In this document: positions 1-64,000 of the stretch, in pieces
How the letters are laid out: every line of letters begins with the position of its first letter
Position numbering within the stretch: the stretch's first letter is position 1
From: a virus
Length of the DNA: 64,000 nt
Direction: 5' to 3' (one strand)
Virus record (IMG/VR): IMGVR_UViG_3300032087_006189
The notes under the pieces: model-generated
Told to the model about the DNA's origin: nothing
Database searches by the model: none
Seen by the model: only the letters and a program-made list of their open reading frames with translations
Translations under genes and position numbers: made by a program

Positions 1-281
1 TAGTAGAGGCGGGCACCCACCTGCGTCTCATCCACATCGATCTCGTCGATGTTGTTGCGCGGATCGGGAAACTCAGCCTGAGTGATCGACAGCGCAGCCT
101 GATTGTAGTCCTGCGTTGTGTACTCAGCGTCTCCGTTGAGAGATCCAGTCGCATCGATTGCCTCAATGATCTGATAGCAAGGGGCGACAACAACGGGGTT
201 GAGGGTGGGTGCGGCAACAGCAGCAGGAGTCTCTTGAAGCTCCTGAACAACAATCACACCAGGGCGGTTTTCGCTTGCCAT
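1..281 (-). CDS. Tail sheath protein, N-terminal part (runs off the window; not in ORF track)
   Basis: Manual translation from ATG 281 gives MASENRPGVIVVQELQETPAAVAAPTLNPVVVAPCYQIIE. RPGV-x-V-x-E is the typical sheath N-terminus. AGGAG RBS upstream; open to the window edge. Confidence 0.65.
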   Translation of the reverse strand, partial: MASENRPGVIVVQELQETPAAVAAPTLNPVVVAPCYQIIEAIDATGSLNGDAEYTTQDYNQAALSITQAEFPDPRNNIDEIDVDETQVGARLY

Positions 282-293
282 GGGAGCTTGCTC

Positions 294-1133
294 CTAGTCT
301 TCCTGAAAGGCTTCGAGGCCCGAGATTTGGAAATCTTCGATGCCTGCGTGAACAGTATCGACGGCGGGTTGATGGTAAGTGGGGATGCCGTTGCTTTCGT
401 TGACGATTCTACTGTTGCTTAGCCGACGGACGCGGACGTCGTCGGTGCTCATCGCCAATCTTACTGATGCCACGGTAACATCTTCTTCGAAATCATACTC
501 TGATGCTCTCCGAGAAGATGTGATTTGGTTGAGAGAACGGAACTGGGGTTGCTGCTTGGGCGTAGTTTCCCATGTCCACTGGATCTGGAAAGGTATATTT
601 ACCTGACACATGATCAACTGGCCGGGGTCACCCATGACAAGCGCGCCTGGCGGGCTTGGTGAGTTTACCGTAGGAGATGGCCGAGCGATAGAGTGGAAGC
701 CGCCCGGACTCTCCAAAAGACGCTGGTTTACTCGAGTGTGGTGCGACACGATGTGCGCAAGGCGCATTGCTGTGATGTCGGAATCAGCGAGGCAATAAAC
801 AACCAGGTGCCCGGACAGGAGATCGGTACGCTTTCTGGCACCCGTATTCATGTTCAAAGACAGCATGTTGTCGATGCCGATGTTGCCGAACTGGTATGGC
901 CCCATCACAACAGTGATTGCCGGGCGCTTGCCCACGACTTCCGTATTGAGAGGGGCTTGGCCTCGGATCATAATCTCCGAGACTTCATCGTCGGGTTCCC
1001 AATGGAAAGTCCCAGAGGGCATCCAGTTGAAGAGGCCCTGGAGGTACTGCACATACAAACGCAGCGCGAAAACAGCAGGATCTTCTCCCCGGCTGATCTC
1101 AAGCGCTGAGCGTCTGGTGTGTGCAAAACTCAT
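294..1133 (-). CDS. Putative tail completion/terminator-type neck protein
   Basis: 279 aa between the neck genes and the sheath; RPAITV motif and beta-rich pattern. Function inferred from position. Confidence 0.4.
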   Translation of the reverse strand: MSFAHTRRSALEISRGEDPAVFALRLYVQYLQGLFNWMPSGTFHWEPDDEVSEIMIRGQAPLNTEVVGKRPAITVVMGPYQFGNIGIDNMLSLNMNTGARKRTDLLSGHLVVYCLADSDITAMRLAHIVSHHTRVNQRLLESPGGFHSIARPSPTVNSPSPPGALVMGDPGQLIMCQVNIPFQIQWTWETTPKQQPQFRSLNQITSSRRASEYDFEEDVTVASVRLAMSTDDVRVRRLSNSRIVNESNGIPTYHQPAVDTVHAGIEDFQISGLEAFQED

Positions 1134-1459
1134 TTGTCATCCAAAAAAGATCGAAGAGAGGCCTTCTTCTCTTGAGATCTGCGCTTGTCCATCTGATCTT
1201 TGATGTGCTCCGCGAGTGCATAACTGCCGACTGCGCCAGCCGTACCCGCGCCAGCGGCTCCGATGGACTGAATATGCCGCATCATCTGCAGCCTCTTCGC
1301 CTTTGGCATATTTCGTAGCCGGGACTGGATCCCGCGAGACTTGAGAACCTTGTGAGTGAGGTATCCCCCTCCGACTCCGCCAATCAAAGAACCCGCGCCA
1401 GCAGCGAGCGTAGGGAGAGCCACGATCTCAGCGATGCTCTTCTTTTTATCGTCTTTCAT
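1130..1459 (-). CDS. Small basic glycine-zipper protein
   Basis: Two GxxxG-rich hydrophobic segments; EKKAS near the C-terminus; 4-nt overlaps with both neighbours. Confidence 0.6.
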   Translation of the reverse strand: MKDDKKKSIAEIVALPTLAAGAGSLIGGVGGGYLTHKVLKSRGIQSRLRNMPKAKRLQMMRHIQSIGAAGAGTAGAVGSYALAEHIKDQMDKRRSQEKKASLRSFLDDK

Positions 1460-2334
1460 TGTCTCACTCGGTAGAGGCCAAAGACATCCAGACTTGATGT
1501 CTGCGACGCCTGCAGCGTCTGAGCATTCTGGAAGTTCCTCTGAGGAACCAGAGTGACGGTCTCAGTATTGACCTTAAGAGGGATCTTGTCTTCGATAGAG
1601 CCTTTTTGAATCAAAACGAGTTTGAGTTCTGCTCGGACGAGGCAGCCAAACATCGAGGTTCCGCCTGACTCTACGACTCGATACCTGCGATTTTGGTGAT
1701 CAATGATCAAATCCAGAGGTTTGATACCCGGAGATGGCCCGCATCGAAGCTGGGACATCTGCACTCTGCGGTGGTCGTCTACACTGACCTGCTCAGTCTC
1801 TGGGCTGGCATCAACTTGGCCCCAGAAAGATGTGGGGTAATGGTACCCGCCGCTGAACCCAGTTCCCCAACAAGTAGGGCATCGTGCGTCCACGGTCTTA
1901 CCGAGCACATCATCGTAGCAATTGGGACACCGCTGCCCAAATGACCTGCGGGGAAACAGCCAGCATTTGACTCCGACGAACTCCTCAAAGAGAACTCGCT
2001 CTCTTCGGATCATCTCTGCGGCAAGAAGAGCTGGCGGGCCCTCTCTATCTACCGTAGCAGAATATATCGTACGGTCGGTGGGCACATGTTTGCAGCGAAC
2101 CCGGTAGTACATTGTCCGCGCGTTCGTCGTGATGGTGTGAACGCTGTTGTCGCGAATGTAGTACTGATCGATCAACGGGCCTGCGATGGTATCCCAGGGT
2201 CCAGCTTCGGCTTCGGCACGCTCCACGTAGAACTCGTACTGCTGAATGTCTTCAGCAGTCGGCTCAATCTCCCAGAAGAAGTCGTAGTAATCCAGGGAGA
2301 ACGAAACTACGCGCTCGTTCCGAAACTTGATCAC
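1456..2334 (-). CDS. Putative head-completion/neck protein with Zn finger
   Basis: RCPNCYD..CPTCWGTGFSGGY; beta-sandwich-like N-terminus; neck-region position. Confidence 0.5.
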   Translation of the reverse strand: MIKFRNERVVSFSLDYYDFFWEIEPTAEDIQQYEFYVERAEAEAGPWDTIAGPLIDQYYIRDNSVHTITTNARTMYYRVRCKHVPTDRTIYSATVDREGPPALLAAEMIRRERVLFEEFVGVKCWLFPRRSFGQRCPNCYDDVLGKTVDARCPTCWGTGFSGGYHYPTSFWGQVDASPETEQVSVDDHRRVQMSQLRCGPSPGIKPLDLIIDHQNRRYRVVESGGTSMFGCLVRAELKLVLIQKGSIEDKIPLKVNTETVTLVPQRNFQNAQTLQASQTSSLDVFGLYRVRQ

Positions 2335-3368
2335 GATCCGCCCCGAAGTTGCCGACGCATCAGCGCCCCTCCGATCGCTGCTCCAGCAGCTCCCTGCCCT
2401 GCGGCGGAGACCTTCGGATTGCGCGCCTCGAAGTCTGAGATCTTTTTCCGCAGGTCAAGGAGCTTCCGCTCTCGATGGGTAGACTTGGTCTTTCCGTCGA
2501 GCTCTTCCTTTTTGTTCAGTGCGGCTTCCTGCTGCAGGAGCTTCTTTTGGGAGCGGGTCAGACCCTTTTCACCCTTTCTTGAGGAGTAAAGGGACGATCC
2601 AACGCCAATCGCGCCCGTAAGTCCCGCTGCGAGGCCAATCTGGCCCTGTCGAGAGCGGACAAAATCCTTCATCTTGGAGTACTTTCGCCCGTCAGCTGAA
2701 GCAATCTTGTAGTTCGTGCCCTTGTACGTCATGTACTTGGCTGTCGGAGACTTTTTCCTTCCCATAGCAGCCAGGTACATGGCCTCCGGAGGAGCTTTGC
2801 GGATTGGCGTAGAGGTAAGACTCATCTTGAGTCCCCTCATACGATCTCCAATCGTAGGCTTCTTTTGAGGAGGCGCAGAAGCAGCTTTTTCTTGCTTGAT
2901 CCTCTCTGACTCTCTCTTCGCCATCATTCTCGATGCCATGGCAGGCGGCAGAACTGTGGGAATAGCCAGTAGCGGCCCAGTAATTTCCGTATCCATGCGA
3001 TCCATGATTCCACCTCGAACCATGTTTACGCCTGCGCCGCCCAGTACTGCACCTCCGGATAGCGCCCCCGTCAGGCCACCCGCTATTCTGGCCTTACGGA
3101 TGATCTGCTCGCGCTCCTTCTTGGAGTGTCCCTTCAGAAGTCTTGGATCGACAGGAAGGGCTGCTCCAAAAGTCCCACCAACCGCAGCCCCACCAAGTCC
3201 CATCCCTACAGGAATAGCTGCAACCGGAAACCCGGCTGCTGTCTTCTCTGGTTGGGTCAGCTCCGCCCAGTATTCCACTGCGGCGAGTTGCCGCTCCATC
3301 GGAGACGGAGTCTTCCAAAGCTCATCTGGAATCTGTGAATGCGGGTTTGCGAACAAGTCTTCAGACAT
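2331..3368 (-). CDS. Glycine-zipper polyprotein-like head-region protein
   Basis: Start moved to ATG 3368 (GAGGT RBS). EKTAA, EKAAS and YKIAS separate Gly-rich hydrophobic modules. Confidence 0.65.
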   Translation of the reverse strand: MSEDLFANPHSQIPDELWKTPSPMERQLAAVEYWAELTQPEKTAAGFPVAAIPVGMGLGGAAVGGTFGAALPVDPRLLKGHSKKEREQIIRKARIAGGLTGALSGGAVLGGAGVNMVRGGIMDRMDTEITGPLLAIPTVLPPAMASRMMAKRESERIKQEKAASAPPQKKPTIGDRMRGLKMSLTSTPIRKAPPEAMYLAAMGRKKSPTAKYMTYKGTNYKIASADGRKYSKMKDFVRSRQGQIGLAAGLTGAIGVGSSLYSSRKGEKGLTRSQKKLLQQEAALNKKEELDGKTKSTHRERKLLDLRKKISDFEARNPKVSAAGQGAAGAAIGGALMRRQLRGGS

Positions 3369-3375
3369 CCTGACC

Positions 3376-3876
3376 TCAGAAGTTCGAGAAGTAGACGCCG
3401 TTGATGACAAAGTACTCCGACTCGACACCCCCGCCCTCAAATGCGCGCTCTACATTTAGGGACGACTTGATGCGGATCTTCTTCTGCTCATAGCTATTGC
3501 GGAGCATCTGAATCCAGCCCATAAGGAACTGGGACTTGTCGGAGATGGAGACGGAAATGCCCCCGTCGGAATAGTTCATCTGGTTGCGCAGCTGAAGCAA
3601 TCCGACGGACTCGAGCACTCGGATGACCGCAGCTTCCCGCAGCATAGAAAGCGACGGGAAGTTGGTCAGCCCGAAGTTGCCGATGAACGGCGGAGTGGAG
3701 TTGAAGTCATCCAATGCGTCTACGACAGCCCAGGCGATCATCCGATCGCTGGTCTCCTCACCGGAAATCAGTCTGTTCAGTTCGGGAAAGTCCCGAAGGT
3801 AGAGACGGATCATGGCGACAATCTCATTCATCCGCTTGCTTGCGGAAGGAATGACCGTCGTAGACTCAAAGGACAT
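3376..3876 (-). CDS. Putative head-tail adaptor
   Basis: 166-aa helical protein downstream of the capsid gene (IRLYLRD..E..SD pattern). Function inferred from position. Confidence 0.5.
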   Translation of the reverse strand: MSFESTTVIPSASKRMNEIVAMIRLYLRDFPELNRLISGEETSDRMIAWAVVDALDDFNSTPPFIGNFGLTNFPSLSMLREAAVIRVLESVGLLQLRNQMNYSDGGISVSISDKSQFLMGWIQMLRNSYEQKKIRIKSSLNVERAFEGGGVESEYFVINGVYFSNF

Positions 3877-4343
3877 CAGCCAATCTCCTCGAAGTCATCC
3901 CCGACACGCTTCCAGCGGCGAAGCCAGAAGAACGCACCGGGATTGACATCGACACCATCGCGGAAGAGGGCACGAGAAAGAAGGATCGACAGCATCGCCG
4001 CACCAGGAGGGCGCTCGAACTGAAGCGGAGGAGTGATCATCGAGCAAAGCTCAAGAAGGTCATCCCGCTCCATGGTTGCCAGGTAATCCCGCGCCTCTTG
4101 CAGAGACATGGCATCTACACCGGATTCAAGCGCCTTGAGGGCAGACTTGCTGGTGGAGGTGAACATCGCAGGAAGGGTAGACCCAATCCACAGATATTTC
4201 CCATGAAGCTTCCTGACCTTCGGGGTCAGGAGGGCTTCGGGAACATCTGCGAACTTTCCGGGGCGGATCAATGTCTTGCCGACATAGATCGCACGAGGAA
4301 GCCCATCGGAGTTGGGACGGTCGCTGATGTTGTGGACGATCAT
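3876..4343 (-). CDS. Hypothetical virion-region protein
   Basis: Translationally coupled ORF, 155 aa. Confidence 0.6.
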   Translation of the reverse strand: MIVHNISDRPNSDGLPRAIYVGKTLIRPGKFADVPEALLTPKVRKLHGKYLWIGSTLPAMFTSTSKSALKALESGVDAMSLQEARDYLATMERDDLLELCSMITPPLQFERPPGAAMLSILLSRALFRDGVDVNPGAFFWLRRWKRVGDDFEEIG

Positions 4344-4897
4344 GCCATCAGCTCCATCAGTGCATCGACGAGCTTGGCCTTGGTCATGCCAGTTCCGTCA
4401 ACACCGAGTTGCGCAAGCTGAGCGCGAAGCTCCGCGTTCTTCTTCTTCTTGAGCTCGGCACGCATAGCATCCAGATCGACCTCGGGCTCCGATTCGGCCA
4501 CAGATTCGGCCACGGGCTCTTCGATTTCGGCCACAGGTTCTGGAGCTGGAGGCTCTTCGACAACTGGCTCAGGCTCGGGCTCAGCTACAACCGGTTCTGG
4601 TGCTGGAGCGGGAGCAGGTGTCGAATCCAATCCGGCCATTCCACGCAGATCTTCTTCGGAGATCTGCTTGTATGGCGAAGCGGAGAAAACCTTGAGTACT
4701 CCACACTTGGTCATGTTTGCAAGGAGGACGAAGTCCTCTGCAGCAAGTGCGGAAGTATCGATGTTGCGGCTTCGACGAGGCGGAAGACGCTGGCCACCGA
4801 TGAGGGGAGATGGCTGGACCATCCCAGGGTTCATACGGCGCAGTTCCCGAGTGTCGGGGCTGCGGACAACATTCTGGATGACGATCTTCACGTTCAT
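4340..4897 (-). CDS. Virion-associated protein with Pro/Glu linker and C-terminal Rho-N/SAP-like helix-extension-helix
   Basis: C-terminus LKKKKNAELRAQLAQLGVDGTGMTKAKLVDAL; CAGGAG RBS. Confidence 0.6.
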   Translation of the reverse strand: MNVKIVIQNVVRSPDTRELRRMNPGMVQPSPLIGGQRLPPRRSRNIDTSALAAEDFVLLANMTKCGVLKVFSASPYKQISEEDLRGMAGLDSTPAPAPAPEPVVAEPEPEPVVEEPPAPEPVAEIEEPVAESVAESEPEVDLDAMRAELKKKKNAELRAQLAQLGVDGTGMTKAKLVDALMELMA

Positions 4898-4915
4898 CTC
4901 CTGTGTAAAAGCGGA

Positions 4916-4946
4916 CGGCCCCAGCCCGATAGACGGACCGGGGCCG
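4916..4946 (-). terminator. Stem-loop after the major capsid gene (terminator or mRNA stabiliser)
   Basis: CGGCCCCGGUCCG-UCUAU-CGGGCUGGGGCCG, a 13-bp stem with G-U pairs, followed by UCCGCUUUU. Confidence 0.55.
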
Positions 4947-4969
4947 AAGTGGCTTCCAAGCGTCGTCTA

Positions 4970-6100
4970 TCAGAAGACGTTGATGCTCGGGAAGGTCAGA
5001 CCGTCAGCCACCTTGTTGTTGAGGGCGCCGATGTCGGACTCTTGAACCGGCTTGACCGCATCAGCAGCCGCAGCGGTAGAAGAGGCGTCGCCATCGTAGA
5101 GCTCAAGCTTCACCACAGCAGCGATGTTGCCGAAGCCCATGCCCACGTCCATCCAGGCCTGCCAGAAGATCCGGTTCGCGACCTTGTCGATGTAGAACTT
5201 CACATCGTTCAGGGTGTAGTTGCGACCGAAGAACTCCGGAGCCGTGAAGACATAGACGTTGCCTTCACGAAGGATGTCGTTCTTGATGGTGCGGATGATG
5301 CGCAGACCGAGGACCTTGTTGTAGGTGTAACCGTCGAGAGCGGTCTCGCTCTGGAGACGGTCACCGTAGTCCTCGTGAGTCCACTGATCGAAGTCGTCAG
5401 CATCGGACTCGGTCATCAGCATCAGAGCGGGACGCAGGCGGCCGGCACGGATGATGTTGCCACTGGAGTCGGAGATCTGGCGCTTGAGGAGCTTCTTGAT
5501 GTTCACGATGTCCGAGCGCTGGATAGCGTAGGTCGTGTAGTCAGAAGAGCCGCCAGCAGCCTGAGCAGCAAGGACACCCTTGATCTTCGACACGGAGGTC
5601 GAAGCCGAAGTGAACACGGTGGAGCCCGTGCCCTCTTCCTGCATGGCGTCGATGCAGGACTCGACGTGGTTCAGGAACTCGCGATCCTTCACCTCGACCA
5701 TGTCCTTGAGGCTGTTCTCCTCGATGATGCGCGTGATGGGCATCTCGTAGGCCATCAGCTCCTGCTCCACGATCTCGAACTTGAGGCTCGAGATGGTGAA
5801 GAAGCCGATCGCGTACCGCTTGCCGTTCACGTACTCAGCGGTGGGCTGACCACGGAAGTTGACGGCCATCGCGCGGGAACCCGGCTCGATGTCGACAATC
5901 TTCACGAGGGTGTCGTGCTCGGTGCTGCGCTGGAGGTCGCCACGCACAACGCGCTCGTTCGGAACGATCATGTCGGCGAAGCTGGACTCGCGCAGGCGGT
6001 CCTTGATGTAGTTCAGGGAAGCGGCGGCGGTCTTCGTCGGACCCTCAGTCTCGAGGCGCTCGATGAAGCCCGAGTTCACCATGTCAGCGGAATAATCCAT
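4970..6100 (-). CDS. Major capsid protein (HK97 fold presumed)
   Basis: 376 aa with strong codon bias; follows the protease/scaffold/decoration genes and precedes a hairpin; TKTAA at residues ~22-26 suggests a short propeptide. Confidence 0.75.
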   Translation of the reverse strand: MDYSADMVNSGFIERLETEGPTKTAAASLNYIKDRLRESSFADMIVPNERVVRGDLQRSTEHDTLVKIVDIEPGSRAMAVNFRGQPTAEYVNGKRYAIGFFTISSLKFEIVEQELMAYEMPITRIIEENSLKDMVEVKDREFLNHVESCIDAMQEEGTGSTVFTSASTSVSKIKGVLAAQAAGGSSDYTTYAIQRSDIVNIKKLLKRQISDSSGNIIRAGRLRPALMLMTESDADDFDQWTHEDYGDRLQSETALDGYTYNKVLGLRIIRTIKNDILREGNVYVFTAPEFFGRNYTLNDVKFYIDKVANRIFWQAWMDVGMGFGNIAAVVKLELYDGDASSTAAAADAVKPVQESDIGALNNKVADGLTFPSINVF

Positions 6101-6128
6101 GATGGTCTCCTATGGACTGTGGGGTAGG

Positions 6129-6701
6129 TCAGGGCACGACGTGGAGACCGGGCTGAAACAGAATCTCAGCGTCGTTCTCACCGTGAACGCGGGTGATGAA
6201 GCCGGCGTACCAGTAGGTGCCGGACGAAAGGGCCCCTGCAGAAGTCGCGGACACAAGAGCGGAAACGATGTTCCCGTTCGCATCCTCTGCCGCAGAGACA
6301 AAGACCTTCTCGCCAAGAGGGTTGGTGCTGGTACACTCAATCATCTTGGTCCGGAACTCGAAGTTCGAAGGTCCCATGATAACGTGCGCCTTCCGGGTGA
6401 GCTGGGCGTCGTAGCGGCCACGCTCCTGGAAGTACATGAAGCAGGGAGTCGAAGAGAAGTCATCAAGGCTTGCGACCTTGCCTGCTCCCGTTGCGGTGGC
6501 GGTAGAGGCACCAACTCGTGTGAGCTTGCCTCCGGCAGCGTGCGTCAGCCACTCACCCTCAACAAGGGGAGCGTCTGAGTCCGGGTTGAAGGGGTTGAGT
6601 GCCGTAGCCTCGCCGATAGCAGTGTTCGGGGAGTAGGCCAGATCCCGGGTGTACAGAGTGGAATACCCGGGGTTCAGGATGGTGACAAACTTACCAGCCA
6701 T
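6129..6701 (-). CDS. Putative capsid decoration/cement protein
   Basis: 190 aa, rich in small residues, directly upstream of MCP; CAGGAG RBS. Confidence 0.5.
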   Translation of the reverse strand: MAGKFVTILNPGYSTLYTRDLAYSPNTAIGEATALNPFNPDSDAPLVEGEWLTHAAGGKLTRVGASTATATGAGKVASLDDFSSTPCFMYFQERGRYDAQLTRKAHVIMGPSNFEFRTKMIECTSTNPLGEKVFVSAAEDANGNIVSALVSATSAGALSSGTYWYAGFITRVHGENDAEILFQPGLHVVP

Positions 6702-6716
6702 CGTGATCTCCTGTGT

Positions 6717-7082
6717 TTATTCGCCGGAAAGGCAGAATGAGGTGAGGGGGTCCAGGGCGGAAGTCCCGGGATGGTCCGAAACGTCGGCAAGGCGAACAGT
6801 ACCAGCACTGGCCATCTTGACGGCTTCTCTGACGTTCTCAAGCTGCGCATGACCCCGAAGATGCGCAATCTTCTCTTCGAACGTCATGTCAGCATTGAGT
6901 CCTTTGTCTTCCATTTCCCGAGCCAGCTCAGCGATCTGGCCGTCCCGGTGGATGGAAGCAAGCTTTGTGCGGAGCTGGACATTTTCCATCTCCAGACTCG
7001 CGACCTTTTCAGTCAGCGAGCGAATGGTTGCGGCGCTCTTCGCAGAGACCGCAGCCAGTTCTGCGCTACCAATCTTAAGCAT
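6717..7082 (-). CDS. Coiled-coil scaffold-like protein
   Basis: Heptad pattern; AKSAA, EKVAS, TKLAS, VKMAS. Confidence 0.55.
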   Translation of the reverse strand: MLKIGSAELAAVSAKSAATIRSLTEKVASLEMENVQLRTKLASIHRDGQIAELAREMEDKGLNADMTFEEKIAHLRGHAQLENVREAVKMASAGTVRLADVSDHPGTSALDPLTSFCLSGE

Positions 7083-7096
7083 TGCGATCCTCGCGT

Positions 7097-7312
7097 TTAA
7101 ATGCGTCGAAGAAGTTGGTCGATTCGTGCTTGGCGGGCGTCTTGTTCGCTCATTCGCTCTTTCTCGGCGGTCGCCAACTTAAGGTGATTTGAGTTTACCG
7201 AAGAACTGATTCCTTCGCAAACTCCAATCATCGCTTCTTTGACGTGACTACCCAGCGCGCCAGAGTCGATGGCGTCAAAAAGGACCGAGTATTCTGCGAT
7301 TGAGCGGGGCAT
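7097..7312 (-). CDS. Small hypothetical head-region protein
   Basis: Fills the gap and is coupled to the upstream stop; VKEA and LKLA motifs. Confidence 0.45.
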   Translation of the reverse strand: MPRSIAEYSVLFDAIDSGALGSHVKEAMIGVCEGISSSVNSNHLKLATAEKERMSEQDARQARIDQLLRRI

Positions 7313-8055
7313 CAGCCTGCCATCCCACGAAGACGGTCTGCGACAGAGGGCTTCTCGCCAGATGCGATCTTGAGGTTGCCCTTGGAGGCAGCAGTGGGGA
7401 AGATCTGTGCTGCTGTTGCATCACCGAGCGTGTCGCTGGTGTGAGCGAAGGCTTCCTGAAGGCGGGCACGGGTGCTCTTCTTCAGATCGCGCCTGTTGGC
7501 GTTGACCGGGCCTTCATTGGTGTGGAGAGTCTGACGATAGGTCGAGTTCTCGTTGGCAGTGGTCACACCAGCAGAGGTCTCGGAGTCATGCTCAGCAGGG
7601 CCACCCATTCCGGCGGTCTTGTTTCCCATCAGCACATCGTAGAGCGAGGCACTCTCGGCCTGCTTGAAGGACTCGAGCATGGTCTTCTCGCCATCCTTGG
7701 CCTCTGGGGAAGCAGAAGACTGAGCCGGGCTGTTGCCGCTGACGAGGCCCTTCGGGTTCAGCTTCTTCTTGCCCTCAGAGGGGGCCTGACCCTGCACACC
7801 GGAGGCCATGGTCGGACCCTGTGCGGGACTGGTTGCCGACTTGTAGAAATCCCGAATCATCTCCTGGCGGAAGCCAGCAGCGTTGTCACCGCCGGAGGCG
7901 CTCAGGGAGATAAACTCGAGTGCGTTGGCGAGATCGGAGGCTTCCTTGACCAGCGCATCGCCGGCGGAAGCGGTCTTCATGGTCTCGACGGGAGTGTGGG
8001 CTCTGGCGCGAGCGGCCTCGAGAGCCTGGTCGATCATGCTTCTGTAGTTGCTCAT
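7312..8055 (-). CDS. Scaffold/core-like protein
   Basis: Low complexity; MKTAS, VKEAS, YKSAT, NKTAG, LKIAS. Confidence 0.6.
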   Translation of the reverse strand: MSNYRSMIDQALEAARARAHTPVETMKTASAGDALVKEASDLANALEFISLSASGGDNAAGFRQEMIRDFYKSATSPAQGPTMASGVQGQAPSEGKKKLNPKGLVSGNSPAQSSASPEAKDGEKTMLESFKQAESASLYDVLMGNKTAGMGGPAEHDSETSAGVTTANENSTYRQTLHTNEGPVNANRRDLKKSTRARLQEAFAHTSDTLGDATAAQIFPTAASKGNLKIASGEKPSVADRLRGMAG

Positions 8056-8064
8056 CGGAGACCT

Positions 8065-8949
8065 CTACATGACAGGTGGGGGTGAAGGCGTGCCCACTTG
8101 AGAAGTGGTGCCAGAGGAAATCAGGGAACCGGGGTTGCTACCGGTGGTGCTTGTTCCAGTCACCATAGCTTTGCCCGGTCCGGCTTTTTGAAACTTAGCG
8201 AGATTTCCGGCTTGCGCGGGCTTTGGGTCTGCAAGGCCCCGCGGGGTCCTTCCATTGGCAATGCCGGGAATTCTAAGGGGGCCAGACCGCCGATTCGCGG
8301 CCAGCTTATTCATTTCATCAAAGAAGAAGTGGAAGATCAGATCGTCTACAGAACCAAACTTGCCCATGAAGTGGTCATAAGCCGCTTTGGCCTGTCTGAA
8401 CGACTCGTCTGCTTCCGGATTATTGGGGTTGCGGTCGGGGTGAAATTTCAGTGCTTTCTTGCGGTACGCCTTTCTGAGCTCGTCTTGACTTAGCCCCTCA
8501 AACTCCTGGGCAAATTGATTTGCAGCCAGATCTTCGGGGGACAGCTGATTCTTCAGTGTAGGAGCAGGAGCAGGAGCAGCCTTTGCCTTGATGTCGTCTA
8601 CCGCTTGCCCGGCGCGGGCCTTCATCTTGTCCAGGCCGCCTCTCAACGTGTTCATGTTGAGATTGCCTGCCCGGTACATCGAGACGCCCTTACCGACCCC
8701 CGCGCCGAGACCGGCGCCCATGACCGCACCACCAAGGGTACGGCCAAGGACGCCTTGTCTCTTCCCGGTCTGGGGATCGGTTGGGGCGGTCGCAGCTCCG
8801 CTAATGCCACCACCGACAGCCCCAATCCCGGCACCAATCATGGTGCCGGTGGGCTTGAAGGCTTTTGGAGCTACGGAAGGCGCTGCCTTACCGACGGCTC
8901 CAATCGCCCCCTTTCCGATGGTAGCAATAGCGGTGCTGATACCCATCAA
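8065..8949 (-). CDS. Glycine-zipper protein with DnaJ J-domain
   Basis: [39 protein letters not shown], with intact HPD; N-terminal GxxxG segments. Confidence 0.8.
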
Positions 8950-10352
8950 TCGATCTCGTAGCCAGCAACGTCGAGCATGTGGGCGGCGAGCTCAACGACA
9001 TCATCTGCCGAGGAGCGCTTTTCGCCCAGGTACTTCTTCCGCGCTTCGGGAGTCATCTCGGACCCGGCCGCGCTGCCGAGGAACCCACGGAGGGGGCGGT
9101 AAATACCCTTTTCGCGAAGATCCTTGTCCTTGGCGAGGGTGACTCCTACGCCTCCGCCGAGGGCGCCGCCGCCGAGGGCACCAAGAAGAGCTCCGCCAGC
9201 AGCGCCGGCCTTTCTCACCTTCTTGTTTGAGGTGAGTGCCCCGATCCCTGCGCCAAGAGCGCCGCCAGCTGCCGCACCCATGCCGTAGCCCTTGCCGTAG
9301 CCCTTGAGGTTCTTCTTCATCACGTCACCGGAGTGCAGGTACTGGCCCAGACCCCGATCACTCATGCGCTGTGCGCGCTCCGTAGCCATGTCGGTGTCTC
9401 GCTGACCCGCGCTCTCCATCCGGTCCTTCTTTGCTGCGATCTTCTCGGCGGTGTCGTACGCAACATCAGCGCCGAACTCATCGGAGATCATGAGAAGGGC
9501 TGCAATTTCTTCGCCGTCGAAGGAGGCGTTCTTCTCGGCCTTCTTCTTGTCGTGACGCTTCTTGAGGGCGTACGCGCCGCCGCCAGCGAGAGCGAGGCCG
9601 CCTGCAGCGAGGCCGCCCTTGGCAAGGTTGCTCATGCCCTTGCCCTTCTTGCCGGGAACCCTCTCCATGGCGCCCTTTGCGCGCCTGACGAGAGCCCGAG
9701 GATTCAGCCGCTCGTTGAGCTCGCTGGCCGAGGGGGCAGCGGCTTCCTTCTCGATCTCGTCGACGTATGCGCGAGCCATGTGACGGCCGAGGAGCTCAGC
9801 CTCAGCGAGCTTCTCCTGAGCGTCGGCGACCTTCTGGATTGCCTCTTCGTCGCCGATCTGCAGGGGCAGAACATTCTCGACGTAGTGATCGTACAGGTCA
9901 GTAAGCTCGTACTGGTTGAGCGCGTTGAGGTCGATGTCCTCTGCGGAAGCAGTCTTCTGGAACATGTCGAAGACGATCTCCTCATCGGAGGCCTGCTTCT
10001 CGCCCTCAAACGCCTCGATCTGCTCGGGCAGGACGTTCTCGACATAGTGGTTGTAGAGCTCTGCAAGCTCGTCGTCGGCCATCTCGTCGAGGTCAATGCC
10101 CTCAGCGGCGGCGGTCTTCTCGAACAGATCAACGATTTCGTCGTTCATGGCTGAAGCCTCTTTGGTGTTGTCCGCGTCGGACAGGTTGTTGGAAGCAAAA
10201 TGGGCGTACAGCTCTTCGACTTGATTCTCTTCAAGATCGTCGAGGTTCACGCCTTCGGCGGCAGCGGCCTTCTCAAAGAGACGGACAGATGCCGCCTTCT
10301 CCAGATCTTCAGCCGTGACGCCCCGTGCCTCAAGCTCCTCAAGGAGTGACAT
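8946..10352 (-). CDS. Acidic-repeat scaffold-like protein with C-terminal glycine zippers
   Basis: Probable start ATG 10352; three FxKxAxAE(G/D)(I/V)xL..LYxH repeats; about ten K-x-A motifs. Confidence 0.65.
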
Positions 10353-12285
10353 GGGTGCTCTCGTAGTTTTGGGATTGGTCGTGGTACGAGCGAGGGGCAT
10401 CTTCGGGAGAATCTCCCTCAGCCGGCTGCCCCAAGCCTAATGTAAGACCGGGCCAGTACGCAACATGTAGCATGATATTTGAAAGCTCGACAGAATCTTC
10501 CGCTGTTTTTGCGTCTTGAACAATGTCGTCCGAAAACACATTGGGCAGCGAGATTGCCGTAAGATCGGGCTTTTTCTCCACAATGCCCAGTCGGTAGGCG
10601 TTGTAGAGATCTCCGATCTCCTCGAGTCCATCAACATGCTCGAAACTCCCAATCTTATCCATGGGAGTCGCGCGAATGATGCGAATCTTGATGGCTGACG
10701 GAGCAAATGATCGCTTTCCGAGCATGGGACTCAGTGCATCGATCATGGACTCCATTGCCCCTTGGGGAACAAAGGATGCAGCGTCAAAGGGAGACGAAGA
10801 CATCCGAATAGGTCTGGGTGCGAACACTTGGCGATTGTCGAAGAGACGATCTGCCAACCCGCGATTCTTCTTCAGAAGGATAATTCTCTGGAACTCGTGA
10901 GGGCGAGCAACGATACCGAGTCGTGCGGCGGCACGGAGATTCGGTCCGGGGTTCTCTGCCATCCGGTCGAGAACATCCCGCGGAATCTCGGGGAGGCACA
11001 TCTCTTCTTTGCGGACAATGCTCATCTGCGAAGCAGACGGAGCAGGAATGCGCTTCAGCATCTCTGCGACCTTAGAAAAAGCCGCGGTCTTGATCCCCAT
11101 CAACTCATTTGCGCGATCATTGAAGATCTGCTTGAGGTGTGTGATCTGCTGGGGACTCACCCCGTATCGACGCTGGAATGTCTGAACAGAGATGTCTCGC
11201 CACATCTGAAGTTCGGCAGGAGACATTGTCCCCTGCACCAGTCGTTCTTCCGCCAACCGCTCCTGCATGAAGTACCGAAGTGCTTCACGCTCCAGAGGCG
11301 TAGATGCCGGAATCGTCTGGAGAACCCGAGTGAGTTTTTCTTCCAAAACAAAGTCAGGCATCGGAGCCGAAGCGGGAGCAGGCATTTCCTCTTCTGCGCT
11401 TGCTACTTTCACGACTCTCGGCATGAACGGGTAGATCTTCTGCGTGTACGCGCTCTGCCCCGCAATCCGATCGGTGACGTTCGACATCACCTTCGCAGAC
11501 CGCTCTGCTCCGACAAACACGAATGAGTCGTCGAAGAACCGTGGGTAGTCGTTGTATACGCCGCAGACTCGGCCATCGGGCAGCATCGCCTTCATGCCGT
11601 AAGGAGGAGCTGCGCCTCTCTGGACATGCTTGCAATACTCGAGAGGGGTTCTCGCGTGGTGGTCGCAGATCGAACAGCGGTCATACGGAACTTTTGATCC
11701 CATAGAGGAATCAGGGAACTCCCCATTCTCTATTCGCTGATAAAGATCGAGAGCGCCCATCTTCGCGCACATGTCTCGGATAAGCTCAGAAACGAGAATC
11801 ACTCGCTTCATCCGGTCATCCCAGAAGGCACCCAGAATGAATCCGTATGCCTTGTTGGGGTCTTTGTTGACGTGGTGCCGGAATCGATGTGCGTTGTAGA
11901 AGGTGGGGTAGCCCCAAGTCAGAGATCCCCAACGAGGAAGGGCCTCTGTTTGATTTGCGGCACGACGCCGGGCATCAATGTCCCACACGGGGATGTCTTC
12001 AAAACCTGGTGGAGTCCGACGAAGGCCCTCCTCGGTAAACCAGTCACCGCGGAGGTTGAAGCCGACGTACTCCCCTGCTCCCAAAGCTGAGTTGACCAAG
12101 TAGAGCCGACCAGGCTGTGCCTGAATCGACTCGATCAACTCAATGACTCCGGGGAGGTGTTCTCCAGAAGCGGTCTTGGTCAGGCCGTCAGTTTCGCCCA
12201 ATCCATAAGTCGACCCCGGCTCAACCCTGTGGATCAGGGGAGAGCCGGTGTCAGACTTGCCAGAGAACAGAGAGTACTTCTCCAT
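10339..12285 (-). CDS. Putative prohead (maturation) protease
   Basis: N.RGDWF, FRHHVNKDP..AYG and SSMGSKVPYDRCSIC..C.H give a His/Ser arrangement like HK97/assemblin-fold phage proteases, plus a Zn motif; lies upstream of the scaffold and MCP genes. Confidence 0.6.
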   Translation of the reverse strand: MEKYSLFSGKSDTGSPLIHRVEPGSTYGLGETDGLTKTASGEHLPGVIELIESIQAQPGRLYLVNSALGAGEYVGFNLRGDWFTEEGLRRTPPGFEDIPVWDIDARRRAANQTEALPRWGSLTWGYPTFYNAHRFRHHVNKDPNKAYGFILGAFWDDRMKRVILVSELIRDMCAKMGALDLYQRIENGEFPDSSMGSKVPYDRCSICDHHARTPLEYCKHVQRGAAPPYGMKAMLPDGRVCGVYNDYPRFFDDSFVFVGAERSAKVMSNVTDRIAGQSAYTQKIYPFMPRVVKVASAEEEMPAPASAPMPDFVLEEKLTRVLQTIPASTPLEREALRYFMQERLAEERLVQGTMSPAELQMWRDISVQTFQRRYGVSPQQITHLKQIFNDRANELMGIKTAAFSKVAEMLKRIPAPSASQMSIVRKEEMCLPEIPRDVLDRMAENPGPNLRAAARLGIVARPHEFQRIILLKKNRGLADRLFDNRQVFAPRPIRMSSSPFDAASFVPQGAMESMIDALSPMLGKRSFAPSAIKIRIIRATPMDKIGSFEHVDGLEEIGDLYNAYRLGIVEKKPDLTAISLPNVFSDDIVQDAKTAEDSVELSNIMLHVAYWPGLTLGLGQPAEGDSPEDAPRSYHDQSQNYESTHVTP

Positions 12286-12845
12286 CAGTCGCCCAGTTCG
12301 CCAATGAACTGAGTCAGCGGCTTCATGGTTGTCTTTGCGCCTTCCATGCCTGCTGCCTGAGCAGGGGAGGTTCCCTTACCCTGGATGCTTTGAAGCAGGG
12401 CGGGATCGAAGCGCGGCGCACTCGAGGGATCGTCGGGATCCATTCGGTTGGTCATCACCATGTCGAGAACGGTGCCGGCAATCAGCGGGTCCTTGGAGTA
12501 GTCGGGGTTGACGCTACGGAGCGTCTTGAACGCCATGCGCAGGTTGGGATCATCTGCGCTGCCAAGCTGAGGATTCACCTCGACGACTCGCTTCAGGTCG
12601 CGGTTGAACATCATCGCGTTCATGCCGCCCTCGATTGCCTGCGGAATCTTCGAGCCCGCGTAGGCAAGGGTCGGCGCCGCAACTGCAAGGCCGCCAAGCC
12701 GGAGAGCTGCCTTGTTATCGAGATTGAAGGCCGCCGACTTGCTGAGATCGGATGCGAACTTCTCGAGCCCTTGGAGCTCCTCTTCCGAGATCTCTCCACG
12801 GGCAAACGCAGCGTATGCTTCTGCTGGGACTTCAACTGACATCAC
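12285..12845 (-). CDS. Hypothetical head-region protein with hydrophobic segment
   Basis: EKFAS and SKSAA followed by LGGLAVAAPTLAYAG. Confidence 0.6.
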   Translation of the reverse strand: MMSVEVPAEAYAAFARGEISEEELQGLEKFASDLSKSAAFNLDNKAALRLGGLAVAAPTLAYAGSKIPQAIEGGMNAMMFNRDLKRVVEVNPQLGSADDPNLRMAFKTLRSVNPDYSKDPLIAGTVLDMVMTNRMDPDDPSSAPRFDPALLQSIQGKGTSPAQAAGMEGAKTTMKPLTQFIGELGD

Positions 12846-14290
12846 TGGCCTCCGCCGGGCGTGAATTTGGGATCATTGAGGGCAGATTTCATGCCCTTGT
12901 AGCCGCCGTAGCCTACGCCTGCTGTGGCAAGACCGGCAGTGCCGACCAACGCCGCTCTTTTCGTGTCTTTCATTGCCGCGTCTGCGATATTTCCGGCTGT
13001 TCGAAACATTGCTCCCGGCGCAGCTTTGACAGCCTTTCCGAGACCCTCGACGATGCCGGCACTCTTCTCACCAAAGAGCGCCGACTTGAGGGCCTCATCT
13101 GCGTAGGCCAGGTTCTGCTCGATGTCGCCAAGCGCGATCTCGAGATGAACTCGCTGGTTCTCCAACGCGGCAACCTTCGTGAAGGCAGAAGGAAGGGGGT
13201 GGTTCGGGTTCACGTCACCAAAGGAGGCGTGTTTGTTGATCCCGAGACCAACTGTCTTCTGAACCTTGGTGTTCAGAAACTCGGAGAGATCGGACGCAAC
13301 CTTCACCGCGCTCTGCTGAGAAGTCTGGTCCCAGTCGGTGCCGTTAAAGCACGCATGGAGGATGTCCTCAAGCGCAGCGCCATCCTTATAGGTGGCGTAT
13401 GCGATCTTCGACAGCTCCCGACGCGCAGACATCAGAGCCGTGTCTGATGCAGCGAGATCGGAGCGGATCTTGGCAGCGGCCTCCTTCGTAGCGGAGTGCA
13501 GCTTGCGAAGATCGTGCATTCCCTGAGCCTGCGCATACGGATCGTGGTGGTCCGTGCTCGCAGTCTTCATCACCTCATCAAACGCATTTGCGGGCTTGAA
13601 CTTGAATCTACGAACTTCGGGAGCAGAAGCAGACTTCACCATGTCGAACCGATGGAGGATGTGGTGCCCAGGATCGTACAGTACCTGTCGCGTCCCACCA
13701 GACATGTCTTGATAGGTGCGCGCGTTCTTGGGGTTTGAGACATCAGAAAGAGGGACCTTTCTCTGGTCATGCACGATAGGCGGGGAGCCTCTGCGCTGGC
13801 TGACAGATTGAAGCTTCGAAAAGACGGACGGGGCGAGACCCTTGTACGCCCCCGATTTGCTCTTCCACTCTTTTTGTCGGCTGCGGATACCGGAAAGGTC
13901 TCCGTGGCTTGGCCTGTCTCCGGGAGACAGCATGTGGACCGATCTGGAAGCCGTTTTTTCTGTCATAAGTCCACCGCTGGGAAGAGTTGTAGCCCTCTGG
14001 GCAGATGCGACCTTCTCGGACTGAAGGATCTCGGCTGCGATCTGCGCATCCGGCGGATCGAACACGATGTATTGATCGGCCCCACATGCCTGCTTGTGCA
14101 TGCGCTCGTATGTATCGTGGTATGTCATTTCGCAAATACGGCGCACATGCTCGGAGGTGAGGTGTGCGCCACATGCACTCGCCTGCTTCACCACTGCTTC
14201 GGTGAGGGGAGTGCCGTTTGCGAGGAAGTCTGAAGACGCACTTCGGGCCAGGCCCTTCAGGTAGTCTTTGGTGATTGTAGGGCCAAACAT
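12842..14290 (-). CDS. Head-region protein with many K-x-A motifs
   Basis: VKQAS, EKVAS, EKTAS, VKSAS, MKTAS, TKEAA, VKVAS, NKHAS, TKVAA, EKSAG; Gly-rich C-terminal segment. Confidence 0.65.
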   Translation of the reverse strand: MFGPTITKDYLKGLARSASSDFLANGTPLTEAVVKQASACGAHLTSEHVRRICEMTYHDTYERMHKQACGADQYIVFDPPDAQIAAEILQSEKVASAQRATTLPSGGLMTEKTASRSVHMLSPGDRPSHGDLSGIRSRQKEWKSKSGAYKGLAPSVFSKLQSVSQRRGSPPIVHDQRKVPLSDVSNPKNARTYQDMSGGTRQVLYDPGHHILHRFDMVKSASAPEVRRFKFKPANAFDEVMKTASTDHHDPYAQAQGMHDLRKLHSATKEAAAKIRSDLAASDTALMSARRELSKIAYATYKDGAALEDILHACFNGTDWDQTSQQSAVKVASDLSEFLNTKVQKTVGLGINKHASFGDVNPNHPLPSAFTKVAALENQRVHLEIALGDIEQNLAYADEALKSALFGEKSAGIVEGLGKAVKAAPGAMFRTAGNIADAAMKDTKRAALVGTAGLATAGVGYGGYKGMKSALNDPKFTPGGGQ

Positions 14291-14309
14291 TCAGAATCCA
14301 GGAGACCTG

Positions 14310-14984
14310 ATGAAGTTCACGATGACCGTAGAAGAAGCGGCCCGCGTCCTTAGCAAGAGCGACCGCACTATACGAAACTACATCAAGAACGGGCAACTTT
14401 CCAGTATCAGAAAAGGAAGGACCCGTCTACTTGACCCGGAAGAAGTCCACGAGCTGCATACGGAAGGCGCACTTCCCCGGGTCAGTATGTCCGAGATTCG
14501 GACCATGCGGGCACAGATTCGCAGACTTGAGGCAGAGATGGCAGTTGTCCAGCATGTGCTGGACCTGAAGAATGAATCCCTTGGAGTAACGGAAGAGTAC
14601 GCAAAGGGATTGATGGACGCTGCGACGGAGCAGTTTGGTAGACCCGCGGGCTCATATACGATTCGAGAATACGAGAGCTGGGCTGACATCTTTGCGCGAA
14701 TGGACGAAAACGACATTCAGCGTCTGTGTGTCGCAGTTCAGAACCCAGATGCGTGGAAGCTCTTTCTTCGTCTGAGCGCGAGGATGGTGAGCGAAGTCAC
14801 ACTGAGCGCGGACTACACATCCTCTCTTGCACTTCAGCAGGTTCATCGACTGCTTGCAGATGCGAAGAGGCGGTTCCGCATCAGCTGCTTTGTGTACGCA
14901 GAGATGACTCGGGGGCTGCCTCCCGAGATCAGAGAGAATCCCACCGTAAAGGAAGATCTCTTTGAACGGCTAAAATCACAATAA
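14310..14984 (+). CDS. HTH DNA-binding protein (excisionase/MerR-like HTH plus coiled coil)
   Basis: MTVEEAARVLSKSDRTIRNYIKNGQL; AGGAG RBS before ATG 14310. Confidence 0.75.
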   Translation: MKFTMTVEEAARVLSKSDRTIRNYIKNGQLSSIRKGRTRLLDPEEVHELHTEGALPRVSMSEIRTMRAQIRRLEAEMAVVQHVLDLKNESLGVTEEYAKGLMDAATEQFGRPAGSYTIREYESWADIFARMDENDIQRLCVAVQNPDAWKLFLRLSARMVSEVTLSADYTSSLALQQVHRLLADAKRRFRISCFVYAEMTRGLPPEIRENPTVKEDLFERLKSQ

Positions 14985-14989
14985 AAATC

Positions 14990-14996
14990 GTCATAA
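14990..14996 (+). promoter_or_regulatory. GTCATAA putative phage promoter element
   Basis: In an AT-rich gap 25 nt before ATG 15022; the same motif precedes three other + strand starts. Confidence 0.55.
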
Positions 14997-15021
14997 CTTA
15001 TTTGCACCAAAGGAGTAGCAT

Positions 15022-15549
15022 ATGGCAAAACCGCCTACCAAAGCCGAGATTCAGGCTGAAAACGACAAGCTGAAGAAGCAACTGGCGGAAGCAGCGAAAG
15101 AGATCAACGATCTCGAAGAAGCGGTTGAAACCCGAGAAGAAACGATTGAGCAGCTTCGGGAAGAAGCAAATCAGATGAACCACACCTTCTTGGGAGCGGT
15201 ATCTGCGCAGCCTCCCGGAGAAATGAAGGCCTACACGAAGTATAGCTACTTCGTGGAAAAGAAGATGGGACTCGGCAGGAACGGTAAGAGGCTTCTTCAC
15301 GGAGGCGTTACCGCCGGAGCCACCTACGGAGTTGGCAAGTACCTCGGCACTGAAGCCATCGTAGACAATCCGCTGGCCAGCATGGCAGTTGCGGCCGGTG
15401 TTGGCATCGTGGGAACTGCAATCCTGGACGCAACCGTCATGGACAAGCAGGAGATGCTCAAGATGCGACTTGCTGAGCTGGATGAGATGACCAAGAAAGA
15501 ACAGGTCGAACTCGTACAAGCAGCTGTTGCCGCGAAGGCTGCAAGCTGA
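15022..15549 (+). CDS. Coiled-coil membrane protein
   Basis: N-terminal coiled coil, hydrophobic MAVAAGVGIVGTAIL segment; AAGGAG RBS. Confidence 0.7.
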   Translation: MAKPPTKAEIQAENDKLKKQLAEAAKEINDLEEAVETREETIEQLREEANQMNHTFLGAVSAQPPGEMKAYTKYSYFVEKKMGLGRNGKRLLHGGVTAGATYGVGKYLGTEAIVDNPLASMAVAAGVGIVGTAILDATVMDKQEMLKMRLAELDEMTKKEQVELVQAAVAAKAAS

Positions 15550-15555
15550 CCCACA

Positions 15556-15587
15556 GGACTGATCCCCGCTTCGGCGGGGGTCAGTCC
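15556..15587. terminator. Hairpin between convergent genes
   Basis: GGACTGATCCCCGC-TTCG-GCGGGGGTCAGTCC, a 14-bp stem with UUCG loop. Confidence 0.7.
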
Positions 15588-17308
15588 ACGTCCAGTTCCC
15601 GGTCGATTTTAGCACTCGGAACCAGAATGTCAGGGCGCGGATTGTCGATCATGGACACGATGAAGCAAAGCAACAGCGCATGGAAGCTGTCGTCCGTCGT
15701 GTTCGGAGACTTCTTGTACTCCGTCATCCGAGTCCGCTCGTTGTACTCGGAGAAGATGGCCAGCATGTCGGACGCAAAGGGGCTGCGCCACTCGGACCAC
15801 TTCGGAAACCGGAAGACCGACCTTCTTTTTAGCGCATTGAATACGGCGCTCATCACTTCAGAGCGGTGGATGAGGAACCGACCCTTTGCTGAGTCGTACT
15901 TCATGATCGTCTTCGGCGTCGAGTACTGGTAGCGAACAACTCTCTGCGACCCGTACATTCGAAGGAGCTCATCGTTCGGCCAGTAGCCGCCACCATAATC
16001 CACTCCAACTCTTGCAATCTTGAACGCAGCAAGGAGCTTCTTGATCTTCTCGATCTGCTGCTTCGGCTCTGCTTCAGCACCGCTGAACCGGTGCGCGAAG
16101 ATGATGCGGAAGAAGCCGTCGATATACGCTCCGATCATAATGATCGTGTAGGAGTTGTTGCTGTCCTGTCCCCAGTCGATTCCCGCATAGACCTTCTTGC
16201 CGCGGATCTTGGGCATGATCTCCTGCAGCTTTTCTGCTTTTGCCGAGAAGTTCTCATCGCAGTTGGCCTGCACATCCCCTCGAGTGAGCGGCCGCTGCCC
16301 TGAGTCAAAGCTCATTCCCAGCACCTCGTTGTAGAACTTGGCGCGCGGGTACTGGTTGTACTTTGTGAGGATGTTGCTCCACTCAAGCCAGGGGACCATC
16401 AGCTGCGGAACCCGGAATCCCTCAAAGGTATCGAACTTCGGATTGGGGTTCCCGGTGCGAACCCACTGCGACATGGGATGGTCAGGCTTGATCAGCTCTC
16501 CACACTTGTCGCACGAGAGCCCCTTGAGGCCAATGTTCTTCTCGCCAAGGATATTCCAATGCCAAGAGCCAGGGTTGTTGGGAAGGCCATGACGATCGCA
16601 AGGGACAGCCCACTCATTTTGAGTAGAGTACGCATCCCAGTAGACCTGGATCGGGTTGTCGAGTGACTTCGGTGTCCCACTGTAGATGAACCACTTGAAC
16701 GGGCTGTGAGAGGCGGCCTCTTCAATGACCGGGATGTTGTCGAGCAAGAGGTCTTGGAACTCATCCATGCAGATGAGATCGGCACTGAGTCCGCGACATC
16801 TATCTGCGTTGAGGAACGCGTAGCGAAGTTTGATCTCGCTACGGTTGATCGCCTTCTTCTCGAAGACGTTGTCCGTGAGGTGCGTGGGGAACCAGGTCTT
16901 CAGATCTGGACACGTCTCGAGCGGCTCCTTCAGACGAGTCTTGGAGAACTCCTTCGTCTGCGTACTTGAGGGAGAGACATACAAAATCCTGAAGTGGGGA
17001 ATCAGGCAGGCGTAGGCCAAAGTCTTGTTTCCGAGCGTGGTGCTCTTCTCGACCTGCCGGCCACACATCAGCAGGACTCTGGGTGCCTGGATGTCGTAGA
17101 TCTCCCGCAGGTATCCCCGCTCTGCAAACGAGAAGTTCTCCAGTTGCCGCGTGTGCGGATTTGGCATCTGAACTGTGGTCTCAATGAACTGAGACGGCAT
17201 CAGAGGAATCTGCGCATTTCGCAGATCTTGATCTTTGACCCGCTCCTTATCTCCACGGGGAGGGGTGTAGTCCCAAGGTCCAGACAGATCTGCGGGGGAA
17301 AATGACAC
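15581..17308 (-). CDS. terL: Terminase large subunit (lambda GpA-like)
   Basis: Walker A CGRQVEKST, Walker B MDEFQD, SGTPK, Zn knuckle, nuclease AGIDWG and DDSFHA; probable GTG start at 17308 with GGAG RBS. Confidence 0.9.
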   Translation of the reverse strand: MSFSPADLSGPWDYTPPRGDKERVKDQDLRNAQIPLMPSQFIETTVQMPNPHTRQLENFSFAERGYLREIYDIQAPRVLLMCGRQVEKSTTLGNKTLAYACLIPHFRILYVSPSSTQTKEFSKTRLKEPLETCPDLKTWFPTHLTDNVFEKKAINRSEIKLRYAFLNADRCRGLSADLICMDEFQDLLLDNIPVIEEAASHSPFKWFIYSGTPKSLDNPIQVYWDAYSTQNEWAVPCDRHGLPNNPGSWHWNILGEKNIGLKGLSCDKCGELIKPDHPMSQWVRTGNPNPKFDTFEGFRVPQLMVPWLEWSNILTKYNQYPRAKFYNEVLGMSFDSGQRPLTRGDVQANCDENFSAKAEKLQEIMPKIRGKKVYAGIDWGQDSNNSYTIIMIGAYIDGFFRIIFAHRFSGAEAEPKQQIEKIKKLLAAFKIARVGVDYGGGYWPNDELLRMYGSQRVVRYQYSTPKTIMKYDSAKGRFLIHRSEVMSAVFNALKRRSVFRFPKWSEWRSPFASDMLAIFSEYNERTRMTEYKKSPNTTDDSFHALLLCFIVSMIDNPRPDILVPSAKIDRELDVD

Positions 17309-17317
17309 GGATTCTCC

Positions 17318-17324
17318 GTCATAA
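17318..17324 (+). promoter_or_regulatory. GTCATAA putative phage promoter element
   Basis: 33 nt before ATG 17358. Confidence 0.55.
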
Positions 17325-17357
17325 GTACTGTGCTCACAAGTATAGCAAGGAGGTACT

Positions 17358-17936
17358 ATGAGCAAGATCATCTGTGGATACGACATCCGCCCCGTCCGGG
17401 GCTCCGAGCTTCACCTTCTGGTGGGGCACATTTTGGACTTGGAGACGCTGACTGTCTCCACGGCCATTCGCATGGCCGACAGGGATCCCAGCAACTTGGA
17501 AAACTGGGTGAAAGACCGACAGTCCAAGTTCGGCTCCGAGATCTCAGTCGAAGCCGGAAAGCGGGTCAACTGGAAGCTGTCTGGAACAGAGACCACCGGA
17601 AAGGTCCGGGGCCACTCTGTCACGGTCGATGCCCGGTTTGGTGTCCGGGCGTGGGTGTGGATGGAGATGAACGGAGACCGAGGGGCACCTGTGAATGTTC
17701 CCGTCCTCATCGCTGAGGAAAAGCCAGAGGATGTGGAAATCGAAGACGAGAGTGTCAACGAGGTGATCCAGAACCTCGTCGGGGGTACGATGGAGTACCT
17801 GATGAACGCATACCCGCTCCGGTCGATCTGGCCGGTACGGAGAGAGTGGCATGGCCGATACATCCCCGACCTCATCCCGCCCGCTGCCGATGAGCCTGCG
17901 CTGGATTCCGGCAGCAGCGAAGAGCTTCGAGCGTAG
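17358..17936 (+). CDS. Hypothetical protein
   Basis: AAGGAGG RBS; 192 aa. Confidence 0.7.
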   Translation: MSKIICGYDIRPVRGSELHLLVGHILDLETLTVSTAIRMADRDPSNLENWVKDRQSKFGSEISVEAGKRVNWKLSGTETTGKVRGHSVTVDARFGVRAWVWMEMNGDRGAPVNVPVLIAEEKPEDVEIEDESVNEVIQNLVGGTMEYLMNAYPLRSIWPVRREWHGRYIPDLIPPAADEPALDSGSSEELRA

Positions 17937-18189
17937 CCTTCTGGGCGCGCTCTACGGCTGGGACATACTGCCGCAGGTGGACCCCCTGAAATGGGTGTTC
18001 CACCTGCGGCTGAAGCGGCACATCCACAAAGATGAGGTCCCCTTTTTTAGGTCCCTCCTGAAGGAGTGGTGCGAAGCCAATGATGCCGTATACAAGAAAT
18101 CCCACTGGAAGAAGTGGGATTTCAAAGCAGTGATCTTGATCAAGGGACTTGGGCCGGTGCAGGACAACTCACCATTTGAAGTAAAGTAA
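17890..18189 (+). CDS. Hypothetical protein
   Basis: Probable start MSLRWIP; ends just before a convergent gene. Confidence 0.55.
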   Translation: MSLRWIPAAAKSFERSLLGALYGWDILPQVDPLKWVFHLRLKRHIHKDEVPFFRSLLKEWCEANDAVYKKSHWKKWDFKAVILIKGLGPVQDNSPFEVK

Positions 18190-18197
18190 AGACTTAC

Positions 18198-18821
18198 CTA
18201 CTTTTGCCGCTTGATGTTTTCAGCGGCAAGTCCGCTTGCCGCTCTGTTTGATATCATTTCGTTTAGCTGTTGTGGATGCCGGCGCAGCCTGCTTGCTATT
18301 GCATTTCTCGACCGTTGGTCTGCGTACTCCTGCCGGATTGTCCGAGAAAAGACTTTGAGCTGTTCCGGCGGAATTCCTCCGCGATGATTTAGAGCCGGGG
18401 AAAAAATAGCAGTGCCAAATGCTCCACTGGCCTCCGGACTCTTCATAGAAAGTCTCTTTTTGACCTTGTCATCTACATAGACAGCGTAGACATCCGACGT
18501 ATCACGGGTGTCAAACCAAGTTTTGCCGTAGTGCCCGAACGCTTGGGCATAGTTGGGCAGTGGGCTCAGATACACCGATTTTTGCTGGAGCGCAGATCGG
18601 GCGATTTCTTTTTTCGCGAGACGATCAGAAAAGCCTTTGCTCGCTTGTCGGCCCAGTCCACCCGGAGTCAGTCCGTCTTTTTCAATTGCTTTTCTGCGGT
18701 CAGTAGTGGTTCCGTGAAACAGCCAAAAGCCTTTGGGGCGTTTGGGATCGACAAAAAGACCCCTCTTGGAGTCGTACCTTATATTCTCAGGAAGACCTGA
18801 GACATAGGCAGTCTTCTTCAT
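18198..18821 (-). CDS. ADP-ribosyltransferase-fold protein (Tpt1/KptA-like)
   Basis: LFHGTT...AIEKDGL, SVYLS....A..F, VYAVYVD, GGIPPEQL. Confidence 0.65.
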   Translation of the reverse strand: MKKTAYVSGLPENIRYDSKRGLFVDPKRPKGFWLFHGTTTDRRKAIEKDGLTPGGLGRQASKGFSDRLAKKEIARSALQQKSVYLSPLPNYAQAFGHYGKTWFDTRDTSDVYAVYVDDKVKKRLSMKSPEASGAFGTAIFSPALNHRGGIPPEQLKVFSRTIRQEYADQRSRNAIASRLRRHPQQLNEMISNRAASGLAAENIKRQK

Positions 18822-19276
18822 CGGTGCCGGTTCCTATAGAAGTCATCGGCAAACCTAGAGTGTGCGGCAGTGGTTGTCCCGGCGTCAAAGCCTGCAAGCA
18901 GGTTTTCCTTGAAGACCTTTTTGCTGGCTTTTCCTCCTACCATGCCTTCTGATAGGCCAATATGCGCAGCCCGTTCCGCTTTTTCGGGGTCGATTCCATG
19001 CTTCTTTGCAAGCTGTGGGATCATGCGAACGGCAGAATCAGACGCATACGGGGATAGATCATCTTTGCGCGCGGACTGCAGATGGTGAACACGGCCATCA
19101 TTTGCCGATCCTTTTAGGTCCCGCACTCCGATTGACCCTTCTCGCAAAGACGCCAAAGCTTGCCTCTTTTCTTCTTTTGACCCCTTGAACCAGCTGGGCA
19201 AGGAGGCAGATGCACCCTTCTCGGACCAAAGGGGATGATCTTCCAGAAGCATTTCGTATGCAGCAAGCTTGTCCAT
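18818..19276 (-). CDS. Leader-bearing hypothetical protein A
   Basis: Start at ATG 19276 (AGGAG RBS): MDKLAAYEMLLEDHPLWSEKGA. Confidence 0.7.
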   Translation of the reverse strand: MDKLAAYEMLLEDHPLWSEKGASASLPSWFKGSKEEKRQALASLREGSIGVRDLKGSANDGRVHHLQSARKDDLSPYASDSAVRMIPQLAKKHGIDPEKAERAAHIGLSEGMVGGKASKKVFKENLLAGFDAGTTTAAHSRFADDFYRNRHR

Positions 19277-19277
19277 G

Positions 19278-19637
19278 TCAGGACTCCTGAAGGCAGTTGT
19301 CCACCAGACCCAGAAACTTCTCGGTGTAGTGACCGTAGTTGAAGAAGGGCTGATCGCACACTTCTTTCGCCCGCACGCCGAGAGACTCGAGCTCGGGAAC
19401 GATCGCAGCACTGAAGGCTTCGGTCTTGCCGAAATGCGCTTCGATGATCTCCGCAAGGAAGTTGCGGAAGTCAGGGTGCCGGACATTGAAGAACTGGTAG
19501 ATCAAGTCGTCGTTCTTGCGCACGATGGTCGCGCGGAAACACTTGCCTCGGTACTCCGCACGGGGAGGAACCGAAAACTTGACCTCGTGTCCTGGCTTTG
19601 AGCGATCAGGATCTTGCATGAAGTCAGGGGTACTCAT
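19278..19637 (-). CDS. Hypothetical protein
   Basis: 119 aa, coupled to its neighbours. Confidence 0.6.
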   Translation of the reverse strand: MSTPDFMQDPDRSKPGHEVKFSVPPRAEYRGKCFRATIVRKNDDLIYQFFNVRHPDFRNFLAEIIEAHFGKTEAFSAAIVPELESLGVRAKEVCDQPFFNYGHYTEKFLGLVDNCLQES

Positions 19638-20209
19638 CAGGCGACATCCACGTAGAGAGTGAAGCGCGCTGCGGTATCCGCATTGTGAAGCACAATGTTT
19701 GCCCAGTTCGCAGAGACAGGGACTTCCATTGCGTACTTTGTCCCAGAGGGAGTGAGGAGGCTCTTGTCGATTGTGAACTCCTTCACATACGCATCGAACT
19801 TCTTGAAAGAAGCATTCTCTGAGAAGTGGAGCCCTACGAACCAGTCTGTTGAGGTGGCCACATCTGGATCTCCCAGATTTGACAGGCGCAGGGACAGATG
19901 GAGATCGTTGGAAGAAGTGGGAGTGTCTACCTCGATCCCAATGATCAACTTCGATGCGTTCGCGACATTGATTCGCGATGAGTAGTACCCAGCAGTGATT
20001 GCCGCCGAGATGGTACCCGACGCCTGCCCGTTGTCGTAGACCGGCGTGGTTGACCGATCCTGTGTCGCGTCGTTGCAGATGATCGACAGGAAACCAGAGC
20101 TGTTGACTGTGTAGTCAGGGCTCCCAACCAAGCCGGGAATGTTGTTCTCTACCAGAAAGTCGACCATGTCGTTTTCATTCTGGACGGTCTTTGATCTGAG
20201 CACAGGCAT
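19637..20209 (-). CDS. Hypothetical beta-rich protein
   Basis: 190 aa, S/T/V-rich, coupled ORF. Confidence 0.6.
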   Translation of the reverse strand: MPVLRSKTVQNENDMVDFLVENNIPGLVGSPDYTVNSSGFLSIICNDATQDRSTTPVYDNGQASGTISAAITAGYYSSRINVANASKLIIGIEVDTPTSSNDLHLSLRLSNLGDPDVATSTDWFVGLHFSENASFKKFDAYVKEFTIDKSLLTPSGTKYAMEVPVSANWANIVLHNADTAARFTLYVDVA

Positions 20210-21072
20210 TATCTGCTCTCCGACTGGAGGATTTCATCGCGGGATCTGTTGCTGACAGACCCGGTTGGTGCCAAGTCTATCAAACTGGGCACCTTTTTGT
20301 TGCCGTGAAGAACTTTGAACTTCTCGAACTTCTTGAGCGTTTCCTGGAGCGCGGTGTCTCCAGCCTGAACGCGCTCATCGATTCGCGCAAGGCCGCGGGC
20401 AAGGTTGCCCAGCATCTCTACCTTCTTATCCGACAGCGGAAGCGTCCGAGTCTCGAGGAAGGTGTGGTACAGCTCTGCCCGCACTTCCATCATAATCTTC
20501 TTGCCGTCAAGTTCGCGACGAAGACCGAGACGGTAGCCAGCAGCCTCTGGGCCTGCGCGCACAGCAAGCTGGTACGCAGACTTGAGGTGGTATGTCCTCT
20601 CAGAGGAATCTCGTTCGAGGTACTCAGCCCAGTTCCCGATTCCCATGATGTCCGGGTTCCAGAAGTAGTGCTTAAACTCGGCAATCGCCAAGTCAGATAC
20701 CTCGTGCCCGAGCTCTTTTAGCTGGTGCGATGCTTCGTGGAACGGGACTCCACTCATCACCAGTGTCTCTGTCTTTTCGCGCAGAGTGGGTGAAAGCAGA
20801 ATCTTCTCACGCATTTCTGTCGTGTGCTTGTCGGGATGCACAAGCGAGTAGATCTTGTGCTTCCGCAACCAGCGCGTTGTGGGACGATGCTTAGAATCCC
20901 ACGGGCGAAAGTCAGCAGGGACCTTCGACACTGACTCTTGGCAGCGCCGAAAGTCCTCTTCGCCAATCTCCGACAGGCCGTGAACCTCAAGGTTCAGATT
21001 TACGTCGTCATGGGACAGAGCTGCCCCAATCACGAGAAGGTATTTGACGAAGTATTCTGCTGGATGAGCCAC
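20209..21072 (-). CDS. Hypothetical helical protein (terminase small subunit candidate)
   Basis: 287 aa with an HTH-like centre and C-terminal coiled coil, ~3 kb upstream of terL; function speculative. Confidence 0.5.
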   Translation of the reverse strand: MAHPAEYFVKYLLVIGAALSHDDVNLNLEVHGLSEIGEEDFRRCQESVSKVPADFRPWDSKHRPTTRWLRKHKIYSLVHPDKHTTEMREKILLSPTLREKTETLVMSGVPFHEASHQLKELGHEVSDLAIAEFKHYFWNPDIMGIGNWAEYLERDSSERTYHLKSAYQLAVRAGPEAAGYRLGLRRELDGKKIMMEVRAELYHTFLETRTLPLSDKKVEMLGNLARGLARIDERVQAGDTALQETLKKFEKFKVLHGNKKVPSLIDLAPTGSVSNRSRDEILQSESR

Positions 21073-21084
21073 TGCTTAGAGTCC

Positions 21085-21633
21085 TTAGTAGCGGTACGGG
21101 CTACCGTAATGACGCCCGTAGTCATCTCTGCGGTCCACACGCCGCTCAAGCCGATCAAATCTGCGCATCTGTTCGCGATGCCTACGGTCACGCTCGTACG
21201 CCTCGGCTTCGCGCCGTGCGCGCACCTGAGCCAGTCCAATATTGATCGTATGCTGCCGGTACTTCCCAGATCGGTTTAGTGCCTGCATACGCTTGATCTC
21301 GTCTGCATCCGCCGCGGACATGACCCCGCCGATGAGTCCGCCGGTCAGACCGCCTCCGATCACGCCGCCGACTACGCCTGGGACCCCGGCCCCAAGTCCG
21401 ACCAGACCGCCGAGCCCTGCACCAAGTCCTCCCCCGACAAGCACCGCTTTGCCGAGAGGAGTCCTCTTTTCCTTGCCCTTGGCCTTGGCGTACGCCTTCA
21501 TCTTGCCCGTACGCTCCTTTATGGGCTCGAGAGCCTCAGAGACATCTGGCTGAGAGGCGCCAAAGACATATGCCTCCTTCGTCCACAAAGGGTGATCTTC
21601 CAAAATCAGTTCGTATGCTGCGAGCTTGTCCAT
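21085..21633 (-). CDS. Leader-bearing glycine-zipper protein B
   Basis: MDKLAAYELILEDHPLWTKEA followed by a long GxxxG zipper. Confidence 0.75.
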   Translation of the reverse strand: MDKLAAYELILEDHPLWTKEAYVFGASQPDVSEALEPIKERTGKMKAYAKAKGKEKRTPLGKAVLVGGGLGAGLGGLVGLGAGVPGVVGGVIGGGLTGGLIGGVMSAADADEIKRMQALNRSGKYRQHTINIGLAQVRARREAEAYERDRRHREQMRRFDRLERRVDRRDDYGRHYGSPYRY

Positions 21634-21647
21634 ATCAGAACCTCTTT

Positions 21648-22037
21648 TTATAGGATCTTGGTGGGCCCACCACTAGGTGCCGTAGTAGCGTACTGTGAAA
21701 GATCGATGTCATCCGGGCCCAAGTCGGTGAGCTGCTTGGGGGCCGTCTTCTTTGGCAGCATCTTCTGTCCGCTTCCGCCGCGACGAGAAAGCCGGTTGAT
21801 GCCAACTCCTGCAAGGCCTCCAGCAAGCGCTCCGCCTGCAGCCCCGGCAAGCATCCGACCCCTCTTCTTGTCGGGGTCGTCTGTAGACGCGCTACCAGCC
21901 GCTCCTCCGGCTATGCCACCCGCCGCAGCTGTAGCCGCGGGGACCCCGAAGGCGCGAAGCTTGGACATAGAGGAGCCCTCTTTGGTCCAGAGAGGATCTT
22001 GGACCAGTAGCATTTCATAAGCAGCGATCTTGTCCAT
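21648..22037 (-). CDS. Leader-bearing glycine-zipper protein C
   Basis: MDKIAAYEMLLVQDPLWTKEG followed by two Gly/Ala zippers; GAGGA RBS. Confidence 0.75.
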   Translation of the reverse strand: MDKIAAYEMLLVQDPLWTKEGSSMSKLRAFGVPAATAAAGGIAGGAAGSASTDDPDKKRGRMLAGAAGGALAGGLAGVGINRLSRRGGSGQKMLPKKTAPKQLTDLGPDDIDLSQYATTAPSGGPTKIL

Positions 22038-22044
22038 AATTTCC

Positions 22045-23541
22045 TCACACAGAATAGGACTTGAGAGACTTGAGGCCGTTGATCACATCCTCAAGTGCGA
22101 ACATCGCCCGGACTGCAGCAGTCTTGGGGATGCTCTGAAGACCGACCTGCGCGGCAAGAACCACACTGGCAAGCTTGGTCGAGGCTTCCTCAAGCTGTGG
22201 AAGGAACTCGATGTAGGTATCGACGTTCTCCGGGTTGAGGAAGTTGAGAGAAAGTACCGCGTCTACGGAAGCGGTGTCCACCAGTGCTGATGCCTTCTTG
22301 TCGAAGGTGATCGCTGAGATCTCCTTCAGGAGATTCACGCGCTGGGGGATTGCTGTATCCAGCATCTCTGCCGCGGCTTCCTTGAGCGAGTCTTCGTAGT
22401 GCTCTTCCCGCGTCGAGAGGGGCTGTAGACCGAACATGCGAATGGGCTGACCAGAAGAAGCAGCCTTTTCGAGCACGGCGGCACTGAGGTTCTGCGGCAT
22501 ACCTGCAGCAGCCAGCCAGAAGACGCCATCCACCCAGTCGTGCTCACCAGAGCCGACCTTCTCAAAGACCGGTCCGCCCAGTCGGCAGCCGCCGTCCCAT
22601 GCGCGAATCTCGACCATGGTGTGATGAGCGTTGGCCTGAGCCGCCTTCATCAGTTCCTGGCCCATCGAGAGCTGGACGGGGTTCTCGAGCGGCATGAACT
22701 TGAAGTCGGGCGGGATTGCGATGTCCGTGGTGGACGACGCAACGGGCTTCATCAGACCGGGTGACGGGATGATTCGCAGATCGTTCCCGTTCATGTCCTG
22801 TGCCGCGAAGTAGCCCTTGCCCTCAACCTCCACCTTCGTGACGATGTTGTAGGGCACAGTACACATGATGGCCTTGCCGTTGGTCTTTACGAAGACCCCA
22901 AGGCCGCGCACTTCCGCCTTGTCCGGGATCGGAAGGTTGTAGTTCACTCCCACCAAGACACCGGTGACCATGGGCTGAACTGCGTAGGCGCTTCCGTTCG
23001 TGAACAGGCTCATTCCCGAAGGACCGCCCTGCACTGGGTCAAACAGTCCAGGGATGACATAGCCAACCAGCTGCTTGCCTGTGGCAGCATTGGTCACCTT
23101 GTACATGCCGAAGCCTTGGGCAGGAGCAGCCTGCTCCGCCATGGGATCGGGCTCAGCCTGCACATTGGTCAGCGTTGCAGCGCCCTGCTGATCTGCTGCC
23201 TGAAGCATCTCAGGGGGAAGAGCCTGCTGCGCCTGCTGGGCACTGACCTGAGTTTCTTGCGGAGCCATTCCCTGCGGAGCAGCGGACACCTTGATGCTGT
23301 AGCCGTAGCCGGATGGACGAACCTGGATGACATCAGTGCCATAGCTAAAAGCTGATGAGGCAATCGAGGCCAGCTTCGATACCGGCTCGATGGGCCGCGA
23401 GGTCAGGCGATGCAGACACTCCATCACGGACGCGTTCTTTTCGATCATGCGGCGGACTGCAGGATCTTCAAACTCATCGTTGAAGCGCTGAAAATCAGAC
23501 TCGTTGATGGTACCGGCGATTGCCGAACAGATGGTGCTCAT
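22045..23541 (-). CDS. Head-region core protein with K-x-A motifs
   Basis: Start MSTICS (ATGA overlap); EKNAS, SKLAS, EKAAS, LKEAA, DKKAS, TKLAS, PKTAA. Confidence 0.65.
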   Translation of the reverse strand: MSTICSAIAGTINESDFQRFNDEFEDPAVRRMIEKNASVMECLHRLTSRPIEPVSKLASIASSAFSYGTDVIQVRPSGYGYSIKVSAAPQGMAPQETQVSAQQAQQALPPEMLQAADQQGAATLTNVQAEPDPMAEQAAPAQGFGMYKVTNAATGKQLVGYVIPGLFDPVQGGPSGMSLFTNGSAYAVQPMVTGVLVGVNYNLPIPDKAEVRGLGVFVKTNGKAIMCTVPYNIVTKVEVEGKGYFAAQDMNGNDLRIIPSPGLMKPVASSTTDIAIPPDFKFMPLENPVQLSMGQELMKAAQANAHHTMVEIRAWDGGCRLGGPVFEKVGSGEHDWVDGVFWLAAAGMPQNLSAAVLEKAASSGQPIRMFGLQPLSTREEHYEDSLKEAAAEMLDTAIPQRVNLLKEISAITFDKKASALVDTASVDAVLSLNFLNPENVDTYIEFLPQLEEASTKLASVVLAAQVGLQSIPKTAAVRAMFALEDVINGLKSLKSYSV

Positions 23542-23786
23542 TTCAGAAATCTCCGGCGAAGTCTCTCGGCTACGGTGGGGGCAGAGGAAGTCTTCATGCG
23601 CCCAGCGGCAACAAAATCGTCGCACACACTGGCGGGCTCTGCCTCAAAAGAAAACTGCTCGCAGTATCCAGATCCATCGTTGGTTGCTCTGAAGTACGAA
23701 CAGACCTCACAGCGGTTATCCCCCGCTGTGGGGCCATAGTTGGGAGCGTCTTCAACTCCCGCTATTTTTGGGAAAAAGTGAAACAT
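23538..23786 (-). CDS. Small 4-Cys protein, HiPIP-like spacing
   Basis: Y..CEVCSYF...GYCEQF......VCDDF, flanked by PKIAG and MKTSS. Confidence 0.55.
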   Translation of the reverse strand: MFHFFPKIAGVEDAPNYGPTAGDNRCEVCSYFRATNDGSGYCEQFSFEAEPASVCDDFVAAGRMKTSSAPTVAERLRRRFLK

Positions 23787-25699
23787 CAGGAAGCCGGGGC
23801 GGTGGGCGGAGCGTCCGCAATGTCACGCCACTTGTCTTCGCGCTTGCGGAACATGTTTTTGAGGCGAGCACCGACTCCTGCCTTTGCCTGGCGAGCCTGC
23901 TCTGCGGCGGCCTCTCGGGCTCCAGCAGCCATGTTGGGAACCGCGTTACGAACCTGCCTCTCTACTCTCTTGTCGATGTCAGAAACATGCTGCCCCATAG
24001 CTTCGTTGATTTTGTCGACCTTCTTGTCCAGTGTCTTATCGACTTCCTTCATAGCTTCTCGCGCGGCATCTCTGGCCTTACGGTCCATGAAGGTTCCGGC
24101 TTCATCAGCGACACGCTTGATTTGCGGTACCGCCAGCTTCTTCACTGCGGCCGTACCGCCAACCCCGAGTCCACCTCCCACTGCGGCGTCAATTGCCGCC
24201 GATCCTGCGTACTCCTTCACGCGCCGCTTGAACTCATTGGAGTCAATCTTCCCGGAACGTCGATCTCGCATGTCTTGGATCATCTGATTCTTGTTTTTCA
24301 GCAGGGATCGAGTTCCCATGGCTCCTGCACCAAGGGTTCCCATTGCGACATACGGGTTCTTGAGTACGGAAGCAGACTTTACTGCCTGCGGATCCTCAAG
24401 GGTTCCTACTCTCGGCATCCCGATCTCGGCTCGCTGCTGCTGACGCTTGGCAAGTCCGCGCTCCTTGAGGCCGATATTTGCGGCGGAAATCGCACCAGAG
24501 GTAATAAGCCCCTGCTTCATTCCCTTTTTTGCCCCAGCTTGTATCGCCTTCAGTCCACCCTTTCGGGCTCCAAAGCCTCCTCGGACGCCAGCTACCGCAA
24601 GTCCTGCACCTACCGGAAGAGCAAGGTTCTTGAGATTTGACTTGAGCCGGCCCCCGAGCCCTTTCTGGGCCTGGTATCGGTCTTCAGTCTCTCGTCCGCG
24701 CAGCTTTGCGATGGTGCGAAGGCGGTCAGGGTCCATGGTGAACGCATCTGCTTGCGCCCCCTTCTCTTGGAAGTAGACACCGGGAAGCCCGGCGGCAGAT
24801 GTAACGCCGCCACCAATCAGCGCTCCCTTCAGTGCCGACTTCTTGGCATCTGATCTGTGCATTTCGGAGGCATCTCGGAGCATTTCCTTTGCGGTATCTC
24901 CCAGCTCCCTTGCGCGGGCAGACAGGTACTGGCGCTGCGTGCCGCTAAATGCCTTACGGGCGCCGGCCTTCGCTGCTGCAGCTTGATCGGCCAGTCGCTT
25001 GAACTTCTTTGAACTGCGGAGAACTCCCTCCGCCTTCATGGCGCGCAGTGCCCCCGGCGCGTACCCAAGGCCGGCACCAAGACCGATTCCCGTACCGATC
25101 ATGTGCGCGACATTTGCACGGCGCTGTGTCGTATCTCTCGCGTTGCTGCCTCTGGGGCGAGGATTGGGAGCAGAGGAAAGCTTGGTGACGCCCATCGACG
25201 AAGTTCCAGCCCCAACAGTCCGGCCGAAGCCCTGACGCTGCTGGTACGGCGGGTACATCTGGTCGATGAGGGACTTCTGGCGGTGCGGCTGGCGTGCTGG
25301 ACCTTCGAAGACTGCGGGATTGAGCAGGGCAGCCTCGACCCTCTCTGAAGTCAGGGGATAGACATTGCCACCCAGCTCGAAGGTATGGAAGGGCTGGAGC
25401 TGTCGATCTGCGATGATCACGGGGATCTTGATCATGTTCTGCGGGTTCTTCGACTCGGTCGCTGCAGCGGGATCGTTCTTCGCCATCAGCAGTGCATGGC
25501 CGAAAGCAAACCCAGCCTCGGGCTCTACCCGCTGCAGGCTCAGATCGACCTCGTACTGACTGAGGAAGGGCAGCTGCTGGTGCAGATTGCTCAGCACATG
25601 CGCGGGCCACTTCGTGTCGTCATCCGGCATCTTGGCAATCGACGCCTGCTTCTCGAAGAAAGCATGCGGATCGACCTCGGGAAGGAAAAGAGGGGTCAT
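23786..25699 (-). CDS. Globular N-domain plus several glycine-zipper modules
   Basis: FFEKQAS, TKLSS, EKGA and VKSAS delimit the modules; GAGG RBS. Confidence 0.7.
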   Translation of the reverse strand: MTPLFLPEVDPHAFFEKQASIAKMPDDDTKWPAHVLSNLHQQLPFLSQYEVDLSLQRVEPEAGFAFGHALLMAKNDPAAATESKNPQNMIKIPVIIADRQLQPFHTFELGGNVYPLTSERVEAALLNPAVFEGPARQPHRQKSLIDQMYPPYQQRQGFGRTVGAGTSSMGVTKLSSAPNPRPRGSNARDTTQRRANVAHMIGTGIGLGAGLGYAPGALRAMKAEGVLRSSKKFKRLADQAAAAKAGARKAFSGTQRQYLSARARELGDTAKEMLRDASEMHRSDAKKSALKGALIGGGVTSAAGLPGVYFQEKGAQADAFTMDPDRLRTIAKLRGRETEDRYQAQKGLGGRLKSNLKNLALPVGAGLAVAGVRGGFGARKGGLKAIQAGAKKGMKQGLITSGAISAANIGLKERGLAKRQQQRAEIGMPRVGTLEDPQAVKSASVLKNPYVAMGTLGAGAMGTRSLLKNKNQMIQDMRDRRSGKIDSNEFKRRVKEYAGSAAIDAAVGGGLGVGGTAAVKKLAVPQIKRVADEAGTFMDRKARDAAREAMKEVDKTLDKKVDKINEAMGQHVSDIDKRVERQVRNAVPNMAAGAREAAAEQARQAKAGVGARLKNMFRKREDKWRDIADAPPTAPAS

Positions 25700-25714
25700 G
25701 GTGTCCTCGAGGAT

Positions 25715-26791
25715 TCAGTCAGTCTCAAGAGTACTTGAGAGAAGCGGTGCCCGGTCAGAGAGTGACGCTACAATATCACTTAGCAGCAAATCTGTCTGTG
25801 TTGTCGGATAGCCCAGTGTATTCAGGGCGGTCTTAATCTCAGTCAGAGATGCGCTGAGTTTTGTGAGAAAAGTCGTCCCCTGTACTACGGGCTCGGTAGT
25901 GCCAGTATCAAGAGTCTTTGCGACTCGAATCTTCTCATTGGTCTCGATAAGCGTGGCGCCGTTTCTCGCGACCCCGAGATTTAGGGCAGTCGGCTCTCCG
26001 AAGTAGAGGGTTTCTTGGCTCTTGACCTGGAAGGAGACAACCCTCTTTGCGGGATCTGGCGCAGACGGCTGAAGTGTGGTGACCGTCTCCACGGTGCCGT
26101 CTGACAAGATCAAGGGCTTCGTAACGGGGAGGAGCGGAGGCTCAGGAATCGGGGCATCGAGCTCGATTCTCGCACCCTCGGTGTTGCCCATTTGAGTGCG
26201 GACAGTCCAGGACTTTGCCGTAGCGAACTCCTTGACCTCCTCCGTTTTTCTCGTGGTCAGATCTCCGAAGTTGTCCTCTTCCCTTGTCAGGGTCTTCCAC
26301 TCGGTCGATCCCCCAAGAGTCTCGACCTTCCAGTTCTCAGCAATGCAGAGCAGCTGGTTCTTGAATGGATTGGTGATGATACGCGAAAGAGCAGTTCCTC
26401 GAAGCTCGGTCACTCCTCCTCTGCGCACAATCAGACCATTCCCATCTCGAGTCAGGACAGTCATGTCCCCCGGGTTCAGGAACGGGCGGTTGGAATGATA
26501 GGAGCCAGGCTGCCCATCTTCTGTGCTCGCAGAAGCAAACGGCGCAGAGAGAAGCAGGAACGACTCGCTGCCGTCGGACGGGACGCAGACAAATACCTGC
26601 GCCCCGATTTCTGGCATGTAGTGAACTCCCTCTCCGAACGGAGTCGAGTACAGAGAGGGAATCGTGACGTTCTGAAAGCTTCTTTTTGCAGCGAGGCAAT
26701 CGACCACACAGACCCATCGGGATGGATCAACGGAAGTAATCCTTCCCTGATAGATACGGGCATCTACAGGCTGTAGGCCGGAAGAGGGCAT
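25715..26791 (-). CDS. Baseplate spike/hub (gpV/gp5 OB-fold) protein
   Basis: GRITSVDP...YMPEIGAQVFV N-terminal OB-fold signature, then beta repeats. Confidence 0.6.
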   Translation of the reverse strand: MPSSGLQPVDARIYQGRITSVDPSRWVCVVDCLAAKRSFQNVTIPSLYSTPFGEGVHYMPEIGAQVFVCVPSDGSESFLLLSAPFASASTEDGQPGSYHSNRPFLNPGDMTVLTRDGNGLIVRRGGVTELRGTALSRIITNPFKNQLLCIAENWKVETLGGSTEWKTLTREEDNFGDLTTRKTEEVKEFATAKSWTVRTQMGNTEGARIELDAPIPEPPLLPVTKPLILSDGTVETVTTLQPSAPDPAKRVVSFQVKSQETLYFGEPTALNLGVARNGATLIETNEKIRVAKTLDTGTTEPVVQGTTFLTKLSASLTEIKTALNTLGYPTTQTDLLLSDIVASLSDRAPLLSSTLETD

Positions 26792-26798
26792 TCTGTTC

Positions 26799-29700
26799 CT
26801 ACAAGAAAGAGAAGAATCTAGTCTTTTTGGGTTGGGCAGTCTGCGACTTGTCGGCGGGCTTTGGAGTCGCCGTCGATAGACTTACTGGCGTCACAGGCTT
26901 TGGTAGTCCTGGGGTCTTTACTGTCTGCGAGGGCTCGAGGCCAAACTCGGCTCCGTGCGCGATGCCAGAAATCGGGTGACCGTGGATGTCGGACTTCCAG
27001 TTCTGCGCTGCACCTTCGATGTATGTTTCCTTGAGGCGCTGGAAGTTCAGTCGTGCCATCCAGTCTTCCTGCCCTGCAAGAGGCATCTGGTTCATAGCCT
27101 TCAGCTTTGGCTTGTGCTTGATGGGACGCTTGCCCATTGCCTTCAGGTCGCGGTTCTTTGCCTCGACCTCTGACATCGGTACAAGCTGTCCGCGCAGGTA
27201 TGAAGAGTCATCTCCTGGATCGTCGATGCGGGTCAAGTCGGTCATCGCACGAATCACCGTCTCAATGTTTCTGCGCCTCTCGTGCCCGGTAGTCGGCACA
27301 TACAGCGCACTGAGGGAATCGGTAATGTGGTTTCGAACCGCCCCCATGCTCTTCGTAATCCGAAGAATGTCATGGGGATTTTTTCTACCCGTAGAAAGCG
27401 CCTCGGCCTTCTTGACCTCGTATCCTACGCGAATCTGAGGAAGGAGCTGGTTCGTATGCGGAACGACATGCTTCTTCCCATCGATCGTTACAGTCTTTCC
27501 GCCCAGTGCGTCTGTCTCAATCTTTTGGATCTTCCCAGAAATCTCGGCAAGAGTCGCCGATCCCTTCAGAGTTGAAGGAACCTTGAACAGGTCCTCTGCT
27601 GCGGTGAAGTAGTCGCCGACATCGCTCTCTCCACCCACACCGCCAGTGTGGAAGGTCTTCATCTGCATCTGCGTGATCGGCTCACCAAGAGCGTGGCCGG
27701 CGATAACCCCGACATTGGTGCCGACCGTGTAGAGCGTTCCCCGCTCGTTGAGGCCGTAGCAGGTGGAGCAGATGCCCTTCACTTCTTTGCAATTCAGGGG
27801 AGAGCGGACCAAGACCTTTGCGGGTCCAGACTTCTTGATTTGCTGTCGAACCTGAGATGTAACCAGCGACCCCCTTTTCAGGGTCTGCCCGTCCTTGAGG
27901 GGGACATCTCCAGCAAGGAAGCGCCCCTCGACATCTGCATCCATAGAAGGCAGCAAAGTACCCTTTGTGGTGCCGCAGTCTTTGGACCGAATCTTGTTGT
28001 CGATGACCGTGTTGATCAGCTCCTTTGTCAGAGCTCCGGGCTTCGCAGTGGAAGATGCCCGGTCGATTGTTCCCTTACGCGCACCGTGAAGTGACGCATA
28101 ATACTGGGAGATCGGAAGTCCTTCTCCGAAGGACTTTGTGATCGGGAATGCAACTGGCTTGTTCATGGGATCCTGAACAATCATGGGGCCCATGACCATC
28201 TGGCTAAACTGGCCCCAGTTTCCGCGTGCCCCAGACTGCGCCCATTCCCACATTCGGTTGTCTTGGCGGCGGTTGTAGCGATCCTCGCCGACAGACTTCA
28301 GCTCCTTTTGGGCCTTCAGGTACAGCTTGACGATCTTGTCGTCCTTGCTTTGCTGGCTGCCGCCGCTCTTTCTGATCTTTGCTTCCTCTGCCTTGTACTT
28401 CTTTAGAACCTGGTCCCGGATCTCCTTGCCGTCGTGGAAGTCATTCAGACTGAAGCTTGACCCGTTCTTATAGGACAGGTTGAAGCCCAGATTCTTCCAC
28501 TGATCGATCATTTTGGAGAACTCTTCTGGATTGGCTCTCGCAATCTCGGTGGCAAAACCCTTCATGCCGCCCTTGGCCATACGAAAATCCTTGTCGTACA
28601 GCAGGTCGTCTCGGTTTTTGAACTCCTTAGGGAGAGTGCTGTTGATCAACAATCGGCCCGGTGTCGTTGGACGCTTGTAGCCCATCACTGTGATCACATC
28701 ATAGGACTTCAGCTTCCCGGCCTTGAGGGCCTTGATTGCTTGCACATCCGTGTATGTGCCGGACTTCTTCTTGCCCCATTTGGTCGCCTGATAAATACCG
28801 AGAACGGCGTCCATACTCGGAGCAACCATCAGCTTATTGCTGGTAGGAGAAAACAGATTCTTGGAAGGCATCATGGCCTTTGCCTCGTCCACCGCCTTTT
28901 CGGTGATCGGGACATACATGGCCATCGTGTCGCCATCGAAGTCAGCGTTGAAACCGCCTGTGACGAGGGGATGAATTTTGATGGACTTCCCTTCTACAAG
29001 TTTCGGGCGGAACGCCATGATTGAAAACATGTGGAGAGCGGGGTCGCGCTTCATCATTGCTGGGCGGTCTTTGATGACTCTTTCAAGGGCCTCATAGACT
29101 GCTGGGTGCTTCTTCTTGACCATGATCCGCGCTTGCATCGGAGATGATGCGCGGCCCATGTCCTTGACCAGAGCCTTGATGACGAACGGCTTGTACATCT
29201 CGAGCGCCATCTCTCGGGGCATGCCGACTTCATCCAGTGGCATCTCAGGGTCTGGAGTAATGACAGAGCGACCAGAGAGGTCCTGTCGTTTACCCAGAAC
29301 TCCAGATTGGAAGAATGACTGCTTCGGCTGGTTCAACCCAGACAGCTTGTCCATCAAGCTGGGAGCATGCCTTCCCTCAATCTGCATCCCTGTCAGCCGC
29401 AGAGACTTGACCAGCTTGTACACCTCGGCCTGGTTCTTTTGGATTTCCTGAACCGGGAGGCGCTCCTTCTCAGACTGCTTGAGCTGGCGAACCATCGCCC
29501 CGGTCTGTGCGTACATCACATTGACGGGATCGATAATCTGTGTCCCATCGAAGCCGATGCTCACCCTTCGCAGTGTCGGTGGAAGGATCGGCAATACAGA
29601 GTTCATGTAGGCGTCGACCGGCTTTACTCCCAGATCTTTGAGAGCGCGAAGATAGCGAACTCGCTTGTATCGGACATTCAGCTCCGCTTCTTTTGCGGTC

Positions 29701-32700
29701 TTGAGCTCGGCCTCTGCCTTCTTCAGCTCAGCATCGACATTCATCTTTGAGAGCTTCTCTTCAATGACCTTGAACCCAGACTTGCTGCCCACGGCCCCTT
29801 CAGCAGTCAGCAGCTTTTGGAACTCAGGCTTCTTCATCCCAAGAAGAGATCGAATTGGTTCCTCAAAAAGAGGATTTGGAACTTTCATCCCGAGGTCCAT
29901 GTGGGACCACTTCTCTCCTTGGAGGCCTCCGGTCTTGCCGCGGTCGAAGAGACCGCCTCTCTCTTCTTTGGTCAAAGACCCTTTCGCAGACAGAGTCTTT
30001 TCTGGGAATGCCAGCGCACCAGAGCTCTGTGCCTTTGTCTGGGCATCCGTCATCGGCATGAGGGAGTACTCTCTGCCGCTGCGCTCGGAAGACACCCCCA
30101 TCGCCTTCATGTACTTCTGGAACTGAAGCATGGAGCGCGGCACCTTTGGAGTAGGTGGGCGCTGCCCAAGAAGAATCCGCTTCCAGGTGTCCTCTGCCTG
30201 TTCCTTGTCAGACTTGTAGGTCTGCATCTCGCGGAGGTTGAACTTCGCGCCATGCGCGAGCAGCGTGTAGGTATCGAGGCCACCAATTCTCTGGCCGCCC
30301 TTTCCGATACCTGAACCCTGCGCTGCCTCACCGGTAGTCTTGTATCCGTAGCCAGCTCCACCAGAGCGAGCAGAGATCTTCTTCTCAGCCTGGTGGTCGA
30401 GCTTCAGCAGATACTGCGGCCCAGTGAATACTGGTCCAAGACTTTCTCCAGTCTCGGGGTCGAACAGCTCTTCGGTATCTGAGATCTTGTGCTTCTTCAG
30501 CTCGGACTTCACGAGTGCCGAGTAGTCGACATCCGGATTGAAGTTGTCCACCACGAAGGGCTTGCCAGTCTTGAGCGCGATCTTGCCTGCCGCAGTCTCG
30601 AGAATCTGCCCGGGGTTCATACGGGACGGAACACCGGCAGGAGACATCAGAACCTGGACTGCGTTGCCCTTCTTGTCCTTGGGCATCTGATCATCAGGAA
30701 GGATTCTAGTGACGATGCCCTTGTTACCATGGCGACCAGAGAGCTTGTCTCCGACTTCCATGGTCTGCTCGGTACGGATGAAGACCGCGATCTTCTTTCC
30801 AGTGCTTACGACACGGACGACCTTTCCTCCGTACTCGTGCTTCCAGCGTTCTTCGGACGGGTTGAAGTCTCGGATTGCGCCCTTGAGCTGCTTCTTGATG
30901 TTTGCGGTCTCTCGGCTGTTGTCTTGCTTTACCAGCTTTGCGATCAGAACATCATCGGGCTCTACAACAGTGCCGACCTTTACGATTCCGCGGTCATCCA
31001 GTTTACGGAGAATGTCCGGGGTTGCCTTTTCAGGACCTGCATACCGACGCCACAAAGCCTTATCGACCACCACATTCGAATACATCTCCGTCTCAACAGA
31101 GTGAAGGTGGTTTGACACGAGCTTCTTCGCTGCAGACTCTGAGATGACGATTCCGTCCTCAAAGTTGTAGCCCTTGTACGGGATGTAAGCGACGCGCAGA
31201 TTTGTTCCCAGAGCGAGCTTTCCGCCCTTCGTGAAGTTGGAATCTGCGAGAAGCTGCCCCTTCCTGACTTTGTCCCCGACCTTTACGGCTGGAGTGGAAT
31301 CCAGCATGTGCTTTGCGCCGTTCAGCGGGTAGTTGTCGTACAGGGCGTGGACATACCTCTTCCCGTCGGCACCCTTCACTACGATCTGCTTCTTGTTGAC
31401 GCTGATGACTTGGCCAGTTGCACTGCTCGTGACCGAGGCGGTCGATCCTACTAGGTCTTCGTATGCTGCACCCTTTGCTGCGGCCGTCTGAACAAGTGGA
31501 GCTTCGCGCTCTTTGAGGCCGACCGCTTGCTCCTGGTGCTTGGCAGCCATCATCGAACGGTTGCCGTTGTCGTTCTGGATGAACGGAATCAGGTTTGCAC
31601 TGACCGCAAACAGCAACTTTGCTGACGGCAGGACATAGTCCACCTCTTTCCACTGGCGCTTTGAGGTGTTGCGATCCTTGTCGTAAACAACCACATCAGG
31701 CGTCTTTGGCTTTACAGAAACAGTGCCGTCAGACTTCTTCGTAATCTTGACCTGATCGGGGAACGCAACAACTGCCCGTTCCAGATCTGCCGCTGACTTT
31801 CGCTCTACCTTACCAGTACGTACATTCACAACCTGCGCCATCAGATCGTGCCCGACCTTCTGGGCTCCCATCGGCACATGCAGGTGGATACCAGTCTGCT
31901 GGCTCTCTGGGGTCTGCAGAGGATCGAGCACACCCAGATGACTGGGGTTGATCATCTTGTCCTGCATCAGGTTGACATTGTCGCCCTTGATCCCACCAAA
32001 TGCTGCGCCAAGAATCGTCGTCTTCGTGTGATTGGAAACGAACTGCAGGGGATTGGTCTGGGTGGGAAGCTGTGCCGCCTTGAACGGCTTGAGAATCGCA
32101 GCGCCGTACCCAGATGCCGACGCAGGGATGATCTCTTGGATTGAGTTCTTGCGGTCAACATTGTTTCGGATCTTGCGAGTCAGGGAATATGCCGTCTTCC
32201 CCTTTGTCAGCTCTTCTGCGACAAAGTCTTCGACCCCGTAAAGGCGCTTGTTCGCGATTGACTGTCGGTCGTCTTCCTTCGCGCGCCCCTTACTGATGTC
32301 CACCAGCTTCTTCGCAGAGAGAAGGAGTGCCTCTCCAGTGATGCTGGAAAACTCCTTTCCGAGCGCAGACTTCATGGTCTGCTTGCTGACTTCCGCACCC
32401 TCAAAAGTAGCGCGGGTAAATTCTCGCGCAACGGCAAGGCTGGGCTGCTTGTACTTCGTCTTGTCCCTACGACCTTCAATGGCTTCGTGAAATTTGACGA
32501 TGTCAGCTGGCTTGCTGTACCGCTTGTTGACCTCGTAGACCCCATCTCCGAGCGCAGCTCGAATCTTGGCGTCGTCGATTCCCATCGCGTTGAGAATGGG
32601 GATTACTGGAATCTTACGAGTAGAAGATCCTCCGCTTTTGATCTGAAGGTAGATGAAGCCAACCTTCTTGGGGTCTCTTCTTTCGATGAAGATGTCGAAC

Positions 32701-33152
32701 GAGCCCACCTTGCTACCTGCTGCCACATTCCACTTGGCAACCAAGTCCCCGTTCTGGGCCTCTGCGTGGTACGCGCCGGGGTTTAGGCGGAACACACTAT
32801 CGAACTGCTTCTCATTTCCATCAACAATGAAGCTGTAGCGCGTGGTGATCTTGGGCAGCTTCCCCAAGGTTCTCTTTCGCTGATCAATGACCTTGCCGGT
32901 TTCTTTTTCAATCAGCCGAAAATGTCCGACAATGTCAGGTCCCCAAGTGTTGCCATTGAGTCGTGCATCCAGCTGGCTGTCATAGTTCGCGGGATTGAAC
33001 TTGGCAGATCCTGTCGCAGAGTCGTCTTCGATCTCGAGCTTTGTCAGCTCAAGCCGGTGAACGTTTCCCTCGATCGGAAACTGCGAAGAAATGGCTTCTT
33101 TGGTCTTCTGGACCAGAAGCCTGTAGGACTCGAGGGGGTTCAGATTCGGCAT
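26799..33152 (-). CDS. rpoBC: DNA-directed RNA polymerase, fused beta and beta' subunits
   Basis: Beta motifs QTPE..GI, GYNFEDG, GDKLSGRHGNKG, PSRMNPGQ, GGQRIG; beta' motifs LGKRQDLSGRSVI, RDPALH, NADFDGD, SGARG, GEPITQ and DCGT..RSPLNC..CSTCYG. Confidence 0.95.
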   Translation of the reverse strand: MPNLNPLESYRLLVQKTKEAISSQFPIEGNVHRLELTKLEIEDDSATGSAKFNPANYDSQLDARLNGNTWGPDIVGHFRLIEKETGKVIDQRKRTLGKLPKITTRYSFIVDGNEKQFDSVFRLNPGAYHAEAQNGDLVAKWNVAAGSKVGSFDIFIERRDPKKVGFIYLQIKSGGSSTRKIPVIPILNAMGIDDAKIRAALGDGVYEVNKRYSKPADIVKFHEAIEGRRDKTKYKQPSLAVAREFTRATFEGAEVSKQTMKSALGKEFSSITGEALLLSAKKLVDISKGRAKEDDRQSIANKRLYGVEDFVAEELTKGKTAYSLTRKIRNNVDRKNSIQEIIPASASGYGAAILKPFKAAQLPTQTNPLQFVSNHTKTTILGAAFGGIKGDNVNLMQDKMINPSHLGVLDPLQTPESQQTGIHLHVPMGAQKVGHDLMAQVVNVRTGKVERKSAADLERAVVAFPDQVKITKKSDGTVSVKPKTPDVVVYDKDRNTSKRQWKEVDYVLPSAKLLFAVSANLIPFIQNDNGNRSMMAAKHQEQAVGLKEREAPLVQTAAAKGAAYEDLVGSTASVTSSATGQVISVNKKQIVVKGADGKRYVHALYDNYPLNGAKHMLDSTPAVKVGDKVRKGQLLADSNFTKGGKLALGTNLRVAYIPYKGYNFEDGIVISESAAKKLVSNHLHSVETEMYSNVVVDKALWRRYAGPEKATPDILRKLDDRGIVKVGTVVEPDDVLIAKLVKQDNSRETANIKKQLKGAIRDFNPSEERWKHEYGGKVVRVVSTGKKIAVFIRTEQTMEVGDKLSGRHGNKGIVTRILPDDQMPKDKKGNAVQVLMSPAGVPSRMNPGQILETAAGKIALKTGKPFVVDNFNPDVDYSALVKSELKKHKISDTEELFDPETGESLGPVFTGPQYLLKLDHQAEKKISARSGGAGYGYKTTGEAAQGSGIGKGGQRIGGLDTYTLLAHGAKFNLREMQTYKSDKEQAEDTWKRILLGQRPPTPKVPRSMLQFQKYMKAMGVSSERSGREYSLMPMTDAQTKAQSSGALAFPEKTLSAKGSLTKEERGGLFDRGKTGGLQGEKWSHMDLGMKVPNPLFEEPIRSLLGMKKPEFQKLLTAEGAVGSKSGFKVIEEKLSKMNVDAELKKAEAELKTAKEAELNVRYKRVRYLRALKDLGVKPVDAYMNSVLPILPPTLRRVSIGFDGTQIIDPVNVMYAQTGAMVRQLKQSEKERLPVQEIQKNQAEVYKLVKSLRLTGMQIEGRHAPSLMDKLSGLNQPKQSFFQSGVLGKRQDLSGRSVITPDPEMPLDEVGMPREMALEMYKPFVIKALVKDMGRASSPMQARIMVKKKHPAVYEALERVIKDRPAMMKRDPALHMFSIMAFRPKLVEGKSIKIHPLVTGGFNADFDGDTMAMYVPITEKAVDEAKAMMPSKNLFSPTSNKLMVAPSMDAVLGIYQATKWGKKKSGTYTDVQAIKALKAGKLKSYDVITVMGYKRPTTPGRLLINSTLPKEFKNRDDLLYDKDFRMAKGGMKGFATEIARANPEEFSKMIDQWKNLGFNLSYKNGSSFSLNDFHDGKEIRDQVLKKYKAEEAKIRKSGGSQQSKDDKIVKLYLKAQKELKSVGEDRYNRRQDNRMWEWAQSGARGNWGQFSQMVMGPMIVQDPMNKPVAFPITKSFGEGLPISQYYASLHGARKGTIDRASSTAKPGALTKELINTVIDNKIRSKDCGTTKGTLLPSMDADVEGRFLAGDVPLKDGQTLKRGSLVTSQVRQQIKKSGPAKVLVRSPLNCKEVKGICSTCYGLNERGTLYTVGTNVGVIAGHALGEPITQMQMKTFHTGGVGGESDVGDYFTAAEDLFKVPSTLKGSATLAEISGKIQKIETDALGGKTVTIDGKKHVVPHTNQLLPQIRVGYEVKKAEALSTGRKNPHDILRITKSMGAVRNHITDSLSALYVPTTGHERRRNIETVIRAMTDLTRIDDPGDDSSYLRGQLVPMSEVEAKNRDLKAMGKRPIKHKPKLKAMNQMPLAGQEDWMARLNFQRLKETYIEGAAQNWKSDIHGHPISGIAHGAEFGLEPSQTVKTPGLPKPVTPVSLSTATPKPADKSQTAQPKKTRFFSFL

Positions 33153-33172
33153 GAAACTTCTCTCCGGAAACC

Positions 33173-33179
33173 GTCATAA
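33173..33179 (+). promoter_or_regulatory. GTCATAA putative phage promoter element
   Basis: GTCATAACTATAA, 40 nt before ATG 33220 (GGAG RBS; 33-aa ORF). Confidence 0.55.
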
Positions 33180-33399
33180 CTATAACAGCCGGAACATAGC
33201 CACCGGCATTGGAGTACACATGACCACGATGTTCATTCATTTGTCGTTCTGCAGCACCGATCCCGCCGATGAAGGGGGCAACGACCCCTTCGGCGGCACT
33301 GACCGCTTCGGAGAGTGGTAGTGATTTCGACGATCTTCTGGATGGCTGCCATTGTAGCAGCCATCCAGAGTTCTTCGGACATCATCGACGATGAGATCA

Positions 33400-33735
33400 A
33401 TGCCGAAGAGTAAGAAAAGCAGCCTCCGGGCTCGGCTTCGTGCCGAGCTCGGGGCGCTGCCCGATCGACCACACGCTACTGTTTTACTCCCTAAAACTCA
33501 AGAGGAGGACACGCTACAGCACTACTGTCCGCTGATTGAGGAGAAGTGCGGACTGATGGAGTGCCGGGGGTGTGAGGCCATTCACAGCGCAATCTCCTAC
33601 GACGAAACCTGGGTCTGCTCAGAGTGCGTGGGAGAGGGCCTCAAGCCACATCCGTACTGGACTGCTGGAGATTGCGACAGCTGCGGGGACTACAGTAGCT
33701 TTCTGATCTTGGTGACAGATGCCGATACCGTATGA
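33400..33735 (+). CDS. Small Cys-rich (Zn-binding) protein
   Basis: Several CxxC motifs; probable start MPKSKK. Confidence 0.55.
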   Translation: MPKSKKSSLRARLRAELGALPDRPHATVLLPKTQEEDTLQHYCPLIEEKCGLMECRGCEAIHSAISYDETWVCSECVGEGLKPHPYWTAGDCDSCGDYSSFLILVTDADTV

Positions 33736-33970
33736 GTGTGAATGGTGCGGAGCAGCGGCAGCAAGGAATGAGAAGATGGTGTGCCTCTCTCGGCACACCG
33801 TTCTTCGTGGCCCTCGCCACTACCGCCTCAAAGAAGCAGAATTCTCAGACCAGGGACCTGAGATCATGCTGCACGAAGCCTGCCTCATCCAGAACTCAAA
33901 GGAGATTCTGGAGAGGCTGTACGAGGGAGTTCAGGTCGATCCTCCGAAGAAATGGAAGATCTCGGCTTAG
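33719..33970 (+). CDS. Small Zn-finger protein
   Basis: YECEWCG...HEAC. Confidence 0.5.
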   Translation: MPIPYECEWCGAAAARNEKMVCLSRHTVLRGPRHYRLKEAEFSDQGPEIMLHEACLIQNSKEILERLYEGVQVDPPKKWKISA

Positions 33971-36021
33971 CCGACCTGTCTTCCGGGATCGGCCTGCGGA
34001 TTTCCGGCCGGCGCGGGGTTCTTCATCGCGTCGGCCGGGTTTGTCTGGGAGCCCCGGTCATTCATTAGCTGTACTACCAGCTTGTAGAGCGGCGGGTTTT
34101 CCATCTGCATCTGCTGGAGGGCCTGGTACATGGCGTCCTCACCCTGCTCTCTTTTTAGCGTGCGGAAATACGACGCCGCTCTTTGCGCGATGTACCGAAG
34201 GTCTACGCCGCCAGAACCAGGCTGAACTTGCGACTGCATCCCTGCCATTGCGGCTGGCATGCCTGCCTGGTTCGGGCCTTGCGCGTTTTCTTCGTACGCT
34301 GTGGCCCCTTCCGGAAGTCCTGGCGTCTGCTGGGCAGCATCTCCGCCCTGCTGCTGCTGCTGCTGCGGCTGTTGGGCCTGCGCAGCTTGCTGTTGCTGCA
34401 TCTGCTGAGCCTGGGCCTGCTGCTGCGCCTGCATCTGCTGCTGCTGCATTTCCATCTGGGCTTGCCCCTGCGCCTTGAGCGTGAGGGCTTGAGCTTTTGC
34501 CTGATACCGAGAAGTACGGAGCTGGGCCTCGCCCTGAATATCGGCAGCAGCGACCTGCATTCTGCGGTTGGACTGGAGCTGCTTCTTGATCTCCTCGCCC
34601 ATGCGCTCGGATTCCAGATCGAAGTTCTCTCCGATCTCCTCCATGAGGCGGCGATCCGAAATCTTCTGTGCCTGGTTGAGCTGCAGATAGAACATCGACC
34701 GCTGAAGGTCGTCTGCCATGCGGAACTTGTCGAACCGAGTGGGCACCTTCGGCCACTGCATGAACGATGCGATTTTGCCCATGATGAAGCGGTTCACGAG
34801 CTCATGGCGCTGCTTGTTGTACCCGAGGAACATGTTCTCGAGTGCGCGCAGCGAGGTGCTCGATCCACTCCACTGCAGGCCGCCGAAGATGAACTCGACC
34901 GGGATACCCGCACCCGCAAGCATCTGCTCTGCCAAAAGCCGCATCTCTTGGTACATCAGCAGGGCTCGACCCTGTCCGCCGATCTGCTGAAACCCAATGT
35001 TCACGGGCAAGACCGGGATGTAGTTGTGATCGCGCTTCCACATGTTGATCTCTTCATCAACGCGGCGCTTCCAGTTGGTCAGGTTGTACGACCCATACGG
35101 CCCTTCATTACCTCCCGTGTTCTGTCCCGGGAAGATCATCCGCATCGGGACGATGTTCTCCATCAAGACAGCCTCGTTCGCCTTCTTCATCACCTGCAAG
35201 TAGAACGCATCCTTGAGCAGGGGGAAGATCAGGGGAGTGCCCCAGCCCTGATCCTTCTGCGCGATGGTCGGGCGCTTGAGGTGGTAGAGGTTGTCCTCTG
35301 AGAACAGGAGCGACTTTCGCTTGCGCGCAGCTTCAAGAAACTCGATGGGCAGAGACTCGACCGTGTCCTTGTCCCCCATCTTGATGTCGTTGACGACACT
35401 ACGAGGGAGCCGGAAGTAGTACTTCGTGTGGCCGGTGATCTCGTTGTGCTTGATATCGATGTTCTCGGGGTTCCAGCGCACGAGACGGATCTTGCGGAAG
35501 CTCCGCATGTAGACATCGTGCTGCTTGGCGTAGCCCTGGTGTCCGCAGTCACACTTGTGGATGTAGAACTGTGAGTTGCGCCACTTGTAGCGGAAGCGGT
35601 TGGTCTTTGCGCGGTACCGGGTCTTGCAAGAGGAGCAGATCAGGTACTTCTCAAACGGCAGGAAGACCGAAACAAACGCGTTGCCGTAGACGAAGTAGTC
35701 GAGACCGACCTCGACTTGGAACGACCGCAGCTTTAGGTGGTCCTCTACCCCCTTGTAAAGCTTCTGCAGCTCCGGATCTTCGGTCTCGAATACCAGCGGA
35801 GTAACTGGATACTCTGCCATCTTCGAACATGCGGCGTTGATGACCGGATTCGTCAGGTAGTAGTACCGACACCACTTATGCAGCTCATGCTGGTTCGCTG
35901 GAAGAAACTGCTGAGAAACATCGAAGAAGGGGGACGGGTAGCGAATCCCGAAGCCGCGACCACCCTCGGCCGTGACTGGGCGCGGATTGAACCGGTTTAC
36001 TTCGCTTGTGATCACATTCAT
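33967..36021 (-). CDS. Portal protein
   Basis: YYLTNPVINAACSKMAEYP, YFVYGNAF, YHLKRP...GWGTPLI and AGIPVEFIFG portal-like pattern; Q-rich C-terminal tail. Confidence 0.75.
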   Translation of the reverse strand: MNVITSEVNRFNPRPVTAEGGRGFGIRYPSPFFDVSQQFLPANQHELHKWCRYYYLTNPVINAACSKMAEYPVTPLVFETEDPELQKLYKGVEDHLKLRSFQVEVGLDYFVYGNAFVSVFLPFEKYLICSSCKTRYRAKTNRFRYKWRNSQFYIHKCDCGHQGYAKQHDVYMRSFRKIRLVRWNPENIDIKHNEITGHTKYYFRLPRSVVNDIKMGDKDTVESLPIEFLEAARKRKSLLFSEDNLYHLKRPTIAQKDQGWGTPLIFPLLKDAFYLQVMKKANEAVLMENIVPMRMIFPGQNTGGNEGPYGSYNLTNWKRRVDEEINMWKRDHNYIPVLPVNIGFQQIGGQGRALLMYQEMRLLAEQMLAGAGIPVEFIFGGLQWSGSSTSLRALENMFLGYNKQRHELVNRFIMGKIASFMQWPKVPTRFDKFRMADDLQRSMFYLQLNQAQKISDRRLMEEIGENFDLESERMGEEIKKQLQSNRRMQVAAADIQGEAQLRTSRYQAKAQALTLKAQGQAQMEMQQQQMQAQQQAQAQQMQQQQAAQAQQPQQQQQQGGDAAQQTPGLPEGATAYEENAQGPNQAGMPAAMAGMQSQVQPGSGGVDLRYIAQRAASYFRTLKREQGEDAMYQALQQMQMENPPLYKLVVQLMNDRGSQTNPADAMKNPAPAGNPQADPGRQVG
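34345..34450 (-). repeat. CAG-rich low-complexity tract (poly-Gln) in the portal C-terminus
   Basis: CTG runs on the + strand; QQQQMQAQQQAQAQQMQQQQ. Confidence 0.8.
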
Positions 36022-37076
36022 GACTGCTCACCACTCTGCCCGAATGCCCGGTCTACCAAAGATCCTGCGCCTCCGGCAATGTCTCCTGCCGCTCCCTCAA
36101 GAGGGGCCATAGCCAAGCCCGCAGCCGCGGGAACGAGCATCTTCTGACTGAAGAGTGACCTCTGGCTTGCCAGGGAGGGATCGATCTTCTTGAGGAGGGG
36201 ATTGAAGACATTGGACTTTGAGAGTCCCATGTTTCTTCCAGCCAGAAGATGCGCAGTCCCTGCCGTAAGGCCGGCACCGACTGCTCCTCTGGCCAGCCTC
36301 TCTGTGACGCCCCGCTTGTTACCGTACTCGTCAGTACTTGGGGCTGCCCCACCGAGACCCCCGATAGCTGCGCCGCCAACTTCCATAGCGCGCTCTCCCG
36401 GAATGTACGTCCCGATACCTCCGCGAAGGTTGACGCCCTGATCGGCCGCTTCTTGCCCGATCCTTCGGTATACGGACTCAATGTCTTTGTAGTCTACTCT
36501 GCCTGCCTTCTGGGCTTCTTGAATAGCCTTGATGTCTCTCTGAAGCCCTGCGCTGGCCTCAAATCCCTTCTCACCTTTAAGCCAGCTGCGCAGACCTCCC
36601 GATGAACGCTCGCCGACAGACATCCAGCCGCCACGTCTGGCCGCTCCCGCCCCTTCTCTTAGAGCATCATGCTGTGTGGCAGTTCCCCTAAGCGCGTCTT
36701 CGAAGGCCTCGTTCATGATCTCTACACGCTTTGACTGAGCGGCTCTCCGAGAAAACTTGTCGGCGCCTTCTCCAACGAAGCTCGCTCCGGTGTTCATCCC
36801 TCGGCGCATAGCCTGAACTGGGTTTTTGGCCGCGGCCGATACGTTGCCCAAAAACTTCTTGGCAGCTTTCGGGTTTGTAGCCAGCGCGCCAGCTGCGACA
36901 AGGCCTCCAGCAGCGCCCAGGGCGCCCATGGTTCCGCCAAAGTTTCTTTTGAAAAACCCAGGCTTCTTCTGTTGCTGTTGCGGCTGTGGCTGAGCAGCAG
37001 TCACGGGCTTGGCAGGCTGAAGCGCAGACAGCTTGGTCATCTCTTCAGAAAACGCCCGAAACACCAAAGTGTTCAT
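36018..37076 (-). CDS. Glycine-zipper protein with N-terminal F..EEM.KLS leader
   Basis: MNTLVFRAFSEEMTKLSA; four Gly/Ala hydrophobic segments. Confidence 0.7.
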   Translation of the reverse strand: MNTLVFRAFSEEMTKLSALQPAKPVTAAQPQPQQQQKKPGFFKRNFGGTMGALGAAGGLVAAGALATNPKAAKKFLGNVSAAAKNPVQAMRRGMNTGASFVGEGADKFSRRAAQSKRVEIMNEAFEDALRGTATQHDALREGAGAARRGGWMSVGERSSGGLRSWLKGEKGFEASAGLQRDIKAIQEAQKAGRVDYKDIESVYRRIGQEAADQGVNLRGGIGTYIPGERAMEVGGAAIGGLGGAAPSTDEYGNKRGVTERLARGAVGAGLTAGTAHLLAGRNMGLSKSNVFNPLLKKIDPSLASQRSLFSQKMLVPAAAGLAMAPLEGAAGDIAGGAGSLVDRAFGQSGEQS

Positions 37077-37867
37077 CTTCTTACTCCCGCCGAAGCTCGA
37101 TAAGAGAGCAACTGCTGAACTCCCTCAACTATCTTGTACGCGCAGATGTCATCTGCAGTTTCTTTGGCTGCCCGCCTACCGGTCAGTAGGTCTACCAGAG
37201 CTTTCTGTACTCCGGCAGTCGGGTACTTCTGGACTGTTCGGACCTTAGACCCGTCGTACCTTTTTTTGAGATCGGGACATGGCTCCAGCTTCATCAAGCT
37301 GTCTGCATTGTACCGATCGGTACAGTAGCTACAAAGGCCATCACGCTTCGGGCTTTCCTCATTTCCGCATTCGTCGCAGATCTGAGTCACACCTGAGATG
37401 AGCTCATTCACGAAGTCCAAAGGCTCGGGTACATACCAGATTCCAGAATCCAGGAGCTGCGCAGCGATGTACCGCTGAACCTCTTCTGCGTAGTCTGGAA
37501 CATTCGTGGCCGGTCCCAGCTCTCTTCGGATCTGATTGGCTACATCCACCGCCACCATCATCTCGCCAACAGAGTGGTCATCGAGATGGGAGACGGTAGG
37601 GATCTTGCCATTCAAGCCCTGACAGACAGTATGAAAGGTCTGCCAGCTATCCCAGAACCTGTCGTGATTCGCGACAGCAATCGCGGACAACAGCTTGAAA
37701 AATGCTGCACGAGAGATGTTGGCCTGGGTTCGATCTTCCACCGACTGCTTGATGACCGCAGGCTCCCATTCGAGTGCCTCCGGCCCAAACATAGCCAGAT
37801 AAGACTTGAGAAGAACGATCGGGTGCGTTTTCTCGTCTTTGAAGATTTCGGCCTCAGTAGCCGCCAT
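37073..37867 (-). CDS. Hypothetical protein with Zn ribbon
   Basis: Probable start MAATEAE; CDECG...CSYC. Confidence 0.65.
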   Translation of the reverse strand: MAATEAEIFKDEKTHPIVLLKSYLAMFGPEALEWEPAVIKQSVEDRTQANISRAAFFKLLSAIAVANHDRFWDSWQTFHTVCQGLNGKIPTVSHLDDHSVGEMMVAVDVANQIRRELGPATNVPDYAEEVQRYIAAQLLDSGIWYVPEPLDFVNELISGVTQICDECGNEESPKRDGLCSYCTDRYNADSLMKLEPCPDLKKRYDGSKVRTVQKYPTAGVQKALVDLLTGRRAAKETADDICAYKIVEGVQQLLSYRASAGVRR

Positions 37868-38948
37868 TGTCGGTATCCCGGGACTGCGATGCCAGTCGTG
37901 CCACAAGGACCTGCTGCTCGAGAGGCATCGACTTGAACGATGCTACTGGATCCTTGCGGAACCGATCACGAATGTCCTCGGTGAACACATCTTCCATCGC
38001 GTTCGAAGCCATGCTGCCGGAGTAGCGGCGAAGCTGCGTCTCGGTAACGTAATCACCGCCGTGATTCCAAGAGTATTCCGCTTGCTTTTCCGTAGCAAAA
38101 ACAGCAAGAACCGGGTTGGGCAGTGCCGACCCATACTTGTTCAGGAGACCTGCACGCTCATCCATCAGGAACAGCGCCTCAACCACATCATCTGGATCCA
38201 TCGCTGAAGCCATCTTGCTGAGGCGGATGTAGTCCTTCTGGTAGTCCTCGTTTGCGGTGTACTGCGCTCTGCGCGAGGCAACCTTTTCGAACCGAGGGTT
38301 CAGGCTTGTTCCACTGTACTGGAAGATGTGCGAAGGGACGGAAGCACCGACAGCAGATGCCAGCTTGACGACATCTACCGCTGCTTCGTGCTTGTCGTAG
38401 GGATCCATCTCGTCCCAAGCACGGATAGTCTCGGAGATAGCATCAAAGGCACTGGCTTCCTTGACCTGACCTCGGTGCGTGGGCTCTGCCATGCCGCGGC
38501 CCATGGGGCGCATGACCTGAGAAGGCTCATACACATCGGGGTTGCTGTACTGCGTTGATGAAGCGGTCTTGACATAGAGCCGGCGACCGTCTCCCGGAGT
38601 GTCCAGGTCTTGTGCTGCCAGCAAGGCCAGAGCAGGATGCGGACCCATTCCGAAGTCCTCAGCCGCGTTCAGCAGATTTGCAGAAGCAACCTTCACAGCC
38701 TCGGGAGGGAGGTTGTGATCGACATTCATCAGGTACCACTGAGACATCAGAGTGTTGCCCGGATCGTGGCAGGCGAACTTTCTGTGCTCCTTGCCCTCGC
38801 TGTCTACGAGGATGACAGCGAAATCTCGATCAAGGAGATCGTCCCGCTCTTTCCACTGGGCGGTCTTCAGCAACTCAGCGGCAGATTGGGCCATTCCTGA
38901 CTGCCGAAAGCTCGCGCAGAGATCGTCGTGCTGGTCGATCACGGGCAT
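37854..38948 (-). CDS. Head-region protein with many K-x-A-S motifs
   Basis: VKVAS, VKTAS, VKEAS, VKLAS, EKVAS, SKMAS, EKQA; AGGAG RBS. Confidence 0.7.
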   Translation of the reverse strand: MPVIDQHDDLCASFRQSGMAQSAAELLKTAQWKERDDLLDRDFAVILVDSEGKEHRKFACHDPGNTLMSQWYLMNVDHNLPPEAVKVASANLLNAAEDFGMGPHPALALLAAQDLDTPGDGRRLYVKTASSTQYSNPDVYEPSQVMRPMGRGMAEPTHRGQVKEASAFDAISETIRAWDEMDPYDKHEAAVDVVKLASAVGASVPSHIFQYSGTSLNPRFEKVASRRAQYTANEDYQKDYIRLSKMASAMDPDDVVEALFLMDERAGLLNKYGSALPNPVLAVFATEKQAEYSWNHGGDYVTETQLRRYSGSMASNAMEDVFTEDIRDRFRKDPVASFKSMPLEQQVLVARLASQSRDTDNGGY

Positions 38949-38989
38949 TTTTTTGCTCCTAAAGAGGGATGCAAGATTTCGAATACGCT

Positions 38990-38996
38990 GTCATAA
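38990..38996 (+). promoter_or_regulatory. GTCATAA putative promoter of the replication operon
   Basis: 33 nt before ATG 39030. Confidence 0.55.
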
Positions 38997-39029
38997 GCGT
39001 AATAGCACACCAAACGGAGGTTAGTGCAA

Positions 39030-39470
39030 ATGGGAAGATTCTCTAGCCGGTTTTCCGACGACGATGACGACGATACACGCCGCCCATCAAAGCCGGAATG
39101 CTATGGCGATCCTGACTACTACGATATCACGCACCAAGATTGTCGCGCATGCAGTTTCAAGGGTACCTGCAAGCTGAAGGTATCCGCGCTTGAGCGAGAA
39201 GAGAGTAGGGGCCGGCGCAAAAGTCGGTCTCGCAGTGAAGAAAGAGGCCGATCTTCCGGCAGGATGGTGCGGAAGAGGGACCTCGACCTCGACCGTGAGT
39301 ACGAGTACGAAGATGCGAATGAGGAAGACACTTTCTTCTCGGTGCTCGCCTACAACTCGACGCTAAATGCCGCAACGGTGATGGCGTCGACCCTCACAAA
39401 TTCCCTCGGGGACCTACCTCGCAAGAGATACCGACCCCAGGCACAGAGAAAGCGGAGGATTGAAGATTGA
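39030..39470 (+). CDS. Cys-cluster hypothetical protein
   Basis: CYG...CRAC....C; GGAGG RBS. Confidence 0.65.
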   Translation: MGRFSSRFSDDDDDDTRRPSKPECYGDPDYYDITHQDCRACSFKGTCKLKVSALEREESRGRRKSRSRSEERGRSSGRMVRKRDLDLDREYEYEDANEEDTFFSVLAYNSTLNAATVMASTLTNSLGDLPRKRYRPQAQRKRRIED

Positions 39471-40840
39471 TCAGACTGCCGATCCTGGAAGACGATGTCG
39501 CCTACCAAGGTCGGCATCTTTTTCTTCCAAAAACTCGTGTGAAGAAGAGTGTGATGGAAGGGATGCTGACATTCGGGGACGATCCCTCGGTTGGAAGCAG
39601 AGATCTGGTGGTTGACCACATCAATCACATCCAGGTCCCTCGCTACACACTGAGCGATGAGCAGTTGGATGCGCTGGGATGTGAGGTAAAGAAGATTCAG
39701 CCCACATTTGAGCGCATCTCTCTGAACGCAAAATCCACCTTCTCGATTCGCCCGAATCAGAGAGAGGCGTGGGAGCATCTTCGGGAAGCCGATCGAGGGG
39801 TCTTGAACTTAGCCTGCGGCAAGGGAAAGACTGTCCTCGGCTGGCTAAAGGCTGCGCACGAGAAGGTTCCGACCCTCGTTGTTAGCCCGCAGAGAGCGCA
39901 CCTCGACAACTGGCTTGCGGAGCTCAACGAGTTCTTCGACCATGACGGAGAGGTGGGCTGGATTCAGGGAAAGAGATTCGAGTACGAAGCAGACATCTGC
40001 ATGTCTACCGTGCAGACCCTCGCTGCTCGCGCGGAAGAAGGGAGACTGCCGCCGGACTTCTACAGTCGATTCGGTCTCGTCATCTACGACGAGTGCCACA
40101 TCATGGCTGCGGACTTCTTCTCGAAGGCAAGTGCCGTGGGCTCAGGCATCCGCCTGGGCCTTACGGCCACGCCGACAAGAACAGACAAGTGTGAGGGGGT
40201 CTTCTTCTCTCACTTAGGTCCTGTGTTCTACAGCGACATCACGCAAGACCTGACCCCGACTGTCTTTGTTCTGGAGACCGGGGTGTTCTATTCGGATGCC
40301 GAACGGCGCTCGATGCTGGACAAGACCGGGCAGATGAACATTGGTCGCCTGCACAAGACGCTGGCGGCAAGTGCGGACAGGAACGTGTTGATCCAAGAGA
40401 TCATCGACCAGTGCCTGGCGAGAAAGAGAACGATCTACGCGCTGTCCCACGGGCCAGAGCACATCGAAGAAATGCAGAAGCAAAACCCCGGCAGCACGGT
40501 GATTCATGGTGGGACGAAGTCTTCCGACCGCCTTGAGCTATTGAACGCAGGGAGCTTGGTGTTTGCATCCATCGGAGTGGGCGCAGCAGCCTACAATCGG
40601 AAGGATTTAGACACGCTTATTTTGATGACTCCGTTCGCTGCACGGGCTCACTCAGCCATCACATTCCAGCAGAGTGTGGGGAGGATCCTCCGGGCCTTGC
40701 CCGGAAAGAGGGATCCATGGGTGTTCTTGCTGATGGACAAGTCTATCGACACCTGCCGGGGAATGATTCACTCGTTGATCCGGAAGTCAAAAGAGAGCGG
40801 ATATCGAGTGATAACGAAATGGAACTGGAAAGACATATAG
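39467..40840 (+). CDS. Superfamily 2 helicase (UvsW/XPB-like)
   Basis: RPNQ, CGKGKT, DECH, TAT, QSVGRILR. Confidence 0.9.
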   Translation: MIRLPILEDDVAYQGRHLFLPKTRVKKSVMEGMLTFGDDPSVGSRDLVVDHINHIQVPRYTLSDEQLDALGCEVKKIQPTFERISLNAKSTFSIRPNQREAWEHLREADRGVLNLACGKGKTVLGWLKAAHEKVPTLVVSPQRAHLDNWLAELNEFFDHDGEVGWIQGKRFEYEADICMSTVQTLAARAEEGRLPPDFYSRFGLVIYDECHIMAADFFSKASAVGSGIRLGLTATPTRTDKCEGVFFSHLGPVFYSDITQDLTPTVFVLETGVFYSDAERRSMLDKTGQMNIGRLHKTLAASADRNVLIQEIIDQCLARKRTIYALSHGPEHIEEMQKQNPGSTVIHGGTKSSDRLELLNAGSLVFASIGVGAAAYNRKDLDTLILMTPFAARAHSAITFQQSVGRILRALPGKRDPWVFLLMDKSIDTCRGMIHSLIRKSKESGYRVITKWNWKDI

Positions 40841-40849
40841 GAGGTTCGA

Positions 40850-41563
40850 ATGATCGGACTCGACGCAATCCGCGCGCTGAGCGAGGAGTACAGTCACTGT
40901 GACCGGTGCCCGGTTCTGTGCGAAAGTCGAACAGCGCCCGTGTTCGGGACTGGAAGTGTGACGGCAGACATCCTCTATGTGGGAGAAGCACCGTCACTTG
41001 AAGAGGATGAGCAAGGGCTGCCTTTTGTTGGCCCCTCTGGAAGGATGCTCCTGCAGCTACTCGAAAAGAAGTGGCCAGCAGACGAGGAGCTGGATCAGAT
41101 CCGCACGATTGAAGACAACGACGAATACTTCGATCAACTGGCGGACTACATGTACGACCGGGTGTTCATCACCAACTCGGTCCTCTGTCGGACAGAAGAT
41201 GACCGCACTCCTTCGGCTACTGAGCTTAAGGAATGCCGGGAGCGGCTGCATCAGACCATCTATGCCGTCGATCCTATCATCATCTTGGCCGGCGGTAAGA
41301 CGGCGGCCAGCAACCTGGTTGGAAAGAAAGTGGGGATTCTGGATCGACGCGGAGACCTGATGGACATCACCATCCAGTCTCCGGTGACGGGAAGGGACAT
41401 CCGCTACGCGATGCTGCCAGTGCTCGACTGTGGCTTCCTCCTTCGCAAGGGGGACAGCGCGCTGGTGAGAGAGAAGAAGGGCCACACCTACGACACTCTG
41501 GGCGACTTTGGCTACGCCTTGGAGATTGTGAAAACCCATAAACGCCTGACAAGGAGGGCATGA
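40850..41563 (+). CDS. Uracil-DNA glycosylase family 4-like protein
   Basis: CxxC..LC Fe-S ligands, GEAP..EED..G.PFVGPSG, NSVLCR; the motif-B His is absent. Confidence 0.8.
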   Translation: MIGLDAIRALSEEYSHCDRCPVLCESRTAPVFGTGSVTADILYVGEAPSLEEDEQGLPFVGPSGRMLLQLLEKKWPADEELDQIRTIEDNDEYFDQLADYMYDRVFITNSVLCRTEDDRTPSATELKECRERLHQTIYAVDPIIILAGGKTAASNLVGKKVGILDRRGDLMDITIQSPVTGRDIRYAMLPVLDCGFLLRKGDSALVREKKGHTYDTLGDFGYALEIVKTHKRLTRRA

Positions 41564-41985
41564 TGGAAGCGGTAAACAAGCTGACTGAGGTAGGGGCTCG
41601 GCTCCAAGAGGTCCGGGATGCGCTGAGCGCGAGCGAGCCTGAGCTGATGGAAGAGCTGGAATCTCTGACAGCAGAGAAGGAGAAGCTGGCTGAGCTGGCA
41701 AAGAAGGAACTTCGCGAGAAGGGAGTTGGCAAGCACGAGATCGGAGGATTCTCGTTCCGCGTGTCTCCCGGCAAGACTGTCCGCAAGTGGGACATTGAGG
41801 AGATCAAGGAGCTGGCCGAGGAGCTGGGCCACGAAGAGCTGCTTGAGAAGTACAATGTGTTCAAGGTCGATGTGGACACCAAGCAGATCGAGCGGCTTCC
41901 GCCGGAGATCAAGGTCCACTACCAAGACCTCTACGAAGAGACCGCGTACTCAGCTCGAGTCACGATTCCCAAGGAACTCAAGTGA
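41560..41985 (+). CDS. Hypothetical coiled-coil protein
   Basis: Coupled ORF with GGAGG RBS. Confidence 0.65.
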   Translation: MMEAVNKLTEVGARLQEVRDALSASEPELMEELESLTAEKEKLAELAKKELREKGVGKHEIGGFSFRVSPGKTVRKWDIEEIKELAEELGHEELLEKYNVFKVDVDTKQIERLPPEIKVHYQDLYEETAYSARVTIPKELK

Positions 41986-42293
41986 TCCGAGTCGAGGTCA
42001 TTCATGGAGATGACCGTAGGCTGGCGCACATTCCCGTAGAGGAGGTACTGGACATGGACGATTTGCAAGAACTGGTAGGGGATGGCAAAGGGCATGTCAG
42101 TGTCGCCATGTCCTACGGCGACAAGGACTATGGCAACGGATTCGAGGTCCGGGTATCTGTGGGGCTGACCTGCAACCAGGATCGAGATACCCTCGACGAG
42201 GCCCGCTCGCTGGCTCTTGAGCTGGCGGTGGATCACCTCGTAGAAGCCAAGACGCAGGCAGAGGAAACCTATGCGGAGCTCTCACGCAAGTGA
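41982..42293 (+). CDS. Hypothetical protein
   Basis: GTGA overlap with the upstream gene. Confidence 0.6.
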   Translation: MIRVEVIHGDDRRLAHIPVEEVLDMDDLQELVGDGKGHVSVAMSYGDKDYGNGFEVRVSVGLTCNQDRDTLDEARSLALELAVDHLVEAKTQAEETYAELSRK

Positions 42294-42558
42294 TGTAGAC
42301 ATCGACATCGTGCGCGTTGAGATCACTCCAGCAACTGCCGAGATCAAAGTGACCTACTTCGTACGCCTTGAAAACAAGGTGTACGAAGGGATCATCGGAG
42401 GGGGAGAAACCCAGTTCTCGAATGAGACACTGGGCCCCCAGATCTTGGAACTCGTAGAGAAGATGCAGGCCCAGATCAAGATCGATCTGGGTCTTGCGTC
42501 CGAAGATGCTCAACCCATTGACTCCCTAACAACCACACGAGACGAGATTGAACTGTAA
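42271..42558 (+). CDS. Hypothetical protein
   Basis: Coupled to the dnaB start (TAATG). Confidence 0.55.
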   Translation: MRSSHASDVDIDIVRVEITPATAEIKVTYFVRLENKVYEGIIGGGETQFSNETLGPQILELVEKMQAQIKIDLGLASEDAQPIDSLTTTRDEIEL

Positions 42559-43967
42559 TGTCGCACCCAGAGCTGGAGCTGATCAGCAACATTCTCGAAG
42601 CTGGAGACTTTCAAACCGTAAAGAAGAAGGGACTGACCTCAGAGTGGTTCACTCTTGAAGCCGCTCAGGAAGCCTACACTTGGCTGTGGTCAGAGTTCCA
42701 TGACCCGCAGCAGCGGGGAGAGGTCCCGACTGTAGACAGGTTCCTGCGGAAGTTCCCGAACTTCGACTTCTGCCCTTCCCGGAACTCGCTCAATGCCCTG
42801 ATTGATGATGTTCGCACTCAGAAGGTGCAGGCAGATCTACAGGGCATCCTGAATGAGATGCAGGAAGACATTCTCGAAGGGGAAGATCCCGCACTGATCC
42901 TCGACTCGTTCCTTCCCAAGATTCGCAAGATGAATGTGGAGGCGCATGAGGATGACGGCATCCTCCTGTCGAGTTCCGTCGAGCTACTGCGCCAGCAGTA
43001 CAACACGCATGCCGAAGCAGGCGGCGTTGTTGGGATCCCCTATCCGTGGGAAATCCTGAACCAAAAGACCGGTGGCATGAGAGATGAAGAGTTCATCGTC
43101 ATCTATGGCCGACCCGGCAACATGAAGACCTGGATCGCTTGCGTCATCGCGGCAAGAGCGTATCTGGACAACTACCGCGTGATGGTTTTCTCAAAAGAAA
43201 TCTCTCGCGAAGCCATGCTGACGCGTATCAGCTCAGTACTTGGCGAAGTGGACTACGACCGGCTTCGCCGCGGAGTCCTGTCCGATGATGATGCCGACGA
43301 CTTCTTCGACTTGATGGAGGACTTGGCAGAGACAGAGGAGGAAGATCAGGAGGGTGCCCATCGTAGAGCCCTGCTGTTCATCAGCGACAAAGGGAAGCGG
43401 AAGGGCAGCACTGTTGAAGACTTGATTGCCGCAGCAGAGCGATTTCGACCCGACCTGATTGTTGTTGACGGCTTCTACCTGATGCGCGATGGTCGCTCTG
43501 GTCAGCGTACAGCGGACTGGAAGCAGATCAGCCACATCTCACAGGACTTGAAGGGCATGGCTCAGTTCGTGTCCTGTCCTGTAGTCGGCACCACACAGGC
43601 AAACCGGGCAAATGCCAAGGAGCCTTCGGGAGATCTGGACGACCTGTCTTTCGCAGACGGTATCGGTCAGGACGCGGACATTGCGTTCCGCGTGTTCCGC
43701 GGTCCGAACCCCAGTGGTAGAGGGGCTTCCGTCTTGTTCGTGTTCTCTAAGAGCAGAGAAACTGTCATTCCGCCATTCGTCATCAACGCATGGCCCGGTG
43801 GAGACTTCTCTGTTCAGCAGGCAAACGCGAACATCAAGCAGTTCCTTGAGCAGAAGAAGCAGATGGAGATGCAGGAACGTGCCGACCAAAATGGCGGCGC
43901 AGGAGAAACCGAAGAAAAGAAGAAGAAACGCAAGCCCAAGAAGAGGGACGGTGGATTCAGAGCTTGA
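42558..43967 (+). CDS. dnaB: Replicative DnaB-like helicase
   Basis: GRPGNMKT Walker A variant, FSKE, VVDGFYLM, QANR, IGQDAD. Confidence 0.9.
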   Translation: MSHPELELISNILEAGDFQTVKKKGLTSEWFTLEAAQEAYTWLWSEFHDPQQRGEVPTVDRFLRKFPNFDFCPSRNSLNALIDDVRTQKVQADLQGILNEMQEDILEGEDPALILDSFLPKIRKMNVEAHEDDGILLSSSVELLRQQYNTHAEAGGVVGIPYPWEILNQKTGGMRDEEFIVIYGRPGNMKTWIACVIAARAYLDNYRVMVFSKEISREAMLTRISSVLGEVDYDRLRRGVLSDDDADDFFDLMEDLAETEEEDQEGAHRRALLFISDKGKRKGSTVEDLIAAAERFRPDLIVVDGFYLMRDGRSGQRTADWKQISHISQDLKGMAQFVSCPVVGTTQANRANAKEPSGDLDDLSFADGIGQDADIAFRVFRGPNPSGRGASVLFVFSKSRETVIPPFVINAWPGGDFSVQQANANIKQFLEQKKQMEMQERADQNGGAGETEEKKKKRKPKKRDGGFRA

Positions 43968-44916
43968 TTATCTCGATGTCTACCAGAAGTACGTGTCCGG
44001 ACTCCGCAAAGGGTCTGGGCACAACTTTATGGGATTCTGCCCGATACACGGAGAGGAGCCAGGAAAGAGCAAGCCCAGCCTCTCTGTGAACATCGAAAAT
44101 GGACTGTGGAACTGCTTTGCGGGATGCGGAGGAGGAAACCTCAAACAGTTCTTGGAGCAAGTGGGCGAGAAGCGGTCAACTATTGACCGAGTAGCAAAGA
44201 AGTTCAAGTCAAAGCCGAGGAAACGTAGTACAAAGAAAAGGTCGGAACCGGCCACCGAACTGCCTGAGCGTCTGCTTGGTTTGTTCGACTGGTGCCCCAC
44301 ACAGCTATTGCGTGAGGGTTTCGACGAGAAAGTGCTCCTTGACAATGATGTTGGATACGACAAGAAATACTCCCGGATTACATTCCCTATTCGGAATAAA
44401 AAAGGGAGATTAGTTGGGATCGTCGGAAGGCGCCCAACCGGAGAGCCGGGAGGCAAGTACAAGGTCTACACGACCGAGCTTTCTGGCTATGGACTCGACG
44501 TTCCTTCATTCTCGAAGGGACAACATCTTTGGCGGATCGACAAGGTCGCCCAAGAGCTCCGGCGAGCACGGAAACCCGTGTACATCGTCGAGGGCTTCAA
44601 AGCGGCACTGTGGTTCTGTCAATCCGGGCTGACGAATGTGGTGGCTCTCATGGGCAGCCACATGACCGATGCCCAACAACGGTTGATTGAGTCTCTCGGA
44701 CCGGTCGCGATTGCGTGTCTCGATAATGATGATGCGGGTCGTAAAGGAACGCTGAAACTCAGTCAAAAACTTCAGGCGACACGGCTATATGTGGTCCCCC
44801 TTCCAGAAGGCATCCATCAACCAGATGACCTGACAGGAGAGGAGCTGCGTGAGCTGTGTAGCACCCCAGTAAACATCAGTGAGGCCAAGAGACAATGGCA
44901 AGAAAAATCCCTCTGA
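43951..44916 (+). CDS. dnaG: DNA primase (CHC2 Zn finger plus TOPRIM)
   Basis: CPIH..PS...WNCFAGC, RITFPI, IVEG, DNDDAG; GTG start at 43951. Confidence 0.9.
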   Translation: MDSELDYLDVYQKYVSGLRKGSGHNFMGFCPIHGEEPGKSKPSLSVNIENGLWNCFAGCGGGNLKQFLEQVGEKRSTIDRVAKKFKSKPRKRSTKKRSEPATELPERLLGLFDWCPTQLLREGFDEKVLLDNDVGYDKKYSRITFPIRNKKGRLVGIVGRRPTGEPGGKYKVYTTELSGYGLDVPSFSKGQHLWRIDKVAQELRRARKPVYIVEGFKAALWFCQSGLTNVVALMGSHMTDAQQRLIESLGPVAIACLDNDDAGRKGTLKLSQKLQATRLYVVPLPEGIHQPDDLTGEELRELCSTPVNISEAKRQWQEKSL

Positions 44917-46022
44917 GTGCAAACCGCGGGCGTCGCGGTGGAAATGGTGGTGGCCGTCGCCGCCGTAATGGCTGGTCCTGCAAGTGGTCGGACGAGCTGA
45001 AAGTAAAGAAAGACGAGAGCGCTTGGATCCAGTTGACCAAGGCTACCTACCGGGCACATGGCGAAGATGGGGAAGTTCCCTTCTTCTCCGCCCCGATGTT
45101 CAAGCTCCAGTACGCGAACAGATGGGGAGGCACCTCCTACGGCTACTTCCGTGGGAATGGTGGCGATGACTGCACGCTGCAGCAGCTTGCGGACAGTCAA
45201 GATCCGAATGTCCAGGAGCCGAAGTACGGAGAGCCGAACCGGTTCTTTGTCAATGTGGTCCACTACGCTCTCTACCACCGAGAGCCGGTGGTCAAGAACG
45301 GGGAAACCCTGACCTACTCGCAGGGCAAGCTCAAGGGCCAGCCCGTGTACCGCTGGGAAGAGGTCAAGTCCATTCGGGACCGGAAGCAGTTGCTGAAGGA
45401 TCCGGATAGCGAGAACCTCGGGTTCTACCGCAAGAAGTTCCTCGAGCTTCCTGCTACCCAGTTCCGTGTTGTGCAGGAGATCAACCGCAAGGCTCGATCC
45501 ATGTGCAAGTGCGGCGGTGCCCTGTTCCCGTCCGTCTTCATCTGCGGAAACTGCGAAGAGGTTCTCCTCGATGTAGATGATGCAGACATGACAGATTCGG
45601 AGATTGCCAACTATGGCGATCAGGACATCCGCTGCCGTCACTGCGGCGAGGTGGATTTCCCGCAGGCGGAGTACGACTGCGACTCCTGCGACAATCCCCG
45701 TCCGCACGAGTACTACGAGGTCGCTGCCAAGATCAAGAAGGTCATTGGTAGCACTGGGTACCCCACCCTTGCGCTCGATACCGTTGTCCCGCTTACAGAG
45801 ATGACTTTCGAGAACAAGGAACCGGTGGTTGAGCCGGATCCAGATGACCCCGAAAAGATGGTCTACACCGAGGAACCCCTCGAGAAGATCGCAGAAGCCC
45901 AGTTCGACTTCGATGAGTACACCACCCCGAAGACGAACGCAGAATACTCGGACATGCTCGGACTCCGAGAGGGCGACATTGGCTATGCGTCGAGCGCGAA
46001 GCGGTACAACAAGTTCCGCTGA
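44895..46022 (+). CDS. Putative ssDNA-binding protein with Zn ribbons
   Basis: Between primase and polymerase; strong codon bias; CKCG, CGNC, CRHC, CDSC. Function inferred. Confidence 0.45.
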   Translation: MARKIPLSANRGRRGGNGGGRRRRNGWSCKWSDELKVKKDESAWIQLTKATYRAHGEDGEVPFFSAPMFKLQYANRWGGTSYGYFRGNGGDDCTLQQLADSQDPNVQEPKYGEPNRFFVNVVHYALYHREPVVKNGETLTYSQGKLKGQPVYRWEEVKSIRDRKQLLKDPDSENLGFYRKKFLELPATQFRVVQEINRKARSMCKCGGALFPSVFICGNCEEVLLDVDDADMTDSEIANYGDQDIRCRHCGEVDFPQAEYDCDSCDNPRPHEYYEVAAKIKKVIGSTGYPTLALDTVVPLTEMTFENKEPVVEPDPDDPEKMVYTEEPLEKIAEAQFDFDEYTTPKTNAEYSDMLGLREGDIGYASSAKRYNKFR

Positions 46023-46030
46023 ATGAACTG

Positions 46031-46056
46031 AGGGGCGGCCCTTCGGGGCTGCCCCT
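46031..46056 (+). terminator. GC-rich UUCG hairpin without U-tract
   Basis: AGGGGCGGCCC-TTCG-GGGCTGCCCCT. Confidence 0.6.
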
Positions 46057-46073
46057 CCTATGCGGAGATTGTT

Positions 46074-48479
46074 ATGAGGTTCAAGAATGTCATTACGCCT
46101 GAACCGCTGTACATAGACACGGCGAAGGAGGCGCAGAAGCTGGCGCAGACCATGATGGGTCTGGATCGCGTAGGCTTCGACACAGAGACCACTGGCCTGA
46201 ACAAGGTCGGGGCTCGCATCAAGTTCTTCTCCTTCGGGTGGGAAGGAACACGATTTTGCGCACCTGTGCGACTTCTTGCGGAGTTTGCCGAGGTGCTTGA
46301 AAACCCCGAGATTGCGAAGTGCATGACCAATGCCAAGTTCGACATGCACATGGCATACAACCACGGGATTCTGATCCAGGGCCACATCTATGACACTGTT
46401 GCGATGGACTGGCTGCTGGATGAAAACAGGCAAGGCCGACACGGCCTGAAGTTCTGCGCTGCGGACTATCTCGGGCTTCGTATGGCGCCTTTCAAGCAGG
46501 TCTTTGGGTCTGTGGGCAAGATCGACAAAGAGGTAGAAACGCTGTGCCACATGCACGATGCGCTTGAGGCGGAAGATCGTGGCGCAGCCCTTGAGCTCTT
46601 AGCCCTTGTTGGGCAGCTTGAGATGGACGAAGAGGTCTTGGATGACCTGAAGAAAGTGTCTCAGAAGCTCAGCGTTGGACGCGAAACTCCATCAAAGCTG
46701 TGGGGTGCTAGCCAAGTCCTGAAGATCGCGCGTAAGTACGGCCTTTGTCCGACTACGCGCGGCAAGGGCGGCTACATCTCTGACTTCTCCGAGCTTGTTG
46801 GCATGGGCCCAGTGGCGAAGGAAGACAGAGAAGAGGAGCGTTATCTCATCTCAGACACCTATGCGCTGATTGAGGCACACGAGTACATTATTCAGGAGCT
46901 GTCAACGAAGTCTTCGGACGACTTGGAGCCGCTGGAGCTGATTCAGCTTCTTGTAGGAGACTACGCCTCTCTTGATGCGTGGGCTTCGTTCAAGCTGACT
47001 GCGGTACTTGAAGAGCTGCTCCGAGACGAGGAGATGCAGCCTGGAATCAGTCTGATGGACTACTACGAAAGCAAGACCGCAGACATGATGAAGATCCTTT
47101 GGATGATGGAGCGCAGAGGATTCCAGCTTGATGTGGATGCGATTGGAGAGCTGAACGCTCCCATGGAAAAGGACATTGAGCGGCTGGAGCGCGAGTTCGT
47201 CGCACTTGCCGGCTGGAATGCAAATCCCAACAGCCCGAAGCAGATGGTCGAACTTTTCTTTGAAGAAAAGAACGGCAAATGGGTCGATCCATTTGGGAAT
47301 CAGCCCAGAAAGATGAGCAAAGGCGGAACTACTGGGGTCAAGCGTCCAAGTATTTCCAAAGATGTGATTGAGGACTGGGCTGAGCGCGGGAATGATCTTG
47401 CGATCTGTCTTCGAGATCACCGCGTCCTGAAGAAGCTGCACAGCACCTACATCGACGCCCTGCCAAAGAAAGTAGATGGCAGGCATCGAATCCACACAGA
47501 TCTCAAGATTGCGGGCACGGTCACTGGCCGTCTCTCCTCTGGAGATCCCAACCTCCAGAACATCCCTTCTCGCGGGGATTGGGGGCGTAAGATTCGAGAG
47601 TTCTTTGTCGCAGGTCAGTGGGGATCGGCAGATGATTTCTGCCTGCCTAGTGTGGCGCACATTTCCCCGCCAAAGCTCAAACGCTCACAGCAAATGAGCT
47701 TGATTGTTGCGGACTACGAGCAGCTTGAGATGCGGATCATGGCCCACATGAGTGGAGACAAGACCATGATCGACACCATTCGTAGTGGGAAAGACCTTCA
47801 CTCTATGACTGGTGCGCTGGCTGTGGGTGCTGACTACGATCTCATCGTCGCGGCAAAGAAGGCGGACGATCCTACGAAGGAGCAGAAGGCGCTGATCGAG
47901 CTGCGCGCAGCGATGAAGGCAGTTGGTTTCGGCCTGCTGTACGGCATTGGGGCAAAGAAGCTCGGCATGCAGCTCGGACTGCCGATGGTCAAGAAGCTGA
48001 GCCGGAGCGGTCGCTACTACGAGACCTGCCCAGAAGCAGAGGAGTTGATCGAGAAGTACTTCAACATCTATCCAGAGGTCTACAACTTCATTGAGGACAC
48101 GCACTTCCAGTGCGAGGACGATCTGTTCGTTCAGACCATCTTGGGCAGATACCGGAGACTTCCAGACATCCTCTCGAAAGAGAAGGGTCTTTCGCTCCAG
48201 GCACAGCGTCAGTCGGTGAACTCTCGGATTCAGGGTTCGGCGGCAGACATCGTGACAGAAGCGATGATCAACTGTGAGACCAGCCCTCTGCTGCGCAAGC
48301 TTGGCGTGCGGATGCTGATGCAGATCCACGACGAGCTGGTGTTTGAGGTGCCGAAGATTCCGGAGATCGAAGAACAGGCAAAGGAAGAGATTCGCCGGTG
48401 CATGGAGAACCCCTTCGACATGGAGGTGCCCATTCTCATCAGCATGGACTGTGCTCACTCATGGGGTGAAGCAAAGTGA
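46074..48479 (+). CDS. polA: DNA polymerase family A (3'-5' exonuclease plus polymerase)
   Basis: FDTETTG, NAKFD, YASLDA; TGRLSS..PNLQNIP, DYEQLEMR, KAVGFGLLYG, QGSAAD, QIHDEL. Confidence 0.95.
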   Translation: MRFKNVITPEPLYIDTAKEAQKLAQTMMGLDRVGFDTETTGLNKVGARIKFFSFGWEGTRFCAPVRLLAEFAEVLENPEIAKCMTNAKFDMHMAYNHGILIQGHIYDTVAMDWLLDENRQGRHGLKFCAADYLGLRMAPFKQVFGSVGKIDKEVETLCHMHDALEAEDRGAALELLALVGQLEMDEEVLDDLKKVSQKLSVGRETPSKLWGASQVLKIARKYGLCPTTRGKGGYISDFSELVGMGPVAKEDREEERYLISDTYALIEAHEYIIQELSTKSSDDLEPLELIQLLVGDYASLDAWASFKLTAVLEELLRDEEMQPGISLMDYYESKTADMMKILWMMERRGFQLDVDAIGELNAPMEKDIERLEREFVALAGWNANPNSPKQMVELFFEEKNGKWVDPFGNQPRKMSKGGTTGVKRPSISKDVIEDWAERGNDLAICLRDHRVLKKLHSTYIDALPKKVDGRHRIHTDLKIAGTVTGRLSSGDPNLQNIPSRGDWGRKIREFFVAGQWGSADDFCLPSVAHISPPKLKRSQQMSLIVADYEQLEMRIMAHMSGDKTMIDTIRSGKDLHSMTGALAVGADYDLIVAAKKADDPTKEQKALIELRAAMKAVGFGLLYGIGAKKLGMQLGLPMVKKLSRSGRYYETCPEAEELIEKYFNIYPEVYNFIEDTHFQCEDDLFVQTILGRYRRLPDILSKEKGLSLQAQRQSVNSRIQGSAADIVTEAMINCETSPLLRKLGVRMLMQIHDELVFEVPKIPEIEEQAKEEIRRCMENPFDMEVPILISMDCAHSWGEAK

Positions 48480-48778
48480 ATCAAGCAGAGATGGAGAAGG
48501 AAGTCGCGAGGCGCACTGGGCTGCCATTACCCGCAGTACGCCTCGTGATTTCCTCATTAAAAGAGGTGATGTCGGAGAGTCTTCGGAGACAGCAAGATGT
48601 TGTCTTCCGGGGCCTGTTCCGCATCACCTGCGTTTCGCGGGACATGACGACCTTCCGCACAGCGCAAGGATCAGACGAGCCAGAGAGGTATACGAGTAGT
48701 AAGTTGATCATGGGCATCCGCCCTGTTCGTGCCTTTCGAAAGGAGCTCAACAAATGGACAAGTACGCAGTCGTCGTAG
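48476..48778 (+). CDS. HU/IHF-like DNA-binding protein
   Basis: MNQAEM..EVARRTGL....V.F.GLF pattern; 100 aa. Confidence 0.7.
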   Translation: MNQAEMEKEVARRTGLPLPAVRLVISSLKEVMSESLRRQQDVVFRGLFRITCVSRDMTTFRTAQGSDEPERYTSSKLIMGIRPVRAFRKELNKWTSTQSS

Positions 48779-48936
48779 ATGAGTCTCACGCCAAGACCGC
48801 AGCAGCGAAGGGTTCCTGCCCTTCATGCGGGTCGGGGCGTGTCAACACAACGGGGCTTACGCCCCACTGCCCCAACTGTGGCACACAGCCTTGGGAGAAA
48901 AATGCCAAGAGGAAAGAAGCCCGCAGCCGCTGGTAA
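48754..48936 (+). CDS. Small double Zn-ribbon protein
   Basis: CPSCG..CPNCG; AAGGAG RBS. Confidence 0.55.
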   Translation: MDKYAVVVDESHAKTAAAKGSCPSCGSGRVNTTGLTPHCPNCGTQPWEKNAKRKEARSRW

Positions 48937-50053
48937 AGGCGCTGCTGGAGTCATCAACAAGCTGAAGAGCAAGTACCCTGGCCGGGTGTTTACGGCCGGG
49001 GAGTACACGATGCCCTGGATGATCAAGAGACTTCCGACTGGGATTCTCGATCTGGACATCGCACTGGGAGGAGGTCTGCCCGCTGGAGGCATGACCTTCC
49101 TGACGGGAAAGCAGGGCGTGGGCAAGAACTGGCTTGCCAATCAGGTGATTCGCAATCATCAGGAGCGCCACGGAGATGCAACGAATGTCGCAGTAGTCTC
49201 TACTGAGATGGTCTACGACAAGGAGTTCGCACAGCTTTGCGGCGTGCGGATTGCAATGTCGGACTCAGAGATTGAGGCCCTGCGGCAGATCTACGAAGAT
49301 GAGGGCGAAGAGTTCACCGATGAGTACGAAGCTCAGCTTCGATCTCAGATTGGGGAGTTCGTTACTGTCCCTCCCTCGATCGCAGAAGAGTCCCTTCAGA
49401 TCGCAATCGACTTGATCGCCAGCCGAGAGTTCGATCTGGTCTTGATTGACTCCTTCGGCTCTCTGCTGACGGAGCACGATGACGAGTCCGAGCTTGGGGA
49501 TTCCGCACGAGTGGGTGGAGCAGCGATGCTCAATACTCGGTTTGCGCGAAAGCTGAACACTGCGCTCGGACCAGACAAGGACGGCAACCCCAACCTGACC
49601 TGTGTGATCGGCATCAACCAGGTGCGTGACAACACGGACAGAGCCAACAAGTACAGTCCAAAGACGATTGAGGCGGGTGGCTGGGCTCTGAAGCACGCCC
49701 GATGGGTGACGATTCAGATGTCTCCGCAGGCAAAGGTCAAGAACGGCAAGATCCCTATCGGAAAGACTGTACGGTGGGAGATCACCAAGCAGAAAGCCGG
49801 CGGGCATGAAGGAGCCTCTGGCACCTATGACTTCCTGTTCAGCCATACTGGGATTGACCACCCAGCTCACACGGTCTCTGTCGCCGCGGATTACGATGTG
49901 CTCACCCGTAAGGGAGCCTGGTACTTCTACGGTGACGATCAGATTGGGCAGGGCGCATCAAACGCTGCCGAGTTTGTGATTGAGAACGGCCTGCTCGAGA
50001 AGATCGAAGCAGACACGCTCCGTGCAGCGGGTGTTCGCTGCCGGTACGGGTGA
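48902..50053 (+). CDS. recA: RecA/UvsX-like recombinase
   Basis: PTG..LDIALGGGLP.G, GKQGVGKN, IDS, INQVR, GGWALKH, KGAWY. Confidence 0.9.
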   Translation: MPRGKKPAAAGKGAAGVINKLKSKYPGRVFTAGEYTMPWMIKRLPTGILDLDIALGGGLPAGGMTFLTGKQGVGKNWLANQVIRNHQERHGDATNVAVVSTEMVYDKEFAQLCGVRIAMSDSEIEALRQIYEDEGEEFTDEYEAQLRSQIGEFVTVPPSIAEESLQIAIDLIASREFDLVLIDSFGSLLTEHDDESELGDSARVGGAAMLNTRFARKLNTALGPDKDGNPNLTCVIGINQVRDNTDRANKYSPKTIEAGGWALKHARWVTIQMSPQAKVKNGKIPIGKTVRWEITKQKAGGHEGASGTYDFLFSHTGIDHPAHTVSVAADYDVLTRKGAWYFYGDDQIGQGASNAAEFVIENGLLEKIEADTLRAAGVRCRYG

Positions 50054-50526
50054 GCAAGAGACCAACCTGCCCGGTCTGTAAGGGTATCAATCTCTCGTCA
50101 TGGTCAATGGGGAAGGTCCGCTGCAAAACCTGCGGCAGGGCCTTCCCCAAGCATGAGATCATGTCCGAAGAGTATGTGCCGAAGAAGCCGAGAAAGGGCA
50201 GGAGTACGCGCAAGCAGGCAGACAAGCAAGAGCGGCGCGTCGCGAAACAAGTGGGCGGTAGGCAGACCATCGCCTCTGGGCAGACTCCGGTGGATAAAGC
50301 AGACGTGCGGTCAGATACTGTCCGCGTCGAATGTAAATACACCGATAAGAAGTCATACTCTCTAAAGGCAGCGGACTTAGCGAAAGTGGCATCACAGGCC
50401 ACCGGGGACCAAATGCCGCTGTTCTATGTCGAGTTCAGGGAAGAAGGAGAGGCATACTACGTGGTCCCCGAACACTGGTTCTTACAGCTATTGGAGCTCT
50501 ACGAGAATGATCAGAACGATTGCTGA
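50050..50526 (+). CDS. PD-(D/E)XK Holliday junction resolvase-like nuclease
   Basis: QERRVA...ASG...KADV...VECK; N-terminal Zn ribbon. Confidence 0.7.
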   Translation: MSKRPTCPVCKGINLSSWSMGKVRCKTCGRAFPKHEIMSEEYVPKKPRKGRSTRKQADKQERRVAKQVGGRQTIASGQTPVDKADVRSDTVRVECKYTDKKSYSLKAADLAKVASQATGDQMPLFYVEFREEGEAYYVVPEHWFLQLLELYENDQNDC

Positions 50527-51316
50527 CCTCGAGGGTCTGACCCCCGAGGAGATTGAAGAAGCGAGAAGTCGAGTAAACCTTCGCGGCCTGTACTACCTGG
50601 GCGTGAAGAGAAATGGGCAGCAAGAGGGACTGACCCTTGATGAATACGAGCAGTGGCGGGAGCAGGAGCCCGACCTCAAGTGTGCCCCTTGCCGCGGTAC
50701 AGGTCTGACCAAGACCTACCACCGTAGCGTCGGCACCATTCACGCAAGTTCTGCCCATACCTGCGTGCGTCGCCTGTACTACGATGTAGACGGGTCATAC
50801 CGTCCGAAGCAGTACATCAAGCCAGAGCTGCAGATCACATTCGCGATGGGTCACGCCATTCACGATGTGGTCCAGAAGGCGCTGCATACGGCGCTGCCCG
50901 GCAAGTTCCAAGATGAGGTCAAGGTAGACCTTGATGAGGCCATGGTGCTGGGCAGCAGCACAGACGGCGTTGTTGAGCTTGATCATGCGCGGGTGCTTTT
51001 GGAAATCAAGAGCATTGGCAGCGAGTTCGACAAACTCACCAAGCCCAAGCGCGAGCACCTTACACAGGCGGCAGGCATCTACGCAACCGCAATGGATACG
51101 CCGTTCATCAGCTTCTTGTATGTGAGCAAGAAGTGGCCGCACGATGTGAAGGAGTTCGTCGTTACCTACGATGAGAAGTACTACCGTCGCTGGTGGAAGA
51201 GCAAGGGCTCCGTCGTAGAGGAAGCGCTGGACAAGGGAGAACCGCCGATTGCGGACGGGACGAAGGATGACTGCGGGTTCTGTCCGTATGCGTACTTCTG
51301 CCCGCAAAAGCAGTAG
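50507..51316 (+). CDS. Cas4-like/RecB-family exonuclease
   Basis: ASS..C.RRLYY, G..IH, DG, EIKS, Q...Y, C..CPY...C. Confidence 0.8.
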   Translation: MIRTIADLEGLTPEEIEEARSRVNLRGLYYLGVKRNGQQEGLTLDEYEQWREQEPDLKCAPCRGTGLTKTYHRSVGTIHASSAHTCVRRLYYDVDGSYRPKQYIKPELQITFAMGHAIHDVVQKALHTALPGKFQDEVKVDLDEAMVLGSSTDGVVELDHARVLLEIKSIGSEFDKLTKPKREHLTQAAGIYATAMDTPFISFLYVSKKWPHDVKEFVVTYDEKYYRRWWKSKGSVVEEALDKGEPPIADGTKDDCGFCPYAYFCPQKQ

Positions 51317-51324
51317 GAGGGGAC

Positions 51325-51873
51325 ATGGCAAGAGGGAAGAAGACTGACTTCACTGTCAGCCTGCAAGAGGGCGAAGACATGTACTCTGGTGCCGCAGAGC
51401 GGGCACTGGAGCGTGTCGCAGACTTGGGGCTTGATGTCCCAGCGCGCCCGATCGACAACAACGGCAATCTTTTCGATGGCCGAATCCCGCCGAATGTGTC
51501 GGACTTCACAACTCGAGAGCTGGCTGACCTGTACACGATGATGTGCGGGTATGCCGACTATCTCGAGAACCTCTGCACGGTAGCGCGCGCAGATGTGCTG
51601 AACTCCGACAAGAAGCTGAAGATGACGAAGGCTCTTGTTCGCAAGAGCAAGACTGGTACTGCACAGGACAAGGAAGACCTCTGCATCTCCGATGTTCGCT
51701 ACATCGAGGCAGACATTTCCTATGTCGAGGCGAAGACCTACCTCGAACTACTCGAGGGCTTGAACAAAGCTGCTTCTCGGGACCGGTCAGTGCTGTCGCG
51801 CCTGATCGAGACCAAGAAGATGGAGCTGGACAACAAGCGCCGAGATCGAAATGCCCGAAACTACCGCTCTTAG
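51325..51873 (+). CDS. Helical hypothetical protein (recombination-mediator candidate)
   Basis: GGAGG RBS; coiled coil within the recombination cluster. Confidence 0.6.
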   Translation: MARGKKTDFTVSLQEGEDMYSGAAERALERVADLGLDVPARPIDNNGNLFDGRIPPNVSDFTTRELADLYTMMCGYADYLENLCTVARADVLNSDKKLKMTKALVRKSKTGTAQDKEDLCISDVRYIEADISYVEAKTYLELLEGLNKAASRDRSVLSRLIETKKMELDNKRRDRNARNYRS

Positions 51874-52324
51874 TCTTTGGGTGCCGTTCCTTCCTCCGTC
51901 GGAGAACCGCATTCGAGTTCACCGGCGGCAGGGAGGGCAGGTCTACAGCAAGGAAGCCAGAGACTTCAAAACGCAGTTCTCGGACTATATGCGAGAGAAC
52001 TACTTCATTCAGATCAACCAGTTTGTTGCGGAGCATACCGAGCAGTCCATCTACTCGGTAACGATGGTCTTCACTATGGAGACGCTCATCAACAAAGGGT
52101 GGGCTAAAAAGAAGGCGAAAACGCTCTATAAGAAAGTAGACGTCGGCAACCGGCGTAAGCTCATAGAAGACTGTCTTTCTACTGCCTTTGGCGAGATCGA
52201 CGATTCACTCTTCTTTGAGCTTCATCTAAGGAAGGAGATGGGTCCTGAACAAGGTGTTGAGATCCTTGTTGAGAGGGTCGCTCCAGAGCTGTTTGGAGTC
52301 CCCCATGTCACACGAGCTGAATAA
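51851..52324 (+). CDS. rusA: RusA-like Holliday junction resolvase
   Basis: PPSEN, DVGNRRKLIED, IDDS. Confidence 0.75.
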   Translation: MPETTALSLWVPFLPPSENRIRVHRRQGGQVYSKEARDFKTQFSDYMRENYFIQINQFVAEHTEQSIYSVTMVFTMETLINKGWAKKKAKTLYKKVDVGNRRKLIEDCLSTAFGEIDDSLFFELHLRKEMGPEQGVEILVERVAPELFGVPHVTRAE

Positions 52325-52598
52325 GACAGAGCTGATCGAACTCCTTCGGGAGGAAGACCACGGCAATGTCAGTAGAGCAAACAAGCGAGACTCGCTTGAG
52401 GCGGCATTGGATAGCGATGTCGACCTGGAGGAGTGCCCGCTTGAAGAAAGACGCGCTTCGATGCAGCGACACATCAAGCGCAACTGGAGAAGGATTCGGA
52501 CTCAGCTGCCCCGGTGCAACGGCAAATGCGAGACCTTCGGGTGTCCAGATGCCATCGTCATCGGCTGCTGGTTCCGATTCAAGGACGAAATCCTATGA
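52305..52598 (+). CDS. Small Cys-containing hypothetical protein
   Basis: Start MSHELNKTEL with GGAG RBS. Confidence 0.6.
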   Translation: MSHELNKTELIELLREEDHGNVSRANKRDSLEAALDSDVDLEECPLEERRASMQRHIKRNWRRIRTQLPRCNGKCETFGCPDAIVIGCWFRFKDEIL

Positions 52599-53491
52599 CT
52601 TGGGAGCCCTGCGTCACCTGCGCGAGGCTCCGCAAGTGCAATGAGGTGGATCACAACCTCCTCCTTGAGGGAGGGGGTTGTTCCCTTCACGAGGTCGTTC
52701 ACGAAGGCGTTGTGTGCGCCCGCCTTCGAATCATGGACGAGTTTGGCGCTCAGGCAATACCCACAAAAAGTAACCTAAAGAAAGGGGTTATCGTTATGGC
52801 TGGAAAAGTTTCCAAGACCGCAGCAAACAAGCGCACTCTCCGCGCACTCGGCAAGGCGCTCGGGGTCATCCCCCGTGGCGGCGCAAGCTTCAAGCTCTCT
52901 GCCGAAGAGATCTGCCAGATGATCATGGATACCGGCGACGAGCGGTTCGCCAACCTCGATCAGATGAGCGACGACGAAGTATCCTCGATCGATGTTGACT
53001 CTACATCCGCCCCTGCTCCGAAGAAGGAAGAGCCCGCTGAGGAGTCTGCTGAGGAAACGGCAGGGGAAGAAGCTGCAGAGGAAGTCGAGGAAGAGAAGCC
53101 CGCGCCCAAGAAGCGCACCCGCCGTGCGCGCAAGCCGAAGGTAGAGGAGCCCGTAGAAGAGGAGTCGGATGATTCCGACGAGGACACCTCTGACGAGGAC
53201 AGCGCACCGTCGAAGCGCAAGCCCGCTGCACGCCGTGGTCGCCGTCCCAGCCGCAAGGCACCGGCCAAGTCTGAGTCGGCAGGGTCTGTCGATCTCAGCA
53301 AGCTGGAAGAGATGGTCAAGGTCATTGGCGAGGCAGGCGACGATCGCGACAAGAAGATCAAGGCCCTCGGCAAGATGCTTGAGGCTCTGGTCGAGAAGAT
53401 CGACGCGATCGACGGCTTCCTGACCTATGAGTACAACCAGGACGCCGAGGGAAACGAGATCGGCAGCCTCACGGAAGTGGACTGGACCTGA
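52595..53491 (+). CDS. Acidic/basic low-complexity protein with two in-frame starts (52595, 52796)
   Basis: ATGA overlap at 52595; strong AAAGGGG RBS before 52796; histone-like KKRTRRARKPK tracts. Confidence 0.65.
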   Translation: MTWEPCVTCARLRKCNEVDHNLLLEGGGCSLHEVVHEGVVCARLRIMDEFGAQAIPTKSNLKKGVIVMAGKVSKTAANKRTLRALGKALGVIPRGGASFKLSAEEICQMIMDTGDERFANLDQMSDDEVSSIDVDSTSAPAPKKEEPAEESAEETAGEEAAEEVEEEKPAPKKRTRRARKPKVEEPVEEESDDSDEDTSDEDSAPSKRKPAARRGRRPSRKAPAKSESAGSVDLSKLEEMVKVIGEAGDDRDKKIKALGKMLEALVEKIDAIDGFLTYEYNQDAEGNEIGSLTEVDWT

Positions 53492-53623
53492 TCGAGCGCA
53501 GCGAAGCTGAGCTCCTGCAGATGGGAGAGCAGGCACTTGCCTCCCTATTGCAGGAGGCCGGCTACTTGCTCGGAGAAGGGGAAGAGGCGCTCAATATGAT
53601 TCGCCGTCTTTCCGTGTAGCTGC

Positions 53624-53654
53624 GAGGCCCCTGCAAATGCAGGGGCCTCTTTTT
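53624..53654 (+). terminator. Intrinsic terminator ending the replication operon
   Basis: GAGGCCCCTGC-AAAT-GCAGGGGCCTC followed by TTTTT. Confidence 0.85.
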
Positions 53655-53658
53655 AGCC

Positions 53659-56600
53659 CTACCAACCGCCGTCAGACAGTCGGTCGGTGATCCATGAGAG
53701 CTTCGCCCCGCGGAACTTGACGACAGGAGTGGCAATTTCTGAGTCAGACCGGTCACAGAGCTCAAAGAGTTTTGAAAAGAGAGCCTGAGACCTAAACTCG
53801 TTTCGGAACTGCTGGTAGGACTCGCTTGCTCCCGATGGCGTAACTACCGTAGTGAAGGCAATTGGGCCATCAGCGGTAGTGTTGATGGTAGCGTCAAGCG
53901 CAGTCTTGACTGCCGCCATCCATCGGGGGGCCATGTAGAGCTCAGATCCCAGCTTACTGGCTGCACTGTAAAGCGCCCTGCCAATTGACCACCCATTAGA
54001 GTTGTCAATAGAGGACCAGATTCCGCCGTGCGGGATAGAACCGGGCCATGACCCTGTTTTGTCAATCTGCGACTGGTCTGACGTGAGAGAAAACGCCGTC
54101 CCGAACAAGACCACGGACCTATTATCGGATCTCTTGTTTCTTCTGCGAATCAGGTGGCCAGAAAACGATGTAGCAGAATGAACCATGCTGCCGTTCAATA
54201 CTGCCGCGTTACTCGCGCCGTCTGCCGCAGAGTCTGCCAAGGGACGTGCTGCGAGACGGAACTCCCCGTACTCCCCCACAGCAGTCGGCTTGATACCAGG
54301 AAAGGCCTCTGTCCAAGAGTAAGCCGCAGTGCGCTTTGCATCTTCGGTTTCTCCTGGAGCCCACCCAGGAATGAAACACTGAGATCCTTCTTTCCGCCTA
54401 CAGCCAATGTAGAACTCTACTGTCGCAAAATACGTGTAGCGTCTACGGTCGCAGAACCTCTTGTTTAGAGCCCCAGCGGTCATGTCAATCACGACAGGGA
54501 ACTGCTTCTCGACGTCCCCCGTCCCTACTGATTCAGAGGACAGGTCCAACTCCTGTTCGTGCAAGAGTTCAGAGAATCCGAGCAAAGAGGTCTCATCTGT
54601 AGCAGCCGTGCCCCGGCTGTACAGATGCTGGGGCTGATTTTCGTCTCCGGAGATGTTGTACCTCCAAAGTCGAACTGTGACGCCCTCCCGGGCACGCCAC
54701 GCGGAAAGATCCGACCAATCGGTAAACGCAGAGGTTTTTGTCGGAGAGCTTCTCCAGACCCCAAAAGTCCTGTACTGGGTGTAGCCAAGCGTCCCGCCGG
54801 GAACAGTCCTTCCGTCCGCAGGCACAAAGCCCAAGTTGATCTGGAGCTTGGACAGCATTGCGCCGTGGGGTGGGGACAGGGGAACCACGAAGCCGGTTTT
54901 TCCGGGCATTTGCCAGAAATCCGGATTTACACGGTCATCACCAGTTCGGTACGAACCAGTCGAGTCAAGAATATCGGATGGGTCAATGTGGTTTTTGGAA
55001 AACTCCCATTTTTCAGCATCTGAATCCGAGTCCTCTGGCTGATCGGCCCCATAGGACGTCAGGCCAAGAATGTCCTGATCGTCGCTCGTCATCTTTCTTC
55101 CAGCACCGAAGTAGCAATACTGGAAGTAGAAAAGCGGGTCGTAGTACGGGTGGTACGCGTTGATCGTCGCGGCGTTAGAGCCCACCTTGAAGAACGAAGA
55201 TCCTTCGTAGTAGGGGCGGTAATACCGCACTACGGTCAGTACGTGCGACACATACGCCTCAATTCCGCCCGTAGTGTTGGAAGTTACGATCTCTCCCGAA
55301 GAGTTCTCAGGCTTGGTGTTCTGCGGCCCTTCCCACAAAATCAAGGGAGTGGCGTAGCTCGGATACCGCCATCTGCGGATATTCGACGAGTAGGATCGAC
55401 CTCGAACATCGGCGCGGACATATGCCCCGTATCCGGTGTAGACCCTCAGTTCCCTACTCACCGCCGGGTAGGATGCATAGTGCGTCACGTAGTTATTATC
55501 ATCGGAATATGAAACAAGCCAGAATGCCCCATTACTCGTGTTCGTGACATTACCGAGCGAGTACTCAGTCAGCAGCGGGCCCTTATGGGCATCGCCATAG
55601 GGCGTAAAGGTGAGTGAAGTGGTTTGTTCGGAAGCTAGGCGATGCCCTGGATGAGTAACCTCGCCAGTTGGGGCCTTTTGTGGATCACTCAGCTCAAAGA
55701 TAGGGAGCACTCCCGTATCGGCGCCCTCTTGAACACCGGTAGAGTCGGTAGGCCCGTAAACAAACTGCTCTGTTGCCAGCACAGAATCATCGAACCACCG
55801 CTCTCCCAAAGTCAGGTTTGAGCTATTCGTATCGTTTTCCGCCAGCGGCAAGTCTTCGTTCTGCAGCTGCTTGACTTCCGCTGGACCTACGACTTGATGC
55901 CCCAAGATCGGAGTATGGGTGCGAAGGCCGGCGGCGCGAAGGACGCCCTGAAGCTTCAGATTGCCCTTGAACAAGCCCTCTTCAAGAGCCTGGACTCGGA
56001 AACTGCGGATGTAGTAGACGCCGTACTCTGTCAGCCCAAAGAAATGTGGACCGAGAGCACCTGATAGTGACGGATACGATCCCGGCGGGAGAGTCATGTC
56101 GAGACGAACAGCAAACGAGTTAGGATCTCGAGTGTCCGTGAAGCTCTGGTCTGGGTTCCATTGAAGGAAATCTACCGTGTACCGATTGAGCGTGGTCCCT
56201 CGTGATACGGTGACTCGGTGTGTGTTGCCAATGATCGTCTCAGTTGCTGGATCTCCCACATTGTCCACGAGGGCTACGGTAATATCCCGCTCATCTACAG
56301 ACCCGTAGTAAACCGCGTCAAACACGATTCTAAACGCCGTGTTGTTGGCGATCAGATCTGACAGGCCCTTGAAGTACAGCTGTACTCTGCCTGCCTCCGT
56401 GCTCAACTTGTAGACTACGATCTTAGTGCCGGAACCCTTGAAAATATCTCCGGGCAGACCCTCGTTTGGAGCAATCCTGGCTCTGGTAGTAGACCCAGAA
56501 ACAACCCGAGCAAACACCTCATGCTTGTGAGAGGTGTAATCCAAGAAGGTATCTTCTCCGCTGCTCAGGCCAGACTCGTATAGATCTCCTGAGACAAACG

Positions 56601-59600
56601 GCAGGTTTGAGGCCCCTGGAATTCGGGTACGAACCCCATCAAGGGCACTCTCAACAGCCTGCCAGACCGTATAGTCTCTGGCATCGAGGCTACCGAGACT
56701 TTCGCTCTCGAAGAAAAGCTGCCCAGCATGTCCCCCAAGAGATCTCTCGGAGAACAAGTCTCCAAAGAAGTTTCCGAGGGCACCTCGAGCAGACTGCCCG
56801 TGCTGCGCAGTGATCAGTGGGCGCAAGCTGCCGGCCCCAACCTCTTCTTCAATAGAGGATGAAACGGGCCCATATTGGGTTCCGTAGCCCATGCTCGCAC
56901 TGACAGACGAGGTCTGGGTGGTTGCCCCGGGCTCTGCATCGAAGGCAATGATGCCCGTGCCGATCTCTGAGTAGTCTGCAAGGTCTAGGTACGAGTAATG
57001 CCACCTACGACCATACGCGCGCAGAGAGTATGTGCTGTCCGGGGGAACAGAAGTTGAATCCTGCTTTTTGAGGGCAAAGACAATGTCCCCGGCAAGTTCC
57101 CGTACTGCTACAACGGTGCCCGCGTAGGTACCGCCATCAAGCTCGATACCAAGATGCACCAGCTCGCTCAGAGAGCGGCTTGAGATTCCCTCTGGGATGT
57201 CAGCTTGGGCGACCACCACGGTGTAGTCATAGGACAGATTGAATAGGCGCGTGGCGGTGGGAGATGCTGACGCAGCAGGAGCAGCTGTAGTCTGAACGCT
57301 CGAAACTTCCGCGACCAGGTAGGGGCTTCCAAGCCAAGCGGCACCATCTCCCCAGAATACCGGAGGAGGATTTGAGAGGTCGGTGTACCCCGGACGGAGT
57401 TCGTTGAAGGTGCCGGAACCTCCGGTGTAGATACCAGAGGATTCGTGCCTCGGAGAAAAGAGACTGCCCCGAAGGGTCATCCCTTCTCCCGCCCCTACAT
57501 GGGTGGCCTCCCACTCCTCCACTACGAGAGTGGCCGGATACAGGTCTTCAGACTGCAGCCCCGTAGAAAAAGTCTTCTTTCTCCAGAAAACTCCGGCGGG
57601 GTCATGGCCCTCTTGCTCTGACCGAACCCCTGCCGCTCCCCAGTTTCCTCCGATGCTCCGGTCGGACTCTGTAAATCTCAGATCGTGTGTAGAAGTATCA
57701 GAGATGACATGCACACCGCTCTGCCCACGCCCAGCAGAGGTAGAGGCAGACGGGGATCCAGTAACTCGGATCAATGCACCGTACGCGGGAGCATAAGAAG
57801 TCACCTGAATCGCCGGCCCAACACTGACATCGTGCATACTGGCAGTGGTGTTCAGGGCACTAAATCTCGAGTCATTTGCGGTAACCAAAAGGCCCGCGCC
57901 AAGACCCGACCATCCCGCACGGATTCCATACCCGTAGGGAGCTACGGGGGATCCCGGAACCAACGGTCCCATTTCCTGATGTACGCTGAGAGCCGCGCGA
58001 GCCTCTACCACTGTGCCGAAAATCGGAACGCCTACCCCTACGCGAAGCGTGTAGAAGGCAAAGGTCACCGCAGTAGGAGTAGTGACGCTAAGTGGTGAGC
58101 CGTCGAGTCCTCGCAAAGTACAAGTACTGGGGCCAAGCTGGTACAGCTCGTACATACCCGCGTACTCAGTGGATGTGACCTTTACGAAGGTCTTCCCACC
58201 ATGGATGTTTGCGGAGCGAAGAGATGTACTTGCGTGCGTGACCGGGTAGATTCCACGAAGATCATCTACATCAAGTAGCGCACCCCCTGCAGAGATAGCA
58301 GAAATCGCGCTTCCGCTAAGAGTGCCTTCCAGCTCAGCCAGGTTCGAGTTTGAACCAGTAGTGCTGATGTACGCAGCCTTCGTCACATGCTCGAAGTGCG
58401 CGAAGGACAGGTCGCTACCAGATGTCCCGTCGTTGACCTTTGTGTGATGGAACCCACCAGCGAGGGCAGACTCGGTCACCGAGCTGATTGCAGCTTGGAA
58501 GTCGGGGAGGAAGTCGTCGTACAGCGTCCATGCGGAAACACTCGATCCTGAATCGAGAAGATCGACGCTAATCTGGTGTGGAGGCGGAACCAGCTCGACT
58601 GTGCGCGCATCCAACAGTCGGTGGACACGCCAGTCCACATACTCATCGGTGCCGATGGTGAGGTCGATTGAGCGCCCTACATCTGCGAGGGTGAACTCAT
58701 CACCATCGCGAACTTGAAGCAGGTTTCCGGCCAAGATCTCGTCTGCAGAAGTGGAACCAGAGCGAACTGCCGAGCGGCTGTTTGTGGACTCCTGCATGTG
58801 CAGCGTGATGGGACGGCCATCTACTGTGGCGTGGAAGCCGCCACCCTTGTCGTTGCCCTGCCCCTGGTACACGCCATCGAAGTTGAGCTTTTGGTGCAGG
58901 TTCTTGAGAACCCAAGCATCCACTTCTTCTGCCGAGTTCACCGCAGGAACAAGCAGGAAGTCCCGGGGAACCTCGCCAAACTCATTCTTCATGCCGAGGA
59001 CGATCTTGATGCCGCCGGCAGGCATACGGGGCAGTCGGGGCTCAAAGCCGAGGTAGAGATTGTTCTCGAATACCCCGTTGGCTTTTACAATCAGAGAGCC
59101 GCCAGCATCGTTGTTCAGCAGGTGCAGATTGTTTTCATCAATCGGGCGAACAACAATCTCGGTCTCAGAGACCACCACATCAACGATGTAGTCGCCGTTG
59201 TGGTTGATTGGTGTCGAGTAGGACGAGCTGGAGATGGTGACGATGTCTCCGGGCTCTACGAGATTTGTCTCGAACGTAGCGGAGGAGCACTTGATCGTCG
59301 CCCCGTCGATGATCTCGGTGATCGTTACCGAGGTCTGCTTCGTCGCGTCTGTTGCAGGAGTCTGCGAAAGCACACTCCTGTACGTATCGAACACAGTGTC
59401 GTTACTGATTGGGAGGAGACTTGCGCCAGTGTTGTCGAATACAGACGACGCACCCGGGCCTGTAGGCGCGTACGCAACGGTTCCGACTCCCACGACCCGG
59501 CTACCGGGAACTGTGTCGTCCCAGTGCAGAATCTCATTCCAGTCGCTATCGAGGACTGCGAAGTACTTTGAGATGTCCGCAAGGCTGGCATCGTGCGGGA

Positions 59601-60360
59601 GATCGACGAAAATGTCTGTGGCCAAGATACCAGAAAGGCCATCCGAAACGCTGGCTCTAAGATCGATGCCCTTGATTTCCCCAGTGACTCCATCAATATC
59701 CAGTCGAGGGCTTCCCGCGGGGATATCAAGCACAACCGGGACCGCTACACCACGGACCATCTTCACCTGGTGGTTGTCCAAGTTCTTCGACAGGCTGTGA
59801 AGTGCGCGGTTGAAATTCTCGCTGGTCCGATCTTCTCCTCGCGCAACGAAGCTCGAGCTCGGGCGGTTGCCCTGCGTCATGGCGCGAGGTGAAGAGGATG
59901 CCAGGTCTCCGGCTGTGACCGTAGCGGCTGGATGCGGGTGGACCGCAAACCCCAACAAAGGGGCCAGATCGTTGAAACCGCTCGTCTCCGGAAGAACGCG
60001 AATTAGGGCCGGAGTAGTTCCTCCCACATATCCAGATTGCGTTGACCGAATCGCCAGTACGCCTTCTTCTGCCGTCGCCTCTACAGGCACGGGGCTAAAA
60101 GAGGATGCCCTCAAATTGATCGCATCTACAATCTCTTGCAGGGTCAGAGACCCCACACCGGAGAACTGGACATCGATCAGGTTCACCGATTCCGTGCTGA
60201 GGGCCAGTTCAAATGATGCGCTACCGCCGCCAATTACGGCGTTGACGGTATCAAATTCGCCATCAAGGTTGATGTGCTCAGTCCCGAAAATCACGGGCTG
60301 AGAAATGACGGCGTTGTCGGTCTGGCTCGCCAGGAAGGGCCGGCGGGTGTAGTCACTCAC
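53659..60360 (-). CDS. Very large tail fibre/baseplate-associated protein
   Basis: ~2230 aa, S/T/G-rich beta protein after the baseplate genes; probable GTG start at 60360. Confidence 0.65.
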   Translation of the reverse strand: MSDYTRRPFLASQTDNAVISQPVIFGTEHINLDGEFDTVNAVIGGGSASFELALSTESVNLIDVQFSGVGSLTLQEIVDAINLRASSFSPVPVEATAEEGVLAIRSTQSGYVGGTTPALIRVLPETSGFNDLAPLLGFAVHPHPAATVTAGDLASSSPRAMTQGNRPSSSFVARGEDRTSENFNRALHSLSKNLDNHQVKMVRGVAVPVVLDIPAGSPRLDIDGVTGEIKGIDLRASVSDGLSGILATDIFVDLPHDASLADISKYFAVLDSDWNEILHWDDTVPGSRVVGVGTVAYAPTGPGASSVFDNTGASLLPISNDTVFDTYRSVLSQTPATDATKQTSVTITEIIDGATIKCSSATFETNLVEPGDIVTISSSSYSTPINHNGDYIVDVVVSETEIVVRPIDENNLHLLNNDAGGSLIVKANGVFENNLYLGFEPRLPRMPAGGIKIVLGMKNEFGEVPRDFLLVPAVNSAEEVDAWVLKNLHQKLNFDGVYQGQGNDKGGGFHATVDGRPITLHMQESTNSRSAVRSGSTSADEILAGNLLQVRDGDEFTLADVGRSIDLTIGTDEYVDWRVHRLLDARTVELVPPPHQISVDLLDSGSSVSAWTLYDDFLPDFQAAISSVTESALAGGFHHTKVNDGTSGSDLSFAHFEHVTKAAYISTTGSNSNLAELEGTLSGSAISAISAGGALLDVDDLRGIYPVTHASTSLRSANIHGGKTFVKVTSTEYAGMYELYQLGPSTCTLRGLDGSPLSVTTPTAVTFAFYTLRVGVGVPIFGTVVEARAALSVHQEMGPLVPGSPVAPYGYGIRAGWSGLGAGLLVTANDSRFSALNTTASMHDVSVGPAIQVTSYAPAYGALIRVTGSPSASTSAGRGQSGVHVISDTSTHDLRFTESDRSIGGNWGAAGVRSEQEGHDPAGVFWRKKTFSTGLQSEDLYPATLVVEEWEATHVGAGEGMTLRGSLFSPRHESSGIYTGGSGTFNELRPGYTDLSNPPPVFWGDGAAWLGSPYLVAEVSSVQTTAAPAASASPTATRLFNLSYDYTVVVAQADIPEGISSRSLSELVHLGIELDGGTYAGTVVAVRELAGDIVFALKKQDSTSVPPDSTYSLRAYGRRWHYSYLDLADYSEIGTGIIAFDAEPGATTQTSSVSASMGYGTQYGPVSSSIEEEVGAGSLRPLITAQHGQSARGALGNFFGDLFSERSLGGHAGQLFFESESLGSLDARDYTVWQAVESALDGVRTRIPGASNLPFVSGDLYESGLSSGEDTFLDYTSHKHEVFARVVSGSTTRARIAPNEGLPGDIFKGSGTKIVVYKLSTEAGRVQLYFKGLSDLIANNTAFRIVFDAVYYGSVDERDITVALVDNVGDPATETIIGNTHRVTVSRGTTLNRYTVDFLQWNPDQSFTDTRDPNSFAVRLDMTLPPGSYPSLSGALGPHFFGLTEYGVYYIRSFRVQALEEGLFKGNLKLQGVLRAAGLRTHTPILGHQVVGPAEVKQLQNEDLPLAENDTNSSNLTLGERWFDDSVLATEQFVYGPTDSTGVQEGADTGVLPIFELSDPQKAPTGEVTHPGHRLASEQTTSLTFTPYGDAHKGPLLTEYSLGNVTNTSNGAFWLVSYSDDNNYVTHYASYPAVSRELRVYTGYGAYVRADVRGRSYSSNIRRWRYPSYATPLILWEGPQNTKPENSSGEIVTSNTTGGIEAYVSHVLTVVRYYRPYYEGSSFFKVGSNAATINAYHPYYDPLFYFQYCYFGAGRKMTSDDQDILGLTSYGADQPEDSDSDAEKWEFSKNHIDPSDILDSTGSYRTGDDRVNPDFWQMPGKTGFVVPLSPPHGAMLSKLQINLGFVPADGRTVPGGTLGYTQYRTFGVWRSSPTKTSAFTDWSDLSAWRAREGVTVRLWRYNISGDENQPQHLYSRGTAATDETSLLGFSELLHEQELDLSSESVGTGDVEKQFPVVIDMTAGALNKRFCDRRRYTYFATVEFYIGCRRKEGSQCFIPGWAPGETEDAKRTAAYSWTEAFPGIKPTAVGEYGEFRLAARPLADSAADGASNAAVLNGSMVHSATSFSGHLIRRRNKRSDNRSVVLFGTAFSLTSDQSQIDKTGSWPGSIPHGGIWSSIDNSNGWSIGRALYSAASKLGSELYMAPRWMAAVKTALDATINTTADGPIAFTTVVTPSGASESYQQFRNEFRSQALFSKLFELCDRSDSEIATPVVKFRGAKLSWITDRLSDGGW

Positions 60361-61007
60361 AGAAACCTCACTTCCCAAATCACGCGGAGAGTAAACGAAG
60401 GTGTCTTGGTCACGGGCTCAAAGGTCTTGTACGCCATTGGCGCACGATCTTTGGAGCCTGCCCAACCAGTCACAACAGTAGGATTTCCGCTGCTATCGAG
60501 CGTGCTCCAATCATCTGTCGGCTCACCGTCCGTAAAGAGCCCGGCCTCAGTCAAGATGACATTGGAGCCGATGCTCAACTCAGTCTGTCCGAACTCGCGA
60601 ACAAAGCGAACAGCAGTTCTGGATGAGGTCGAGCTCAGAACAGGGAAGGTAGCGGGCACCTTCAGCGGGGCGAGGAACTCGCCGGGAGCATATGGCAGGC
60701 CATCTACGAGGCTGGTGATGTTTGCAACCTCCGGCTGAGATCCGCCGCCCATGCCAACAAAGGCAATACGGTCATTGCGAAAGGCCCACTCATCGCCCGT
60801 TGCAGAAGCACGGAATGTCTTGAGGGAGATCAACTCGGCAAGATACTCACGGCCAGTCAGGGTCCAGATATTTGAGCCCTCGACATGCTGCCGGAGTCTG
60901 CCGTTCTCGTGCGTCTCGATGTTGACATATCCCTCGATGGCGGGCGCAGACTTGCAGTCTTCTACGACCTTACGGCCGAACCAGGGAATGAGCTTGGCGA
61001 TGTTCAT
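60357..61007 (-). CDS. Baseplate/tail-fibre attachment protein
   Basis: NIWTLTGREYLA..MGGG..LTEAGLF..AYKTFEPVTK..WEVRF, a pattern typical of myophage fibre-anchoring proteins. Confidence 0.6.
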   Translation of the reverse strand: MNIAKLIPWFGRKVVEDCKSAPAIEGYVNIETHENGRLRQHVEGSNIWTLTGREYLAELISLKTFRASATGDEWAFRNDRIAFVGMGGGSQPEVANITSLVDGLPYAPGEFLAPLKVPATFPVLSSTSSRTAVRFVREFGQTELSIGSNVILTEAGLFTDGEPTDDWSTLDSSGNPTVVTGWAGSKDRAPMAYKTFEPVTKTPSFTLRVIWEVRFL

Positions 61008-61192
61008 AGCGACAGCCTCCGGCTGATGTCTTCTGCTTCCTCTAAGCTGACGCCGAAGTTCTTCGCAATCAGTTTTGGATCCACAGGTCCGCCGTCAAAG
61101 GATTGTAGCCCACCTCTGCGGTGCTGGCTTTTTTGGCCGCCCTGAATGAGGAGGGTGTCCTGCACTTTGGGCGTATCTTTTTTGGAGATCAT
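61004..61192 (-). CDS. Small hypothetical protein
   Basis: ATGA overlaps on both sides. Confidence 0.5.
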   Translation of the reverse strand: MISKKDTPKVQDTLLIQGGQKSQHRRGGLQSFDGGPVDPKLIAKNFGVSLEEAEDISRRLSL

Positions 61193-64000
61193 ACCTCAAC
61201 CTTGCCCTTCGCAGGAGTCTCTCTGCGGAAGATCCTACCAGTAAAGAAGGCGGCGGGAGATACCGATGGATCTTCTGCCAGCTCGAATGTCGAGTTGACT
61301 GCGTCAATCGACAGAATCAAGATCTCCCACAGAGACCCGTCATATTCGAACTCAAAAAAGTCTCCGGGACGTACCCCGATGGTATCTGGGTTCTCCTGAG
61401 TGGTCGTTACGGTAGTTCCGCTGATGTAGAAGTCAGCATCCCTTGTGAAAGTCCCTCCGGTAAGTGTCTCAGCAGAGGGGAACGAGGACTCGATCGTCAC
61501 ATCGGCCCCGGAGACCCCAGAGATGATGTAGACGCCGTGTGAGAGGGACGTAGTCTCGGAGTCGGTGGCCGGATCTACGCTCTTACCGTCTACGGGGTTC
61601 GGGTACCCATCGCTATCAGGATCGGTCCATGTAGGATCGAGCACGAGCAAGTCTCCAACAGCGGCACTGGAGGCGCTGGAGAGGGTGGCCGTGTTCCCGC
61701 TCACGAAGACACTTCCACTTGCGTCTACAGCTGTGAGCGGGACATAAATATCCAGCTCCACAGTGTCGTAGCCCATCAGCCTCTCGAGGCGGGTGTCGGA
61801 GTCTTCCTCCGAGTCCTCGAAGACGAGCTTATGGATCTCGATATTTTCGATCGGATTTGGGCCAGGTATTGCGCGGTCAATGTAGACCTTATCCCCAACA
61901 ACGCCGACAATCTCATAGACATCATTGTTGTCTGTATCGTAGAGCCGATCGTCTCGCTCAATATCGTAGAGCAGGGCATCTGTAAGGGTCACGAACGATT
62001 CGCCGACAACGCTGCTTGCGGCGCTCGTTAGAATCGGGTTGTCGGCAAGTGCCCATCTCTCGATGCGGTAGGTGCCTGTGTCTGTGCTGGGCAGGGCCGT
62101 AGCAAGGGTCAGCTTGGTCTCTTGGTCTTCGAACAGCTCTGGCAGTCCAGTTCCCGCCCCACTTGCTGTGTCGTAGACTCCTACATCTTCGATTAGGTAC
62201 ACACCCTTGTTGGTGCCGCTGGTCACAATCAAGCGATCACCTGCAGCGGCCCCATCTGACTTAAACGAAGCCGCGGTATCTACGAGCACTACGCGTGAGT
62301 ACGTCACGGCCTCTACTGAGGTGAAGTCTTCAACGGCTGTTGATGTGCCGGAGCAAATGACCGGGCCGTCGTCCCGGAAGATTTGGAACTTGACGTCCGT
62401 GTCTGCCACGATTGAGCCAATCGGCATGGCCCTTGGTGTCTCCCCCGAAACCTGCACCACAGTCAGTTGAGTAGCAGAGTCGACCGAGCTCACTTCAAAC
62501 ACACTGCGGTTGTACCCTGTGAGTACAAACAGCTTGTCTCCTTCCTTGATGAGATCTTTGCCCAAGACCTCTACTTCGTCCGGGAACTTCTCGTTGATGC
62601 GCGGCAGCGTCGTCAATGTGCCCGTGAAGCCGCCTCTGGCCGATGTGACAACACCGGAACCAGCGGTCATCACGAGATCGTCCCCCTGAAAGAGGGTGCG
62701 CGTGGACCGGCTTCCGAAGTCTGCGCGGCGCAGTACCATGCCGCTGCCGTTGTAGTCGTCGAAAGCTGCGGTCGCTTCACGGCTAAACGCAGGGTCGTCC
62801 TTGAAGTACATGTCCATTTCAAGGTCGAAATCGACCTCTACCTGCACGGTATCGAGCAGTGATAGGACAGCGACAATGCTGGGCTTGGTGTAAATCGGTC
62901 GGATTTTTGAAAGAAAATCCGCCGCAAGCGGGATGTCACGAGAGTCTACTGCCCGGACATCAATCTCGGCTTGCCAGGTGTGGTACTTCTGAAGCTCGGT
63001 CGCACCCGGTACATCGGAGTACTCCCTCCACCAGTTTGGTCGAACCAAGCGATCCGTGATGATGACGGAGTTGGTCAGCGGAGTAAAGGGAGGGAGGAAG
63101 TCTCCTTCTGCAAAGGTAGACCCGGTCAGCGGGTTCGTGCCGAGGCCCTTGAACTTACTGAGGCTGTAGAGGTCTGAGCGCCGGTATCTGTAGACATTTA
63201 GAAGACCTGTACCCGTACCTTCGTTGTCCAGCTCCTCGACGATCACTCGCCCATAGGTCGCGCTAAACTCGGGTTCAATCGTGACAATCTCGCTGGGCTT
63301 TTCAGTGACTGGAAGATCCAGAACGATGTGCGATCCGATCTCTGAGCTACGAAGCGTAGGCCCCGATGCCCACGAGTACATCAGTCCGGCGATCGCGGAG
63401 CGGTAAGTGAGCTGGGTGGTGCCGAACTCGTCCAGCCGGGCCTTCGTCATCCCTACCAGTACACCAAAGTTGTCCTCAATGTACTTCGAGTTGTCCAGCA
63501 GCACCATTGGTGCCCACAGAGACGCAGGAGCAGGATCTGCCGCGGTAAACGAACGGTTCAGCTCGATGAACTGGCCTTGCCCGCGCCTGCGAATGACATA
63601 CTCGAGAGAGGTCTGGGATGCGACAGGGAGCTTTCCGTCTGCGACTCGACCGCTGATTCTCATCTCTGTTTCGGAGATCACAGCGGTAATCGCGAACTTG
63701 CCCTGGCTGAGACCCGTTGTGATCTCAAGCTCATCCCCTGGACGAACACCCCGAAAAATGAGAGAGGTGTCGTCTACCAGAACCCGCGAAGACCCGGATG
63801 TCGTAGAGAGGGCCGCTCCCGTCAACTCCGTCTGAGTCAGCGCGTAGTCGTTATTCTCCGACATCTGTACTGGAGCTCGGGAAATGGAGCGGGTTGTGGA
63901 GTCTGTGAAAGACTGCACATACCCCTCATCTGCTTCACTCACCTGCTCGGGCTTGATGTACTCGAAGAGCGCGGGGATCGAGAAAACCTCGTGTTCCATC
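61189..64000 (-). CDS. Baseplate wedge-like structural protein (5' end probably outside the window)
   Basis: NFGVLVG..Y...I.GL..GPT and FLSKIRPIYT; repeated GD beta modules. Confidence 0.6.
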   Translation of the reverse strand, partial: MEHEVFSIPALFEYIKPEQVSEADEGYVQSFTDSTTRSISRAPVQMSENNDYALTQTELTGAALSTTSGSSRVLVDDTSLIFRGVRPGDELEITTGLSQGKFAITAVISETEMRISGRVADGKLPVASQTSLEYVIRRRGQGQFIELNRSFTAADPAPASLWAPMVLLDNSKYIEDNFGVLVGMTKARLDEFGTTQLTYRSAIAGLMYSWASGPTLRSSEIGSHIVLDLPVTEKPSEIVTIEPEFSATYGRVIVEELDNEGTGTGLLNVYRYRRSDLYSLSKFKGLGTNPLTGSTFAEGDFLPPFTPLTNSVIITDRLVRPNWWREYSDVPGATELQKYHTWQAEIDVRAVDSRDIPLAADFLSKIRPIYTKPSIVAVLSLLDTVQVEVDFDLEMDMYFKDDPAFSREATAAFDDYNGSGMVLRRADFGSRSTRTLFQGDDLVMTAGSGVVTSARGGFTGTLTTLPRINEKFPDEVEVLGKDLIKEGDKLFVLTGYNRSVFEVSSVDSATQLTVVQVSGETPRAMPIGSIVADTDVKFQIFRDDGPVICSGTSTAVEDFTSVEAVTYSRVVLVDTAASFKSDGAAAGDRLIVTSGTNKGVYLIEDVGVYDTASGAGTGLPELFEDQETKLTLATALPSTDTGTYRIERWALADNPILTSAASSVVGESFVTLTDALLYDIERDDRLYDTDNNDVYEIVGVVGDKVYIDRAIPGPNPIENIEIHKLVFEDSEEDSDTRLERLMGYDTVELDIYVPLTAVDASGSVFVSGNTATLSSASSAAVGDLLVLDPTWTDPDSDGYPNPVDGKSVDPATDSETTSLSHGVYIISGVSGADVTIESSFPSAETLTGGTFTRDADFYISGTTVTTTQENPDTIGVRPGDFFEFEYDGSLWEILILSIDAVNSTFELAEDPSVSPAAFFTGRIFRRETPAKGKVEV

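Follow-up and report, generated by a model that had tools for sequence, protein, structure and literature searches.

A recurrent Lys-x-Ala motif in phage head proteins as the candidate recognition code of a divergent prohead protease

Many head proteins encoded in the viral DNA studied here share a short motif, K-x-A followed by a small residue, which is likely to be the code by which the phage's own prohead protease recognizes its sites. The code, as read from the sequence and structural models, would be K-x-A-[S/A/G] or, more fully, hydrophobic-x-K-x-A followed by S, A or G. In this best explanation, which we give a good but far from certain chance of being right, the prohead protease would be the N-terminal domain of the product of 10339-12285 (minus strand), a predicted and highly divergent serine protease that shares the fold of T4 gp21 and herpesvirus assemblin. 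No published report of a Lys-x-Ala head-protease code was found in the literature. "The window" refers to the whole stretch analyzed, 64,000 nucleotides of IMG/VR record IMGVR_UViG_3300032087_006189; its source virus is an uncultured phage of ~170 kb.

The 35 open reading frames (ORFs) of positions 1130-38948 contained 60 K-x-A-[S/A] sites, compared to 14.7 ± 3.7 in per-protein composition-preserving shuffles (z = 12.2). The enrichment that a first-pass annotation of this DNA had noticed by eye thus stood up to shuffling. As that annotation had also remarked, the motif was sparser in other genes: genes outside this span had 6 sites versus 4.3 expected, the fused RNA polymerase (RNAP) had 2 versus 2.5, and the terminase, a 2239-aa ORF and a 936-aa ORF had none. 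In an unbiased scan of all gapped three-residue patterns, K.AS ranked first (40 versus 5.7 expected, Poisson 1e-20), and no comparable pattern was found in the non-head genes. Reversed, permuted, R-for-K, G/S-for-A and shifted-spacing controls were not enriched (z between -2.0 and 2.7). A hydrophobic residue two positions before K was additionally favored ([LIFMV].K.A, 45 versus 20.5 expected), and the first K-x-A site fell within residues 10 to 45 in 8 of 19 proteins (14% expected). At least one K-x-A-[S/A] site was present in 19 of the 35 ORFs, but only about eight were significant individually (for the four richest, P = 0.0005 each is the floor of 2000 shuffles), so that the motif's earlier attribution to "most head proteins" holds for its presence and not for enrichment protein by protein.

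It is extremely unlikely that the motif has no function and simply results from composition, helical periodicity, internal repeats or a DNA element. The carrier proteins are indeed A/K/E-rich and largely helical, and six sites stem from tandem repeats, but the excess persists under composition-preserving shuffles, the control patterns are flat, and the motif recurs in proteins with no relation to one another, both in loops and in helices, and persists down to 38% identity of the major capsid protein (MCP). Moreover, every synonymous codon occurs at the sites, including both Ser codon families, and selection therefore acts at the peptide level.

The genes of the main carriers are all located on the minus strand, and their site numbers reproduced the first-pass counts in every case given there (MCP, 12842-14290, 8946-10400, 22045-23625 and 37854-38948). 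The MCP (4970-6100), recognized by a weak PHROG match to major head protein, has a single site, T-KTAA, at residues 23-26 (6023-6034). A 121-aa coiled-coil, scaffold-like protein (6717-7082) has four K-x-A-[SA] sites versus 0.23 expected (P = 0.001) and an extra invariant EEK-I-A-H; across 15 orthologues, neither K71 nor A73 varies. Three sites (residues 27, 37 and 229; 0.67 expected) occur in a 247-aa head-module protein (7312-8055), that at residue 27 being shared by all 20 orthologues. Immediately downstream of the protease gene, 8946-10400, whose true start is probably 10352, encodes an acidic motif-rich protein with nine sites versus 1.2 expected. Six of the nine come from its three tandem ~55-aa repeats, its C-terminal half contains Gly/Ala-rich hydrophobic stretches, and conservation was 0.77 for motif K compared to 0.25 for other K.

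Motif counts and orthologue comparison placed two N-terminal sites (29 and 36) in a 186-aa protein (12285-12845). The adjacent 482-aa helical protein (12842-14290) has ten sites versus 1.06 expected, of which K35/A37, K112/A114 and K372/A374 are invariant across 21 orthologues, and carries a window-specific insert of ~107 aa whose ends are the sites EKTAS and VKSAS. In its AlphaFold2 (AF2) model, 5 of the 10 sites lie within confident helices and not in linkers; they are thus less accessible than would be expected of a cleavage code. The idea that sites mark borders between modules therefore does not hold generally, although sites are found at two insertion boundaries. In 22045-23541, two N-terminal and five C-terminal sites flank a 303-aa central region (7 versus 0.52 expected for ORF 22045-23625); the G001 and G005 orthologues either retain or replace these sites. 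The first gene of the minus-strand block (37854-38948) has six sites in its middle third (0.36 expected), conserved as well as newly arisen among five orthologues. In a 637-aa protein (23786-25699), one site closes the N-terminal leader, which ends in FFEKQAS (residue 17), and another lies at 441; over the whole protein there was no K-x-A enrichment (2 versus 1.5). Two small minus-strand genes (21085-21633 and 21648-22037) begin with a common leader, MDK(L/I)AAYE..PLWTKE[AG], which is also found inside ORF 18818-19486; three K-x-A sites stem from this one MDK(L/I)AAY leader.

Portal (33967-36021), terminase (15581-17386), candidate protease (10339-12285) and MCP (4970-6100) genes are all on the minus strand, with the protease between portal and MCP. 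The gene order found here, protease, motif-rich protein, small coiled-coil protein and MCP, is the usual one in head modules. The AF2 model of the 648-aa product of 10339-12285 (pLDDT 80) suggested a protease-scaffold fusion consisting of an N-terminal leader (residues 1-39), a protease fold (42-291), a helical region (308-612), which may function as a scaffold, and a conserved C-terminal tail. For the predicted protease domain (11413-12162, minus strand; pLDDT ~90), VIA-align of residues 54-285 returned T4 gp21 as best match (5jbl_C; Z = 9.3, root mean square deviation 2.8 Å over 131 aa), and the next ~30 rows were almost all herpesvirus proteases (Z = 5.5 to 7.7; assemblins, 6 to 7.7). The gp21/assemblin families were also the top Foldseek matches, but with an E value of 0.026. 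The structural comparison proposed at first pass thus pointed to a prohead-protease fold. Candidate catalytic residues are His137/His138 (11872-11877) and Ser194 (11704-11706), which are invariant in alignments of 49 and 18 sequences; His precedes Ser by 56 to 57 residues, and D202, D237 and D252 are candidates for the third residue. In homologues, inteins interrupt the domain near the His and Ser positions, at ~137-139, ~197 and ~204. A Cys-rich insertion follows Ser194 in the window protein.

At the sequence level, a PHROG search gave a weak match to a head maturation protease (PHROG 18299; residues 126-223, E = 6e-4). None of 49 protease-family members matched Pfam at E ≤ 1, hhalign comparison of the family alignment with T4 gp21 was not significant (probability 0.2%), and PDB sequence searches with the protease found nothing. 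Membership in the T4 gp21 family proper (S77, Pfam Peptidase_S77) was rejected, as both the sequence profile and the Glu code fail. By its modeled structure, the window protease has the gp21/assemblin fold (MEROPS clan SH).

K-x-A sites closely bracket the putative protease domain (all coordinates on the minus strand). KTAS (residues 37-40; 12166-12177) lies just ahead of the fold in a segment with pLDDT <50 (14-41), and diverse family representatives retain its K in 106 of 119 cases and its A in 109 of 118. KVAS (293-296; 11398-11409) lies just past the fold, at the herpesvirus R-site position, again in a pLDDT <50 segment (292-307); 126 of 130 representatives have a K.A[SAG] after the protease domain, with a median distance of 16 aa compared to 149 aa in shuffled sequences. 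To these two sites, already reported at first pass, we added KTAA (399-402; 11080-11091), which separates two helical subdomains (segment 399-403) and retains its K-x-A in 17 of 21 orthologues. In this protein, each of the three K-x-A-[SA] sites is thus in a linker with pLDDT <50. Alignment further revealed KTAE (593-596; 10498-10509) at the herpesvirus M-site position, a conserved K-x-A ~25 aa before the conserved tail LSxxLLxLAYWP; at its fourth position, which would be P1' for a cut after Ala, the window protein has E and most homologues have S/A/D. Among representatives at most 50% identical to each other (130 to 136 proteins), ~90% have a K-x-A ahead of the fold, and their tails hold 487 sites versus 108 expected. 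At 50% identity clustering, the family comprises 1,306 clusters at E ≤ 1e-30, a number that rises to 3,706 at E ≤ 1e-3.

This flanking of the domain also bears on whether the sites might be cut by another enzyme, of the host or of the phage, and not by the product of 10339-12285. We regard that as very improbable: the link between enzyme and sites is indirect and the fold match moderate, but motif and protease occur together in phages whose hosts (Salmonella, Vibrio and Bacillus) are unrelated, and genome-wide the K-x-A enrichment is limited to 5 to 6 head-module genes clustered around the protease.

Of 16 related contigs (MCP identity 38 to 90%), 13 had K.AS as the top-ranking pattern, and L.K.A ranked first in some distant relatives. 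Conservation of motif K and A was 0.8 to 0.95 versus 0.25 to 0.55 for other K and A, with the x position at background; individual sites turn over among orthologues while their number is maintained. The MCP K-x-A was kept in 38 of 39 related loci, one relative having no Ala there, and its fourth residue is A, E, Q or N among relatives and G in the cultured Salmonella phage Arash and Vibrio phage D69, both of which are K-x-A enriched. Homologues of the protease domain (31 to 33% identity, E = 2e-28 to 5e-12) are Arash gp222, D69 VPHD69_0270 and Bacillus phage G gp19, which are annotated solely as "structural" or "hypothetical." Arash and D69 resemble the window phage in gene order and motif enrichment. 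In phage G, K-x-A sites flank the protease domain as in 10339-12285, but unlike in the window phage, the head module is not globally enriched and the MCP has no site. Cluster C mycobacteriophages, a distant branch of the protease family, showed no motif enrichment. Both this result and the variable fourth residue of the MCP site weigh against the cleavage reading. Arash orthologues of the motif-rich proteins were found in virions with hundreds of spectra (PMC10585845); the paper on this virion proteome is silent on processing and lists no peptide positions.

The persistence of these proteins in virions would suit an uncut short linear binding signal, serving capsid targeting or multivalent docking of head-internal proteins to scaffold, protease or inner shell surface. 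So would the helical location of half of the sites in 12842-14290 and the retention of the motif, often near N-termini, in otherwise fast-evolving proteins. We nevertheless consider a pure binding signal unlikely, since up to ten copies per protein and the tight bracketing of the protease domain in ~130 homologues amount to an autoprocessing signature, and T4 gp22 is similarly enriched for a proven cleavage code (16 [LI].E versus 5.8 expected in our positive control). In T4, one leader combines targeting and cleavage, and the binding and cleavage readings are therefore not exclusive.

We infer from these data that the K-x-A sites are cut, and from this the fate of the fragments. The scissile bond probably follows Ala, as in herpesviruses, which would place K at P3, A at P1 and the small residue at P1'. 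Cleavage by the same protease after Lys instead (hydrophobic-x-K, then x-A-S) would move the enriched hydrophobic residue to P3, the position that such a residue occupies in T4 and assemblin; L.K.A as top pattern in distant relatives would fit, and the HK97 capsid protein site has Lys at P1. Such a cut appears distinctly improbable, however, because the near-invariant i, i+2 spacing of K and A equals the P3/P1 spacing of T4, phiKZ/SPN3US and assemblin, because it would be unusual for P2' to hold an invariant Ala, and because a small residue (S>A>G) comes after A, as in the herpesvirus A|S (PMC4498786). As a cleavage code, the K-x-A rule would differ from the "cut after glutamate" of studied phages. 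Glu-type codes were not enriched in the head proteins ([LI].E, z = 1.6; [SAG].E, z = -1.1; A.E, z = 1.0), and the different specificity proposed at first pass is therefore the natural reading.

Under the proposed mechanism, the protease would, after prohead assembly, free itself from its 39-aa leader and its C-terminal helical region by cutting at 37, 293, 399 and 593, the last site preceding the conserved tail in the manner of a herpesvirus M-site. It would also strip the capsid protein, along with several further head proteins, of N-terminal leaders of 17 to 40 aa. Scaffold or core proteins (6717-7082, 8946-10400, 12842-14290 and the flanks of 22045-23541 and 37854-38948) would be cut to pieces of ~10 to 100 aa, as T4 gp21 does to gp22. 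For most of these ORFs, this analogy of core break-up and propeptide removal fits better than the polyproteins envisaged at first pass, from which small peptides were likewise to be released.

T4 gp21 (MEROPS S77) is the closest structural match. In T4 as here, the protease gene lies beside scaffold-like genes and upstream of the MCP gene, self-processing sites (putative here) occur on both sides of the domain, and short N-terminal leaders end in the motif. The T4 code, however, is (L/I)-x-E, in gp22, gp23, gp24, gp67, gp68 and internal proteins, compared to K-x-A in the window; a sequence relation to gp21 was not found, and the window protease has a long helical C-terminal region. With assemblin/pUL26 (MEROPS S21), whose R- and M-sites are cut at Ala|Ser (PMC4498786), the window protease shares the predicted fold and the fusion of an N-terminal protease to a scaffold-like region. 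Its sites 293 and 593 bracket a ~300-aa helical region, with the conserved tail after 596, and P1 Ala and P1' Ser would agree if the cut follows Ala. In contrast to assemblin, Lys and not Val/Leu/Ile stands two before Ala, and the window phage has many more substrates, with more sites per substrate. The assemblin consensus (V/L/I)-x-A|S failed in the head proteins ([VLI].AS, z = -0.8), its Ala-Ser part being common to both. The phiKZ gp175 and SPN3US gp245 proteases (MEROPS S80) process many head and ejection proteins at S/A/G-x-E or A-x-E (PMC10052503, PMC5694885), A-X-E being P3-P2-P1 (PMC10052503). These are likewise large phages with a virion RNA polymerase and a code in many head proteins, with multisite propeptides cut into smaller pieces and Ser preferred just after the cut. 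Their codes end in Glu, their proteases are unrelated in sequence, and cleavage was measured there by mass spectrometry and in vitro, whereas here it is predicted from sequence.

To our knowledge, large-phage maturation proteases have been studied in few systems (T4, phiKZ/201phi2-1/SPN3US and HK97), and all large-phage codes end in Glu. If correct, K-x-A would be a second sequence-readable code, tied to a Pfam-less protease family with thousands of members, and would demonstrate a change of specificity within the gp21/assemblin fold. Metagenomes would then allow prediction of the substrates among head and ejected proteins, with their propeptides and mature ends, and processed head proteins would become recognizable among mostly "hypothetical" genes. 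The cultured phages Arash and D69 make the code directly testable. More tentatively, and with somewhat less than an even chance in our estimate, this very large clade of Pfam-less tailed-phage proteases may follow a herpesvirus-like rule, in which a protease fused to its scaffold cuts at Ala before a small residue, at release- and maturation-type sites, with Lys as second determinant. In thousands of uncultured large phages, the complete set of processed head proteins could then be predicted from the motif alone, and capsid maturation in phages and in herpesviruses would be linked mechanistically more closely than through T4.

The window comes from the genome of an uncultured phage with a G+C content of 55-59%. 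A nearest-neighbor DNA search with it in a phage collection gave no match; related IMG/VR contigs span 165-196 kb, and one of them is complete with terminal repeats. The structural block occupies the minus strand from 1 to 38948 and includes, all on that strand, genes for the major capsid protein (MCP; 4970-6100, weak PHROG match), the large terminase (15581-17386; E 9e-58), the portal (33967-36021), a fused beta-beta' RNA polymerase of 2117 aa (26799-33152), and a 648-aa protein (10339-12285, the protease ORF), residues 126-223 of which weakly matched the PHROG "head maturation protease." The polymerase, situated within the structural block, joins beta, whose Rpb2 domains span residues 176-1019, to beta', whose Rpb1 domains span residues 1287-1845, in a single ORF. 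In the cultured Salmonella phage Arash, a relative, both parts are separate genes whose products rank with the most abundant proteins of the virion (PMC10585845); by analogy, the fused enzyme is probably a virion-packaged RNA polymerase.

We translated 52 ORFs and compared the number of K-x-A-[S/A] motifs in each product with 2000 shuffles of the same protein. The first-pass annotation had proposed this motif as a protease processing code of the head proteins, and every one of its per-ORF counts was reproduced. Pooled head-block ORFs (1130-38948) contained 60 motifs versus 14.7±3.7 in shuffles (z 12.2), whereas the remaining genes of the window contained 6 versus 4.3 expected. Richest were 12842-14290 (10 observed versus 1.06 expected), 8946-10400 (9 versus 1.2), 22045-23625 (7 versus 0.52), and 37854-38948 (6 versus 0.36); a 121-aa scaffold-like protein (6717-7082) had 4 (0.23 expected), the protease ORF 3 (0.37 expected), and the MCP 1, at residues 23-26 (0.28 expected). 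Counts did not exceed expectation in the terminase (0 versus 0.27 expected), the RNA polymerase (2 versus 2.5, no enrichment), and two giant tail-region ORFs of 2239 and 936 aa (none in either; 0.81 and 0.31 expected). These giants (53659-60378 and 61189-63999, both on the minus strand, the latter at least 936 aa) are low in Lys, had no Pfam match, and are probably tail or baseplate/fiber proteins.

When all three-residue patterns were scanned without bias at six spacings, K.AS (the dot denoting any residue) came out on top (40 observed, 5.7 expected; Poisson 1e-20). The runners-up were sub-patterns of the same motif (K..SA and EK.A), and the same scan of non-head genes yielded nothing comparable. 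An artifact of composition or periodicity was rejected on the basis of control patterns, as reversed, permuted, Arg-for-Lys, Gly/Ser-for-Ala, and shifted-spacing versions gave z values of only -0.2 to 1.9. Codon usage likewise led us to reject a DNA-level motif: the motif positions draw on each of the four Ala codons and on both families of Ser codons, indicating selection on the peptide. The fuller motif reads hydrophobic, E/V/T, K, T/V/x, A, S>A, A. Six sites of 8946-10400 stem from three tandem ~55-aa repeats, and three further sites stem from a leader, MDK(L/I)AAY, common to several proteins. In its ~21-aa form, MDK(L/I)AAYE(M/L)(L/I)L..(D/H)PLW(T/S)(E)K(E/G)(A/G), this leader is present in three otherwise unrelated proteins (18818-19486, with an internal start near 19276; 21085-21633; and 21648-22037); the called ORF 18818-19486 probably extends too far at its 5' end. 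Several head-module proteins also carry Gly/Ala-rich, glycine-zipper-like hydrophobic stretches, e.g., [18 protein letters not shown], which may represent membrane-active parts of proteins that are ejected (8946-10400, 8065-8949, the C terminus of 12842-14290, 1130-1459, 21648-22037, and 36018-37076).

A search with the MCP retrieved 39 related loci (38-90% identity). K.AS ranked first in the unbiased scan for 13 of 16 of these relatives; in the other three it was second, or K-T-A or L.K.A was among the leading patterns. In orthologue alignments, the K and A of the motif were conserved at 0.8-0.95, compared with 0.25-0.55 for other K and A residues of the same proteins, and conservation at the x position was at background. 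K35/A37, K112/A114, and K372/A374 of 12842-14290 were invariant in a 21-sequence alignment with a mean column identity of 32%. Distant orthologues of 37854-38948 and 22045-23625 had retained some sites and gained others within insertions, as expected of a short functional signal. In two relatives scanned over their whole length, of 165 kb and 196 kb, significant enrichment was limited to five or six genes each, all in the head module except for one 66-aa ORF of the 196-kb genome. Among cultured phages, Vibrio phage D69 has ten sites in a single 269-aa protein encoded upstream of the MCP, and Arash has 22 L.K.A versus 3.3 expected and 14 K.AS versus 2.8 expected. The Arash study found 116 proteins in virions, orthologues of the motif-rich proteins among them, and does not mention a protease or processing (PMC10585845).

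Structural modeling matched the putative protease to the prohead protease/assemblin fold. The AlphaFold2 model (49-sequence alignment; mean pLDDT 80) showed a confidently predicted domain spanning residues 42-291, followed by helical structure over 308-612. Its top Foldseek matches were herpesvirus proteases and T4 gp21, with an E value of only 0.026. VIA-align matched it best to T4 gp21 (5jbl; Z 9.3, rmsd 2.8 Å over 131 residues), followed by the VZV, PRV, HSV, KSHV, HCMV, and EBV proteases (Z 6-7.7), all over residues 54-285. PDB-chain searches with the single sequence and the profile gave nothing relevant, none of the 49 aligned sequences matched Pfam, and comparing the domain profile with T4 gp21 by hhalign yielded no significant score. 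Since no sequence method reached S77 or S21, the modeled domain is best regarded as a fold-level relative of gp21 and assemblin outside both.

H137, H138, S194, and D202 were invariant in the protease alignments. Many homologues (~900-1400 aa; P0059, P0089, P0091, P0095, P0109, P0113, L019:2660-5800, and others) contain between one and three inteins (Hint_2, Intein_splicing, LAGLIDADG_3). These interrupt the domain at ~137-139, ~197, and ~204; the three distinct insertion spots (~H137/H138, ~S194-G196, and ~C204) are conserved. Because inteins are typically situated in active-site motifs, their positions point to a candidate His/Ser active site. Beyond the candidate nucleophile S194 lies a Cys cluster (C204, C207, and C218; C173 is close by) that is conserved in most homologues; two family members weakly matched a double zinc ribbon model, and the cluster (residues 204-218) may bind zinc.

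The motifs at residues 37, 293, and 399 of the protease ORF fall in three of its six segments with pLDDT<50 (14-41, 292-307, and 399-403). A fourth conserved K-x-A, K593-T-A-E, lies ~25 residues before a conserved tail, LSxxLLxLAYWP; the residue following it (P1') is E here and mostly S/A/D among homologues. The resulting layout (protease, site, helical region, site, conserved tail) matches that of herpesvirus pUL26, in which the R-site cut releases the protease and the M-site cut removes the MCP-binding tail (PMC4498786). With sequences clustered at 50% identity, the domain profile matched 3,706 clusters at E≤1e-3 and, at the stricter E≤1e-30, 1,306. Among 136 of the best-scoring ones, position 37 was K in 106/119 and position 39 was A in 109/118, with a hydrophobic residue two positions before K and S/A/G after A. 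Behind the domain, K.A[SAG] occurred in 126/130 at a median distance of 16 residues, versus 149 in shuffles, and their tails held 487 sites versus 108 expected. Similarly, Bacillus phage G gp19 carries GLVKTAA before the domain and ILEKVAS and VLLKIAS after it. The cluster C mycobacteriophages, a more remote branch, lack the enrichment: Catera, a member with a distant protease homologue, showed no K-x-A enrichment, indicating that the code is not superfamily-wide.

The near-invariant K and A are spaced i and i+2. The proven code of T4, L/I-x-E, has its determinants at P3 and P1. That of SPN3US is A-x-E, which occupies P3-P2-P1, and favors Ser at P1' (PMC10052503), and that of herpesviruses is x-A↓S (PMC4498786). 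Because the spacing equals P3/P1 of the proven codes of this fold, we read the motif as P3-x-P1; the predicted cut would fall between K(P3)-x-A(P1) and S/A/G(P1'), and P5 would be hydrophobic. Given this spacing, cleavage after the Lys instead of the Ala seems quite unlikely. Glu-type and assemblin-type codes were not enriched in this phage, which fits K-x-A as the code here.

Of the 19 proteins carrying the motif, 8 had their first site within residues 10-45, versus 14% expected. T4 and SPN3US proteases remove N-terminal propeptides, and by analogy sites at these positions would fit such propeptides. The heavily marked proteins adjoining the protease and MCP would likewise fit scaffold/core proteins that are broken up; as a positive control, T4 gp22 contained 16 [LI].E versus 5.8 expected and gp21 7 versus 2.5. 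The first-pass annotation had often placed the motif at borders between compositionally different modules, which held only in part. In the AlphaFold2 model of 12842-14290 (pLDDT 68), sites 112, 219, 242, 353, and 444 were in low-confidence or loop segments and sites 35, 93, 269, 330, and 372 inside confident helices, so that sites are not simply intermodule linkers. Sites did mark two boundaries of this protein: EKTAS and VKSAS flank a ~107-aa insert specific to the window, and a C-terminal extension found only in close relatives starts at GEKSAG/GEKTAS. The insert (residues ~115-221) is basic, Ser/Arg-rich, absent from 20/20 orthologues, and predicted by AlphaFold2 to be disordered. An ESM Atlas look-up of 22045-23541 gave no usable match.

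A literature search found no account of a phage head protease that follows a Lys-x-Ala rule. For some ORFs, polyproteins that would release many small internal peptides, as originally envisaged, are possible; scaffold degradation together with propeptide removal is the more economical description. Processing of head proteins by a protease of the gp21/assemblin fold is of a known kind; what would be new is the proposed Lys-x-Ala specificity, together with a protease clade without a Pfam family.

Follow-up and report, generated by a model that had tools for sequence, protein, structure and literature searches.

A shared N-terminal leader ending in K-x-[AG] on unrelated small basic proteins of an uncultured phage lineage: a candidate capsid-targeting tag

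In the window, that is, the entire 64,000-nucleotide stretch of viral DNA analyzed here (IMG/VR record IMGVR_UViG_3300032087_006189), three otherwise unrelated proteins begin with the same short leader. The explanation we favor, at somewhat better than even chances, is that this leader is an address-and-cut tag resembling the capsid-targeting sequence (CTS) of T4, which would load its cargos into the prohead and then be removed by the head protease. The 21-residue leader would thus be an N-terminal propeptide whose terminal K-x-[A/G] would be recognized by a gp21-like prohead protease that the phage itself encodes. Through its conserved body, the leader would most likely dock a small basic protein on some conserved part of the prohead during assembly; inside, the protease would strip the leader and free the cargo, which would stay with the DNA.

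A six-frame motif scan located exactly three minus-strand copies of the leader in the window (starts at 19276, 21633, and 22037) and none elsewhere in it, all at protein N-termini, with the consensus M-D-K-[LI]-A-A-Y-E-x-[LI]-L-x-x-[HD]-P-L-W-x-[KE]-x-[AG]. The encoded proteins A, B, and C were alignable over residues 1-21 and unrelated beyond, which bears out the 21-22-residue N-terminal leader that the original prediction had described on three proteins. Their features are as follows:

18818..19276, minus strand: leader protein A, 152 aa, with leader residues 1-22 (19211-19276) ending in W-S-E-K-G-A; cargo of 130 aa, pI 9.9; near-identical to the public protein P0013 (152 aa)
21085..21633, minus strand: leader protein B, 182 aa, with leader residues 1-21 (21571-21633) ending in W-T-K-E-A; cargo of 161 aa, pI 10.3, containing a Gly-zipper stretch and lacking K-x-[AG]; orthologue in genome G005
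21648..22037, minus strand: leader protein C, 129 aa, with leader residues 1-21 (21975-22037) ending in W-T-K-E-G; cargo of 108 aa, pI 10.3, Gly/Ala-rich

Gly/Ala-rich stretches occur in both B and C. The start of gene A at 19276, already proposed inside a longer open reading frame, is the credible one: it lies 1 nt past the stop codon of 19278-19637, a conserved gene upstream, is preceded by AGGAG at a distance of 8-12 nt, and corresponds to the 152-aa product of public gene calls (98% identical). The three genes belong to one tight minus-strand gene run (operon) inside the structural region. Searches of Pfam and PHROGs returned no match for the three leader proteins or most of their neighbors, nor did blastn of the region against INPHARED phages or tblastn of the 526-aa and 287-aa neighbor proteins.

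The leader-profile search and cargo catalog proposed along with the original prediction recovered 51 clusters among 5.8 billion proteins and, in a second collection, 144 representatives among 1.84 billion proteins. Pooling and filtering left 148 proteins with the leader at residue 1, by their sequences a match far beyond chance. Trp occupies position 17 in 147 of the 148, K-x-[AG] follows W17 within 10 residues in 145, and the junction reads K-E-A in 87. Column conservation falls from above 70% at position 21 to at most 17% at position 22, so that the reported end of similarity at K-x-[AG], with unrelated sequence downstream, holds in the window and in the public set alike. These alignments demonstrate a modular leader/junction/cargo architecture. 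Strict conservation was observed at K3, A5, A6, Y7, E8, L10, L11, H14, P15, L16, and W17. The N-terminus itself carries an invariant K-x-A-A (M-D-K-I-A-A), which would be odd if every K-x-A were cut. In 15 copies, the ratio of pN (0.20) to pS (0.85) was 0.24, and DNA identity over the 40 nt preceding the leader genes averaged 29%, which indicates that the peptide and not the DNA is under selection, as had been suspected from synonymous differences among the three copies. The leader is acidic (pI 4.5) and weakly hydrophobic (mean 0.04-0.26 on the Eisenberg scale, with no apolar core), and it therefore lacks n- and h-regions of the Sec or Tat type. A Sec, Tat, or lipoprotein signal peptide was rejected on these values, and an amphipathic helix was dropped for its low hydrophobic moment (0.16 per residue).

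The leader-bearing phages form an uncultured, abundant lineage with genomes of roughly 150-190 kb, and among contigs that could be checked the leader occurs in this lineage only. The lineage is, by its marker proteins, non-T4 and related to Salmonella phage Arash, an orphan phage that is the nearest relative for both TerL and the candidate protease described below. No cultured phage with the leader was found, and the profile had no match in Salmonella phage Arash or Vibrio phage D69. Close relatives (TerL 77-91% identical) differ in the number and position of their leader genes, and four leader genes stand in tandem on one contig. On the distant contig L007, a four-gene leader array sits among non-structural genes, which counts against a capsid-related reading. 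For Arash, the published virion proteome comprises 116 proteins; its coverage values are not readable as sequence coverage and are silent on protein termini, its supplements contain no peptide lists, and the PaBG paper contains no cleavage data.

The junction motif was counted as K with A or G at +2. In the head-scaffold block, 224 K-x-[AG] were observed against 121 expected (z +11, 1.85x enriched), replication proteins were neutral (139 against 123), and TerL, portal, and giant proteins gave 55 for 55 expected. The leader cargos contained 111 against 259 expected (z -12). With one representative per cargo cluster the counts were 71 against 164, and the depletion is specific, all other spacings being near expectation and R-x-A not depleted. 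These counts demonstrate, at the level of sequence, that K-x-[AG] is a selected motif, favored in head-scaffold proteins and avoided in cargos. The head-block and operon genes concerned are the following:

4970..6100, minus strand: candidate major capsid protein, 376 aa, with K-T-A-A at residues 23-26
8946..10400, minus strand: scaffold-like protein, 484 aa, acidic and repeat-containing, with a C-terminal Gly zipper; 13 K-x-A sites against 6.2 expected
10339..12285, minus strand: candidate prohead protease, 648 aa, with a gp21-like N-terminal domain spanning about residues 17-260 and a helical domain at the C-terminus
12842..14290, minus strand: K-x-A-punctuated head-block protein, 482 aa; 18 K-x-A sites against 4.8 expected
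13640-13966: residues 109-217 of the 482-aa protein, equal to the whole P0356 cargo and flanked by E-K-T-A and V-K-S-A, each followed by S
22045..23541, minus strand: conserved protein whose gene directly precedes leader gene C; K-x-A-[SA] occurs 7 times, with 0.5 expected
26799..33152, minus strand: fused beta/beta-prime multisubunit RNA polymerase, 2117 aa, first gene of the same tight run as the leader genes

The capsid-protein candidate was recognized by phrog_2522 (E 0.0018) and by Atlas clusters named major capsid protein (0.97-0.98). Its K-[TA]-A-A at residues 23-26 is kept in 120 of 120 homologues, and K-T-A-A would likely end an N-terminal propeptide. The AF2 model of this protein, built on a shallow alignment whose homologues all share 72% identity or more, reached pLDDT 37 and did not confirm an HK97 fold. 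The protein at 22045..23541 likely starts at M29 of the longer open reading frame 22045-23625. The RNA polymerase, identified by Pfam Rpb2_6 (4.5e-64) and Rpb1_2 (3.7e-32), carries a K-E-A at residues 18-20 that is conserved among the orthologue N-termini compared.

The 648-aa protein is, with moderate support, a candidate gp21-like prohead protease. It matched the PHROG head maturation protease at E 6e-4, and its AF2 model (pLDDT 76) had T4 gp21 (5jbl) as the top specific PDB match (Foldseek probability 0.80), with a structural alignment of 136 residues (VIA Z 6.3, rmsd 3.6). Several BFVD matches were named prohead proteases. Neither hhalign, comparing the protease alignment with T4 gp21, nor phmmer, run with the protein against PDB sequences, gave a match. 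The protein itself conserves K-x-A-[SA] at residues 37-40, 293-296, 399-407, and 593-596, and these four sites are kept across 40 orthologues (41-79% identical) beside hypervariable, indel-rich, low-pLDDT linkers.

The cargos comprise 97 unrelated groups in the 148 proteins, with a median size of 98 aa and a median pI of 10.4 (91% above pI 9). An apolar stretch of at least 20 residues was found in 52 of the 148 and GxxxGxxxG in 63. No enzyme domain was detected, Pfam returning glycine-zipper families only. Long apolar glycine-zipper stretches, present in about one-third of the cargos, would also suit membrane-active peptides with another role. The original prediction had envisaged a modular leader, cleavage site, and variable cargo for loading effectors; its architecture is supported by the 148 proteins and 97 groups, whereas the term effectors is not, since the cargos are small, very basic, often glycine zippers, and without an enzyme domain recognizable as such.

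Two cargos recur in other contexts. From its W-T-K-E-A through to its C-terminus, P0356 matches residues 109-217 of the 482-aa protein (E 2e-23), a stretch that runs from T-E-K-T-A to two residues short of V-K-S-A and the Ser that follows. The 482-aa polyprotein is encoded next to the candidate protease. The P0028 cargo also occurs behind a different leader, likewise ending in K-L-A. These alignments demonstrate that cargo modules have been exchanged at the K-x-[AG] motif. Four independent lines of sequence evidence thus show the junction behaving as a protease site would: head-block enrichment, conservation at the protease linkers, avoidance in the cargos, and the equivalence of cargo and polyprotein modules. 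Cleavage of the leader at K-x-[AG] is strongly implied, and we infer that the candidate gp21-like protease makes the cut.

The foremost alternative, which we consider unlikely, is a cleaved pro-region with no capsid address. It would keep a cargo that is toxic, cationic, or membrane-active from acting or from coming out of solution until freed by the head protease, which is active only late in infection; from the cytoplasm, such cargos could then act in lysis, in host takeover, or in superinfection exclusion. The acidic leader opposite cationic, glycine-zipper-rich cargos with long apolar stretches would suit this role, and motif avoidance is equally expected of any protease-processed product. 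Yet neutralization alone would not need at least 11 near-invariant positions across 148 proteins, T4-type prohead proteases work inside proheads, so that their substrates must be there (PMC9026906), and one cargo module is also part of the polyprotein encoded beside the protease. Under the favored reading, we infer that the leader is the targeting element and that the cargos end up in virions.

Less probable still is an uncleaved, retained docking element that would anchor its protein to a capsid, portal, or RNA-polymerase component, K-x-[AG] being part of the binding motif. Every face of the peptide is indeed highly conserved, down to an invariant K-x-A-A at the N-terminus, but this reading explains neither the avoidance of K-x-[AG] in cargos that spare R-x-A, nor the motif at the hypervariable interdomain linkers of the protease protein, nor stand-alone cargos that start and end at motif positions of the polyprotein. 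That the leader has nothing to do with the capsid and is a host-directed signal for sorting or secretion, or else a bacteriocin/RiPP leader of the double-glycine type, seems very improbable; a short conserved leader on small variable peptides, tandem arrays, and a junction ending in A or G would fit, but the leader is acidic and lacks Sec/Tat regions, the junction is K-E-A in more than half of the proteins, the neighbors searched yielded neither a transporter nor a C39 peptidase, the motif is common to the capsid-protein candidate, protease, and scaffold-like proteins, and the leader is confined to this lineage among the contigs checked. Plain paralogues (simple paralogy being named in the original prediction as a refuting outcome) or recombination products, keeping their 5′ end for a nucleic-acid reason such as the translation-initiation region, can be nearly dismissed: two adjacent G001 leader genes with an almost identical 30-nt upstream stretch do point to duplication, but synonymous sites are near saturation, upstream DNA has diverged, and homology is not full-length, the cargos falling into unrelated groups.

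The favored reading, a tag that addresses cargo to the prohead and is cut there, has its closest parallel in T4, whose internal proteins are variable and basic and carry a conserved, cleaved CTS of 10-19 residues, removed from IPI, IPII, and IPIII by the prohead protease gp21 (PMC9026906, PMC3012670). The analogy drawn in the original prediction is apt: in both systems a short N-terminal peptide stands on otherwise unrelated, variable, basic proteins and ends at the motif of the head protease (the cutting being presumed here), cargo loci differ between close relatives, and a gp21-like protease is present, here with moderate support. Here, however, the leader has no alignable pattern to M-K-T-Y-Q-E-F-I-A-E, measures 21 residues against 10-19, would be cut after K-x-A/G and not after L/I-x-E, and precedes about 100 cargo families against a handful, in a lineage that is not T4-like and is known from sequence alone. 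The leader would thus work like the T4 system and not be a sequence member of the T4 CTS.

Other systems share single features. In phage P1, an N-terminal stretch of at most 30 residues suffices for capsid entry of DarB, although this signal sits on one large protein, with no shared leader family or linked cleavage motif (PMC9024508). The phiKZ-like giant phages remove many head-protein propeptides with a gp21-like protease (SPN3US gp245, A-x-E), and their long propeptides are cleaved at more than one copy of the motif, a pattern also expected of the K-x-A-rich head-block proteins here; the phiKZ-like motif differs from K-x-A/G, and no case of one short leader shared by many unrelated cargos is described for these phages (PMC10052503). 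Encapsulin cargo-loading peptides send diverse cargo into an HK97-fold shell, but they are usually C-terminal, uncleaved, and unrelated in sequence, whereas the present leader is N-terminal with a junction motif. Herpesvirus assemblin, of the gp21 fold class, cuts with Ala at P1 and Ser at P1′, resembling K-x-A followed by S, the commonest head-block form here; it belongs to another branch of the virus realm and is not known to have a cargo leader or a Lys requirement.

A broader joint version is doubtful as a whole. It posits at least two interchangeable leaders (the 21-residue M-D-K-I-A-A-Y...W-T-K-E-A and a 17-residue ...F-F-x-D-E-L-x-K-L-A) docking at different prohead sites or times; about 100 cationic glycine-zipper cargo families would form an injected DNA-condensing or membrane-active set, delivered alongside the fused beta/beta-prime RNA polymerase, itself packaged in the virion, and set free by a head protease with the unusual rule of cutting after K-x-A/G.

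The 21-residue tag and its cut site make a defined candidate for protein-packaging tests, and scaffold motif enrichment set against cargo motif avoidance offers a transferable test for separating proteins to be cut from those that must survive in uncultured phages. A cut after K-x-A/G is also the predicted specificity of a widespread head-protease subfamily with relatives in Arash, Vibrio phage D69, phage G, PaBG, and phiRSL1. If the favored reading is true, this lineage would provide the largest natural catalog so far of a single capsid-address tag, on about 100 unrelated cargo families beyond the T4 lineage, along with a different protease rule, deducible directly from sequence statistics.

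A six-frame scan of the window detected the leader, a 21-residue N-terminal peptide ending in K-x-[AG], in exactly three copies (19276, 21633 and 22037), all on the minus strand. The products of the three genes can be aligned over residues 1-21 only, and past K-x-[AG] their cargos, the protein parts behind the leader, are unrelated except for Gly/Ala-rich stretches in B and C. This bears out the original prediction both in its shared N-terminal leader and in the end of the likeness at that site. The predicted start of leader gene A at 19276, internal to a longer ORF, is also the credible one: it lies 1 nt after the stop of a conserved gene (19278-19637), has AGGAG upstream and agrees with public 152-aa gene calls. 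The principal features are as follows.

Features of the window
4970-6100, capsid-protein candidate (weak PHROG match; Atlas clusters named major capsid protein; >1300 homologues)
10339-12285, protease candidate, 648 aa
18818-19276, minus strand, leader gene A, 152 aa
21085-21633, minus strand, leader gene B, 182 aa
21648-22037, minus strand, leader gene C, 129 aa
26799-33152, minus strand, fused beta/beta-prime multisubunit RNA polymerase in a single 2117-aa ORF (Rpb2 domains 2, 6, 7 and Rpb1 domains 2-5)
33967-36021, portal candidate

All three genes belong to a single tight gene run with gaps of at most 14 nt, in the order 2117-, 358-, 637-, 82- and 526-aa genes, C, B, 287-, 190- and 119-aa genes, A and a 207-aa gene, so that the RNA polymerase gene is the first of the leader-gene operon. 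The 207-aa gene (18198-18821, minus strand) shares 4 nt with the end of leader gene A and carries the pattern F-H-G-T ... Y-L-S; ADP-ribosyltransferase families (PARP, Arr, Tox-ART-HYD1) are among its nearest Atlas clusters, at 0.90-0.92, a lead only.

The window comes from an abundant uncultured phage lineage with a GpA-like TerL. Five relatives (G001-G005) are syntenic with it (TerL 77-91% identical), the CheckV completeness of relatives implies a genome of ~185 kb, and the sole cultured relatives, Salmonella phage Arash, Vibrio phage D69 and phage G, are all distant. Separate beta and beta-prime RNA polymerase subunits rank first in abundance among the species in Arash virion preparations, a proteome that is not stringent. 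Leader genes form an accessory, mobile set within the lineage. Their number and position differ among close relatives: some lie between the 526-aa and the 287-aa gene, some follow the 119-aa gene, some separate the RNA polymerase gene from the 358-aa gene, and others lie elsewhere in G002; four stand in tandem on one 168-kb contig. Homologues of the protease and capsid-protein candidates are also present on large leader-bearing contigs. G005 has neither the 207-aa gene nor leader gene A at this site. In G001, two adjacent leader genes are preceded by 30-nt stretches (18141-18170 and 18803-18832) identical at 29/30 positions, which suggests a duplication of the leader cassette that took in the end of the gene before it.

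A search with a degenerate DNA pattern located leader copies on six IMG/VR contigs, and the leader profile, a search proposed in the original prediction together with a cargo catalogue, matched 51 clusters in a set of 5.8 billion proteins and, in another of 1.84 billion, 144 representatives. After a few repeat-type false matches were discarded, 148 proteins carried the leader at residue 1, with the logo M-[DN]-K-[IL]-A-A-Y-E-[ML]-L-L-x-x-H-P-L-W-x-K-E-A. Residues 3-6 are themselves an invariant K-x-A-A, and K-x-[AG] occurs within 10 residues past W17 in 145/148. At position 22 every residue is at or below 17%, and the cargos fall into 97 BLAST groups; full-length homology, as of simple paralogues, is not seen. 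In a comparison of 15 DNA copies, synonymous sites approach saturation (pS 0.85) at a pN of 0.20 and no conservation is seen in the upstream DNA, so that selection acts, as had been proposed, at the peptide level. Only the first seven residues (M-[DN]-K-I-A-A-Y, with a K-x-A-A of its own) precede divergence at L007:8599-9456, G001 11234-11677 and G005 ~12791.

The cargos have a median length of 98 aa and a median pI of 10.4, versus 4.5 for the leader. GxxxGxxxG is present in 63/148 leader proteins; Pfam detected glycine-zipper families only, in ~12, and no enzyme domain in any cargo.

The 648-aa protease candidate matches head maturation proteases weakly in PHROG and has a confident AF2 model (pLDDT 76), whose best specific PDB match is the T4 prohead protease gp21 (Foldseek probability 0.80; VIA Z 6.3, rmsd 3.6, 136/166 residues aligned, model residues 17-260); its BFVD matches include several named prohead proteases. 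Forty orthologues keep K-x-A-[SA] at four places: one directly before the catalytic domain, one at the C-terminal edge of that domain, adjoining a hypervariable, indel-rich, low-pLDDT linker, and two in the helical C-terminal half. Several homologues (P0112, P0130-P0132, P0151, P0158, P0166 and P0169) reach ~1000 aa and contain domains of inteins or homing endonucleases (Hint_2, Intein_splicing, LAGLIDADG_3). At residues 23-26 of the capsid-protein candidate, K-[TA]-A-A is retained by 120/120 homologues, many other head-region proteins of the window carry the motif within their first 40 residues, and the same K-x-A code is seen in the Arash head module, where the capsid protein, gp226, has V-K-E-A in its N-terminal region.

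In the minus-strand block 1-39000, K-x-A-[SA] was observed 55 times (13.4 expected) and the reversed motif 21 times (13.6 expected); the replication block gave 7 (3.0 expected). Counts of K with A or G at +2, with expectations from shuffles of each protein, were as follows.

K-x-[AG] counts by protein group (observed; expected; z)
Head-scaffold block and orthologues: 224; 121; +11
Replication proteins: 139; 123; +1.6
TerL, portal, two giant proteins: 55; 55; 0.0
Leader cargos: 111; 259; -12
Leader cargos, one per cluster: 71; 164; -8.8

In the cargos as in the head block, strong departures were confined to the +2 spacing; all other cargo spacings from -5 to +5 were near expectation, and R-x-A was not depleted in cargos. 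Favoured in proteins meant for degradation, neutral in those never exposed and avoided in those that must survive, the motif behaves as would be expected of a protease site. Within the head-scaffold block, the protein at 8946-10400 (minus strand) has three tandem acidic repeats of ~55 aa, each ending in [LM]-F-x-K-x-A-[AS]-A-E, which resembles the leader end P-L-W-T-K-E-A, and 8065-8949 (minus strand) encodes a J-domain protein (Pfam DnaJ 1.6e-12, HPD motif) that also contains glycine-zipper stretches and a 10-residue motif.

From W-T-K-E-A to its stop codon, the public leader protein P0356 can be aligned to residues 109-217 of the 482-aa head-block protein of the window (E 2e-23), where the module begins at T-E-K-T-A/S and ends two residues before V-K-S-A/S (slash, presumptive cut). 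Another, P0028, has a second, internal T-K-E-A/S, and the module that follows is found again in G002 and G004, there attached to a different leader of 17 residues ending in K-L-A, with the K-x-A triplets aligned. The same motif is thus the joint for cargos that stand alone, for modules of polyproteins and for two leader classes. The second class, M-[DN]-S-L-x-L-x-F-F-x-D-E-L-x-K-L-A, occurs at L020:6237-6494 (G004) and G002 43016-43270, one cargo being found behind either class; window genes 23538-23786 and 23786-25699 have the related N-termini M-F-H-F-F-P-K-I-A and ...F-F-E-K-Q-A.

Cleavage of the leader is likely, and would be performed by the head protease at K-x-[AG]. The main rival, a pro-peptide released by the protease with no targeting role, would share this step and is rather improbable. 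The leader has extra invariant residues, absent from other K-x-A sites, which would serve to bind a conserved component of the prohead. An address-and-cut propeptide of the type of the T4 capsid-targeting sequence (CTS), targeting included, is the best-supported mechanism and somewhat favoured. The T4 internal proteins offer the precedent, with a cleaved N-terminal CTS of 10-19 residues, variable, basic cargo and loci that vary among relatives (PMC9026906, PMC3012670), and P1 DarB is a second example of an N-terminal packaging signal (PMC9024508). Such leaders are of an already known kind; new here are the phage lineage, the length of the leader, the K-x-A/G rule, the breadth of the cargo repertoire and the avoidance signature.

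What the first reader, a model, noticed from the sequence alone, without database searches (positions are those of the whole stretch)
26799..33152. Compact single-chain beta-beta' RNA polymerase lacking the beta' N-terminal zinc finger, encoded among virion genes
Seen: all beta motifs then all beta' motifs in one 2117-aa ORF, with the junction near YMKAMGV (~30100). The beta' start reads GGLFDRGKTGGLQGEKWSHMDL, so the Cys4 zinc-binding domain between GLF and GHIEL of bacterial RpoC is missing while the second Zn site remains. No alpha, omega or sigma gene is in the window. Established: bacterial beta plus beta' total roughly 2500-2800 aa, phiKZ-type enzymes are split into several subunits, and crAss-type single-chain enzymes are far more divergent. 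Inference: a bacterial-like, minimised, possibly alpha/sigma-independent enzyme; its position between portal and spike suggests it is virion-packaged.
Basis: partly seen in the sequence, partly recalled or inferred. Interest (0 to 1): 0.78.

Follow-up and report, generated by a model that had tools for sequence, protein, structure and literature searches.

The report
Single-chain phage RNA polymerase, zinc finger lost
An uncultured marine tailed phage encodes both large subunits of a bacterial-type RNA polymerase as one 2117-residue protein without the usual N-terminal zinc finger. It belongs to a large, barely described phage family that also carries its own sigma factor and probably ships the enzyme inside the virus particle.

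Summary
Window 26799-33152 (-) is one intact 2117-aa ORF with beta domains followed by beta' domains and a seamless junction at about residues 1014-1035. The protein has only four cysteines, which align with the second zinc site of E. coli beta'. The four cysteines of the N-terminal zinc-binding domain fall in a 32-residue deletion.

This is not a one-off. More than 120 fused homologues of about 2030-2120 aa and 389 IMG/VR loci share the architecture. All 80 loci examined lack the zinc finger. Salmonella phage Arash and Vibrio phage D69 carry a split version, also without the finger.

The clade separates from 23 bacterial enzymes on a long branch, so it is not a recent host capture.

The "sigma-independent" reading is not supported. 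The same genome encodes a 276-aa sigma-70-family protein about 19 kb beyond the window, and its orthologue co-occurs in 19 of 22 large related contigs. No alpha or omega gene was found in five related genomes. Virion packaging is plausible from Arash proteomics and the conserved portal-RNAP-spike order, but it is untested for this phage.

This scan had already found the same enzyme family on other DNA, and earlier follow-ups reached the same reading.

The parts
26799..33152 (-). Single ORF of 2117 aa (P0001): fused beta-beta' RNA polymerase
30081..33152 (-). Beta module, residues 1 to about 1024 (Rpb2_2, Rpb2_6, Rpb2_7). Includes the GRHGNKGI motif and a rifampicin-pocket region that differs from E. 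coli.
30048..30113 (-). Seamless beta/beta' junction, residues 1014-1035. It is conserved in the homologues and modelled as a beta hairpin (model residues 121-134).
26799..30080 (-). Beta' module, residues about 1025-2117 (Rpb1_2 to Rpb1_5). No Rpb1_1 hit.
29892..29957 (-). Site of the lost zinc-binding domain: GGLF...WSHMDL, residues 1066-1087. It is 32 aa shorter than E. coli and has no cysteine.
29391..29528 (-). Beta' clamp helices (coiled coil), residues about 1209-1254. This is the expected docking site for sigma region 2.
   Evidence: helices 310-330 and 335-355 of the model, high pLDDT; the role is inferred from bacterial enzymes
28929..28949 (-). Catalytic NADFDGD motif, residues 1402-1408; six of its seven positions are invariant in 27 homologues and F1405 is nearly invariant
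27759..27977 (-). Second zinc site: C1726, C1788, C1795 and C1798, the only cysteines in the protein
33967..36021 (-). Portal protein gene upstream of the RNAP. The adjacency is conserved out to Arash and D69.
25715..26791 (-). 358-aa gene 8 nt downstream of the RNAP stop codon; baseplate-spike-like (a lead only). Conserved downstream of the RNAP in the metagenomic relatives examined; no match in the Arash or D69 loci.
33152..33179 (+). Sigma-28-like promoter candidate (TGAAA-N16-GTCATAA). It points away from the RNAP gene towards small plus-strand genes and overlaps the RNAP start codon.
38970..38996 (+). Second promoter candidate (TGCAA-N15-GTCATAA), ahead of the plus-strand replication operon

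Best explanation
The ORF encodes the catalytic core of a phage-specific, bacterial-type RNA polymerase, with beta and beta' joined head to tail in one chain. I think it works as a two-protein holoenzyme with the phage's own sigma-70-family factor (P0131, encoded about 50 kb away in the same structural gene block), without phage-encoded alpha or omega. Both genes sit in late structural operons. The most likely cycle is that core and sigma are made late, packaged into the head, ejected with the DNA, and then transcribe the plus-strand early and replication genes from sigma-28-like promoters (xAAA-N15/16-GTCATAA).

Shown: the fused architecture, intact catalytic motifs, loss of the zinc finger, retention of the second zinc site, family-wide conservation, the presence and co-occurrence of the sigma gene, and the absence of alpha and omega genes in relatives.

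Inferred: that sigma binds this core, that the enzyme is packaged, that it acts early, and that it resists rifampicin. In my alignment E. coli D516, H526 and S531 correspond to T, N and T.

Loss of the zinc finger probably removes a contact used by host termination and antitermination control near the RNA exit channel. This too is inference.
For: Architecture and motifs.

Structure: the AlphaFold model of residues 900-1500 has mean pLDDT 86.8, with an ordered junction and clamp helices. Foldseek matches it to bacterial beta' N-terminal halves at E about 1e-30.

Family: more than 120 fused homologues at 39-75% identity and 389 IMG/VR loci. There is one RNAP copy per genome in 5 of 5 relatives.

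Sigma:
- P0131 lies on contigs that carry this genome's proteins and is listed with Pfam Sigma70_r3.
- A 72%-identical orthologue hits Sigma70_r3 above the Pfam cut-off, and matches FliA/WhiG and RpoD C-terminal models over about residues 95-272.
- The P0131 model matches solved sigma factors with probability 1.0 over about 250-290 alignment columns.
- The orthologue is present in 19 of 22 large related contigs and in 7 of 8 that are at least 90% complete.

Arash: gp10 is the sigma orthologue (31% identity, E 6e-24) and lies among structural genes. Arash virion mass spectrometry gave gp206 the highest spectral count (3516). It also found gp216 (1210) and gp10 (467) (PMC10585845).

Context: the portal-RNAP order is conserved across the family, and the spike-like gene follows the RNAP in the metagenomic relatives.

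Alpha and omega: Pfam models find nothing in five related genomes, while the same searches hit all 14 control genomes.

Promoters: all six GTCATAA sites are on the plus strand. Four of them lie 25-65 nt upstream of a candidate plus-strand start codon, mostly with a ribosome-binding site.
Against: - There is no proteomic, transcriptomic or biochemical data for this phage. Packaging rests on a relative whose RNAP is about 30% identical.
- The Arash virion preparation also contained ribonucleotide reductases, ligases, a primase and helicases. Its authors themselves raise carry-over of abundant proteins as an explanation.
- Binding between sigma and the core could not be tested.
- The phage sigma could instead redirect the host polymerase, as the sigma-like factors of T4 and SPO1 do.
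- GTCATAA alone is only weakly enriched: 6 sites against 2.85 expected, and 7 of 100 shuffles reach 6.
- The beta flap-tip region, which docks sigma region 4, is poorly conserved in the family.
- Three of 22 related contigs show no sigma orthologue, one of them 91% complete.
Confidence: 0.55

Rival explanations
1. One reading: an autonomous single-chain enzyme that recognises promoters itself and needs neither sigma nor alpha, like the crAss-type or N4 virion polymerases.
For: The window has no alpha, omega or sigma gene. Five relatives have no alpha or omega gene. The zinc finger is lost and the flap tip varies across the family.
Against: A sigma-70-family gene is present in the same genome and in 19 of 22 related contigs. 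The clamp helices are retained. The candidate promoters resemble sigma-28 promoters in their two-part form. The Arash sigma orthologue is found in virions together with the RNAP.
Confidence: 0.12
2. A non-packaged intracellular polymerase. The enzyme is made during infection for middle or late transcription, and its position among virion genes has no functional meaning.
For: The Arash virion preparation also held many clearly non-structural enzymes, so abundant proteins may simply carry over. Each genome has only one RNAP copy, so the same enzyme would also have to serve late in infection. There is no virion data for this phage.
Against: Arash gp206 has the highest spectral count in the preparation, 2.6 times that of the major capsid protein. 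The gene sits directly after the portal gene in relatives whose RNAP is as little as about 30% identical. The sigma gene also lies in structural operons, here and in Arash.
Confidence: 0.25
3. The phage sigma redirects the host polymerase, while the single-chain enzyme works with a different, unidentified phage factor or with none.
For: Phage sigma-like factors that retarget the host core are well known (T4 gp55, SPO1 gp28; my own knowledge). Binding of the sigma to this core was not tested here. The flap tip is variable.
Against: RNAP and sigma co-occur tightly across a deep family, and both are detected in Arash virions. A phage with its own core has little need to retarget the host core, which is an inference.
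Confidence: 0.15
4. A recently captured host rpoB-rpoC operon, or an assembly artefact that joins two genes.
For: The overall similarity is to bacterial beta and beta'.
Against: Identity to every sampled bacterial enzyme is only about 28-34%. All phage sequences sit on one side of a long branch with 100% SH-aLRT support, opposite 23 bacteria from about 10 phyla. The fusion is seen in hundreds of independent contigs and in a contig from an independent study.
Confidence: 0.01

Closest known systems
RNA polymerase of Salmonella phage Arash (gp206 + gp216, with sigma gp10) and of Vibrio phages D69, D181 and D148
   Same: Same clade in the tree. Beta is fused to the N-terminal half of beta'. The same GGLFD...WSH segment lacks the zinc finger, and the second zinc site is kept. 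The gene follows the portal gene. There is an orthologous sigma factor. Both Arash pieces and the sigma were detected in virions.
   Different: Identity is only about 29-30%. In those phages the chain is broken after about residue 1500 into a piece of about 1525 aa and one of about 606 aa. In Arash 4.7 kb of other genes separate them, and D181 and D148 have a homing endonuclease gene there. Here the chain is continuous. The published Arash paper annotates the genes but, in the passages I read, does not discuss the fusion or the missing zinc finger.
Natural rpoB-rpoC fusions of Helicobacter and Wolbachia (from my own knowledge, not tested here)
   Same: Beta and beta' are joined in the same order in one polypeptide. 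This shows that the C-terminus of beta and the N-terminus of beta' can be linked without loss of function.
   Different: Those are cellular enzymes of about 2900 aa that, as far as I know, keep the zinc finger and work with alpha, omega and host sigma factors. The phage enzyme is about 800 aa shorter and lies outside all sampled bacteria in the tree.
mReC, the multisubunit-RNAP-encoding Caudovirales (Weinheimer and Aylward 2020, PMC7481178)
   Same: Uncultured tailed phages with beta and beta' that are recognisably bacterial-like and branch apart from cellular enzymes.
   Different: In their tables mReC beta (about 1000 aa) and beta' (about 890 aa) are separate genes. The paper does not mention a fused form in mReC. 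Their capsid and terminase families differ from the terminase hit here. I did not test whether the two groups are sister clades.
Virion and non-virion RNAPs of phiKZ- and AR9-type jumbo phages
   Same: Phage-encoded two-barrel polymerases without alpha or omega. One set is packaged in the virion for early transcription (PMC7598289 and PMC7824862).
   Different: Those enzymes are split into four or five polypeptides and are far more divergent. They come in two sets per genome, and no sigma factor is found in those phages. Here there is one chain, one copy and a sigma gene.
crAss-like phage gp66 and the N4 virion RNAP
   Same: Very large single-chain polymerases carried in the virion and injected to start infection. 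This is a functional analogy.
   Different: crAss gp66 is so divergent that beta and beta' profiles do not detect it. The N4 enzyme belongs to the unrelated T7-like fold. The protein here aligns with bacterial beta' at E about 1e-125 to 1e-195.
Beta' subunit of Rhizobium phages such as RHph_Y65 (Kleczkowskaviridae)
   Same: A phage-encoded, bacterial-like beta', 28% identical over residues 1081-1854.
   Different: It is a separate 1127-aa gene and keeps the N-terminal four-cysteine zinc finger (C53, C55, C68, C71).

Membership tests
Bacterial-type multisubunit RNA polymerase large subunits (beta / beta') | Beta domains Rpb2_6 and Rpb2_7 with the GRHGNKG motif | tested here: met
   PF00562 at E 4.5e-64. 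PF04560 hit at 26.3 bits, below its 32.1-bit cut-off. Aligns with E. coli RpoB 32-1338.
Bacterial-type multisubunit RNA polymerase large subunits (beta / beta') | Beta' catalytic NADFDGD loop with the Rpb1_2 to Rpb1_5 domains | tested here: met
   NADFDGD at residues 1402-1408; six of seven positions invariant in 27 homologues and F1405 nearly invariant. PF00623 at E 3.7e-32 and PF04998 at E 2.5e-23. PDB profile matches at E 1.8e-195.
Bacterial-type multisubunit RNA polymerase large subunits (beta / beta') | Beta' N-terminal four-cysteine zinc-binding domain (E. coli C70, C72, C85, C88) | tested here: not met
   There is no cysteine before residue 1726. The four E. coli cysteines fall in gaps. 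The domain is absent from all 80 IMG/VR homologues and from Arash and D69.
Bacterial-type multisubunit RNA polymerase large subunits (beta / beta') | Second beta' zinc site (E. coli C814, C888, C895, C898) | tested here: met
   C1726, C1788, C1795 and C1798 align one to one with the E. coli residues and are invariant.
Bacterial-type multisubunit RNA polymerase large subunits (beta / beta') | Assembly with an alpha dimer and omega | not testable with these tools
   No phage alpha or omega gene in the window or in five related genomes. Use of host alpha cannot be assessed.
Arash/D69-type phage RNAP family (beta fused to beta', no zinc finger) | One clade with Arash and D69, apart from bacteria | tested here: met
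   Tree of 53 rows and 825 columns. The branch separating phages from bacteria has 100% SH-aLRT support. This was a quick LG+G4 search and the tree is unrooted.
Arash/D69-type phage RNAP family (beta fused to beta', no zinc finger) | Gene placed directly after the portal gene, and an orthologous sigma factor in the genome | tested here: met
   Portal homology at E 5e-87, with conserved adjacency. Sigma P0131 is an orthologue of Arash gp10.
Virion-packaged phage RNA polymerases | The protein is physically present in purified virions | not testable with these tools
   Only indirect evidence: Arash virion mass spectrometry and the gene's position in the structural operon.
mReC (PMC7481178) | Separate compact beta and beta' genes that form the published mReC clade | tested here: not met
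   The listed mReC entries have separate genes of about 1000 and 890 aa, whereas here there is one ORF. Clade membership was not tested, because no mReC sequence was to hand.
Sigma-70 family (for the partner protein P0131) | Regions 2, 3 and 4 in sigma-70 order | tested here: met
   The 72%-identical orthologue scores 40.3 bits on Sigma70_r3 (cut-off 25.3) and hits Sigma70_r4 weakly. It gives partial matches to FliA/WhiG and RpoD C-terminal models, all below their curated full-length cut-offs. The P0131 model matches solved sigma factors with probability 1.0.

The most novel reading that the evidence does not exclude
A widespread clade of marine and other environmental phages carries in its virions a minimal two-polypeptide version of the bacterial transcription machine. 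It would consist of one beta-beta' chain with no alpha, no omega and no zinc finger, plus a small phage sigma factor, and it would start infection from sigma-28-like promoters independently of the host polymerase. That would make it the simplest known sigma-dependent multisubunit-type RNA polymerase.
Probability: 0.4. Interest if true: 0.75.

Novelty: new variant of a known kind. Interest (0 to 1): 0.6.

Why it matters
Known phage polymerases of the cellular type are of two kinds. Some are broken into many pieces and work without sigma (phiKZ, AR9). Others are single chains too divergent to compare with cellular enzymes (crAss, YonO).

This family is different. It is alignable with bacterial beta and beta' at about 30% identity, fused, stripped of the zinc finger and of alpha and omega genes, and paired with a recognisable sigma factor.

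If the two-protein holoenzyme is real, it would be:
- a natural experiment on what alpha, omega and the zinc finger are needed for;
- a tractable target for structure work;
- a compact orthogonal transcription system;
- a possible explanation of how many abundant marine phages escape dependence on, or inhibition of, the host polymerase.

The family is common, with hundreds of loci in IMG/VR, yet I found only one paper that touches it, and that one only at the level of annotation.

Tried and rejected
- Complex prediction (sigma P0131 with the beta' clamp region) was closed and the job was not sent, so binding between sigma and core remains untested.
- Megablast of window 20000-40000 against GenBank phages found no match.
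- The search for related loci with the single protein found nothing in IMG/VR. The alignment-based search succeeded.
- No whole genome is held for this window. I reached the sigma gene by walking along contigs that carry identical proteins.
- Pfam Sigma70_r2 did not detect the sigma in three close relatives. The TIGR02937, TIGR02479 and Sigma70_r3 models did.
- PHROGs and Pfam gave nothing for most neighbouring genes.
- I could not map IMG/VR contig names onto the mReC supplement, because the naming schemes differ.
- The scan of 185,579 species genomes returned only ordinary bacterial rpoBC operons among the best 80 loci, with no fused phage-like copy, so it gave no host clue.
- No RNA holder is listed among the sequencing runs.
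- One low-depth contig shows a 1-nt insertion at 30156 (depth 3.7, run X5). I treat this as a probable error or a relative, not as evidence against the frame.
- Literature searches for a described fused phage beta-beta' enzyme found none beyond the Arash paper. The library is incomplete, so this is not proof of absence.
- MAFFT on 81 full-length sequences timed out, so I used a sub-region instead.

Full report
**The observation**

Window 26799-33152 on the minus strand is one uninterrupted ORF of 2117 aa. Pfam finds the beta domains Rpb2_2, Rpb2_6 and Rpb2_7 at residues 176-1019, followed by the beta' domains Rpb1_2, Rpb1_3, Rpb1_4 and Rpb1_5 at 1287-1845. Rpb1_1, which holds the zinc finger, is not detected. 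BLASTP against E. coli K-12 aligns residues 7-1023 with RpoB 32-1338 and residues 1105-2058 with RpoC 150-1346.

A global alignment places GGLF (1066-1069) on E. coli G55-F57 and WSHMDL (1082-1087) on MGHIEL 102-107. Twelve residues lie between F1069 and W1082, where E. coli has 44 between F57 and M102. E. coli C70, C72, C85 and C88 all fall in gaps.

The whole protein contains just four cysteines: C1726, C1788, C1795 and C1798. They align one to one with the second zinc site of E. coli beta' (C814, C888, C895, C898) and are invariant in 27 homologues. The catalytic NADFDGD motif is at 1402-1408.

**Is the fusion real?**

- The identical protein occurs on five contigs of up to 155 kb.
- Homologues at 39-75% identity are nearly all 2030-2120 aa. 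The longer ones carry intein or LAGLIDADG domains.
- A profile search of IMG/VR found 389 loci. In the best 80 the frame is open for at least 1800 aa, mostly 2060-2190 aa.
- A 322-nt contig from a different seawater study spans the junction without an indel. The differences listed across it are almost all spaced in multiples of three, as expected for a coding region under selection.
- In an alignment of 81 sequences the junction is continuous and conserved, and no sequence has a cysteine between GGLFD and WSH.
- An AlphaFold model of residues 900-1500 (73-row alignment, mean pLDDT 86.8) shows the junction as an ordered hairpin and a confident short linker where the finger would be. Foldseek matches the model to the N-terminal halves of bacterial beta' at E about 1e-30.

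**What the window is**

It is part of a tailed phage genome. It holds a large terminase (15581-17386, phrog_675, E 9e-58) and a plus-strand replication block with a helicase, DnaB, a family A DNA polymerase and a RecA/UvsX-like protein.

The 684-aa gene upstream of the RNAP is homologous to the Arash portal gp204 (32% identity, E 5e-87). The gene 8 nt downstream of the RNAP resembles baseplate spike proteins in the ESM Atlas, which is only a lead.

The order portal, RNAP, 358-aa, 637-aa and 526-aa genes recurs in relatives whose RNAP is only 38-47% identical. The portal-RNAP adjacency reaches Arash and D69. Sequencing runs that hold the DNA are seawater metagenomes.

**Relatives and phylogeny**

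The only isolates with a clear relative are Vibrio phages D69, D181 and D148 and Salmonella phage Arash, at about 29-30% identity.

In these phages the chain is split after about residue 1500 into a beta plus beta'-N piece of about 1525 aa and a beta'-C piece of about 606 aa. They too lack the finger and keep the second zinc site. By contrast, the separate beta' of Rhizobium phage RHph_Y65 keeps the four-cysteine finger. The loss of the finger is therefore a trait of this clade, not of phage polymerases in general.

A scan of one genome per bacterial species gave only ordinary rpoBC operons at 28-34% identity among the best 80 loci, from many phyla. A maximum-likelihood tree used conserved beta and beta' segments (53 rows, 825 columns, LG+G4, quick search). 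It puts all 30 phage sequences on one side of a long branch with 100% SH-aLRT support and 23 bacteria from about ten phyla on the other. Arash and D69 are sister to the fused forms, with 90% support.

The tree is unrooted and the branches are long. It rules out a recent capture from a sampled phylum but says nothing firm about how old the clade is.

The published mReC phages have separate beta (about 1000 aa) and beta' (about 890 aa) genes. The mReC paper mentions fusion only for crAss phages.

**How compact is it?**

Compared with E. coli, the missing 630 aa are mostly lineage-specific inserts, plus the finger and the chain ends. Compared with small Firmicute enzymes, whose stop-to-stop frames add up to about 2300-2400 aa, the losses are smaller. 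They are parts of the beta lobe around residues 200-235, the beta C-terminal tail, the 32-aa finger and about 25-30 aa before the clamp helices.

**Sigma, alpha and omega**

The window has no such gene at Pfam sensitivity. First-stage notes on the same genome pointed to a sigma gene beyond the window. I checked this by walking along contigs that carry identical proteins.

- A 276-aa protein (P0131) listed with Pfam Sigma70_r3 lies about 19 kb past the window's end. It sits in the same minus-strand structural block.
- Its 72%-identical orthologue scores above the cut-off on Sigma70_r3. It also matches FliA/WhiG and RpoD C-terminal models over about residues 95-272.
- The AlphaFold model of P0131 (pLDDT 81.7) matches solved sigma factors (sigma A, S, B and WhiG) with probability 1.0 over about 250-290 alignment columns.
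- A profile of 26 homologues finds the orthologue in 19 of 22 large related contigs, and in 7 of 8 that are at least 90% complete, at E of 1e-53 or better.
- The Arash orthologue is gp10, which lies among structural genes.
- Alpha (PF01000, PF01193) and omega (PF01192) models find nothing in five related genomes, while hitting all 14 control genomes.
- Each of five relatives has a single RNAP copy.

**Promoters**

GTCATAA occurs six times, always on the plus strand. Four sites (14990, 17318, 33173, 38990) lie 25-65 nt upstream of a candidate plus-strand start codon, mostly with a ribosome-binding site. Each has an xAAA-like element 15-16 nt upstream. This resembles the sigma-28 promoter form.

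The count alone is weak: 6 sites against 2.85 expected. The position of the sites relative to genes is the stronger argument.

**Packaging**

In the Arash paper, gp206 had the highest spectral count of all proteins in purified virions (3516, against 1333 for the major capsid protein). gp216 (1210) and sigma gp10 (467) were also found. So were several clearly non-structural enzymes, and the authors themselves mention possible carry-over (PMC10585845). I rate packaging in this phage as likely, about 0.65, but not shown.

**Mechanism I commit to**

I favour a single-chain core plus the phage sigma. Both would be made late, packaged, and injected to transcribe the early plus-strand genes without alpha or omega. 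My estimates are about 0.95 for a functional fused catalytic core and about 0.65 each for sigma partnership and packaging. That gives about 0.5-0.55 for the whole model.

Rifampicin resistance is an inference from my alignment, in which E. coli D516, H526 and S531 correspond to T, N and T.

**Novelty**

The genes are in public databases with automatic names, and Arash is published. However, I found no paper that describes the fused bacterial-type chain, the loss of the finger or the pairing with sigma.

This scan had already met the same family on two other phage genomes, and those follow-ups reached the same reading. Those notes agree with my conclusions. All but the 22-contig sigma co-occurrence count were reached before I read them, but they are not independent evidence.

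Noticed in passing
window 53659-60378 (-): A 2239-aa ORF with no Pfam or PHROGs match. In the same operon beyond the window it is followed by genes of 1619, 760 and 2332 aa, also without matches. These are probably giant tail or baseplate proteins, or ejected proteins.
   Followed up: no
L001/L002 (Vibrio phage D69, Salmonella phage Arash) and records H2/H3 (D181, D148): In the isolates the RNAP chain is broken near residue 1500. D181 and D148 carry a homing endonuclease gene within the matched stretch, and Arash has 4.7 kb of other genes there. Several metagenomic homologues carry inteins or LAGLIDADG domains inside the ORF. The gene seems to be a frequent target of mobile elements, which may have caused the split.
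   Followed up: partly
window 33152-33179 (+), and sites at 14990, 17318 and 38990: A two-part motif (xAAA-N15/16-GTCATAA) precedes plus-strand genes at strand switches. The copy at 33152 overlaps the RNAP start codon on the other strand.
   Followed up: partly
P0001 as a whole: The 2117-aa protein contains only four cysteines, all at the retained zinc site. Arash gp206 has one cysteine and gp216 has four. This is a marked avoidance of cysteine for so large a protein.
   Followed up: partly
Arash record about 120974-121165 and D69 record about 133652-133825: The isolates have a second sigma-like gene with a canonical Sigma70_r2 match. It lies within about 10 kb of the RNAP gene and is distinct from the gp10-type sigma. 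One complete relative (G005) has two further FliA/WhiG-model matches about 39 kb from its gp10-type sigma, possibly one extra sigma gene. These may be stage-specific sigma factors.
   Followed up: no
window 39024-53491 (+): Pfam hits among the ORFs of the window that had not been scanned before (most of them in this block) include uracil-DNA glycosylase, a DnaJ domain, DnaG-type primase domains, RusA, and an HTH_17/MerR-like small regulator. I did not resolve which ORF carries which domain.
   Followed up: no
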